Below the pieces are notes generated by a model. It worked only from the letters and a program-made list of their open reading frames with translations. It did not search any database and was not told the DNA's origin. A stretch of DNA of 39,310 nucleotides from a virus (lineage: Duplodnaviria; Caudoviricetes), in IMG/VR virus record IMGVR_UViG_3300022719_000208, positions 1-39,310 of that record. One strand, given 5' to 3'. Below are positions 1 to 39,310 of this stretch, one piece after another; position 1 is the stretch's first letter; each line of letters begins with the position of its first letter. A program made the position numbers and the translations under genes.

Positions 1-139
1 CGTGATCGGGGAAGATGGTTAGCTCAAAATCGGTATGATTACTACCAGATAAAATTTCTTCCGCCTCAGGGCTTGATTCGAGCAGTTGAAGTATTTCTCG
101 AATGCCCTTTATCATTATTTTCTCGTGTTTAGAATCCAT
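1..139 (-). CDS. Small hypothetical protein, truncated by the window edge (MDSKHEKIMIKGIREILQLLESSPEAEEILSGSNHTDFELTIFPDH...)
   Basis: Hand translation; ATG at 139 preceded by GAGAGGG. Open to position 1; if the window is circular it continues DEKRILNKS and stops at 39282. Confidence 0.6.
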   Translation of the reverse strand, partial: MDSKHEKIMIKGIREILQLLESSPEAEEILSGSNHTDFELTIFPDH

Positions 140-176
140 GTTTTTTCCCTCTCTTTAGATTTTCTGTTTTGGCCGA

Positions 177-314
177 TCATGAAAACAGCGCCCCAGCAAT
201 CAGCACGAAAAGCACTGCGGCGGTGAGCAGCAAATGGCATAGCGGCGTCAACCCCTCGCCACCCTCCAGCTCCGCGTAGATTTTTCGCCTAATCCGCTTA
301 ACTGCTTGATTCAT
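177..314 (-). CDS. 45-aa small membrane protein (MNQAVKRIRRKIYAELEGGEGLTPLCHLLLTAAVLFVLIAGALFS)
   Basis: Hand translation; AGGAGG RBS, ATGA overlap with the upstream ORF stop, C-terminal hydrophobic helix. Confidence 0.65.
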   Translation of the reverse strand: MNQAVKRIRRKIYAELEGGEGLTPLCHLLLTAAVLFVLIAGALFS

Positions 315-475
315 CTTTTCCTCCTCGCCTTAAATTTGGTGGCAGACTCCGCGTCCCCGAGATATGTCAACAGGAGAAAAACGGGGAGTGGTGCAGAGCC
401 TGCCGTTTTTATTTGAGTTATTAGACGCTCCTGCTCCCGAAAAATCAGCATTTGATCGTCGTAGGTTTTACTCAT
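311..475 (-). CDS. Hypothetical protein (54 aa, MSKTYDDQ...)
   Basis: ATG at 475 overlaps the TGA of ORF 472-1170, and its own stop overlaps the next start (translational coupling). Confidence 0.6.
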   Translation of the reverse strand: MSKTYDDQMLIFREQERLITQIKTAGSAPLPVFLLLTYLGDAESATKFKARRKR

Positions 476-1170
476 TTTCGATCCGCAACTAATTTTAATA
501 ACAAATCTCGTTGCGATTGCCACGCGGCAGCGCGGGCGGCGGCGGAATCAGTGGCGGCTTTGGCTTCGGCGGCATCGGCGGCAGTACTGGCGGCAAGGGC
601 GGCGTCATAGGCTGCAGCACGGGAGGCATCGACGACGGCACTGGCGGCATAGGTGACGGTACGAGCGGCAGAACTGGCGGCAAGGGCGGCGGTACGAGCG
701 GCGGAACTGGTGGCATAGGCGGCATCGGCGGCGGCATCGAACAATTCAGATGCCGGCTGTTTGCCACTATTTATCCATCGCCTGTAGAGCCTAGCCACAC
801 GCAAAAGTTCGCTGCCGCTTGCAAATCTAATCACGCCTATTGTTGGATCGACAAGCAAGGCATGAGCAAACCTGGGCCAGGTTAATGACAAATCTGTATT
901 GGTAGGTATTGCTTCGACGAACTGACGCGGGAATGTTTTAGCCTCTGCGTCGGGGAGGCCTTCGAAAATGGCATCGACGACGAAAACTACCCTAACGTCG
1001 ATGCCGATTAGGTTCGCTAGTTTTAGGTGGTCGTTACCATGGACTAAGCACCCCACCGCGCAGCCCTTCCCGTTTTGCCAATAAACCCCCTTCGCGATTT
1101 CGTCGGCGCGCTCATGCGCCGCGATCCGATCCAGCAGCATTTGTTTTGTTTCTTTGCTAAATGTTTTCAT
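472..1170 (-). CDS. Phage hypothetical protein with YW...GCAVGC N-terminal domain and Ala-rich repetitive C-terminus (copy 1)
   Basis: 232-aa ORF with ATGA overlaps at both ends; paralog at 2104-2790 is conserved in this frame. Confidence 0.8.
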   Translation of the reverse strand: MKTFSKETKQMLLDRIAAHERADEIAKGVYWQNGKGCAVGCLVHGNDHLKLANLIGIDVRVVFVVDAIFEGLPDAEAKTFPRQFVEAIPTNTDLSLTWPRFAHALLVDPTIGVIRFASGSELLRVARLYRRWINSGKQPASELFDAAADAAYATSSAARTAALAASSAARTVTYAASAVVDASRAAAYDAALAASTAADAAEAKAATDSAAARAAAWQSQRDLLLKLVADRK

Positions 1171-2078
1171 TCTATATATCCCCCTGCAAACCCGCGGGCG
1201 GGATCACCGTAGGTGTCGATTAAACCATTGGGTGGCGCCCAGCGAAAAAACTCTTCGATCGTTGCGGCCCGGCCCGAGACGACAATTTTTTGCCGGCCAT
1301 CCGGGCAATCAATCGGGCCGGCAATGTAATCCATGAGATTTTGTGCAGCAGCTTCGGGCAGTTCGGGGACCAGAGGGCCGCGCATATCCCGCACTACGGC
1401 GCGGTCCGAAAACCAAATGCAATCCGCCCGACCCAATCGGTCGATCGCGGCATCTATATCCGCGCGCAGACTCGACTCCGAACGCCCCCGGTGTTGGGCC
1501 CGCACAGCCAAGCGAAATTCTGCTAACTGGGCCGGCTCTACGCCGGGACACAGCCCCGCATAGGCCGCGCGCAGGCAGTGGTCGGCCGCTGCAGATATCA
1601 CTAGGTCTGAGGGTATGATCACCCAGCGGGCTCCTGCACCGACCACCCAGCGGCCCTCCGCGTACCTCACGTCTCCTGGGTCGTACTGGCCAAGGGGGGT
1701 ATGATCCCTGTCCCACACCCTAGGCAGCCGCCCGCGCCTAGCCAAGTACAACACCACCTGCCCCAGCGACGACGCGGGGAAAAAATCTCGGGGGCTCCGC
1801 CCATACCCACGATCACCCGGGCGGTGATGGTCGAAGAAAACATGGTTTTTCGCTGGAGCTGGAGGGGCGCATTCCACCCAATAGACCGTGGATGCGCGAT
1901 CTATATCATCCGCGCGGTACGCGTTACCAGCATGTACGCGCCGGCCGTCCGCCGTTGCGTACACGACGTTTTCCCCTTCCCGGCGCAGTAGAGAGTCAAT
2001 GCGCTCCATTTCCGGGTCCGGGGCGCCCAGCGCCCAGACCCGCGGGAGGGTTAGGGCGCATTTTGTTTTGTTTTTCAT
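1167..2078 (-). CDS. Hypothetical protein with DHH-phosphoesterase-like motifs
   Basis: 303-aa ORF with CAGGAG RBS; motifs LGAPDPEM, WVEC, FFDHHRPGD, SSLGQV, AAADHCL; visibly more GC-rich than the late arm. Confidence 0.6.
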   Translation of the reverse strand: MKNKTKCALTLPRVWALGAPDPEMERIDSLLRREGENVVYATADGRRVHAGNAYRADDIDRASTVYWVECAPPAPAKNHVFFDHHRPGDRGYGRSPRDFFPASSLGQVVLYLARRGRLPRVWDRDHTPLGQYDPGDVRYAEGRWVVGAGARWVIIPSDLVISAAADHCLRAAYAGLCPGVEPAQLAEFRLAVRAQHRGRSESSLRADIDAAIDRLGRADCIWFSDRAVVRDMRGPLVPELPEAAAQNLMDYIAGPIDCPDGRQKIVVSGRAATIEEFFRWAPPNGLIDTYGDPARGFAGGYIE

Positions 2079-2103
2079 CTTTTATTCTCCTGCTTTCCGC
2101 GGT

Positions 2104-2790
2104 TCATGAACCGCGGCCCCATTGAAGCTTCTCCTGTCTCATTAATTTTAAAATTAAATCCCGTTGTGATTGCCAAGCGGTGGCAAGGGCGGCATAGGCG
2201 GCGGAACTGGTGGCAAGGGCGGCGTCATAGGCGGTATCGCCGACGGTACGAGCGGCGGCACCGGCGGCATAGGCGGCGGTACGAGCGGCGGAACTGGCGG
2301 CAAGGGCGGCGGCATAGCCGGTATCGCCGACGGTACGAGCGGCGGCACCGGCGGCATAGGCGGCGGTACGAGTGGCGGAACTGGTGGCATAGGCGGCATC
2401 GGCGGCGGCGGCGAACAATTCAGAAGCCGGCTGTTTGCCATTGAAGATCCATCGCCTGTAGAGCCTAGCCACATTGTTGATTTCCTTGCCGCTTTCAAAT
2501 CTAACCACGCCTATTTTTTTATCTGCCAAGATCGCATAGGCGAATCTCGGCCAAGTCAACGCTAAATCTGTATCGGTAGGTATTGCTGCGATAAATTGAC
2601 GCGGGAATGTGTTAGCCTCTGCGTCGGGGAGGCCCTCGAATATTCTATCGACGACGAATGCTATCCTGACGTCGATGCCGATTAGGTTGGCTAGTTGGCT
2701 GCGGTCATCACTCACGATTTCGTCGGCCCGCTCATGCGCCGCGATCCGATCCAACAACATTTGTTTTGTTTCTTCGCTGAATGTCTTCAT
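2104..2790 (-). CDS. Paralog of 472-1170 (copy 2), Ala-rich C-terminus, lacking the GCAVGC motif
   Basis: Start MKTFSEETKQ at 2790 with CAGGAG RBS; near-identical segments to copy 1 at protein and DNA level. Confidence 0.8.
   Translation of the reverse strand: MKTFSEETKQMLLDRIAAHERADEIVSDDRSQLANLIGIDVRIAFVVDRIFEGLPDAEANTFPRQFIAAIPTDTDLALTWPRFAYAILADKKIGVVRFESGKEINNVARLYRRWIFNGKQPASELFAAAADAAYATSSATRTAAYAAGAAARTVGDTGYAAALAASSAARTAAYAAGAAARTVGDTAYDAALATSSAAYAALATAWQSQRDLILKLMRQEKLQWGRGS
2198..2389. repeat. 87-bp (29-aa) internal tandem duplication in the Ala-rich domain of copy 2
   Basis: ggtatcgccgacggtacgagcggcggcaccggcggcataggcggcggtacgag starts at 2233 and at 2320; RTAAYAAGAAARTVGDT occurs twice. 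Outer boundaries approximate. Confidence 0.85.
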
Positions 2791-2840
2791 TTTATTTCTC
2801 CTGTTTTGGGGTTGAATTTCGTAGCAATCTACCGGTTTTT

Positions 2841-3080
2841 TTAAAACCACACGTGGCTAATTTTTTTCAGTGTTTTTTGGGCGTCCCGGAGGTATCGCCG
2901 GGCTTCTTCTATCGTGCGTGCCTGGACGTGCACGCGATCTGAACCGACTAGCCAGCCCGCAATGAGACAGCCTCTATCGTCCAGCCATTGAGCTCGGCAA
3001 TCGGTCCAAACGCCGTACGGCAGGACCGTAGTACGGCCGTTGACTATTTGTGCCCATTTTTTGGGAGTTGTTGTTTTCAT
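2841..3080 (-). CDS. Hypothetical protein (79 aa), first gene of a leftward operon
   Basis: ATG with CAGGAGAATAAAAG leader directly downstream of the predicted promoter. Confidence 0.75.
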   Translation of the reverse strand: MKTTTPKKWAQIVNGRTTVLPYGVWTDCRAQWLDDRGCLIAGWLVGSDRVHVQARTIEEARRYLRDAQKTLKKISHVWF

Positions 3081-3114
3081 CTTTTATTCTCCTGTTTTTT
3101 TGATCACAACTCAA

Positions 3115-3142
3115 ACTATATATTGAATATCGGCCAGGTCAA
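3115..3142 (-). promoter_or_regulatory. Sigma70-type leftward promoter TTGACC-N16-TATAGT
   Basis: Two hexamers each matching consensus at 5/6, about 35 bp upstream of the ATG at 3080. Confidence 0.6.
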
Positions 3143-3514
3143 GCAATTGTTGCGGTATTTCTGGTAAGTTTTTTGCGACTTCCTACTAAGGCGTGATATA
3201 TCCCCTAATTCCATATCTAATTCCCCACAAAAAAATCAAACCGCCGCAAATCCCACAAAACCGCACTCCACAACCCTTCCATATAATATCCCCCAAAAAA
3301 ATCCCACACAATCAATCAACCAGATCGTTTGCCAAACGTTCCACCCCTGCTATCGTTCCGGCCCCTATCGGGCCCGTCACTCCGGACGCAGACCACCGCT
3401 GGACCCCGTCCCGCTGGACCTCGCACCGTGATAGGTGGCGGGTCCCCCCGGTTCCGACTCGTATCGTATAGTATTGACCCCGTATCTCGGAAATGGGTAT
3501 AGGATTAGGATTGG

Positions 3515-3559
3515 TTACGGTTTAGGCGTTTACGGTTTAGCCGTTTTCGGTTTTACGGT
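3515..3559. repeat. Degenerate 15-bp tandem repeat (ttacggtttaggcgt / ttacggtttagccgt / tttcggttttacggt)
   Basis: Read directly; short inverted repeats acgg..ccgt and ccg-tttt-cgg. Confidence 0.6.
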
Positions 3560-3649
3560 TTGGTGCCACTCCCCAGCAGGCATCTTACCCCCACCGGCTT
3601 TGCCACCTCCCCAGCCTAGGGTTAATTTTGTTAAATTTCAAGCATTTTA

Positions 3650-3907
3650 TCAATTATAGGATTGTGCTAGGATGGAGGTTGCTTGTTTTGCCAGGGTTAG
3701 GACATTTATATTTGGATCGAAATTTAGGAGGTAATTTTGGACGCGGAGTTTTTGTTTAGTTGTTAACCAATTTATCGATGCGGCGAGGCAATTTCGTATT
3801 TCTTCGTACTCGTTTGCGGGTAGATTTTTAGGCAGTGGGTTTTGAAAATTATTTGTAAGAACAATCCAAAAACACCAAGCCATCCTTTTTAAAATTATTG
3901 CTTCCAA
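3650..3907 (-). CDS. Hypothetical protein (85 aa)
   Basis: ORF track; packs with neighbouring leftward ORFs; TTG start uncertain. Confidence 0.5.
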   Translation of the reverse strand: MEAIILKRMAWCFWIVLTNNFQNPLPKNLPANEYEEIRNCLAASINWLTTKQKLRVQNYLLNFDPNINVLTLAKQATSILAQSYN

Positions 3908-3920
3908 GGACTAGAAATCC

Positions 3921-4145
3921 TTAACTAGCATCAAGATCCTCAGAGTTTTTGCTCTTAGGGTTTTTGGTAATGTTATAGATGGGGAAGGTTTTTTCAACCA
4001 TACCGAGGGCACGAAAGTGCATTGCCATATCATTTTTAGCTAGTAAGAGTTCTTTTCCGTTCCAAAAATAATCACCACGGCGGGGGCAGCGGTACAAATC
4101 GGCGAATTCGATCAGAGGAGGATGGCTCTTTCTTGGTCTTCCCAT
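3921..4145 (-). CDS. Hypothetical protein (74 aa) with N-terminal MGRPRK (AT-hook-like) motif
   Basis: ORF track; ATG start, GGAAGGA upstream. Confidence 0.55.
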   Translation of the reverse strand: MGRPRKSHPPLIEFADLYRCPRRGDYFWNGKELLLAKNDMAMHFRALGMVEKTFPIYNITKNPKSKNSEDLDAS

Positions 4146-4641
4146 AATGATTTGGACTAAAGGTCCTTCCTTTCGGTTCTAGGTTCCTAGGTTCTAGGTT
4201 CCTAGGTTCTAGGTTCCTAGGTTCTAGGGTTCTAATAGAGGACAAAATTTCTCCTAAAGAACTTGCTCCATAGGAGCGTGTCCCATAGGAGCGTGTCCCA
4301 TAGGGACTTGTCCCATAGGGACTTGTCCCATAGGGACTTGTCCCATAATATTTTCTTTTTGTTTTTGTGTCTATGGAAAAAAGTATTTGGGTGGCAAGTC
4401 GGTAGGGATCTTTTTCTTGGTGGGCGTGTACTTTCTTGGCAATTCGTTGACGAAGCTTTCTCTCAAACTTATTTCTTTTCCACTTACGGATTTCCCGCGT
4501 GCGGATTTCCCGCGTGCGGATTTCCCGCGTGCGGATTTCCCGCGTACGGATTTTCTGCGATGGAGTTATGAGTTCTGCTTCTCTTTCCAGCCGCCGCAAG
4601 CGTTTATCTTGTTTTTCCAGTAATCTCTTAATCACACTCAT
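4072..4641 (-). CDS. Basic hypothetical protein containing three pentapeptide arrays (EIRTR, YGTSP/YGTRS, LEPRN)
   Basis: 189-aa ORF with GAGG RBS; all three 15-bp arrays keep the frame. Confidence 0.6.
   Translation of the reverse strand: MSVIKRLLEKQDKRLRRLEREAELITPSQKIRTREIRTREIRTREIRTREIRKWKRNKFERKLRQRIAKKVHAHQEKDPYRLATQILFSIDTKTKRKYYGTSPYGTSPYGTSPYGTRSYGTRSYGASSLGEILSSIRTLEPRNLEPRNLEPRNLEPKGRTFSPNHYGKTKKEPSSSDRIRRFVPLPPPW
4175..4228. repeat. 15-bp tandem array ggttctaggttccta x3.6; hairpin CTAGG-TT-CCTAG
   Basis: Read directly. Confidence 0.95.
4261..4347. repeat. 15-bp tandem array acttgtcccataggg and variants x5.8; hairpins GCTCC-ATA-GGAGC and GTCCC-ATA-GGGAC
   Basis: Read directly. 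Confidence 0.95.
4487..4553. repeat. 15-bp tandem array cggatttcccgcgtg x4.5; hairpin CCGC-GT-GCGG
   Basis: Read directly. Confidence 0.95.
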
Positions 4642-4656
4642 AAAAAACCTCGGCTC

Positions 4657-4701
4657 TAAAAGCCTTTGGCTTAAAAGCCTTTGGCTTTAAAGCCCTTGGT
4701 G
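4657..4701. repeat. 15-bp tandem array taaaagcctttggct x2 plus a degenerate third copy; hairpin AAGCC-TTT-GGCTT
   Basis: Read directly; intergenic, just upstream of the ORF 4641 start. Confidence 0.9.
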
Positions 4702-4736
4702 CATACCCCCCCTACCCCCCATTGAAACACGAAAAT

Positions 4737-4774
4737 CTGCAAGCAGCAAACTGCACGCAGCAAACTGCACGCAG
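4737..4774. repeat. 14-bp tandem array ctgca(a/c)gcagcaaa x2.7; hairpin CTGC-AA/AC-GCAG
   Basis: Read directly; intergenic. Confidence 0.9.
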
Positions 4775-4911
4775 GAATGTGTTCTTCAGTGGAGCAGTAG
4801 GGGGGTGACCTCGGCCTTCCTTTGTTTTACTTCGCTTCAGCCGCCTAGCCCCCTGCGAAGGAGAAACTATTTTTCATCTAACGTGAGAAATCAAAAAGCA
4901 CGACAGATTGC

Positions 4912-5027
4912 CCGCAAGCGGATACTCCGCAAGCGGATACTCCGCAAGCGGATACTCCGCAAGCGGATACTCCGCAAGCGGATACTCCGCAAGCGGGAGC
5001 CCGCAAGCGGGAGCCCGCAAGCGGGAG
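4912..5027. repeat. Tandem array of 8 hairpin units: ccgcaagcggatact (15 bp) x5, then ccgcaagcgggagc (14 bp) x3
   Basis: Read directly; stems TCCGC-AA-GCGGA and CCCGC-AA-GCGGG. Confidence 0.97.
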
Positions 5028-5089
5028 GCTGTAGTCCTAGGTATATTCAAACAAAAACGAAACGCAAGAAATTTTTCTACTATTTTCGC

Positions 5090-5117
5090 TTGACATAAAA
5101 CTCCACTTCGCTATTTT
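5090..5117 (+). promoter_or_regulatory. Candidate sigma70 rightward promoter TTGACA-N16-TATTTT
   Basis: Perfect -35 and 4/6 -10, with AT-rich sequence upstream, ahead of the packaging operon. Confidence 0.5.
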
Positions 5118-5159
5118 GATTTTATCTCTTGTATGGCATCCATATCCGCCCCCCTATGG

Positions 5160-5202
5160 GCCCTGTGCCGTCTTTCCTTTCGACACGGGGCTCTTTTATT
5201 TT
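5160..5202 (+). terminator. Terminator/attenuator-like hairpin plus T tract in the leader of terS
   Basis: gccctgtgccg pairs with cgacacggggc (one mismatch, one G-U), followed by tcttttatttt. Confidence 0.5.
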
Positions 5203-5251
5203 GACTTCATTCCGTTGTAATTTTTCTTTTTTTGTTATAAATTCATTCTCT

Positions 5252-5950
5252 ATGGCCAAATTACCCAAAATTAATCTTACCGGAAAAGAGATCGAAGCTT
5301 TTTGTTGGGGCCTGACAAAAACAGATAAAAGCTTTTCCGATACTGACTTATCGCTAAATCAGAAGTTACAAAAAGCAGGAATTAGCAAAGATCAATATTT
5401 GGATTATTTGGCAAACAATCCAACCATTCGAGATCGTGCCGTTGAGGTTGCTATTGACCGCTATTTGTTGCCCTCGATTGGCTCTATTGTTAGAAATATT
5501 CGCGATCAAGCCGTAAAGGGTAAAAATCCAGCAGCTATTTCCCAGGCATTAACTATGCTAGGAAGTGTGACAAAGTTGCTAAAATCCAAGGGTGCAAGCT
5601 CCCAAGAAGGGTCAAAACACGTTCATTTGCACATTAAGTCATTGCAGGATAAGGATTTAGTGTCAAAAATGAAGGAAATTCGATCTCGACGTGAAGAGGT
5701 TATTTCTGCTTTACCAGAAGATATTCGTGCAGAATTTCAAGAGGGTGGTATGGTTTCACAAATAGCTAATAGTGATCGAACGATTTTGGAAGAAATGCGA
5801 TCTGAGCGTGAATCAAAAAAAACCATCAACAACGACCAACAAGAGACCCCCACAAAAGAGCCCCCTCAAGGAGGGAGCCCTCAAGGAGGGAGCCCTCAAG
5901 GAGGGAGCCCTCAAGGAAAAGTTTCGAAGAAAAAAACTAACCAGAGCTGA
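5252..5950 (+). CDS. terS: Putative terminase small subunit
   Basis: Immediately upstream of and overlapping terL; helical, charged protein; likely start MAKLPKIN at 5252. Call is mostly positional. Confidence 0.55.
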   Translation: MAKLPKINLTGKEIEAFCWGLTKTDKSFSDTDLSLNQKLQKAGISKDQYLDYLANNPTIRDRAVEVAIDRYLLPSIGSIVRNIRDQAVKGKNPAAISQALTMLGSVTKLLKSKGASSQEGSKHVHLHIKSLQDKDLVSKMKEIRSRREEVISALPEDIRAEFQEGGMVSQIANSDRTILEEMRSERESKKTINNDQQETPTKEPPQGGSPQGGSPQGGSPQGKVSKKKTNQS

Positions 5951-7433
5951 GCGAGACATTTTAGAGCAGCTCTATGCGGAGGAGCTTTCCCTTCAGCGAG
6001 AGGTTCAATCCAGGGGGTTAACGAAAAAGATCAACTTTTATCGTCCTCATTTCAAACAATTAGAATATCATCTTTCCGAGGCGCGTTACCGTGGTCTTTT
6101 TTGGGGCAATGGTAGCGGAAAGACTCATGCCATTTGTGCTGATGCGATTTCTCAGGCTCTAGGCTATCAGCCGTGGGATAATAAATACCGTTGCGATCCG
6201 CCGCGAAAGATTATCGTTGCCGGGGAAGATTTTATCCATTCTGTCGCTTCGAGCATCCTTCCAATATTTAAAGACATGATTCCTTCGGACATGCTCGAAG
6301 TTTCTTGGGCAGCAATGCCAAAGGTTCATTCGGGAATTCCTAACGTGATTCCTTTTAAGAACGGATCCATGATAAGTTTATTTTCCTACCACCAGGAGCA
6401 AGGATCGGTGGAAGGGTTTGACATTGATGATGCTTACTATAACGAGCCGCCGCCGGAATGGTTTAGGATTGGAATCCGGCGTGGCCTTCGGCGTCGCGGG
6501 TCTAGGGAAACATTTGCCATGACGCTTTTAAAGGAGCCTTGGATATTCGACCAAATTTATTCCAAAATTGGGAAAGATCCTGAGTTTTGGGGCAACTCTG
6601 CAACCATTTACGACAATCCCCATATTGATGAAGAGGAAAAAAGGGCATGGGTGTCTTCTTTGTCTGAAGCAGAGAAAGAGGTTCGTCTTTGGGGCAAGCC
6701 TAGATTTTTGTCTGGCAGAATATGGAAACAATTTGATCCGGCTGTTCATGTGAAGTCCAATGAGCAATTTTTCCAAGATCCCGAATTTCGAGAGCAGTTT
6801 AAAGAACTGCCCAAGGGCTTTGCCATTGATCCGGCGAGTGGTCGGCCTTTTGCAATTATTTTTTTCGCTGTAATGCCAGGCAATAACTTTGTCATATATG
6901 ATGAGTGGCCAGACTTTAAGTATAAGGGTTCCAGAGAAACAAGAACAATTGACGAATACGTTGAGATATTAAATTCGAAAAAGAAATTCCAACTTGGAGG
7001 AGATCGCATAGCTTGGCAATTTATGGATCCGAAGTACGGCAAGCAGCGTGGTAATACAGGAAGAACCCTTGTCGACGAGTTTGCCGAATGTGGATATTTT
7101 CTTGATGTTGATTTTGTTCACGACGTTGATCCTGGTCACCTTGCAGTTGACCGACTTCTCGCTTACGACAAGACAAAACCAATATCATCGACCAATAAGC
7201 CAAGGCTTTGTATTCTTTCAAATTGTGAGAACACAATTGATGCCATGCTTAAATATACTTTTGACACAAAAACTGGAAGACCTACCGAGGACTACAAGGA
7301 TTTTGGGGACTGTGTCAGGTATATGGTTCAGGGTGGTGCTGAATATTACGACCACGAAGCGCAATCAAAAAAACATAGAGAACACGCCGCTTGGCTTGCA
7401 CATGCGAATAAGATTAGAATGCTAAAGAGGTGA
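5772..7433 (+). CDS. terL: Terminase large subunit
   Basis: PHFKQ adenine-binding motif, Walker A GNGSGKT, Walker B-like AYYNEPPP, DNPHI, RNase-H nuclease motifs AIDPASGRP and DFGDCVRY. Start uncertain (GTG 5772 or 5808). Confidence 0.93.
   Translation: MIERFWKKCDLSVNQKKPSTTTNKRPPQKSPLKEGALKEGALKEGALKEKFRRKKLTRAERDILEQLYAEELSLQREVQSRGLTKKINFYRPHFKQLEYHLSEARYRGLFWGNGSGKTHAICADAISQALGYQPWDNKYRCDPPRKIIVAGEDFIHSVASSILPIFKDMIPSDMLEVSWAAMPKVHSGIPNVIPFKNGSMISLFSYHQEQGSVEGFDIDDAYYNEPPPEWFRIGIRRGLRRRGSRETFAMTLLKEPWIFDQIYSKIGKDPEFWGNSATIYDNPHIDEEEKRAWVSSLSEAEKEVRLWGKPRFLSGRIWKQFDPAVHVKSNEQFFQDPEFREQFKELPKGFAIDPASGRPFAIIFFAVMPGNNFVIYDEWPDFKYKGSRETRTIDEYVEILNSKKKFQLGGDRIAWQFMDPKYGKQRGNTGRTLVDEFAECGYFLDVDFVHDVDPGHLAVDRLLAYDKTKPISSTNKPRLCILSNCENTIDAMLKYTFDTKTGRPTEDYKDFGDCVRYMVQGGAEYYDHEAQSKKHREHAAWLAHANKIRMLKR
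5863..5917. repeat. 15-bp tandem array ccctcaaggagggag x3.7; hairpin CCCTC-AAG-GAGGG
   Basis: Read directly; lies in the terS/terL overlap (SPQGG and ALKEG repeats). Confidence 0.95.
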
Positions 7434-7434
7434 T

Positions 7435-8436
7435 ATGAAAATTTCTTTTTTTGAAGAACCATTTGAAAGGCTTCGTTGGTCTCCCACAAAAGACTACAAT
7501 AAATTTTTAGGTGGCACGCAAGAATGGCTTTGTGATTTATCTTCAGCTCTTGCCAGGAGGGGGCATATCGTTTCAGTTTATCAATTCAATAGGGGCGAGT
7601 CTTATGAAAGGTGGCGAGGAGTTTCCTTTCTAGACAGAGAAAAATTTAAAGGCGATTGTGATGTTGCAGTCTCTTGGAACAATCGTTTTTCAATTCCTAA
7701 TAATATAAAAGCCAAGAAAAAGATTTATTTTACAATTGGTTTAGAGCAATGGATGAAAGAGGTAAAATTTAATTTGGATGGAATTGATTGGATGGTTGCC
7801 TTGTCGGATTACCAAAAGGACAGTATACAAAAGCGTGTTCTAAAATATTCCACAAAGTCCCACGATGATGTTTTTAAAGTAATTTCAATCGGGGCGGGTT
7901 TGGATCGGAGCCAATTTCCAAGACGTGGCGTTAGAGATGAAAACCTTTGTCTTTATTCTTCTTCTTGGGATCGTGGCCTTGTGCGCCTTATGGCCTGTTG
8001 GCCATTTCTGAAAAGAAGTTTTCCAGAATTAAAACTAATTGTTACATATAGTAACGATTGGACAAATAGGCTTGTTGGAATAGACCACAAGGTTCCCAAA
8101 GAATGGAGGTCTCTGCCTGGTGTTGAGTTTAAAACGCCATCGAGGGAAGAAATGGGCCGATTATATAAACAGGCATCTTATCTCCTTTATCCTTGCACTG
8201 GGTCGGAAAATTTTTGTTTGACTGCTTGGAAGGCTCAATTTGCCGGTTGTTATCCCGTTACAACAAACAGGATGGCTTTAGTGGAGACAGTAAGGTGGGG
8301 GAGTTTATCAAAGAGGATTGAGGATTGGGTTTGGGACGCAAAGAAGTCGATTGAGAAAAAGGCGTTTAAGGAAAAGATTGATCTTAATTTTCCAACATGG
8401 GATGCGATTTCCAGGGCATGGGAGTCCTTGGCATGA
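7435..8436 (+). CDS. GT-B fold (GT4-like) glycosyltransferase
   Basis: GGTQ...LARRGHIVSVY N-terminus, YSSSWDRGL, and ENFCLTAWKAQFAGCYPVT (EX7E-like, K variant). Confidence 0.88.
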   Translation: MKISFFEEPFERLRWSPTKDYNKFLGGTQEWLCDLSSALARRGHIVSVYQFNRGESYERWRGVSFLDREKFKGDCDVAVSWNNRFSIPNNIKAKKKIYFTIGLEQWMKEVKFNLDGIDWMVALSDYQKDSIQKRVLKYSTKSHDDVFKVISIGAGLDRSQFPRRGVRDENLCLYSSSWDRGLVRLMACWPFLKRSFPELKLIVTYSNDWTNRLVGIDHKVPKEWRSLPGVEFKTPSREEMGRLYKQASYLLYPCTGSENFCLTAWKAQFAGCYPVTTNRMALVETVRWGSLSKRIEDWVWDAKKSIEKKAFKEKIDLNFPTWDAISRAWESLA

Positions 8437-9164
8437 AGGATGTGAAACTTAGTATTTGTATTTCTTATTGGAACAGAGGGGAGCTTTTGCGCCAGAGTTT
8501 GTCCAGAATGAAGGAACTTTACAATTCTAGGGATGGAATTGAAATATGTATTGTGGACGATGGATCAAGAGAGGGGCCTGAAAGTTTTATCCCAAAAAAC
8601 TTTCCTCTTGACGTTAAGATAGAACATCTTCCATTTCATGAGGATTTTAGATCTCCAGGAATTGCTATAAACAAAGCCGTTGATATTGCAGAAGGCAGGA
8701 TCATCGGAATTACGCAACCAGAAATTTATCATTTAACTCCTGTTGCAATTGAAGCGATTGAATTTTTTGAAACAGAAAACAGAGAAGGCTGTTGGATTTC
8801 AACCCCTACCTTTGTTATGAGGGAAAACAAAAATGAAGTTGTTATAAATTCAAGGCGAGTCGATTATGTGGATGCCGAGTTATTAATTGGTCCCAATAGA
8901 CCGGAAAGAAAGCCTATATATTATTTCGGTTCCATGTTAAAAACTGATTTTTATGGTGTCGGAAAGATAGACGAGTCATATTCTCGGAAAAATTTTGGCA
9001 ATGAAGACAATGAATTTATTGACCGTCTTGAGGACAATCTCTTTGATTTTTACTGGTCTTATGGGCATGTTGTTCATCTATGGCACGAAGGTCCTGAAGA
9101 AGTAAATCCGTTTGTTCATACTGACCGATTTTTTTGGGGGACAGAAAAATTAACAAAAAAATAG
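8433..9164 (+). CDS. GT-A fold (GT2-like) glycosyltransferase
   Basis: LSICISYWNR, ICIVDDGS, AINKAV, G.IDESY...FGNEDNEF..R, HLWH; ATGA overlap at 8433. The usual DxD position reads QPE. Confidence 0.88.
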   Translation: MKDVKLSICISYWNRGELLRQSLSRMKELYNSRDGIEICIVDDGSREGPESFIPKNFPLDVKIEHLPFHEDFRSPGIAINKAVDIAEGRIIGITQPEIYHLTPVAIEAIEFFETENREGCWISTPTFVMRENKNEVVINSRRVDYVDAELLIGPNRPERKPIYYFGSMLKTDFYGVGKIDESYSRKNFGNEDNEFIDRLEDNLFDFYWSYGHVVHLWHEGPEEVNPFVHTDRFFWGTEKLTKK

Positions 9165-9712
9165 ACTGTCAGCTTAGAAATGCTGAGTATTTGGAAGTTG
9201 TTGGGATTAATGTTTGTGCGCATACCAAACCAAAATTTCCATTTTTAGAACTTGGTTCTTTTCGTGGTGGGTCTGCTCATTATTTGATTAAGGCCTTAAA
9301 CCATGAAAACCGAAATAGGGAACTTTGGTGCGTCGATCCATATGATAATCCACAAAATTATCTTAATGCAGATCCGGAGGAGCTAAAAAAATCTTTGAAT
9401 GATATTTTATCTACTTATGGAAATTGTCGACATTTTGAAAAAACTTCCGATGATTTTTTTAAGGAGGCGAAGGGCAGACATTTTTCACTGATTTTAATTG
9501 ACGGATTGCATACTCCAGACCAAATGAGGCGTGATCTTGATCATTCTATCGAGCATTTAGCTCCTGGAGGTGTTATTTTTGTTGATGACATTGACTGGGT
9601 TCCCGATTTTTCTCAATACGTTAAAGAAAGGTGTAAGCGTTTTGCTATTGAGTGGATTAGAAGTGAAGGAAAAATTATTCAAGCTGTTGTTTTTTCAAGT
9701 AGTCAAATATGA
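9134..9712 (+). CDS. Class I SAM-dependent methyltransferase (Methyltransf_24-like, sugar/small-molecule O-MTase type)
   Basis: LELGSFRGGS, WCVDPY, LILIDGLH, LAPGGVIFVDD; start uncertain. Confidence 0.87.
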   Translation: MGDRKINKKIDCQLRNAEYLEVVGINVCAHTKPKFPFLELGSFRGGSAHYLIKALNHENRNRELWCVDPYDNPQNYLNADPEELKKSLNDILSTYGNCRHFEKTSDDFFKEAKGRHFSLILIDGLHTPDQMRRDLDHSIEHLAPGGVIFVDDIDWVPDFSQYVKERCKRFAIEWIRSEGKIIQAVVFSSSQI

Positions 9713-10800
9713 GTGATGGAATTTATAGCGCCACAAAGGCTTATCAGTTTCCGCTAAAAATAAAGGAATTGCAATCCGGTTGTCAGCCGTATCCTGTTCA
9801 TGTGCAACTTATATTGAGCGATCTTTGCCAGCATGATTGTAGTTTTTGTGCATATCGCATGTCTGGCTATACAAGCAATCAATTGTTTCCTGATAATGAT
9901 GGCAATTCCAATCCGAATAGAAAGATTCCCGAGCCAAAGGTGATAGAAATTTTGGAGGATTGTGTTGCTATGGGCGTAAAGGCAGTACAGTTAACAGGGG
10001 GTGGTGAGCCTACGATTCATAAATCGCTTCCTTTGGTGTTGGATTTTTGTCACGCTCATGGAATTAAGTCTGGGCTGGTTACTAATGGATGCGTTTTACC
10101 AAGACGTAATTGGTGGTCTAGCCTTATGAATCTTTCCTGGGTACGAATATCTCTTGATGCGGGGAAAAGGGAAACCTATTGCAAGATTAGGAAGGTCAAA
10201 TCGCATATGTGGAAAGATGCCCTTAGGGCTATTTCTCAATTTTGTGAAAATCGAGATATGCTTGGTCGAGATATTGTCGTTGGGGTTGGGTTTGTCGTGA
10301 CCAAGGAAAATTATGAAGAAATTTTCCGAGCAACTAAATTGGCCAGGTCCTTAGGTGCTGATAATATTAGGATTTCTGGTGTTTTTTCCACTGAGGGTGA
10401 AAATTATTTTAAGGGAAACTGGGCCAAGCGAGCTATAAACATGGCAAAGGAAGCCGAAAGTCTTTCTACAACAGAGTTTACAGTTCATAATCGATTAAAT
10501 GAAAAGATACAAGAGCTTATGAGTGGCTCGCCAAAGCGTTCCTTTTGCGGTTACCAGCATTTTACTACTTATATTGGTGGTGATCAAAACGTATATCGTT
10601 GTTGTGTCTATGCTTACAACAAAAGGGGGCTTATAGGTTCAATACAAAAGCAGGGCTTTAAGCAGCTTTGGGATAGCGAGAAAAAGCGTGATAATATGGC
10701 TTGGTTCGATGCTAAGGGTTGTTCGCATTGTCAATTTTTAGATCGAAATGATGCCATTGCCAAGGCCGTTGATCAGCAAAAACATTCCGAATTTGTCTAA
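9709..10800 (+). CDS. Radical SAM enzyme with C-terminal SPASM/Twitch-like Cys domain
   Basis: CQHDCSFC (CX3CX2C), TGGGEP, VTNG, RISLDAG; C-terminal C...VYRCC...IGSI...CSHC. Confidence 0.93.
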   Translation: MSDGIYSATKAYQFPLKIKELQSGCQPYPVHVQLILSDLCQHDCSFCAYRMSGYTSNQLFPDNDGNSNPNRKIPEPKVIEILEDCVAMGVKAVQLTGGGEPTIHKSLPLVLDFCHAHGIKSGLVTNGCVLPRRNWWSSLMNLSWVRISLDAGKRETYCKIRKVKSHMWKDALRAISQFCENRDMLGRDIVVGVGFVVTKENYEEIFRATKLARSLGADNIRISGVFSTEGENYFKGNWAKRAINMAKEAESLSTTEFTVHNRLNEKIQELMSGSPKRSFCGYQHFTTYIGGDQNVYRCCVYAYNKRGLIGSIQKQGFKQLWDSEKKRDNMAWFDAKGCSHCQFLDRNDAIAKAVDQQKHSEFV

Positions 10801-10818
10801 ATTCTTTTCTTGCAACGC

Positions 10819-10847
10819 TTGACAACGAAAGTGCATTTGAGTATAAA
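10819..10847 (+). promoter_or_regulatory. Sigma70 promoter TTGACA-N17-TATAAA upstream of portal
   Basis: Perfect -35, 17-bp spacer, 5/6 -10, in a 102-bp intergenic gap. Confidence 0.75.
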
Positions 10848-10902
10848 TCTGCGCTTGAGCGGGCTATATCTATATGTTGTGTTATGGCTTGTTTGAGGCA
10901 CA

Positions 10903-13023
10903 ATGGCAAAAGAGTCACCAATCGTAGAGCAAGAAGCTGATATCACATCTCGGCGTGATATTATACCTTTTCTAAAAGATTTGCGTAAGCAGACGATTAC
11001 CGATGAGAGCAATCGTGCCGAGTGGGATGCTAAAAATGAAGAGTGGTATGCAAGGCGTTATGCTGAAGTAGATAAAGACCTTGCTTATCCTTGGCCTGGA
11101 GCGTCCAACATTTGGATTCCCATGTCCGATATGTTGATTGACAAGGTAAAACCGTCTTTATTAAACCTATACACTCAACCCAATCCCATTGTTCATTTCC
11201 GTCCCAGGCAACCCATTTCGTTTGATCGCGCCCGAAAACTGGAACTTTTTTATGATTGGGGTTGGCGCACGAGCATGAGGGGAGCGGTGGACGAGTTTTC
11301 CTATGCTATGGATAGTATGCTCGAAACAGGCTGGGGGGCCCTAATGACGACGTATGCTTACCAAACAGAAGCTACTACGCTTGTAATTCATAAAAAATTT
11401 TTACCTCCTCCACTAAATCGCTTTCAAGTGGTCAAGTCTGATCTTGCAGCCAATACAATTCGTCAGATAAGCGGTGGACAGATAAATCCCATAACGAAAG
11501 ACCAGTTCGATCAAAATATTGCCTTAATTGAGGATACAGTTCGAAGGCTTTATGGTCTTCAAGAGGACGATCCAATGGATCGCAAGGCTCTTTCCAAGAT
11601 TGTTAGGTTTTTGCGAAATAATGAAAAAGAGGTTCGTGTCGATCTTAGAAGTGAAATTGAAAACTCTCCACAGATTGTTTCAATTAACACCGAAGATTTG
11701 ATTTTGCCGGAATGGACACAAGATATTCAGAAATTAGATCGTGCAACTATTAAAATGAGGATGACGCCACAGGCAATGATGCGTCGTATTGATGACGAGG
11801 ATTGGGACAAAGATGCAGTTGAAAGAGCAATAAATAACAAGCGGGCCAGAACGGATAAGTCTTTTGGTCCATTTAATCCACGGTCTCAGCTTCAAGCGGA
11901 GCGTGAGGGAATTACATCCCAAGAAAGCGAAGATACCGTAGAGGTTTGGGTTAGTTGGTGTTATTACGATTATGATCGTGATTCAAGAAATCGCCTTTCG
12001 GTTGCAATGTATCAGCCTAGTACGATGGATGTTTTTAAGTTTATACAAAATCCATTCAAACACGGTCAAATTCCAATCACTATATTCCCATATGAATTAA
12101 ACAAGCGTCGCCTTTATGATTCTCGTGGCATTCCAGAAAAAATTCGTGATATGGAAGAGGAGGTGGCATGGCAGCATAGAATGAAATTGAACAATGGCAC
12201 AATAAAAACCAATCCATCGCTTGGTATTGTTCAAAGGAACAATTTAGAGCCAATTCATTTGAAGTTCCTGCCGGGAGAAATGATTCCTATGAAACAACAA
12301 GGTGATATTCAGCCAATAAATTTTGGCGCGGATACATCGTTGTTTCAGGAGCGAGAAGAGCTATTGCTTCGAAATTTTATGGAAGCATATGTAGGTTCTC
12401 CTGATTTGGCTCTAACTTCTTTGCAGGGCCAGCAATCTCAGTCAAAAACAGCAACCGAGATTGCTACCATCCAGGAATTAAGCCAGGTTTCTCTTTCATA
12501 TCATGCCACAATCGTACAGCAAAGAATGCAACGGGTTCATGGGCAGGTATGGGATCTTTGGAATCAGTTTGGGCCTGATGAGTTTTTCTTTCGTTTAACA
12601 GGAGAGAATCCTGTCAGGCTTACAAAATATGAAATGCAGGGAAACTTTGATATCATCCCTCGTGGCTCTGTGGGAACGACAAACCCAATTTTAGAGGAGC
12701 AAAGGGCATTAAACCGCCTCACTGTTGCGGCTCAGATTGTAAAGCCAGTTATTGATAATGATCCTGAAGCCAGATTCCAGATTGATATGGTGGAATTGGC
12801 TCGTGACTGGTTTCAAAAATCGGATCTTTTGCTTTCTGAAAAGGTTCTTCGGCGCATTCCAGAAGAGGAGCGCCGAGAAATTTTGGCGCGCCGCAATCAA
12901 TCGCAACAAGAGAGGCGGGCTCTTGAGTCTGGGCAGCCTATTTCATTGGAACGTGCCGCACAGCTTGCTGATAAGGTATCCAAGGAAGCTCCAAAGGGAG
13001 GTGACCAATTAGTTACTCTTTAA
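10903..13023 (+). CDS. Portal protein (P22-like/podoviral)
   Basis: 706 aa; PWPGASN, YDSRGIPEKIRDM, KTATEI motifs typical of large podoviral portals; GAGG RBS; position before scaffold and MCP. Confidence 0.87.
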   Translation: MAKESPIVEQEADITSRRDIIPFLKDLRKQTITDESNRAEWDAKNEEWYARRYAEVDKDLAYPWPGASNIWIPMSDMLIDKVKPSLLNLYTQPNPIVHFRPRQPISFDRARKLELFYDWGWRTSMRGAVDEFSYAMDSMLETGWGALMTTYAYQTEATTLVIHKKFLPPPLNRFQVVKSDLAANTIRQISGGQINPITKDQFDQNIALIEDTVRRLYGLQEDDPMDRKALSKIVRFLRNNEKEVRVDLRSEIENSPQIVSINTEDLILPEWTQDIQKLDRATIKMRMTPQAMMRRIDDEDWDKDAVERAINNKRARTDKSFGPFNPRSQLQAEREGITSQESEDTVEVWVSWCYYDYDRDSRNRLSVAMYQPSTMDVFKFIQNPFKHGQIPITIFPYELNKRRLYDSRGIPEKIRDMEEEVAWQHRMKLNNGTIKTNPSLGIVQRNNLEPIHLKFLPGEMIPMKQQGDIQPINFGADTSLFQEREELLLRNFMEAYVGSPDLALTSLQGQQSQSKTATEIATIQELSQVSLSYHATIVQQRMQRVHGQVWDLWNQFGPDEFFFRLTGENPVRLTKYEMQGNFDIIPRGSVGTTNPILEEQRALNRLTVAAQIVKPVIDNDPEARFQIDMVELARDWFQKSDLLLSEKVLRRIPEEERREILARRNQSQQERRALESGQPISLERAAQLADKVSKEAPKGGDQLVTL

Positions 13024-13034
13024 ACGACGTTGCA

Positions 13035-13394
13035 TTGGATCATTTGGGAAGGCTTCGCGAAAAAGAGCGAGAGGCTATTTTTGAAGAAATTCAGAAGGCA
13101 AAGGATTCTGAGTCTGTTTCAATTTATCTTCAATTTCAAATGGAATGGCTTGTAAAGCTTGTTGGGATGTTGCTTACAGGCTCTTTTTCTTCTTCTCGTG
13201 AGTGTGAGGAAGTTACTATACGAGCGCAAACACTTTTTTCCAATATGCAGATATTGGACGATAAAAAATTAGAGTTATATGACGTTGTGGCGTCTGTTTT
13301 GCGACAACAAAAAAAATATAAAGAGGGTTCTTTTGGCATAAAGCACGGGGATACTATTTCCAGGCTGAAAGGATTGCGAAATGGTTCTCGATAG
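13035..13394 (+). CDS. Hypothetical protein following portal
   Basis: 119-aa ORF, TTG start, fills the gap in the head operon. Confidence 0.6.
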   Translation: MDHLGRLREKEREAIFEEIQKAKDSESVSIYLQFQMEWLVKLVGMLLTGSFSSSRECEEVTIRAQTLFSNMQILDDKKLELYDVVASVLRQQKKYKEGSFGIKHGDTISRLKGLRNGSR

Positions 13395-13426
13395 AAAAAA
13401 GAAGAAAAAGAAGAAAGGTAAGAAAT

Positions 13427-13651
13427 ATGCCTAAATTTAGTAAAAAGAATGGTTCTTTTCGGTATGCCATGGATGGGAATTTTAGGCAGGCAGGACAAGT
13501 TGACATGCCTAGGCCCATTTTTTCTGGTCCGGACGGAAAGTCGATTGTTGATGGTCAGGTTAGGGGCCTTAAAAAGTCCCAACCGCAAGAGGCCATTTTT
13601 TCTAAAAACCCTACCCCTAAAAATATCTTTGGTTTGAGAGGTGAATTATGA
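13427..13651 (+). CDS. Small basic hypothetical protein
   Basis: AAAGGT RBS; ATGA overlap with the next gene. Confidence 0.65.
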   Translation: MPKFSKKNGSFRYAMDGNFRQAGQVDMPRPIFSGPDGKSIVDGQVRGLKKSQPQEAIFSKNPTPKNIFGLRGEL

Positions 13652-14538
13652 GCGGTGAGATGTTGAATAATAATGCCCAAGAAGAGAGCAACGAGAACTT
13701 TACTTCGGATGAAGGTCTTGTTGAGGGCGCGCGGCGTCCTGAAAATTTAAAAGAACGTCTTTCTCAGGTAACAGGCCGATGGGAGCGAACGCTTCGTGCT
13801 TTGGAAGATTCCAATGCCCGATATGCTAAGCTTGAACAAGAACTTGGCAAGATCAAATCGAATCATTCCGAGGCGCAAAATCAGCGTAAAAGCGAATTGG
13901 CCGACGTTTCCATTGATGATCTTTATTATAGTGAGGCGGAACTTTTGCAGCCTACTGAAGAGGAGTCTGAAAATCCGTCTGCTCGTCAGGATCGATTGCG
14001 GAAGCTATCGTTAGTTAGGAAAGAGATTAGGGATCGTGATAGGCAAGAAATTACAGGAAAGTTGACTGCTTCGGAAAAGAAGCAGAAGGCTAAGGGTGAA
14101 TTTGAAAAGCTCATGCTTGGAGCTATTCACTCTTTACAATCGGGTGCTTCTTCTTTCCGGGATCAAAGTGGTAACATCGATCCCAATTCTCAAGGAAGTA
14201 GAACTACCCAATCCATCATTCGCACTCTTTCGGAGAGGCATGGAGAAGATCGCGTATACGAAATTCCTGAGTTGGCTACATTGTCTGTCCTTGCGGCGGA
14301 TAATTATGTTCGTTCTCAGGCATCAGCATCTTCGAAATCACCTGAGAGTAAGTTGCGTTCAGAGCGCAGGAATGCGGCAATACCTGCTGGCGGCGAGGCG
14401 TCACGGGTTGAGCTGTCTCCTCGCGAGAAGGCCGCAAAAAGCGGTGATCTTAACGGAACCCTCGAAAATAATGAGGTTGTCAAGTCTATGATGCAGGATA
14501 TGCAAATGTTTGCAAGTCAAGCAAATCCTAATCAGTAG
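13648..14538 (+). CDS. Putative capsid scaffolding protein
   Basis: Acidic N-terminus, coiled-coil (LKERLSQVTGRW...), directly upstream of MCP; GAGGTG RBS. Confidence 0.7.
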   Translation: MSGEMLNNNAQEESNENFTSDEGLVEGARRPENLKERLSQVTGRWERTLRALEDSNARYAKLEQELGKIKSNHSEAQNQRKSELADVSIDDLYYSEAELLQPTEEESENPSARQDRLRKLSLVRKEIRDRDRQEITGKLTASEKKQKAKGEFEKLMLGAIHSLQSGASSFRDQSGNIDPNSQGSRTTQSIIRTLSERHGEDRVYEIPELATLSVLAADNYVRSQASASSKSPESKLRSERRNAAIPAGGEASRVELSPREKAAKSGDLNGTLENNEVVKSMMQDMQMFASQANPNQ

Positions 14539-14572
14539 ATTTGAAGCCTTTTTACTGAAAGGTGATTAGATA

Positions 14573-15535
14573 ATGGCTGTTTCTAATCCCCCTGTTTTTC
14601 AGGGAAACCTTTTGGGTGAAGACCTGAGCATGGAAATTGCTCAGATTGGTAATGAGAGTACCCCAGTAAGCATGATCTTGCCGGATCGTGGTTCGCGTTC
14701 TAGTCGTACCGAATGGCCCGAAAGGGGTCTGGCTGCTCGCGCACTTAATGCTAATACCTGGGGTGATGCTTATACGTTTGATGGTCCCTCTGCGGGAAAC
14801 AGACGTGCCAATTTGACGCAAATTATCCAGCAAGTTGTTTTTGTTGATGGTACAAGTATCGCAACGGAAACAATGGCGGGTGGAAATCCCATTGTGGATC
14901 AAACTCGTTTGCATCTGGTAGAGTATCTAAATGATGTAGAATACAACATCATTCGTGCTACTCTAGTTTCGGGTGAATCAGGTACAGCCCAGCAAATGGC
15001 AGGCCTTGTAGATTGGGCTCTTCAATATGGAGATACCACTACAGGCACTCGTTCTTGGACAACGACAAATTCCGGTCAAACGGTAACCACAGCGTTTTTT
15101 GCACAAATGCAAAATCGTATGAGGCGATCGGGGACGCGGTTAACCGACCTGCTAGTTTCTGATGCAGTTCGGCGTCACTTGTCCGTTCAATCATCTTCGA
15201 CCGAGTATCCTACCTATCGGTCTCAAGCTGACAATACTATCATCGAGGCAGTGGGTTCACTAAGAAACGATTTTGGTGAACACATTCTCCACACCACCGA
15301 TGATGTTCCTCAGCCGAATGATACCGGTTTTGGTGTTGATTCTACGAATGGCAATATCATTCTTGGTATTGATCGTTCTTTGGTCGAAAAAGCATGGTTG
15401 AGACAAACCCGCATGTTCCGTCTTCCTCCTCGTGAGGATGGTATTGCTGCCGTGATCCAGGGCGAAGTTACGCTTCGTGTTTGGGCTTCGGCTGCTCTTC
15501 ATGCGGATTGGAACGTTTTCGCGCCGGCTTTTTAG
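14573..15535 (+). CDS. Major capsid protein (SU10/DUF5309-like)
   Basis: EDLS...TP, NLTQIIQQVVFVDGT, DVEYNII, MAGL, KAWLR and GEVTLRV motifs; AGGTG RBS; followed by a hairpin. Confidence 0.87.
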   Translation: MAVSNPPVFQGNLLGEDLSMEIAQIGNESTPVSMILPDRGSRSSRTEWPERGLAARALNANTWGDAYTFDGPSAGNRRANLTQIIQQVVFVDGTSIATETMAGGNPIVDQTRLHLVEYLNDVEYNIIRATLVSGESGTAQQMAGLVDWALQYGDTTTGTRSWTTTNSGQTVTTAFFAQMQNRMRRSGTRLTDLLVSDAVRRHLSVQSSSTEYPTYRSQADNTIIEAVGSLRNDFGEHILHTTDDVPQPNDTGFGVDSTNGNIILGIDRSLVEKAWLRQTRMFRLPPREDGIAAVIQGEVTLRVWASAALHADWNVFAPAF

Positions 15536-15543
15536 ATAAAGCA

Positions 15544-15963
15544 ATGGAAAAGAAAAATACAATCAGGAAGGAAGGGGCATTGGCCCCTTCTTTCCACATC
15601 AATAAATCTGATCAAAGCTGGGTTGACGAATATATTGAATCTGTTTTTAGGAACTGGATTCATAATTGGCGCGATGAGTACAAAGATTTTAAAGCTGCAA
15701 TGGAAGTAGAGCGAGATCGTTATGACTATCGAGGAAGTTTTACGAACTTGGCCTACATGTCAAAAGAAAAAGATCGAGAAATTGTCGGCTTTGTTCCAAA
15801 GGGTTTGAATTTGATTATGACTAGTGTTTTTGGAGATGACTGGAATTTTAATCAATTTGTTTCAAATAGATTTTGGTATAAATTTGATTTAGGGCGTTTG
15901 CGTAAGGAAAAGCCTGGCCGTCCCGGCCCTGGAGAGAAAAGGATAGTTCGATATGAATCCTAA
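15544..15963 (+). CDS. Hypothetical protein downstream of MCP
   Basis: ATG at 15544, 8 nt after the MCP stop; overlaps the next gene start. Confidence 0.65.
   Translation: MEKKNTIRKEGALAPSFHINKSDQSWVDEYIESVFRNWIHNWRDEYKDFKAAMEVERDRYDYRGSFTNLAYMSKEKDREIVGFVPKGLNLIMTSVFGDDWNFNQFVSNRFWYKFDLGRLRKEKPGRPGPGEKRIVRYES
15566..15595 (+). terminator. Hairpin after MCP (terminator or mRNA-stabilising stem)
   Basis: gaaggggc-attg-gccccttc perfect 8-bp stem, extendable to 13 bp; T tract is short. Confidence 0.55.
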
Positions 15964-18409
15964 AAATATATCTCTTGGGCTTTCAATCATTACCAAAGAC
16001 AAACACAGAGAGCTTCGGCGCTTATTAAAAACTTGTAAAGAGGTTAACTTCGACGAAATTGTTGTTTTGGATACAGGTTCCAAAAAGCCAACAGATACGA
16101 AAAATGTTTGCCAGAAATTCGGTGCCGAGTTTTATTCATATCATGAAAATCCACACGTCAAAGAAACCAAGCAATTTGGTCATATTTTTGATTTTGGTCA
16201 CGCAAGAAATACAGCCCTTTCCAAAATGACGACAGATTATGTCATGTGGCTTGATAGTGATGATGAGCTTCGAAATGGAAATCTTGTAAGGCCACTTCTT
16301 GCCAAGGTGATTGATAGTGGCAAGGAAGGCATTTCTGCCTATTACCTTTATGCGAAAGACGAACATGGCAATGTTCATACGGAGCAATGGCGGGAGAGAA
16401 TTTTTCCAAGAAACAGAGTTCGTTGGTATCCGTTTGTCCATGAGATTTGCATGGAAAAGGAAGGAGAGTCGCCGCTTGAACTTGAATTTCTTTCCAAAAT
16501 GAATTCTCCATGGGTTGAACATGATTGTGTAATTAAGCCTACGAACCGTTCAGATCGAGATATTAGAAACCTTAGGATTATTGATTTCCATAAAAAGAGA
16601 AACAATGGAAAGCTAGAATCTAGGATGTGGCATTACGCTGGGAAATCTTTTATGGGCTTGAATCAGTGGAAAGCGGCAATAGGTGCATTTGAGGAACATT
16701 TAAAAGAATCTGGATCCGAAATGCATCGCTATGATTCATTGATTTGCCAGGCTGAATGCTACCAAAAAATGAAACTTTGGGATATGGCTAGGGGGACAGC
16801 TTTTCGTGCCGTTGCAGAGCAACCAAAATGGCCCCAAGCCTGGACATCTCTTTGTATAACTTGTATGGAAATGAGGCGTTGGGATGATGTTTTGTTCTAT
16901 AACTCTGTTGGCCTTCTTTGTGAGGAAGATACTTCAACATATAGCTTTTCTCCAATCATGGTTAGAAAAGGTTTAGGTATTACAAGGCACCGGGCTCTTA
17001 CCGAGATAGAACATCACGAAGAGGCCAGGGATGTTATGGCGGCTCTTCATCGTGATTTTCCAAAAGATCCCGAATTCAAGAGATTATATGAGATATCAAC
17101 GAGCTTGTTGCGTGATGCAAAAAAAGCGTCGCATTGGTCTGAAATTATGAATGAGCTTGTATCCGAGGACCGGGGATTTGACGAAAGAGCGGAAGAGTTG
17201 GCAAGGCTTGCTCCAAAAAGCGTAAAACAATTTAACAAATGGTCATTTCTAAAACGCAAAGAACCGCCTTGCGACAGACCGTCTTTGGCAATTATATGTC
17301 CTGGTTCTAGGCCATTGTTCGGGCCTTCTTCTTTAAACAAAGGTATTGGTGGGTCTGAGGAAGCTGTAATACATTTGTCTAAGGCTCTTTCGGATCGGGG
17401 TTACTATGTTGATGTTTTTAGGGAAACAAATGAAGAGGGAGAACATGATGGTGTTCGCTGGTATCCATTTGCGGCGATACGAAAAAAGGATCGCTATGAT
17501 GTTGTTATAGGTTGGCGAAACCCTGATATTTTTGAAACTCGTTATCCGAATGCGAGAACAAACGTTCTTTGGTGTCATGACATTCCCGTTCCTGGCCAGA
17601 TTAAACCATATCACGTTAAAAACATTGATTATGTAATGGCTCTTTCTAAGGACCATGCTCAGTATTATGATGGAATCGTTCCTAAAGAAAAAATTATTAT
17701 TACAAGAAACGGCTTAAGTTCCAGTTGGTTTGCTGATCCTAAAAACAATCCAAAGAAAGTTATTTATGCAAGTAATCCAACAAGAGGCCTTTGGAATCTT
17801 TTTCATATTTGGCCGAATGTTTTCAAAATAACCGGGGCAGAGCTTCATTTTTTTTATGGGTTTACTGATTGGCATAAAGCCATAGTAGCGCACCAGCCCA
17901 GGGAGCAAATGCTTATGGTGGATATGAGAAATCGTTTTAGCGAGCTTGTAAGGCAAGGACACAAAATTTTCGACCATGGTATGGTTGGCCATAATGAGCT
18001 TCATAAGCATATGGCAAGTTCTGGTGTTTGGGCTTATCCAACATCATTCCCGGAAACAAATTGTTTGACGGCTTACAAAATGCAGGCTCATGGTGCCGTT
18101 CCGGTTACTTCGAGATATGCGGCTTTGAATGAATCCGTACAATGGGGTGAGAAAGTTGGTCATCAAGAAATTCCAACAATGGAACCAGAAAGCCAAGATT
18201 TAAAAGTTTTTGAGGATAAGTTAATCAATATGATTCTTGATGCAAACAAGCAGAAAGACATAAGAAAGGATATGATTCCATGGGCGAGGAAACATTTAAC
18301 TTGGGAGGAAGTAGCGGATCAGCTATGGGAGGTTTTCGAGGAGGGGAAAAAGGATCGGATGGTTTTGGTGCCTCCAGCGCCAATGAATCTAATCCTATCC
18401 GAGAGCTAA
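15953..18409 (+). CDS. Multidomain glycosyltransferase: GT2 (SunS/flagellin-GT-like) + TPR + GT4-like
   Basis: DEIVVLDTGS, DFGHARN, WLDSDD, RERIF, VHE; TPR-like helical repeats; GIGGSEEAV, YASNPTRGL, ETNCLTAYKMQAHG. Confidence 0.92.
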   Translation: MNPKNISLGLSIITKDKHRELRRLLKTCKEVNFDEIVVLDTGSKKPTDTKNVCQKFGAEFYSYHENPHVKETKQFGHIFDFGHARNTALSKMTTDYVMWLDSDDELRNGNLVRPLLAKVIDSGKEGISAYYLYAKDEHGNVHTEQWRERIFPRNRVRWYPFVHEICMEKEGESPLELEFLSKMNSPWVEHDCVIKPTNRSDRDIRNLRIIDFHKKRNNGKLESRMWHYAGKSFMGLNQWKAAIGAFEEHLKESGSEMHRYDSLICQAECYQKMKLWDMARGTAFRAVAEQPKWPQAWTSLCITCMEMRRWDDVLFYNSVGLLCEEDTSTYSFSPIMVRKGLGITRHRALTEIEHHEEARDVMAALHRDFPKDPEFKRLYEISTSLLRDAKKASHWSEIMNELVSEDRGFDERAEELARLAPKSVKQFNKWSFLKRKEPPCDRPSLAIICPGSRPLFGPSSLNKGIGGSEEAVIHLSKALSDRGYYVDVFRETNEEGEHDGVRWYPFAAIRKKDRYDVVIGWRNPDIFETRYPNARTNVLWCHDIPVPGQIKPYHVKNIDYVMALSKDHAQYYDGIVPKEKIIITRNGLSSSWFADPKNNPKKVIYASNPTRGLWNLFHIWPNVFKITGAELHFFYGFTDWHKAIVAHQPREQMLMVDMRNRFSELVRQGHKIFDHGMVGHNELHKHMASSGVWAYPTSFPETNCLTAYKMQAHGAVPVTSRYAALNESVQWGEKVGHQEIPTMEPESQDLKVFEDKLINMILDANKQKDIRKDMIPWARKHLTWEEVADQLWEVFEEGKKDRMVLVPPAPMNLILSES

Positions 18410-18825
18410 TTCACGGGAAGGAAAATGTTAATCTTTCGGATTTTATTATAAACGATAAAGTTGCCATCGAGAAGCAACGCAATGAAGTATACAAGCCAAT
18501 GTCTGAAAATGACATAAAAGGTGATTTGGCAACTAAAGTTAAAGGTGTTTTTGATCTTCCTGATGGGGCTGAAGATTCTATCGAGGTTGGTCAAATGAGC
18601 AAAATTATTTCTGAATATCTTTATGAAGAGCTTGGTGTTTATGAGCCGGAAGAGGTTTTGTCTACTATGATGCACATCATGCGTGAGAATGAAATTTCTG
18701 GTCAGCATGGATCTCAGCAATTGGAAAATTTCACCAAGTTTATTTTGAGCCAAAAAAAAGAACGCAAGCTAAGAGAAATTATTGATCAATATGGTAAATA
18801 CGGAACAACTAAGAAATTTGGTTAA
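18280..18825 (+). CDS. Acidic hypothetical protein (true start probably later, 18325 or 18499)
   Basis: ORF track; fills the operon gap. Confidence 0.55.
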   Translation: MGEETFNLGGSSGSAMGGFRGGEKGSDGFGASSANESNPIRELIHGKENVNLSDFIINDKVAIEKQRNEVYKPMSENDIKGDLATKVKGVFDLPDGAEDSIEVGQMSKIISEYLYEELGVYEPEEVLSTMMHIMRENEISGQHGSQQLENFTKFILSQKKERKLREIIDQYGKYGTTKKFG

Positions 18826-19018
18826 TCCAAGGCCGGGATTTCATTTTGTTTTTGAGGTTTATTGGATTGGTGGACACGATAAGGAAAAAAAAAGATTAGT
18901 TCGTTTATTACAGGGAGAAAAGGCGATTAAGGCCATGGAGATTGCTTTTGAGGCAAGTGGTGGAAATGTTAGAAAGGCCATTTCTTTAATTGAGGCTGAA
19001 CTTAAGCGTGGTGTTTGA
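18791..19018 (+). CDS. Hypothetical protein
   Basis: ATG start; TGATG coupling to the next gene. Confidence 0.6.
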   Translation: MVNTEQLRNLVNPRPGFHFVFEVYWIGGHDKEKKRLVRLLQGEKAIKAMEIAFEASGGNVRKAISLIEAELKRGV

Positions 19019-20223
19019 TGCCTGATGATCTTTTAGCAATTGGAGAAATTTTTCAAACAGTTTTCCATAGGGAAGCTGAGGCTATAAAGGCATTGGCTTA
19101 TGGATTTGATGGCTCTGGATTCGATAGAATTCGCATTGACACAGATGGACATGTTCAGGTTGATGTTCAATCGGGAAACATTACCGTTCAAGAGCCACTT
19201 TCAATAGATGACAATGGCGGGTCTTTGACGGTTGATGCGTCTGATCTAGATATTCGCGATTTGGACTCATCACAAGACTCTGTCGAAGTTTTGCAATCCA
19301 CAGCTTCCAACCTTAATGCTACTGTTTCTCAGCAAAAAGGAGACCTATCTACTGACAATTCCACAGAAACCCCACTTCCTCTTGACGGAGTTTTTACGGG
19401 AAATTGGGAGGATTTGGATAACTACCAAGGGATTAGAATTGCTATATATTCTGATCAGGATTCTGCTGGATCGAACCATTTGGCTGTCGAGTGGTCGCAT
19501 GATAATGGCACAACAACGGGAAACAACGAGAAGATAGGAAAGATTACCGGAGATAATGGTGCGGTATTTTTTATTCCAAAAAGGTTTAGATATTTCAGGG
19601 TTGTATATAAAACAGGCTCTGCTCAATCTACGTTTGTTTTAAAGACATACAAGCTTTTTTCTCCTGTACTTCCCGTGTACTCGGAGACTGGGCAAGGCGC
19701 CGGGTCAAAGCTTACTACTCCAGGCATGCCGCTTTTGTTTCGTGCTGGCCAGAGCCCCAACCAAACGTGGTCCGTTCCGTTTCAGTTTACTCCCATGCCT
19801 GTTGGAATCGTTGACGCAGGAGGTAGCGGCGATCAGGTTGTAGCGCTAAGTGGTGGAGATTATGGTATAGCAGACAATTTTGGTCTATTGGTCAATGCGA
19901 GAAACCGCGCTTTTGATACAAAAAACACAACAGTTGCCAATAAGGGCAAAAAAACGGTGGATCAAACATCTGGAGGAGTTACGATTTTGGCTCTTAACAC
20001 AAGCCGAAAAAAAGCCTGGATTCAAAACGTTGGAAGCGAATGGGTCAGGCTTGATCTTGGCAGTTCGGCCGATGCGGATAGTGAAATAAGGCTCCCCCCA
20101 GCGGTTGGAACGTATACGATAGAGCCTACGGGAGGGTACGTTTATACAGGCCAAATAACGGCATTTTCCGAGTCGGCAACTTCTAGCGAAGTGGTTCATT
20201 ATGAAGAACAAGCAACACTATAG
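19018..20223 (+). CDS. Putative virion decoration/spike protein with tandem beta-rich modules
   Basis: LDIRDL stalk-like segment, NST.TPL...FTG.WED...RYFRVVY module, and a C-terminal RKKAWIQN module; Ser/Thr/Gly-rich. Confidence 0.55.
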   Translation: MPDDLLAIGEIFQTVFHREAEAIKALAYGFDGSGFDRIRIDTDGHVQVDVQSGNITVQEPLSIDDNGGSLTVDASDLDIRDLDSSQDSVEVLQSTASNLNATVSQQKGDLSTDNSTETPLPLDGVFTGNWEDLDNYQGIRIAIYSDQDSAGSNHLAVEWSHDNGTTTGNNEKIGKITGDNGAVFFIPKRFRYFRVVYKTGSAQSTFVLKTYKLFSPVLPVYSETGQGAGSKLTTPGMPLLFRAGQSPNQTWSVPFQFTPMPVGIVDAGGSGDQVVALSGGDYGIADNFGLLVNARNRAFDTKNTTVANKGKKTVDQTSGGVTILALNTSRKKAWIQNVGSEWVRLDLGSSADADSEIRLPPAVGTYTIEPTGGYVYTGQITAFSESATSSEVVHYEEQATL

Positions 20224-20232
20224 GAGCACGGC

Positions 20233-21432
20233 ATGACTGCTCCAACATATACCCCAAAGGGTGTAGCGTCTCAAATCGGTGTTCCTGTACCCGATAATAT
20301 TAAGGACCTTTACGGGGACGGAAGCGATGCGTCTATTTATTATGACGGCACAAACCTGGTGATTGATCCCGCCGAAGTGGGAACAGGCAAAGTTGATCTT
20401 AACGGAGAAGATCTTTTGTGTGACCAAATCGGGATGGCGGGACTTTCAACGGGCGGTGGAGTTTTAATTGCTGCTGACGGAGTTTCTGGGACAGGTATTG
20501 TGGCGGGTTTAAATTTTGTGATCGATTATTCCGGCGTCTCTAACATTGCCGGGAACTTGCAATCAAAAATCACTTATTCTGGGACAGCCACAAACCCAGA
20601 CACTTATGGGGCTCTTTTAACGGCGAGACAGGGAAGAGCGGATGCGGGTATTGATGAGATTTGGGGTGCCCAATTCAATTCTACTGTTGAAATTGGACTA
20701 GCTAGCGGGTTTCATTTTTTCTACGGCGCAGATTTTCGTGTACTTGACAATTCTGGAGGGGCGAGTACTGGTGGAATTGTCGGCAGTTATGGAGCGATAT
20801 TTCGTTCTATCCCTACTATAGCTGGTGTGTCTACCCAACTGAAGGCTGGTCCGTACAGTCTGGAAAACATTGTTCTTGCCGTTGATAAACATATTAATCT
20901 TGAAGGGGCAGCGAATCTTTTTTCTATTGGCGACACTTATATCACTTCAAGGCGGTCCGCAACCGGGGATGTAGGGGTTTTCATTGATGGAACGGAGTGC
21001 CTTACCTTCGATAACGATCATGTTGACTTGCTCCAAGACATGATTGTTGCCGACACAATCAATTTTCAGTTCAATACATCTACCGGGACAATGATTGGGA
21101 CAGGTACCGGGGAGAAGATGGGTTTTTGGGGGGCTACCCCTGTGGCGCAGCCTTCCGCCTATACCCAGACGTATTCGTCTGCGGATAAAACCCATGCTAA
21201 TCCTACCTCTTCGACGCTTACAGATAGCACGGGTGGGACAGCCAATACAACAGTAGTTGCCATGCCCGCGGTAAACGGCTCGGGAGCAACAACGGCCCAG
21301 GAAAATGCCGTTAACGACAATTTTGCCGACCTGACAGCTCAGGTAAATAATCTCAGGGCTGATTTAATTGACCTAAAACAATTGGTTAACTCATTAATAG
21401 ATGATTTACAAAATATAGGAATGGTAGGATGA
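20233..21432 (+). CDS. Putative fibre/spike protein
   Basis: Gly/Thr/Ser-rich beta repeats, GFWGATPVAQP motif, C-terminal coiled coil; AGGAG RBS. Confidence 0.6.
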   Translation: MTAPTYTPKGVASQIGVPVPDNIKDLYGDGSDASIYYDGTNLVIDPAEVGTGKVDLNGEDLLCDQIGMAGLSTGGGVLIAADGVSGTGIVAGLNFVIDYSGVSNIAGNLQSKITYSGTATNPDTYGALLTARQGRADAGIDEIWGAQFNSTVEIGLASGFHFFYGADFRVLDNSGGASTGGIVGSYGAIFRSIPTIAGVSTQLKAGPYSLENIVLAVDKHINLEGAANLFSIGDTYITSRRSATGDVGVFIDGTECLTFDNDHVDLLQDMIVADTINFQFNTSTGTMIGTGTGEKMGFWGATPVAQPSAYTQTYSSADKTHANPTSSTLTDSTGGTANTTVVAMPAVNGSGATTAQENAVNDNFADLTAQVNNLRADLIDLKQLVNSLIDDLQNIGMVG

Positions 21433-21809
21433 CATTACCCACGGTGACAACAAAATCTGGACAAGTGATTGCGGTAAATAATTACATTAAATCCGAACAC
21501 GCAAAAGGCAACATTACCGATGAACAGCTTATTGCGCTGGATAAAAAACTTACCGCCAACACACTCCCCCCAGAATCAACTGTTCCCCCTCTCGTTGTTA
21601 AACTAAACTCCCTTGCGCGGGCTGTAAAGGTAGCCGTTCAGTATGCTGGGCTTTGCAATATGAAAGTTTTTGACGAAACGGGGACAACGGTCGAATTTGA
21701 TATGAGCAAAGAGGAGAGCGAGGGCGTTGACAAATTAAAGGCCCGTCTTGGCTCTGCTTTGCTGGAAGTCGATAAAGCGTACCAAAATCTTAAGGACCTG
21801 GGGAAATGA
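21429..21809 (+). CDS. Hypothetical protein
   Basis: ATGA overlaps at both ends. Confidence 0.7.
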   Translation: MTLPTVTTKSGQVIAVNNYIKSEHAKGNITDEQLIALDKKLTANTLPPESTVPPLVVKLNSLARAVKVAVQYAGLCNMKVFDETGTTVEFDMSKEESEGVDKLKARLGSALLEVDKAYQNLKDLGK

Positions 21810-22054
21810 CTGAAAATGCGGAAAAAAGACTGGCCATTACTATTCTTGGAGCGGTGCTAACTCTCCTGACGTTGGCTGCCATGGCTTGGGCCAATTCTAT
21901 GCACAATCAGCTCGAAAAACTTATCGAAGGCGTTGTTTTGCGCGAGGGCAGGATTTCTTCTCTTGAATCCGATTCAGAAAATTTAAGGGAATGGCTTTTA
22001 CGGATAGATACAAAGCTGGACAAAATTATTAATATGCAAGGGAAGAGAAAATGA
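21806..22054 (+). CDS. Single-TM plus coiled-coil membrane protein (holin- or spanin-like)
   Basis: LAITILGAVLTLLTLAAMAWA TM helix, then RIDTKLDKI coiled coil. Confidence 0.6.
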   Translation: MTENAEKRLAITILGAVLTLLTLAAMAWANSMHNQLEKLIEGVVLREGRISSLESDSENLREWLLRIDTKLDKIINMQGKRK

Positions 22055-22272
22055 ACAACAAGAACATTGGAACACATAATCAAATTTCAAAAGAAATTAA
22101 GGATTTGGCATCATCTGGATTTTTAAAGTTTTTGGAATTAAAACAATTGCAGAGAAAAGAGAGAATTTTACAAGAAGAAATTGTTAGGATTGAAAAGGCA
22201 TTATCTTCTCTACAAAAAGGCATAATCGAGAATGACTCAAAAAATACAAGGATGGAAAAGTCTTCCAGATAA
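22051..22272 (+). CDS. Small coiled-coil hypothetical protein
   Basis: ATGA overlap; 73 aa. Confidence 0.6.
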   Translation: MNNKNIGTHNQISKEIKDLASSGFLKFLELKQLQRKERILQEEIVRIEKALSSLQKGIIENDSKNTRMEKSSR

Positions 22273-22618
22273 CATTGATCTTATTCCTAAGATCCATAAA
22301 AATACCCCTGCGGCGGGAAGGATAAATCCTTCAAAGGGGTCTCCCGCTGGATTCTCCGTGGAAGAGGGAATTTATTGGATCCAAATCACTCACGAAGTTC
22401 ACTCAGATTTTTTTGATATAGATATTAGCATGGACGGTGGTTTAACCGAAGCAATAAGAATTGCTTCACCGGCAATTGACTTAACTACGGACAATGACGT
22501 ATTTCTTGCACAAATGTATATTCGCATAATGGAGCCTGGCACACTTACTTTTACGGTTGCGTCGAATGCTGCAGCCGGAACAGATATGGTAGTATTTTTA
22601 AACAAAATAGATAGGTGA
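22232..22618 (+). CDS. Hypothetical beta-rich protein, possibly virion-associated
   Basis: 128-aa ORF within the structural operon. Confidence 0.6.
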   Translation: MTQKIQGWKSLPDNIDLIPKIHKNTPAAGRINPSKGSPAGFSVEEGIYWIQITHEVHSDFFDIDISMDGGLTEAIRIASPAIDLTTDNDVFLAQMYIRIMEPGTLTFTVASNAAAGTDMVVFLNKIDR

Positions 22619-22622
22619 TTTA

Positions 22623-23594
22623 ATGGAAACTGGATATTTGACATTTGGAGAAATTTACAATCAGGCATCTAGGGTTGTGCAGGATCCGACATCTTCTTTT
22701 ATTTCTATGATTAAGGAAGAAATCAATGACTACTATGTTATGGCGGCAAAGAGAACCGATTGGAGGGAGCTTCGCCGTCTTGTGACGAGTGGTATTTCTT
22801 TTACAGCAGGAGCGGGAAATTTATATCTTCCCAGGGACGTTGGAAAAATAATTGCAATTGTAGACAATACAAATAATCGTTGGCTGGATCAATATCCAAT
22901 GGATTTTATTCTTTATGCTTCGCCGGCATTTTACGACGAAGAGGGAACGGCTATTGCTTATTCTCCCATTGGGTTTTTGGGAAGGGAGGCTGATTTTAGC
23001 AGTTCAGCCGAATTGATAAGGGCGGTTTCTTCGTCTTCTTCCGATACTACGCAAACAGTAAGACTTGTTGTCAAGGACAGCAATGGATTGGAAAGAGAAG
23101 ATACACTTTCTCTAAACGGGACAAGCAATGTTGACACGGCGAATACTTGGGATGATCTTTTGAGCGTTTCTTGTGATGATGCTAAGCAGGGTGTTGTGAC
23201 GATTTCTGGCGTTACGTCTGGAACTGTTTATGTTCGTCTCGCTTCCGGTGAAAAAACTTTTCGTACTCAGGTTCTTCGTCTTTACCAACCATCCGAAGAC
23301 GCCAACTCGATTGCTCTTCTTTATAAAAAAGCGGTCCGTCGTATGCAAAATGATGACGACGTTCCAGAAATTCCTATCGGCGAATATCTAAGAAAGATTG
23401 CAATATCTAAGGGATATCAATTTGATGGAGACAAGCAAAACGCAAGAGAAGTTTTTGCTGAAAGCGAAAAAATGTTTTCAGAGGATGTGGATTCTTCTAC
23501 GGGATGGGGTACTTGGATTTCTGCGCCGCGTCCTAGGCCAAGGACGGGAATTCTCAACTCAAGTTGGAGGCAATCAAGACCTTACCAGAGCTGA
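22623..23594 (+). CDS. Putative head-tail adaptor (tail tubular A/gp4-like) with inserted domain
   Basis: TFGEIYNQ...IN....DW..L...YLP.D N-terminus, NDDDVPEIP C-terminal motif, position before the nozzle; AGGTG RBS. Confidence 0.65.
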   Translation: METGYLTFGEIYNQASRVVQDPTSSFISMIKEEINDYYVMAAKRTDWRELRRLVTSGISFTAGAGNLYLPRDVGKIIAIVDNTNNRWLDQYPMDFILYASPAFYDEEGTAIAYSPIGFLGREADFSSSAELIRAVSSSSSDTTQTVRLVVKDSNGLEREDTLSLNGTSNVDTANTWDDLLSVSCDDAKQGVVTISGVTSGTVYVRLASGEKTFRTQVLRLYQPSEDANSIALLYKKAVRRMQNDDDVPEIPIGEYLRKIAISKGYQFDGDKQNAREVFAESEKMFSEDVDSSTGWGTWISAPRPRPRTGILNSSWRQSRPYQS

Positions 23595-23595
23595 T

Positions 23596-25287
23596 ATGGC
23601 TAGATACCAAACATTAGAGCAGGAAATCATTCTAAATTTCCGAGATTTTTCGGGAGGTGTGAACAATAAACTCCATCCGTTACTACTTCCGGAAAATCAG
23701 TGTGAGAAGTTGGACAATCTAGATATTTCGATACCTGGCATCGTTAAATCAAGACTTGGTTATCAATCAAAGCTCGATGATTTGAGTCTTGATACACGAG
23801 TGGGGGCAGGTCTTTATGATTATTTGAAAGATGATGGCACCCATACCCTTTTATTGTGGCGGTCTGATTTAAGTGCAGGGAACGGAAACTTTGGATTTTT
23901 TGAATGGAATGGTTCGGCATCAACCTGGACAGCCCAGGGTGCGGACGATTTTGACGTTACGAGTTCAACGGGCGCTTTGGATGAAATTTTTGGTCTGCCG
24001 TTTAAGGATCTAATGATTTTTGTTAATTCGGTTACCGGAGCGGCAATCGATTGGGATGGTTCCACTTTAGCTGGCAATATTCACGCCACGGATGCAAGCA
24101 ATGATGATTTTTTTCCATCTGGTCATATTATGGCATCGTGGTTGGGCAGAGTATTTGTATCAGGTAATTCTCTTACAATGTCTAACCAATTTTCCAGCCC
24201 AAAGCCAGGTTTTGTTTGGCCATCCAAAATTTTTGATCCAGTTGACGGCAAATGGAGCAGAACGTCAAGGGCATTCCGAGTAGGACAAGGCAATGGTTGT
24301 CACGTTCGTGCATTGTTGCCAATTAGAAACCGTGAAATGATAGTATTTTGCAACAATACTATCCATGCTGTTTTGCCGCCCATTAATATGTTTTCACAAA
24401 CTGCTTTTGGCCACCCCACTGCCGAAAATTTTCCGGTTCAAGAAATCCATCCATCGATTGGTTGTGGTTCAGGAAAAACGGCAAAGCTGGTAGGTGAAGA
24501 TATAATATTTATGGATCAGTATGGGAATATCAGGCGTTTATCAAGGACGCAACTAGAGCAAAACCGTGGCGTTGTTGGTCTTCCTATTTCCGATCCAATA
24601 CAAGGCTACATTGATCGAATCAATAAAATATATTTGGGTCTTTGTACGGCGTTTGTTTCTGGTCGTAATTATTATATATCCGTTCCGCTTGATTCTGCGA
24701 CAAGCCTAAGCCATACACTTGTTTTCGACGTCCCCCTTGGTGTCTGGATGGGTATTAGGGATTATTCTTGGTCCAACTATGTTGAATCTTCCGTTGAGGA
24801 CACAATAAATGATTCCGAAAAAAGAATTTATGTTTTGGATGGCACAACAAACATACAAATGTATGAGATTGAAAGTGGGAATTCTGATGATGGCACAGCA
24901 ATTGGGCAAACATTTCAACACAAAAGGTTAGACTTTGGTCTTCCTAACACGCACAAAATTGGAAAAACTCTTTGGATGTATTTTGTTGCATCAGGAAATG
25001 CAGATGTTGAGGTTTTTGCTTCACCTGATGGGGGTGGATTTCAAGTTTTGGAAGGAAGTCCAATTAATTTATCCGGCAATGCCGGGTCTATTCCTACTGA
25101 ATATCCATATACACTGGGTGGTGGTGGTGTTATCAGAAAGTCTTTTCGGCTGACGGATTTAGGGAGATGGACAGATCTTGAAATCAAGTGGACTCAAAGC
25201 GGTTTGGATTCATCTGGGTCTGTAATACAGACGGAATTTCTCGGATATTCAATTTCAGCGGTACCTGCAAGTCCAAGAAGGAGTTAG
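23596..25287 (+). CDS. Tail nozzle / DNA stabilisation protein (P22 gp10 / tail tubular B-like)
   Basis: FRDFSGGVNN...LPENQ...DN N-terminus, IGCGS, beta-propeller-like composition, RLDFG; start MARYQ at 23596. Confidence 0.75.
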   Translation: MARYQTLEQEIILNFRDFSGGVNNKLHPLLLPENQCEKLDNLDISIPGIVKSRLGYQSKLDDLSLDTRVGAGLYDYLKDDGTHTLLLWRSDLSAGNGNFGFFEWNGSASTWTAQGADDFDVTSSTGALDEIFGLPFKDLMIFVNSVTGAAIDWDGSTLAGNIHATDASNDDFFPSGHIMASWLGRVFVSGNSLTMSNQFSSPKPGFVWPSKIFDPVDGKWSRTSRAFRVGQGNGCHVRALLPIRNREMIVFCNNTIHAVLPPINMFSQTAFGHPTAENFPVQEIHPSIGCGSGKTAKLVGEDIIFMDQYGNIRRLSRTQLEQNRGVVGLPISDPIQGYIDRINKIYLGLCTAFVSGRNYYISVPLDSATSLSHTLVFDVPLGVWMGIRDYSWSNYVESSVEDTINDSEKRIYVLDGTTNIQMYEIESGNSDDGTAIGQTFQHKRLDFGLPNTHKIGKTLWMYFVASGNADVEVFASPDGGGFQVLEGSPINLSGNAGSIPTEYPYTLGGGGVIRKSFRLTDLGRWTDLEIKWTQSGLDSSGSVIQTEFLGYSISAVPASPRRS

Positions 25288-25295
25288 ATATAGTA

Positions 25296-25904
25296 ATGGA
25301 AGTAACACCCGGAGTGACATTGGCCAATTTAACGCAAGCAACAAAGGAAAACTTTGAGGCATTGGTAAATTCTGCCACGTTTGCAAATGGTGAATATACA
25401 GATTTTGTTGCAACCAATAGGCCAGTTTTCAAGGGGGGTGGCGCTCCTGAGCCTGTAAAGGGTCAGATTTGGTTGAATACATCCATTTCGGGATTTTTTT
25501 CTCTTATGTATTATGATGGTTCTGGATTTAAGCCACTTTCATTTGGTCTTAGTCTTACGAACAAATCTGGATCTTCCATGCAAGCGGGTGATGCCGTGGA
25601 AATTGTTCCAAATGAATCTCATTTTGATATTCCAGGGACTTCTTTTGATTTAGATAGAGGGATTTTAGCAGTAGATACTGAAAACGATCAGGAGGGGCCC
25701 GTTATTTTTCGTGGTATTGCAAAAATCAGACAATTTGATGAAACAACCTATGGTACTGCTGTAAATATGGGATTTTTGCGTGTTGATTCATCAACGGGTA
25801 TTAAAGTAGATGCAAGCTCAAGAACATCTGTGAATAGTGTTATTGGAAGGCTTTTGGATAAGACAAACAAAATTGGATATATAGCAGGAAGGTTGATTTT
25901 TTAA
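25296..25904 (+). CDS. Short fibre-like tail protein, paralog 1
   Basis: AP...GQIWLNT...YYDGS, then NKSG...AGDAV. Confidence 0.6.
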   Translation: MEVTPGVTLANLTQATKENFEALVNSATFANGEYTDFVATNRPVFKGGGAPEPVKGQIWLNTSISGFFSLMYYDGSGFKPLSFGLSLTNKSGSSMQAGDAVEIVPNESHFDIPGTSFDLDRGILAVDTENDQEGPVIFRGIAKIRQFDETTYGTAVNMGFLRVDSSTGIKVDASSRTSVNSVIGRLLDKTNKIGYIAGRLIF

Positions 25905-26563
25905 TGGGTTCGGCATCGATAGATACTTCTTCTTCTGGAATCGGTCTTGGTACTAACGAGAGTCTTAATACTTTGACCAACAAATTAATTGGGTTGATTG
26001 AAGAAGCCACTTTTTCTGACTTTGATGACGATGATATGGGAAGCGGGGCGGCGATTATCCGCCGTCAAGCTTCAGCTCCCAGTTCTGTTGAGTATGATTT
26101 TTGGGCCGATACGACACTAGATAGGTTGCGTGTATATAGTGGGCCAAGCGCTGGGAATCGTTGGGTGCCTGTGGACGGATCTGGAGAATCCATGGTAAAC
26201 AATACCGGGGCTTCTAGGTCTGCTGGCGATGTAGTTTCTTTTTCTGGAAGCGTTGGCGATAATGAATTTGATGCTGATCCATCAGATGGCTCTGGAAATC
26301 CAACAACGGGAGTATTGCAAGAATCTGCAATTGATAGTGCCCTTGGGTTGGTGCAAATGGGAGGGCATGTTACGACGGTTAAGGTAGATGGAACAGTTGG
26401 TGGAGGTATTTCGATTGGAGATTACTTGACGATAAGCACCTCTGCGGGTGCATATATGGTAGCGACTGGTGGCTCTACTCTTGCTGGTAGCTGTGGCGTG
26501 GCGCTTGAGGCATCAAGCTCCCAAAACACGATTGAGGCCATTATTTGGCCCTATAACGGATGA
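25904..26563 (+). CDS. Short fibre-like tail protein, paralog 2
   Basis: AP...FWADT...VYSG...W, then NNTG...AGDVV; TAATG overlap. Confidence 0.6.
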   Translation: MGSASIDTSSSGIGLGTNESLNTLTNKLIGLIEEATFSDFDDDDMGSGAAIIRRQASAPSSVEYDFWADTTLDRLRVYSGPSAGNRWVPVDGSGESMVNNTGASRSAGDVVSFSGSVGDNEFDADPSDGSGNPTTGVLQESAIDSALGLVQMGGHVTTVKVDGTVGGGISIGDYLTISTSAGAYMVATGGSTLAGSCGVALEASSSQNTIEAIIWPYNG

Positions 26564-26566
26564 TTT

Positions 26567-27199
26567 ATGGTTGGCAAGGCTAAAGCAGGAAACAGCCCTA
26601 AAGCGGGCCAGGTAAGGACAGCGGCCCTAGATCATGCCTTATGGGGCACAGAAACGAGCCCTGGGAGCGGTATTTACACGATATCGTGGATTAGTCCTCT
26701 AGATGAAACAAATCTGGCATCAGGCTCTGGCGTTGCTCATGTATCCAGCACGGCACCGGATAATACTGACTTGCTTTGGCTTGACACAAATATTGATATA
26801 TGGAGGTTTTACAACGGATCGGTTTGGTGGCCAATTGGTGGAACGATTCTGACGAATCGCTCTGGGGGTCAACTTGTCAAGGGAGATTTGGTTGTTTTGG
26901 ACACATCAAATTCTAAATCCGTTACGACGACAACGACACAAAATCAGCAAATACAATGCTTTATAGCGGAAGAGACAATAGCTGACCAATCTACGGGAAT
27001 ATTTCGGCTTTTGGGTTCAACAAAGGTTCAGATATCTGGTTCAGCCTCTATTGGAAATGGTCTCCATACATCTAGCAGTGCCAAGAAGGGCCAGGGTTTG
27101 AGCTCTAGTGGTCTTACTGGTCGTGTAGGGTTTTTTACTGGCAGTGGTACAGATAGTTTAGTTGATTGTTTCCTGTATGGTCAGCCGAGGGCGACATGA
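26567..27199 (+). CDS. Short fibre-like tail protein, paralog 3
   Basis: AP...LWLDT...FYNGSVW, then NRSG...KGDLV. Confidence 0.6.
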   Translation: MVGKAKAGNSPKAGQVRTAALDHALWGTETSPGSGIYTISWISPLDETNLASGSGVAHVSSTAPDNTDLLWLDTNIDIWRFYNGSVWWPIGGTILTNRSGGQLVKGDLVVLDTSNSKSVTTTTTQNQQIQCFIAEETIADQSTGIFRLLGSTKVQISGSASIGNGLHTSSSAKKGQGLSSSGLTGRVGFFTGSGTDSLVDCFLYGQPRAT

Positions 27200-27648
27200 A
27201 AACCATCAAAGAATTGATTGATCTCTACGACTGGCTCAAAAAGGCCAATATTAAAGATCCTTTATTGGAAAAAATGCCTTTTTCTGAGTTAATTCAGAAT
27301 GTTTTTTGGACGCAAACCCTGATTCAGAATGAAGTTATTTTTATTATGTCCTCAAAAAAACGAATCAAGGGTGTTTTTGTGGGCTGGCCGACCAAAGGCA
27401 GGATAGATAAGCACGGAACGGCCGTTCCAGATATCAAAGGGGATAGGTTTTATGTTAGATTTTCCTATATATCGCCAAAATACAGATCCTCTAACAACTT
27501 AGAGGATATTTGTGTTCAAATATACAAATGTTGGCCCCAAATCAAGGGTATGTTCCACGTGGAACGATCAAATGGGACCGCAAAGCCAAGTCAATTTGAC
27601 CAGGAGGTCAAGGAAAATAAGAAGACTTCTGTGAAAAGGAGTAAATAA
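27196..27648 (+). CDS. Putative GNAT-fold protein
   Basis: FYVRFSYISPKYR resembles GNAT motif A; sits between tail and ejection genes, as in many podoviruses; ATGA overlap. Confidence 0.45.
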   Translation: MKTIKELIDLYDWLKKANIKDPLLEKMPFSELIQNVFWTQTLIQNEVIFIMSSKKRIKGVFVGWPTKGRIDKHGTAVPDIKGDRFYVRFSYISPKYRSSNNLEDICVQIYKCWPQIKGMFHVERSNGTAKPSQFDQEVKENKKTSVKRSK

Positions 27649-27650
27649 AC

Positions 27651-28712
27651 ATGGGTTTATTTGATTCAGTAAACGATTTTTTTTCTGAGGCAAATGATTT
27701 TTTTCAAAGCCCTGGTGGGATTGCTACCTCTATACTCTCTCCATTTGGGCTTCCTGTTCCTGGTGGAGCCCCCGGGGTGGCCGCTCTTGGAGATTTTCTA
27801 ACAGAACCAAGCACGACAGGATTGAGCAATTCTTTAAAGGGCCTTACTCCATTGGGCCAACCCGGCCAGTCTGGTTCGGGAAATCCACAAGTTGACCAAC
27901 TCACGAGTGTGCTTTCCAATCTTTTGCCTGGTGGAAACCAATTACAGCAGTTTTTGGGCCTTGGAAGCGAGGAAGCTACGGCACTAAACAGACTTCAGGG
28001 AGCTAGCCTTCTTGGGGCGGCGTCCTTGCAAAACCAACTGGCCCTAAATGAGCAATTCATACCAAAAATTGCCCAGCAGCAACTTTTCTTACAACAACAG
28101 CTTGTTCCAGAGCAGCTAAAACAGATACAAGGTTTCCAGGGCCAAGCCCTTTCAGGTGCAATAAACAACATATTTAGTACACCTCTTACAAAGGAGCTTG
28201 TCTCTTCACAGGATCCAATAAGTTTTGAGCAAGCTCAAAATAAATTTGGAGTCAATGAACTTTTAGAGGGTGGCCTTCCAGATGACGTAAAATCTGAGAT
28301 ATTTGATACGTTTGCCCAACAGGCTGAAACCCTTGGGATTCCAACTCTTGGTTCTCCATCAGGGGCCCAGGATTTGTTGGAAGCTTCCAGTTTGCAGGGT
28401 TTACAACTAAGGGAGAGTTTGTTGGGATCGCGTCAAGGGCTGGCATCCGATGAGTTTAGGGGTCGTTTAACCGGCGCTCTAAACGTAAGGCAGGCACTTG
28501 GCCTTCCCACAACGTCTGGTCTTTTATCTGGCCAGCTTGGTGCGACAGGTCTGCCTGAAGCTAATGCTTTAGGGCTTGGAACCTTTTTCCAGGGCCAGGG
28601 AATTGATTTGATCCAATCACAGAAAGAAAGACGTGAAGCTAATCGAGCTGGGGCTTTTGCTCTTGGTGGTTCGATCCTTGACGTTGGAACTAGCTTTATC
28701 CCCTTCTTATAG
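27651..28712 (+). CDS. Putative internal virion/ejection protein 1
   Basis: MGLFD start; Gly/Gln/Leu-rich; hydrophobic Gly-rich C-terminus; AGGAG RBS; first of three genes of increasing size. Confidence 0.65.
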   Translation: MGLFDSVNDFFSEANDFFQSPGGIATSILSPFGLPVPGGAPGVAALGDFLTEPSTTGLSNSLKGLTPLGQPGQSGSGNPQVDQLTSVLSNLLPGGNQLQQFLGLGSEEATALNRLQGASLLGAASLQNQLALNEQFIPKIAQQQLFLQQQLVPEQLKQIQGFQGQALSGAINNIFSTPLTKELVSSQDPISFEQAQNKFGVNELLEGGLPDDVKSEIFDTFAQQAETLGIPTLGSPSGAQDLLEASSLQGLQLRESLLGSRQGLASDEFRGRLTGALNVRQALGLPTTSGLLSGQLGATGLPEANALGLGTFFQGQGIDLIQSQKERREANRAGAFALGGSILDVGTSFIPFL

Positions 28713-28720
28713 GAGTTTAA

Positions 28721-29836
28721 ATGGTTATCAATTTTAGGCAAGGAACAATACCCCAAGGAACTAGATTAACTCCCCCACCGCGAGATACCGGTCGAAGGGC
28801 AGCGTTTCGAGCTGAAGCTTTAAAACAAATTGCTGATGGAATCAGGCAAGCGGGGAAAAATATTCGATCTTCTTTGGAGAAACGGAAAGAATTAGACTTC
28901 AAGATTTCCCAGGAATCTAACCGTGTCAATAATATTTTATCGCAAATTAATACCCCTAAAAATGTTTTTGAAACTGGTCGAATAGCCGATATTGGTGGCC
29001 AAACACCACAAGGCATACCGCAGGTAAGAATAAGACCTGCCAGACCAGAAGAGAGACAGCAAGCATTTGAAATTTTCAAAAAAAATCAAATCCAAGCCGC
29101 AAGAATAAAAGGATTGGCAACCGCAGAAACAAAAAAAGTTGAAAGGGAAGAGGATGTAAGTGGTCTATCTGAACTGCTAAAAATTTTAGCGCAACCCGAG
29201 ACTGGTCCAGATGGGAGGGGTGAGGCAATTATTCCTGGCAGATTTTTAGAGCCGTTAATAAAAACCCTTTCTAGCGAAAATACTGGAGTTCGTCAGGCCG
29301 GGTTTAAATCGCTTTCCAATTTCTTTGACATTTCAGAAGAAAAACTAAAAAACCGCCTTGATCGCTTGGAGGCTGATGACGAGCAAGAGCGGTTTAGAGA
29401 AAAATTGCAATTTAGAAAAGATCTTGAATTAAAGGTTTTTAAGAAGCGAGAAAAGTTTAAAGACACACAAAAGCGTGAATTTGAAGAATTTAAAAACAAA
29501 ATGAAGCGTAAAAATAATCTGACTCCAGATTTTTCTGACGTTCTTTCTCTTGCTACAAGGTTTAAGACTTCTTCAGTTTCTGCATTTGGACTGGATCTTA
29601 TTGGTGATGAATCTCACATTTCATCAGCTTTAGGGTTTATCAATACGTTCCGATTGGCGCAAGGAAACGAAGAGCTAAAAATTGATGAAGAAATTTTGGA
29701 CAACGTCAATCTTCAACCAAGATCAAATTTGAATCAAATTCCTGGAGATAATGAAGATTCACGCGATACAAAGCCGAGCATCATAGACCAGGCCATTGAA
29801 TCGGCAGAAGAAGAGCTGTCCGATGAGGGTTTATAA
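28721..29836 (+). CDS. Putative internal virion/ejection protein 2
   Basis: Charged helical 371-aa protein; position; AGGAG RBS. Confidence 0.6.
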   Translation: MVINFRQGTIPQGTRLTPPPRDTGRRAAFRAEALKQIADGIRQAGKNIRSSLEKRKELDFKISQESNRVNNILSQINTPKNVFETGRIADIGGQTPQGIPQVRIRPARPEERQQAFEIFKKNQIQAARIKGLATAETKKVEREEDVSGLSELLKILAQPETGPDGRGEAIIPGRFLEPLIKTLSSENTGVRQAGFKSLSNFFDISEEKLKNRLDRLEADDEQERFREKLQFRKDLELKVFKKREKFKDTQKREFEEFKNKMKRKNNLTPDFSDVLSLATRFKTSSVSAFGLDLIGDESHISSALGFINTFRLAQGNEELKIDEEILDNVNLQPRSNLNQIPGDNEDSRDTKPSIIDQAIESAEEELSDEGL

Positions 29837-29838
29837 TA

Positions 29839-32800
29839 TTGGTTGTTGAGCAAAAAAATCCGCAAAAACAAGCGCCAAAAACTTTTGAGCGTGGATTTTT
29901 ATCTAATGTGATTAAGGATCTTCTTGTAAGGCTGGATGGCGATCCAGATCGTGTTCAAAAAGCCTTAATGCCACAATTTGGCGATATTGTTAAAAGGGAT
30001 CTTGAGGCTAGAGAGGTAACGCAGCGATATATTGAACCACCAGAAGATTTTAGAGGATTAATAGGCAGTCTTTTTCTTGATCCTCTTGAGGGCAAAACGC
30101 AAGAAGAAACCGTTCGTGCTTGGGTTATTAAAACCATGCAGGATAACGGATTTGAAAACATACCCAAAACAAAAACAAATACCAGATTTACAAAAGAGGA
30201 GCTATTAGTACGCCCATTAAATTCTTTGGTCCAACAATACCGCCTTGCCGACTTTACTGTAAAAGAATTTAATCGAATCAAACCATTTGCAGACAAATTT
30301 GTAGAAGTTGAGGATTTTTTATCAGAGAGTTTAAATGCTAACTACGAGTCTCTTAAAGAGATCATGTCCAGTCCGTCCAATCTGATTGAAACCAATCCTG
30401 AAATTCCCGGAATAGTAGCACAAACATTTGGGCTTCTTATTGATACTCCTAATTCTGCTCTGGCGAGCCAACTTTCACGAAAAAGGGGATATGTGGTTGA
30501 GGATTTACGATCCAGATTTGAGTTTAATAAAAATACAAGATTGGTGCTAAAGAATGTATTTGATCCCGCCAAGGGCAAAAGGGTGGGAAAAAATGTAAGG
30601 GAAAATGCGCAGGGTCAAGAGGTTCAACACCAGCCAGAATTTTTGGTTTCTCAAGATCCATTAACGGCTGCTATGGTTTTAGGTCGTATGCTTGAATCGA
30701 ATGGGGATCCGAGCCAAGTTGACTTGAGAGATATTCAGAATCGTATAGGAACATTTGCAGACGCGAAAATTCAAGACGAGTCCCTAACGCCCGATTTGAT
30801 TCCTCTGACAGGAAACAAGGCTGGCTTTTTAAGTGGAAATCCTACTATCCAAGAAAGGCTTACCGATCCACTGGCTGCAATAATGAGCGCTGGTCTTTCG
30901 CAAAACCTCCCAACATTACAAGAAGTTTCTAACAGGCGTCTTGATTCCGAGGTTCCTGGTGAAATCGCAGAATTTATCATACCTTTTGGTCCTTCTCTTT
31001 TTCGCGGCCTTATAAGAGCGCCTGGTCGTATTTTTCAAAAAGGTATTCGTCAGGAAGCTAAACGTGTAGCTTCTGGTGTTATCAATAAAAATTTGGGTTT
31101 GCTGACAAAGGCGGAAAGAAGGAACATTTCCAAGGGTCTTATTGCCGAGAAATCATTTTTAGTAGATGCTGGGATCGAAAAGGGGACCAAAGAAATCCTA
31201 AAGCGTCTTGATAGAATTTCTGGCGAAACAAGAATTCACCGTGGGTTTACGGCTGGTGGAAATGAAAAAAGGTTTATTTTTCAATCGAAGGAAACCGAAG
31301 AAGCGTTTCAACAAGGAAGTTTGGTTGTTCTTCCTGGCCAAGCTGGCCTTAGGTCTTTTAATGTTGAAAAAATCTCAGGATTAGAGGCGTTTAAGAAAGC
31401 CACTTCAAGGGGTTCATTGCCATTTTTGAAGCGTGGAACTTTTGGTGACATTCGAAAAGAAAAGCTTGAATTTGACAAAGTTGTTGGTATTTCAGCCTTT
31501 AATACGGACCTTGTAATTAAGAAATATCTTTCTGCTGGGGAAAAACAATTTGGGAAAATGTCACAATCCCATAAGGATGTTTTTTGGAAAAAGGTTCTCC
31601 TGGATGATCTTGAGCATGAGGTCAAAATTGGGAATCAACTTCCTTCGCCTTGGACGCCAGCGAAGGTTCGGCAGGAAATGCAAAGAATCAAGTCATCGGA
31701 TATATTTAAAGACGGAAGGGTCCAAGCGGCACTTAAATCCAGGAGTAAATTTTGGAGAGAATTTAGAGAAACCTATATTTCTGAAATGGAAGCTATAGGT
31801 CTTGATGTATCCCAGATAAGGAATAACCCTAATTATTTTCGCCACCAGGTTGTTGATTTGTCGCATATACAATCCGAATTGAGCCGCAATATTTCCAAAA
31901 AAGCAAGGAAACCAAGGGGGCAATCCTTCCTAAAGGAAAGAAAGGGATCGAATCTGCCGATTCAAACCGGTCCATTGCCTGAAGCTCAAGTTATCCGAGG
32001 CATGTTTAATGACATATCGACAGCGAAGTTTATTAAGGCTTTTGATAAACACAACAAAATAAAGGAGTCCGTAAGAAAGGCGAAAAAATTCCGCAAGGCA
32101 AACAAAGAGGCTATAAAGTCTGGCAAGGTAAGAAGTAAAACTTATGAAGATTTTATTCCTGAGGGCCATTCGATATACAACCTGGACGATCAAAGAGCTT
32201 TTTTTTCTACAAACACAATATCGGACAGGGTCCTAAAAGAATTAGGCGAACTAAACCTAACAAGTTTAGGTGTTAGCGCAGACGATATCAAAAAAATGAC
32301 AGCGCGCGGCCTTGTTATGGGGAAAAAGAAATTTCCCATGGTATTGCCAGATCCATTAGTTAAAACTCTAAACCAATTGGAAAAAGACGCTATTGCAAAT
32401 GCCGTTGATCCAAATTCCTTGAATTTCTTTTTGGAAAAAGCGACTTCGCTCTATAAGGAATGGATATTAACCAGTCCAATTCGAATATTGGAATATAACG
32501 CTAACAACGCGACATCAGATCTTTTCAAGACGGTACAATTCAATCCTAAGGCCCTTCGTCCTGATTTTATTATGAGATCTATCAGAGAAATGTTCCCCTT
32601 GGTATCTGGAAATTACCAAAATTTGACAAATGATGCAGTTGATTTTGCGCGAAAGGGTGGTTTTTTCTCAGCATCACGAATTCATGAGCTTGGTGGAATT
32701 AAAGACTTAAAAAGACTTCAGCGTATGTTTAAGCTCGGAAATTTGCCCAAAACAGATGGTGAATTTTTATCGTTTGTTAATGGTATACGGCAAAATACTC

Positions 32801-34257
32801 AACTTCTTACCGATTACCGAGAAATGATCCTTAGATATTCAAACTTTTTATCCATTAACGATGATCTGTTTCGTTCCGGTGGAAAGGTAACTAAATATTA
32901 TGCGAGCAATCCCAGAGAGGTAGACGCTCTAGCGACAATAGGTGACAAGGCATACAAAATGTCTCAGGACATGTTAGGCAGGTTTGATGATTTGGCACCA
33001 ATAACGGCGAAGTCAAAAAGAGGTTTAATTCCGTTTGCTTCCTGGAAACAAGTGAATGCCGAGAGTTACATTAATGGATTTGCAAACATGGTTGTTGGAG
33101 AAAAAGAATCGACAAAGGTTCTTAAAAAACTTGGCTTCCAGCTTCCAGTCACGCTTGTGGGCGCTGCTTCGAAAACTGCGGTACGTTTAGGTGCCTTTTC
33201 TCTTAAGGCATCAATCCCTTATGGGATATCCTATATGTGGAACAATACGGGATGGAGGGCTGAACTTGAAAGCGATCTTTCAAGGGAAGACAAAATCAGG
33301 CCCCACATTTGGGTGCCATATGCTGGTAGCGAAAACGACGCTCAGCAAAAAGTCAATATTCCACGGAGAGGCGGCCGAGCCGCAGGCGGCCGAGCCGCAG
33401 GCGGCCAAGCCGCAGGCGGCCAAGCCGCAGGCGGTAAAACCAAAGAAATCAAGGTTCCAAGAGGATATTATCAGCCGTGGGAGGAGGCGCTTTTTGATTT
33501 CAGCCGTTGGTTTGGGGGAGAGCGGATTCCTGGATTCTGGGAGGATCTAAAATATGGGAAAATCAATCTTGGTGAGTTTATGGCGGAGGTTGGTGGAAAA
33601 CAGCCTCTAAACCAGATCTACCAGGGTGTCAACCCATTTGTCAAATTTCCGATTGAGGGTATATTTCGTCAAAATACATTCCCTGATATATGGAGAACAC
33701 GTCCCATAAAGGACGATCAGCATAAGTTTTGGAGAATTTTGGCCCTGGGTGATGCCTATAGGGTGGCAACAGGAACGCCTACACGTCAGGACTTAGATAG
33801 TGTTATGGATGTGTTTTTTAAAAAGGTCGTTCCAAAGGAAAGGGCATTCTATCAATATAGAGATGAGGTTAGGGAGTTTCTTCGTCAAAATGGGCGGGAT
33901 GTTACAGTTATTACCGATTCTCCCCTATCCGATGTTCGTTGGCATATGTATCAAGCAGCCCGTGCTTCGGACGTTGAAAACGGACTAGATCACGCCGAGG
34001 AGCAGTACAGAAAATGGATTATCAATGGCGGCAATCCGGCCAAAATAATTTCAAACTTCAAAAATTTTCATCCAGATAATAATATCCCAAAAGACCTTCG
34101 TGCTAAATGGCTAAAAGAAATGACACCAGAAACAAAGCGGCTTAGGGGCATAGCAAACCAATGGTTTCAAATTGATTTTTTAAATAAGGCGAAGTTTTAC
34201 AAAAAACTCGGACAGAGATTGAAGGCAAAGGGAAACGTGATAAAAGGGAAAAAATAG
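29839..34257 (+). CDS. Large internal virion/ejection protein (gp16-like; C-terminus reminiscent of large polyvalent protein domains)
   Basis: 1472 aa, last of the ejection cluster; NPNYFRHQV, LIPFASW, VNPFVKFPIE motifs; TTG start with GAGGG RBS. Confidence 0.7.
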   Translation: MVVEQKNPQKQAPKTFERGFLSNVIKDLLVRLDGDPDRVQKALMPQFGDIVKRDLEAREVTQRYIEPPEDFRGLIGSLFLDPLEGKTQEETVRAWVIKTMQDNGFENIPKTKTNTRFTKEELLVRPLNSLVQQYRLADFTVKEFNRIKPFADKFVEVEDFLSESLNANYESLKEIMSSPSNLIETNPEIPGIVAQTFGLLIDTPNSALASQLSRKRGYVVEDLRSRFEFNKNTRLVLKNVFDPAKGKRVGKNVRENAQGQEVQHQPEFLVSQDPLTAAMVLGRMLESNGDPSQVDLRDIQNRIGTFADAKIQDESLTPDLIPLTGNKAGFLSGNPTIQERLTDPLAAIMSAGLSQNLPTLQEVSNRRLDSEVPGEIAEFIIPFGPSLFRGLIRAPGRIFQKGIRQEAKRVASGVINKNLGLLTKAERRNISKGLIAEKSFLVDAGIEKGTKEILKRLDRISGETRIHRGFTAGGNEKRFIFQSKETEEAFQQGSLVVLPGQAGLRSFNVEKISGLEAFKKATSRGSLPFLKRGTFGDIRKEKLEFDKVVGISAFNTDLVIKKYLSAGEKQFGKMSQSHKDVFWKKVLLDDLEHEVKIGNQLPSPWTPAKVRQEMQRIKSSDIFKDGRVQAALKSRSKFWREFRETYISEMEAIGLDVSQIRNNPNYFRHQVVDLSHIQSELSRNISKKARKPRGQSFLKERKGSNLPIQTGPLPEAQVIRGMFNDISTAKFIKAFDKHNKIKESVRKAKKFRKANKEAIKSGKVRSKTYEDFIPEGHSIYNLDDQRAFFSTNTISDRVLKELGELNLTSLGVSADDIKKMTARGLVMGKKKFPMVLPDPLVKTLNQLEKDAIANAVDPNSLNFFLEKATSLYKEWILTSPIRILEYNANNATSDLFKTVQFNPKALRPDFIMRSIREMFPLVSGNYQNLTNDAVDFARKGGFFSASRIHELGGIKDLKRLQRMFKLGNLPKTDGEFLSFVNGIRQNTQLLTDYREMILRYSNFLSINDDLFRSGGKVTKYYASNPREVDALATIGDKAYKMSQDMLGRFDDLAPITAKSKRGLIPFASWKQVNAESYINGFANMVVGEKESTKVLKKLGFQLPVTLVGAASKTAVRLGAFSLKASIPYGISYMWNNTGWRAELESDLSREDKIRPHIWVPYAGSENDAQQKVNIPRRGGRAAGGRAAGGQAAGGQAAGGKTKEIKVPRGYYQPWEEALFDFSRWFGGERIPGFWEDLKYGKINLGEFMAEVGGKQPLNQIYQGVNPFVKFPIEGIFRQNTFPDIWRTRPIKDDQHKFWRILALGDAYRVATGTPTRQDLDSVMDVFFKKVVPKERAFYQYRDEVREFLRQNGRDVTVITDSPLSDVRWHMYQAARASDVENGLDHAEEQYRKWIINGGNPAKIISNFKNFHPDNNIPKDLRAKWLKEMTPETKRLRGIANQWFQIDFLNKAKFYKKLGQRLKAKGNVIKGKK
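33369..33434. repeat. 15-bp tandem array aggcggcc(g/a)agccgc x4.4; hairpin GCCGC-AG-GCGGC
   Basis: Read directly; encodes GGRAA/GGQAA in frame. Confidence 0.95.
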
Positions 34258-34308
34258 TTTGGCAAAATCGTCGCCAAGAAGACGATTAATTTCTCAGGAG
34301 GATGTTCA

Positions 34309-34485
34309 ATGTTGTTCGATGTTTTAAAAGGTCTTTTCGGATCGAAAACTTTTTTGAGTACAGTTCTGGGTATTGTTTTCGAATGTATTAACGCGCAATA
34401 TGGTCTTGGAGCGCCATCTGGATCGGGGCTCCTGCCAGGTGCTGCCATGAGTTTAAGAACACTCGGCAAGGAGAAAAGCCAATGA
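34309..34485 (+). CDS. 58-aa holin-like protein (MLFDVLKGLFGSKTFLSTVLGIVFECINAQYGLGAPSGSGLLPGAAMSLRTLGKEKSQ), not in the ORF track
   Basis: Hand translation; AGGAGG RBS, SKTF motif before a hydrophobic segment, ATGA overlap with the next gene. Confidence 0.6.
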   Translation: MLFDVLKGLFGSKTFLSTVLGIVFECINAQYGLGAPSGSGLLPGAAMSLRTLGKEKSQ

Positions 34486-34739
34486 AGACTTCAAAATTTG
34501 GATTAACGTTTTTGTTTTTAGTGTTTGCGATGATTTTGCAGTCATGCTTGATGCAAAAAACCAGATCAAACCTAAAAGAAGAAACGCTGCCTCTAATTGA
34601 GGAAGCCGTTTCAGCCGCAATTCCTGGATTGATGTCTTCAATTGCTATCGATTTAATCGAGCTGCTTGAGTTCCCTTTCGATGCGATTGGTGATTTGTTG
34701 GGTCTAGAGGCCGAAAATCAACCAAATGGCGAAAGCTAG
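34482..34739 (+). CDS. Predicted lipoprotein (spanin-like)
   Basis: Signal peptide MKTSKFGLTFLFLVFAMI plus lipobox-like LQSC; AAGGAG RBS. Confidence 0.6.
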   Translation: MKTSKFGLTFLFLVFAMILQSCLMQKTRSNLKEETLPLIEEAVSAAIPGLMSSIAIDLIELLEFPFDAIGDLLGLEAENQPNGES

Positions 34740-35121
34740 AAAAGACAATCCAGGCAAAAAACTTATCCTATGGGGCCCCCGACCTGCGTCCAAAAAAAAC
34801 ATGATGCGTCGTGGTCGGGGCGGGGGTCTCTACAAAGACACCAAAATAAGGGCCAGTGAAGACGAATGGGGAGCAATCGTTCACAATGCAATCGTTGAAA
34901 TGGACTGGAAGCAGAGCAAATGTCCAATCCGAATAAATCTAGTTTATCACGCAAAAATGAAACAGTTTGAGATTGAGCTTGAAGAGCTACCATATAGGCA
35001 GAACCACAGGCGTTGGGATATCCAAAATTGTATAGCCCTTATTTGTGATGTCCTGGAGAAAGCTGCGTACAACAATGATGCACAAATTACCGACATAAGA
35101 ATTCGCGAAGAATTTGACTAG
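34726..35121 (+). CDS. rusA: RusA-like Holliday junction resolvase (divergent)
   Basis: PASKKN N-terminal motif and RRWDIQN...ICDVL...YNNDAQI correspond to the RusA DxDN..K...D.L...DD.Q pattern. Confidence 0.65.
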   Translation: MAKARKDNPGKKLILWGPRPASKKNMMRRGRGGGLYKDTKIRASEDEWGAIVHNAIVEMDWKQSKCPIRINLVYHAKMKQFEIELEELPYRQNHRRWDIQNCIALICDVLEKAAYNNDAQITDIRIREEFD

Positions 35122-35130
35122 GTTATATGA

Positions 35131-35224
35131 ACTAGTTTCGATTTAATCTGACACGTCTTAAAAAAGGGGTTACCCTGGTTGTTGTTAAAAACCGCAAAGG
35201 GTAACTGTCAGATAAAGTACTAGT
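35131..35224. other. Nested inverted-repeat structure between convergent operons (bidirectional terminator or structured RNA/DNA site)
   Basis: actagt/actagt, atctgaca/tgtcagat, gttaccct/agggtaac and ggtt/aacc form nested pairs. Confidence 0.7.
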
Positions 35225-35233
35225 CACTACAGG

Positions 35234-35716
35234 TTATATTCCCATTCCAGCCGTCCAGTCAAAATCATCAGGTCTATCAGTTTCGAATTCTCCAGTATCT
35301 GTTGAACCCTTGTCTGCAAATTGTTGGCTTTTCCAGCGACCAATCCAATCGAGGGCTTCATCCATCCTTTTCCACGAGAGTTCAGAAATCCGGCCAAAAT
35401 TCTCAACGAATGGATGCTTGGAAGCCTCATTTTCATCATCGGGATAAGGCGCTCCAGCATCACGCAACCGAGCCTTTAGCATATTTTGTTGCTTGAATGA
35501 TACCAAACCAGACGAATTTGTTTTGCTCCCTCCAGGCTGAGAACCACTATAATTGTTTTTGTTTTTCCACTTGCGCCGGAAGATGCACAGATACGTGGGT
35601 CCCTGTTCCGGAATGGCCTGGAATAGTGCCATATCGGCCGCATCGGCCTTTAACAGCAACCCTTCCATCTTATCCGCTGGAACATTAGCTTTAACTGACC
35701 AATTTTTCATTTTCAT
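35234..35716 (-). CDS. Hypothetical protein with acidic C-terminal tail, possibly recombination/ssDNA-binding
   Basis: Follows the exonuclease; Gly/Ser linker, VSFKQ motif, tail GEFETDRPDDFDW; AGGAG RBS. Confidence 0.55.
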   Translation of the reverse strand: MKMKNWSVKANVPADKMEGLLLKADAADMALFQAIPEQGPTYLCIFRRKWKNKNNYSGSQPGGSKTNSSGLVSFKQQNMLKARLRDAGAPYPDDENEASKHPFVENFGRISELSWKRMDEALDWIGRWKSQQFADKGSTDTGEFETDRPDDFDWTAGMGI

Positions 35717-36626
35717 CGCTCCTTGCTGTTACATTGTTGGCTTGGTCACAAATTTCGAATGCTGCACAATAATTTCTGAAATTATCTGGATGGCAGCGGC
35801 GATACTTTCCTGGGCGGTTCTCGATGTAAACGGACCCATCCAACTCGTGATCTATCGTCCACTGCTTTGCTTGTTCCATGGTGTCTAGAACCCTAAGAGC
35901 AGTTTTTCTTTCTCTCTTTTTGACCGCATATTTATCGCCGGTATACCATCGGTCTTCGTCGGAACAATTTATTAACTTGCTGCCACGCAAGTAGTCCTCT
36001 TCTGCTTGTTTGTGGTATCTAACGCGCTCTTCAATGTAATCACGCGCTCTATCCATGGTCCACAGAGGAACCTCTAGGGGAACAATTTCGGTCGAAGGCC
36101 ATTCAGGTTTTCGCTCCATTTCGCCAGGCCTAATATCCGTCCATGCCCAAATCAATAGTTTGTTCACCTCGATATTATTTTGGGAAAGCAGCCAGCGATA
36201 TGAATTTAGTTGGCGTTCCCAATCGCTTTCCATGCCCCGCTCAATGTCTTCCTTGGAGCTTAGATAGGAGTAGATAGAACAGCATTTCCAATCGATCAGT
36301 GTTTCATTGCTCATCGTTGGATAGTCAGGCTTTCCGCCCAGTATCCAGCCATCGACTTTCGCATAAAACCTTTTCTCTGCCAGATGGGTATATTTTTTCG
36401 CTTTTCCATAAAGCAATTCGTGGAAAAGTTGCCCCCGTAGCGACCTTATATTTTCAGACACATCTAGCTCCAGGTTTTTACTCTCATACTTTAGGAGCAG
36501 CCTCTTTCTGGCATTGTCTTGCATGGCAGTAATGGTGATATTGCATTTTCCAGGATCATAGTTATCCTGCGAAAGGCAGTCATAGAGAGGCTCGGGGTAG
36601 GCATATCTATTTTTAGAATATTTCAT
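35691..36626 (-). CDS. Cas4-like / PD-(D/E)xK exonuclease
   Basis: RGQLFH, EKRF, GKPD, LIDWK, QLNSY, and C-terminal Cys residues (C...RC...YC...C). Confidence 0.85.
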   Translation of the reverse strand: MKYSKNRYAYPEPLYDCLSQDNYDPGKCNITITAMQDNARKRLLLKYESKNLELDVSENIRSLRGQLFHELLYGKAKKYTHLAEKRFYAKVDGWILGGKPDYPTMSNETLIDWKCCSIYSYLSSKEDIERGMESDWERQLNSYRWLLSQNNIEVNKLLIWAWTDIRPGEMERKPEWPSTEIVPLEVPLWTMDRARDYIEERVRYHKQAEEDYLRGSKLINCSDEDRWYTGDKYAVKKRERKTALRVLDTMEQAKQWTIDHELDGSVYIENRPGKYRRCHPDNFRNYCAAFEICDQANNVTARSDENEKLVS

Positions 36627-36852
36627 TTTGATATTCCTTCTCGCCTGGATTGATTCTGCTTGCGATGCGTTCTAGATGACGAATGCGTTGTACCTTTTTC
36701 GACTCGTAGCAATCATCACAGATCAAAATATCATGGCCACCATTCCAGCCATTGGGTATATACCCCGCCACTGGAATTTCGAAATCTAGTGTTTTGGTGG
36801 TATATTCGAACCTTCCGCAACTATCGCACGTTGCTCGTAGGACGGTTTTCAT
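36613..36852 (-). CDS. Small zinc-ribbon protein
   Basis: CDSC...CDDC; start MKTVL at 36852 (AAGGA RBS) or at 36876. Confidence 0.65.
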   Translation of the reverse strand: MKTVLRATCDSCGRFEYTTKTLDFEIPVAGYIPNGWNGGHDILICDDCYESKKVQRIRHLERIASRINPGEKEYQNEIF

Positions 36853-36872
36853 TTTGGTTCCTTTCTCTTGTG

Positions 36873-37106
36873 TCATTTTATTCGATCCCATCGCCCAGAG
36901 AGAAAATCCTCCATTCGGCACGCAAATACATGGGCGTAAAATGCTACGATGCCTACAGGCGGATTGCTACCCGGTTGCTTGTGATAGTAGATTGATGAAA
37001 GTGATAGTTTCACTCCCAATTTTTCGGCAGCCAGGATGATATCCTGCGACCGTACATCATGCTCCTCGATCATCTCCTGCAACTTTTTTCCATCCCAATG
37101 CTTCAT
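36873..37106 (-). CDS. XRE/Cro-like helix-turn-helix protein
   Basis: 77 aa: WDGKKLQEMIEE...LSLSSIYYH...P.......AHVFACRMEDFL pattern. Confidence 0.65.
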   Translation of the reverse strand: MKHWDGKKLQEMIEEHDVRSQDIILAAEKLGVKLSLSSIYYHKQPGSNPPVGIVAFYAHVFACRMEDFLSGRWDRIK

Positions 37107-37137
37107 GCTTCTATTCTGTATATAGATGATTTGCTTG

Positions 37138-37521
37138 TCAAATGTTTTCCAGAACAAAAATTTGCCCCCTGTAGCCCTGGTGCCAAAGGGCAAGAACTGT
37201 GTGGTTGCCATCCCATATTTTCCCCCCGTGGAGAAGGATAGCCGGCCTGAAAATGATAGTGTTCCTTGCCAGGGATTGTACATGATGGCGCTTTGCGCCC
37301 CAGTCCTTAAGAATAATTTTTTTGTAATACGATCTGAGCTGCAAGCTTTTCCCGCGATCCTGCCAGCATGATCGCAAACGCATAACCTTGCTGATGGGAA
37401 GAAAATAACACCGGAAGCGACCGTTAGGAAATCTTACTGGCCATGCATTTAGCCATTTGTTGAAATTTTTTTTTGTGCAATAAAGCGGTTTTTGGTCAAT
37501 CTTAAATCTAGCCCTAGTCAT
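37138..37521 (-). CDS. ParB/Srx-like domain protein (divergent)
   Basis: PAILL...IWDGNHTVLAL resembles the DGxHR box; ATGA overlap at 37518-37521. Confidence 0.55.
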   Translation of the reverse strand: MTRARFKIDQKPLYCTKKNFNKWLNAWPVRFPNGRFRCYFLPISKVMRLRSCWQDRGKSLQLRSYYKKIILKDWGAKRHHVQSLARNTIIFRPAILLHGGKIWDGNHTVLALWHQGYRGQIFVLENI

Positions 37522-37967
37522 GATCCTTCTCTTTTGAAACTGGCATCTATGTTTTCCTCGATCCAGGAGCCAATTCCATCGCATCCAAAATCTGTAGGAT
37601 ACAAATAATCACGGATAAAAATTTCATCTTCAATGGATAATCCAGAGAGTTCTCGCAATTCGTTAGTCAGATAATACTCCCTAGGTAGAAGTTCCGGATC
37701 GTTATCGCAATCATCTATCAGGCAGTAGTATTGATCCTCGATTCCTAGCGCATTTCTTTTCCATTTTGTGCTGGTAGTACACATTGTTATAACGATATGA
37801 GCGAGTATGCCAATCGGAGAGTACTGATATTCTCCTGGACCACGTAATTCATATTGAAGATCCTTTTCATAATTTTTAAGCCTTCGAATCCATTCACGCC
37901 GAAATCCAGGATTCATGACAGATACTGGCCGATACATGTCGATGGATTTAAACTCTTCCCAATTCAT
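37518..37967 (-). CDS. Hypothetical protein (149 aa)
   Basis: GGGAGG RBS; coupled to the downstream gene. Confidence 0.75.
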   Translation of the reverse strand: MNWEEFKSIDMYRPVSVMNPGFRREWIRRLKNYEKDLQYELRGPGEYQYSPIGILAHIVITMCTTSTKWKRNALGIEDQYYCLIDDCDNDPELLPREYYLTNELRELSGLSIEDEIFIRDYLYPTDFGCDGIGSWIEENIDASFKREGS

Positions 37968-37977
37968 TTTTGCCTCC

Positions 37978-38229
37978 CTAAAAAATTAGCCCCGCAATAA
38001 TTAGCAGTACTGTTGCAGCAAACATAACAATTGACGCTTTTGTGAGCTTCCACGAAAGAGAATGTATTCCTTTTCCTTCGCAAAAGTTACAGCAATGCGG
38101 TCTGATTTCTATGAAGGATTCATGACGGTTTTCTTCCGCATCATACCCTAGATCATTTTTGCAACCAGAACAAAGAACTTTAAACCTGATACCTTCCATC
38201 GTCATCTCCTCTAATTCATAAACCACCAA
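37978..38229 (-). CDS. Small CxxC...CxxC protein with C-terminal TM helix
   Basis: CSGC, CNFC, IVMFAATVLLIIAGLIF; true start probably MTMEG, after AGGAG. Confidence 0.65.
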   Translation of the reverse strand: MVVYELEEMTMEGIRFKVLCSGCKNDLGYDAEENRHESFIEIRPHCCNFCEGKGIHSLSWKLTKASIVMFAATVLLIIAGLIF

Positions 38230-38312
38230 ACTGCATACCAGAATGCCACCACGGGATAAACTGCCTTATCCCACATTTCCCGTCTAGTTATCTTTACTTG
38301 CCTTTTTTTCAT
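38211..38312 (-). CDS. Possible 33-aa membrane peptide (MKKRQVKITRREMWDKAVYPVVAFWYAVWWFMN)
   Basis: Non-repetitive tail of the 38211-38681 ORF, fills the gap between genes. Confidence 0.4.
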   Translation of the reverse strand: MKKRQVKITRREMWDKAVYPVVAFWYAVWWFMN

Positions 38313-38754
38313 GGGTTTTTTTGCCAACAGCACCGCAAACGACGCTGTGAACGGATTTGTCAACGGCCCTATAAACGGCGTCGTCAACGGCGTTGCAAAC
38401 GGCAGCGCGAACGGCCGCACCAACGGCTCCGTAAAAGGCTGCGCGAACGGCTTCGAAAATGGCATCGTCAACGGCGTTGCAAACGGCGCCGCTAACGGCA
38501 CCGCGAACGGTGTCGCGAACGGTGTCGCGAACGGGGTAGTAAACGGTGTCGTGAACGGCGTCGAAAACGACTCCGAAAACGGGGTAGTAAACGGCTTCAA
38601 AACCGACTTTGCCAACGGCGCCGAAAACAGCCCCGTCAACGGCGTCGTCAACGGCCCTGCCAACAGGTGCGCGAGCGGCATCGAAAACGGCGCCGCTAGC
38701 AGATGCGTAAATGGCCCCGTTTATGGTGTCGGAGGTAGGCATATCGCTAATCAC
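38284..38754 (-). CDS. Tetrapeptide (AVxx) repeat protein, like the repeat region seen in DUF6745-type proteins
   Basis: 12-bp periodicity of GCCGTT; follows the QGD/HPEH gene, a pairing I recall for this family. Confidence 0.65.
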   Translation of the reverse strand: MISDMPTSDTINGAIYASASGAVFDAARAPVGRAVDDAVDGAVFGAVGKVGFEAVYYPVFGVVFDAVHDTVYYPVRDTVRDTVRGAVSGAVCNAVDDAIFEAVRAAFYGAVGAAVRAAVCNAVDDAVYRAVDKSVHSVVCGAVGKKTHEKKASKDN

Positions 38755-39263
38755 GGACTCGCTGCTTGGTGGCCCAATCCAACTGATACGTTATCTGCCA
38801 GCGACCAGGCGGGCACTCATGATTAGGATGCTCTGGGTGATCCATCGTCCACCTCTCTTTTGCGATGACCACGGGGCCCAAAATGGCCCGCTTGAGCAGA
38901 TCCAATGAAAACCCAGAGATTGCAAGAAGTCTGTCCTCTACCCATTTAGGCAGGGTCGTTCCCTGAAAAACCTCCACCTCTCCGGTAGCAACATGCCTGG
39001 CCCCGACAGTGTCGCCAACGGCTACCTGACGAGAACCCCATTTTTCTTTCCCATGCGGATGGTCCTCGCCCACAAAATGCATGTATATGTCGCCCTGCTG
39101 TAGAACCTTGCCGATTTCAATTCTCCGACAAATGAAAATGCATGTATATGTCGCCCTGCTGTAGAACCTTGCCGATTTCAATTCTCCGACAAATGCGCAA
39201 GTTTCTATCGAACGGATGTGTCTCGATTAGACCGAACTGTTTTTTCAACAACTGTGAACTCAT
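38747..39263 (-). CDS. His-rich QGD...HPEH...RVRD family phage protein, frameshifted by a 61-bp duplication
   Basis: ATG at 39263 with TAAGGAG RBS (MSSQLLKKQF...); removing one 61-bp copy gives a continuous 151-aa ORF with QQGDIY, G.TVGARH, HPEH, PPGRWQI.YQ, RVRD. Confidence 0.75.
39074..39195. repeat. Exact 61-bp tandem duplication
   Basis: 39074-39134 equals 39135-39195 (aaaatgcatg...ccgacaaatg). Confidence 0.97.
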
Positions 39264-39310
39264 TTTCTTTCTCCTTATTTCTTAACTTTTATTTAAGATT
39301 CTCTTCTCGT

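Follow-up and report, generated by a model that had tools for sequence, protein, structure and literature searches.

Tandem dyad arrays of a tailed-phage genome as possible mimics of the iterons of rival initiators

Introduction

What gives a single phage genome a whole family of short tandem arrays whose units combine one period with one small hairpin? The question arises from a Caudoviricetes contig (IMG/VR record IMGVR_UViG_3300022719_000208; the window, i.e. the whole stretch of 39,310 nt analyzed here) in which eight such arrays had been noticed. The original prediction explained them by a structure-directed duplication process, either nicking and fill-in around the hairpin or polymerase slip-back over a fixed distance, or alternatively by selection of the units as hairpin-binding sites. 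The reading favored here is that the arrays form a panel of decoy iterons (iteron mimics) titrating the initiators of competing phages or prophages that share its host, a tentative proposal to which we give a probability of roughly 35%. The wider proposal that the phage keeps a diversified library of origin mimics, with several specificities and a tuned copy number, by which competitors’ initiators are titrated or hijacked, is slightly easier to defend while still falling short of even odds.

Results

Inventory and anatomy of the arrays

All eight arrays were found where they had been predicted and with the predicted units, and with array 3511 and a collapsed array at 3394 the window holds ten array loci (Table 1). 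All ten have a period of 14–15 bp and a unit made of an arm of ~5 bp, 2 nt, the complementary arm and 2–3 nt, the units following one another head to tail with no spacers between them. Scanned for exact repeats of period 5–40, the window gave nine runs at 15 and two at 14, only protein-type 12-nt repeats at period 12, and nothing at periods 10, 11, 13 and 16–40 save 30-nt doubles of the 14/15 runs. A degenerate scan tolerating ≤3 mismatches per unit gave 11 clusters at 15, two at 14 and none at 16–25, adding arrays 3394 and 3511; weak signals at 3939 and 37976 were discarded as probable chance.

Table 1. Arrays and genes of the window (arrays carry the numbers used in the text).
Feature	Positions	Strand	Remarks
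Array 3394, dyad units, GGGAC/GTCCC arms	3394..3428	.	absent from the original prediction; ~2.3 window units; the probable source run has a longer version
Array 3511, degenerate, 15 bp, CCGT-AA-ACGG type	3511..3561	-	absent from the original prediction; fits the initiator-linker unit model
Array 4175, 15 bp, CCTAG-AAC-CTAGG-AA	4175..4234	-	3.6 exact copies; no fit to the initiator-linker model
Array 4268, 15 bp, GGGAC-AA-GTCCC-TAT	4262..4347	-	end unit compensated (GCTCC/GGAGC)
Array 4487, 15 bp, core CCGC-AC-GCGG	4480..4559	-	phage DNA matches only in initiator genes
Array 4657, 15 bp, AAGCC-AAA-GGCTT-TT	4653..4700	-	immediately upstream of the ORF at 4072–4641; initiator model fit weak
Array 4737, 14 bp, CTGC-AA/AC-GCAG	4737..4774	+	strand of the A-rich loop flips from - to + between arrays 4657 and 4737
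Array 4912, compound, core CCGC-AA-GCGG	4911..5027	+	15-bp units, then 14-bp units
Array 5863, 15 bp, CCCTC-AAG-GAGGG-AG	5863..5917	+	in frame, at the tail end of the ORF preceding TerL
Array 33369, 15 bp, core CCGC-AG-GCGG	33369..33441	+	in frame in the 1472-aa ORF; last unit degenerate, dyad still in register
189-aa ORF	4072..4641	-	carries three in-frame arrays; no family or HTH; possibly not a true gene
ORF upstream of TerL	5129..5950	+	holds array 5863; small terminase by position only; no family match
Large terminase (Terminase_6N)	5772..7433	+	context; anchor for the searches for relatives
1472-aa ORF	29839..34257	+	holds array 33369; size and position alone suggest an internal virion protein; no family match
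RusA-like resolvase	34726..35121	+	candidate means of array capture or expansion
Exonuclease	35691..36626	-	candidate means of array capture or expansion

Every array unit contains a stem of 4–5 bp (per-unit shuffle P 0.013–0.12), against a baseline of 11.7% of arbitrary window 15-mers reaching a stem of at least 4, and the predicted enrichment over shuffled controls was borne out with a combined P of 1.2e-5 over nine loci; folding energies did not separate the two strands. In a control of 5.5 Mb of other DNA, retrieved as 636 loci, counting arrays without the search motif, such stems occurred in 18 of 145 period-15 arrays (17.0 expected) and in 4 of 21 period-14 arrays (2.9 expected). Tandem arrays of other DNA thus show no hairpin excess, so that the trait is specific to this genome, and the argument that ordinary slippage is inadequate to explain a fixed period together with a dyad is upheld.

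The arrays had been described as all different in unit sequence, which does not hold for CCGCANGCGG, common to three of them: its 15 exact occurrences all lie within arrays 4487, 4912 and 33369, always on the gene-sense strand. Arrays 3394 and 4268 also have their GGGAC/GTCCC arms in common, and at least four arm types are present; the chance probability of shared stems among the ten arrays is 0.03–0.07. Changes within stems are compensated, as in the 14-bp units of array 4912, where a stem base pair passes from T-A to C-G, and the remaining changes are located in loops. The statement that every loop starts with A had relied on a free choice of strand and register; with the gene-sense strand fixed, one A-starting loop is carried by 9/10 arrays, and loop letters on that strand count 32 A to 7 T (hand count; P 0.0009). 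All five in-ORF arrays have the 15-bp period, units of 14 nt being confined to DNA outside ORFs (Fisher P 0.17). Nine of the ten arrays are packed into 2.5 kb between divergent gene arms, where GC skew turns. The 30-nt flanks downstream of the arrays are 0.30–0.70 AT, and moderately A/T-rich tracts follow arrays 4487, 4657, 4912 and 5863.

Assembly support and gene content

In a second assembly of the probable source run, which is not independent, 97% of sampled words of positions 3400–9400 were present, and its contig breaks indicate copy-number variants of the arrays. At array 3394, loose ends were seen at 3396, 3424 and 3428 with a summed depth of 226, compared with 44–64 in neighboring bins; in run X1, array 4268 has one unit fewer in the main contig and a short variant of array 4487 was inferred, while runs X2 and X3 covered the array region little or not at all. 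An assembly or amplification artefact could be suspected from the single well-covered run, from the copy numbers that differ between assemblies and from an exact, frame-breaking 61-bp duplication elsewhere in the contig (39074–39195), and is nevertheless highly improbable: the second assembler recovers identical words and passes through arrays 4268 and 4737, and degenerate or compensated units, frame preservation and strand polarity require evolution in vivo, so that copy numbers could be affected by it while the existence of the arrays could not.

The contig is linear and ~84% complete. Among the ORFs scanned no initiator, primase, helicase or polymerase was recognized, nor does the contig show an HTH_36 domain or an initiator N-terminus, and an initiator profile run on the window matched the repeat stretch only, in a frame containing stops; with a contig at ~84%, the phage’s own initiator gene may be missing. 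The ORF at 4072–4641 had no usable Atlas match, and a DHH-like ORF at 1167–2078 gives no lead.

Close relatives were found neither among viral contigs, by terminase or capsid, nor in metagenomes, by a two-sequence terminase alignment; the best terminase relative was 44% identical, and one capsid 80% identical lay on a 1.1-kb contig. None of 80 distant terminase-related loci had a 14/15-bp hairpin array, one of them having hairpin duplications of 16 and 22 bp. In pattern scans for other genomes with such a panel, no locus among the matches listed had more than two or three such arrays, a 4-bp stem was present in 7/135 distinct SCAAGS period-15 units, and the GCCGCAAGCGGC core showed no enrichment over control in 5 genomes. 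Two matches of one pattern scan were set aside as ordinary protein repeat by look (one of the two inspected).

Resemblance to the linkers of HTH-DnaD initiators

The original prediction knew of no described phage system of this form, which was too strong, since 15-bp dyad arrays are a form already known from phage initiator genes and are standard inside those of the HTH-DnaD type. Across the family, a 5-aa periodic linker occurs in 55/58 homologues and the best DNA lag is 15 in 52/54 distinct linker segments. CC-N6-GG-N5-CC units are found in 46/66 distinct linkers, A making up 70% of their coding-strand spacers, and chained dyads in 24/66 linkers vs 0/77 upstream control stretches. Arms vary from phage to phage with compensation and copy number is variable, and the 5+2+5+3 layout of the dyad units, as in Geobacillus phage GBSV1 (NC_008376), whose initiator gene contains a 15-bp dyad array, and Lactobacillus phage phiEF-1.1 (MF041990), is likewise that of the window arrays.

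For two window arrays the likeness extends to a direct sequence match. In all five phage records matched by array 4487 the match falls in an initiator gene (GBSV1, Bacillus phage 1, fHoEfm07), and one of the two main DNA matches of array 4912 is the linker of the phiEF-1.1 HTH_36 + DnaB_2 protein, with 13/15 bases identical between the units; a loader-type ATPase follows downstream of the phiEF-1.1 gene. A unit model derived from 120 linker units placed 5/11 window (sub)arrays in the top 0.02–0.2% of all 15-mers of the genome, the gene-sense strand giving the best score in each case (array 3511 in the top 0.07%), bearing in mind that the model forces CC..GG and any GC-rich dyad beginning with CC therefore scores well; the other 6/11 do not fit. 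DNA searches with arrays 4175, 4268, 5863, 33369, 3394 and 3511 gave no initiator matches and protein-mode searches with the arrays gave weak ones only. The GGGAC/GTCCC pattern occurred in 9/401 and 1/401 genomes, fewer than its reversed control, and the initiator profile matched in 1/401 genomes of one phylum. None of 31 ORFs holding same-core arrays was an initiator, such arrays occurring in ordinary proteins.

The window arrays share with phage origin iterons the tandem inverted-repeat units, the A-rich center or spacer on the coding strand and the family-typical period. They differ from the linkers in number and setting: an initiator gene of the HTH-DnaD type contains within it a single dyad array, whose copies are imperfect and which has an AT-rich tract downstream (median 0.80, minimum 0.57, n=32), whereas the window has ten arrays of several arm types, with near-perfect copies, outside any initiator gene and with no AT-rich unwinding element directly downstream, the flanks reaching 0.70 AT at most.

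Comparison with other known systems

Iterons ITN1-4 of the lambda origin (NC_001416) are also tandem inverted repeats (PMC7466680) with an A-rich center on the sense strand, and the arms of lambda iteron 1 are those of array 5863; they differ in their spacing of 20–24 bp, their single locus inside gene O and their one specificity. According to the account in PMC3349717, lambda iterons deprived of the AT-rich part still inhibit lambda replication and can act in trans, oop RNA being also needed. In phage-encoded resistance (PER), as presented in PMC6356513, an additional copy of the origin prevents phage DNA from accumulating, the origin DNA (e.g. Sfi21 ori) being a copy-number-dependent sink for phage replication proteins; there one whole origin is supplied in the host, rather than a multi-specificity panel on a phage genome.

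The repeats of Borgs, in the description given in PMC9879509, are genome-specific, fast-changing, frame-preserving and A-biased, with mostly unique units. Frame, A bias and variation are alike in the window arrays, while the fixed period and universal dyad differ, that description giving no single fixed unit length and hairpins in some units only; Borgs encode PolB, whereas no polymerase was found here. One RAYT locus (L593) has inverted 15-bp arrays of the same core, but a REP/BIME-RAYT (REPtron) origin was rejected for the window, which has no Y1 match or HUH-Tyr motif, no shared terminal tag and several, differing arm types. A CRISPR array was rejected because the units have no spacers and the arrays in 1900–6100 no CRISPR family match, and a casposon or integrase target-site duplication because there is no insert between copies and no Cas1 match among the ORFs scanned. 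In another phage (L331), similar arrays lie inside non-initiator ORFs.

Discussion

The decoy reading is supported by the period, the dyad anatomy, the A-rich coding-strand spacers, the two arrays matching linkers, the several arm types and the lack of an initiator domain on the contig, and further by the five (sub)arrays that fit the linker model, the compensated stem changes, flanks below the usual AT content of initiator genes, and the inhibition described for lambda iterons and for PER. By position and by analogy with lambda, the linker arrays of HTH-DnaD initiators are probably their origin iterons, and each unit may bind an HTH dimer as duplex DNA, in which case the 15-bp period would be set by protein spacing and the “hairpin” would merely be the dyad. 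Distinct arm types could then address distinct initiators, binding without an unwinding element would inhibit replication instead of starting it, and ordinary slippage or unequal recombination might tune the copy number once an array exists. The alternative of selected binding sites offered in the original prediction is the better fit, as duplex dyad sites and not as folded hairpins. Against the decoy reading stand the six of 11 (sub)arrays off the model, the six arrays without initiator DNA matches, the GGGAC/GTCCC pattern being rarer than its reversed control, the absence of close relatives showing conservation among the viral contigs and metagenomes searched, the same-core arrays in ordinary proteins, in L331 non-initiator ORFs and at the RAYT flanks of L593, and the incompleteness of the contig, from which the phage’s own initiator may be missing.

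That last point leads to the possibility, on balance unlikely, that the arrays are the phage’s own origin plus auxiliary copy-control iterons, read by a loosely specific initiator encoded in the missing part, the odd arm types being drifted or relic sites. One exact core in three arrays, always on the sense strand, would fit, as would the compensated changes by which arrays 3511, 4737 and 5863 differ from that core, the location of nine of the ten arrays at the GC-skew turn and the ~84% completeness. The placement of HTH-DnaD iterons inside the initiator gene with an AT-rich flank, neither of which holds here, argues against it, together with the unrelated yet perfect arms of arrays 4175, 4268, 4657 and 3394 and a contig without HTH_36 or initiator N-terminus. 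Much less probable is an initiator-less phage whose arrays are alternative origins for which resident prophages or co-infecting phages supply the initiators: the lack of recognized replication genes among the ORFs scanned, the several arm types and the moderately A/T-rich tracts after four arrays agree with this, but an 84% contig cannot establish absence and no flank is as AT-rich as is usual in initiator genes (maximum 0.70 vs a median of 0.80).

A functionless explanation is easier to entertain than either of these, although we still consider it rather doubtful. Replication or repair in this genome would expand any minimal stable hairpin, by loop-out of a slipped strand or through a 5′ flap left uncut; the period would be the smallest stable hairpin plus 2–3 nt, and selection for frame would hold it at 15 within genes. 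The copies are near-perfect and variable in number, the arrays occupy tolerant sites, protein tails and loops among them, and the 15-bp period of the in-ORF arrays goes the expected way; 0 unduplicated GC-rich mini-hairpins are left in 3100–5250 (1529 nt). Several of the cores conform to d(gCNNGc)/d(cCNNGg), motifs of stable DNA loops from work cited in PMC3201870, folded flaps resist FEN1 and drive expansions (PMC12708500), the repeats of Borgs offer a precedent as far as the description in PMC9879509 goes, and the same anatomy recurs in L331 and L593. Yet a general hairpin bias is absent from the other arrays of the 5.5-Mb control and the fourth pair of CGCAAGCG arrays is unbiased (25/72, 8/38 and 22/87; expected ~0.25), 46 GC-rich hairpins, 15 of them with at least 5 bp, stay unduplicated elsewhere in the genome, there are no such arrays at 12, 13 or 16–18, the ORFs scanned encode no polymerase to blame, and the linker match in period, polarity and sequence is left as coincidence. 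The 15 longer unduplicated hairpins also speak against the structure-directed duplication originally proposed.

An enzymatic ruler, with RusA, terminase or a host HUH/RAYT enzyme nicking both strands ~15 nt apart round the dyad before fill-in and joining, has a slim chance, a shade below that of origins fired by foreign initiators. RusA and an exonuclease are encoded, a 12–13-nt dyad with one base on each side makes 14–15, the arrays cluster near the terminase genes, and the inverted same-core arrays flank the RAYT locus mentioned above. Array starts and ends are not in one constant hairpin phase, however, and several arrays have odd arm numbers, which tells against nick-and-fill and fixed slip-back alike; hybrid, poorly paired units were duplicated too (array 4268), the contig has no Y1 or Cas1 gene, the RAYT motif was present in only 1 of all loci scanned, and the 80 terminase-related loci are without such arrays. 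The 5′-CC cutting rule of RusA was discarded as the source of the period, since it would give 10–13 rather than 15. No 15-nt ruler could be assigned to any enzyme, and a new duplication enzyme is neither needed nor found.

If the decoy reading is right, phages would compete via non-coding protein sponges aimed at each other’s initiators, a natural multi-target PER, and the arm types would name the rivals and could be matched to initiator linkers in the same community. If instead the mutational explanation is right, the genome cleanly exemplifies a replication system that slips by 14–15 nt with a hairpin bias. The phage also carries a lone CRISPR-type repeat, possibly a second mimic, which had no plasmid match; a second CCCATTGAARC copy at 4718 is at chance level. 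Alongside that repeat, decoy arrays would be a natural, multi-target, DNA-only weapon of phage-phage conflict. That nearly all members of one large initiator family have 15-bp dyad arrays with compensated arms provides a simple handle for predicting origins and initiator specificity.

Anatomy and copy number of the tandem arrays

The contig (39,310 bp in its entirety, classed as linear and ~84% complete) encodes a large terminase, an SU10-like portal, capsid and adaptor proteins, glycosyltransferases, RusA and an exonuclease, with early genes running leftward from ~4.6 kb, late genes rightward from ~5.2 kb and GC skew turning points near 5 kb and 35 kb. Scans of 34, 28 and 16 ORFs of the window revealed no recognisable initiator, polymerase, primase or helicase.

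The eight tandem arrays of the original prediction were confirmed in the window sequence, and two further loci, 3394 and 3511, were found (arrays are named by approximate start position). The predicted fixed period also held, as exact and degenerate scans found arrays at 14 and 15 bp only, bar protein-type 12-mers, and none at periods 16–25. The unit consists of an arm of ~5 bp, 2 nt, the complementary arm and 2–3 nt, so that both registers can pair, and hairpin content was above that of the shuffled control (combined shuffle P 1.2e-5). Loop letters on the gene-sense strand comprised 32 A vs 7 T by hand count (P 0.0009), the A-rich loop polarity switching between 4700 and 4737. Changes within arrays are either compensated in the stem (4912, 4268 and the end units of 5863 and 33369) or located in loops. 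The unit sequences had been described as all different; this failed for three arrays sharing CCGCANGCGG, whose total of 15 occurrences falls entirely within those three. There are at least four arm types. The arrays are real and unusual. They are best classified as elements of a known kind in a new arrangement, and their putative role is striking.

The read-level check used Logan contigs, with sequencing run X1 as the possible source of the window. The main X1 contig has one unit fewer at 4294, which could be a product of graph simplification, and loose ends with a depth of 226 near 3400 show a longer array. An X1 contig ends at 4508, followed by an 8-base loose end before 4532, from which a variant of array 4487 three units shorter is inferred in the 31-mer graph; a contig break at 4658–4686 suggests a longer version of array 4657. 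The unit copy numbers given in the window are uncertain. That the arrays are an outright artefact is unlikely, because their units are degenerate, compensated and frame-preserving. X1 further differed from the window in a half-depth cluster, mostly G>A, at 192–237 and at several full-depth positions within 1–3400 (noted at 83–237, 360, 1518, 2912 and 3145); none was listed in 5888–12000, so the early arm is more variable.

Similarity to initiator linkers and occurrence in other DNA

BLAST of the array region against phage records matched array 4487 within initiator genes only, in GBSV1, Bacillus phage 1 and, less strongly, fHoEfm07; the HTH and DnaD domains of the GBSV1 initiator are separated by a 15-bp dyad array. 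For array 4912 the matches were the VP2 gene of a microvirus and the linker of the phiEF-1.1 HTH_36 + DnaB_2 protein, whose unit shares 13/15 bases with that of the array. Among HTH-DnaD initiators (HTH_36 and DnaD/DnaB_2 domains separated by a repeat-filled linker), 55/58 proteins have a 5-residue periodic linker, and the linker DNA lag was 15 in 52/54 distinct segments, many top segments being the adjacent AT-rich repeat and not the dyad array. Dyad chains, under a strict rule, were present in 24/66 linkers vs 0/77 controls; CC-N6-GG-N5-CC units with A-rich spacers were present in 46/66. The linker-unit model fits five of 11 window (sub)arrays, each time on the sense strand, and does not fit the other six. 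The lambda iterons inside gene O are likewise tandem inverted repeats (PMC7466680), and by analogy the linker arrays may be origins; a literature search found no paper testing this role. In comparison loci L639–L718, the dyad array of many of these initiator genes is immediately followed by another 15-bp repeat, which is AT-rich, and unit number varies among close relatives.

Across 636 other loci (5.5 Mb), stems occurred in 18/145 period-15 arrays vs 17.0 expected, and were no commoner in period 12–18 arrays than in their shuffles; the hairpin trait therefore belongs to the window genome. No close relative of the window phage was found, and such arrays were absent from 80 distant terminase loci. 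Among the matches listed in pattern scans elsewhere there were scattered single arrays and no array panel in another genome.

Possible function of the arrays

Although they resemble iteron arrays in anatomy, the window arrays are not a standard origin: they lie outside any initiator gene, have no AT-rich flank and comprise at least four arm types. The reading we tentatively put forward, at a probability of about 0.35 and with its whole mechanism inferred, is a decoy panel for initiators. The dyads, spaced at 15 bp in duplex DNA, would be bound by dimers of HTH initiators, and initiators of different kinds would be captured by different arms. Ordinary slippage or unequal recombination would adjust the copy number. 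Such binding would be inhibitory where no unwinding element is present, as with lambda iterons without the AT-rich part, which inhibit together with oop RNA (PMC3349717), and with extra origin copies in PER (PMC6356513). A literature search, with most subscription papers outside its reach, turned up no account of an iteron panel with multiple specificities. Taken jointly, readings in which initiators bind the arrays (decoy, own origin or hijack) are rather probable.

Several results speak against a decoy panel. DNA searches with 4175, 4268, 5863, 33369, 3394 and 3511 gave no initiator match, the GGGAC/GTCCC pattern test came out lower than its control, and initiators made up 0/31 of the ORFs elsewhere with same-core arrays. 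Stem sharing among arrays was only marginally beyond chance (0.03–0.07), two of the arrays are located within late genes, and the contig is incomplete. The main rival, a functionless hairpin-biased expansion, is considered rather unlikely.

Additional features

Positions of additional features in the window and in three comparison loci
Sequence	Position	Strand	Feature
Window	472–1170 and 2104–2850	−	Paralogous ORF pair, Ala-rich 9/12/33/87-bp repeats; flanks the next two features
Window	1167–2078		High-GC DHH-like gene
Window	2092–2128	+	Solitary CRISPR-type repeat between two early genes, antisense to flanking genes
Window	7435–10800		Glycosyltransferases, methyltransferase and radical SAM gene between terminase and portal
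Window	15953–18409		Large GT2-TPR-GT4 protein, after capsid gene
Window	38373–38655		Degenerate 12-bp repeat, frames open on both strands; no hairpin; unrelated to the arrays
Window	39074–39195		Exact 61-bp tandem duplication, shifts frame of ORF starting near 39262
L331	6371–6775, 7662–7698, 9997–10064		Repeat features
L593	191–1083		RAYT-like gene between inverted 15-bp tandem arrays
L035	3987–4032 and 8940–8974		22-bp and 16-bp hairpin duplications

L331, an unrelated podovirus-like phage contig, has two 15-bp C-AA-G dyad arrays within ordinary ORFs, as well as a perfect array of five 22-bp units and inverted 9-bp arrays upstream of the terminase genes. The L593 arrays derive from the top of a longer hairpin and have the core of window array 4912; L035 is a distant terminase relative. 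In the window, the 61-bp duplication is probably an assembly join artefact, and the two glycosyltransferase regions may serve virion glycosylation. The CRISPR-type repeat scored 27.5 bits (E 0.002) against Rfam CRISPR-DR16, below the gathering score, and is a candidate RNA anti-CRISPR; contigs of two other sequencing runs, X2 and X3, contain near-identical copies whose spacers differ.
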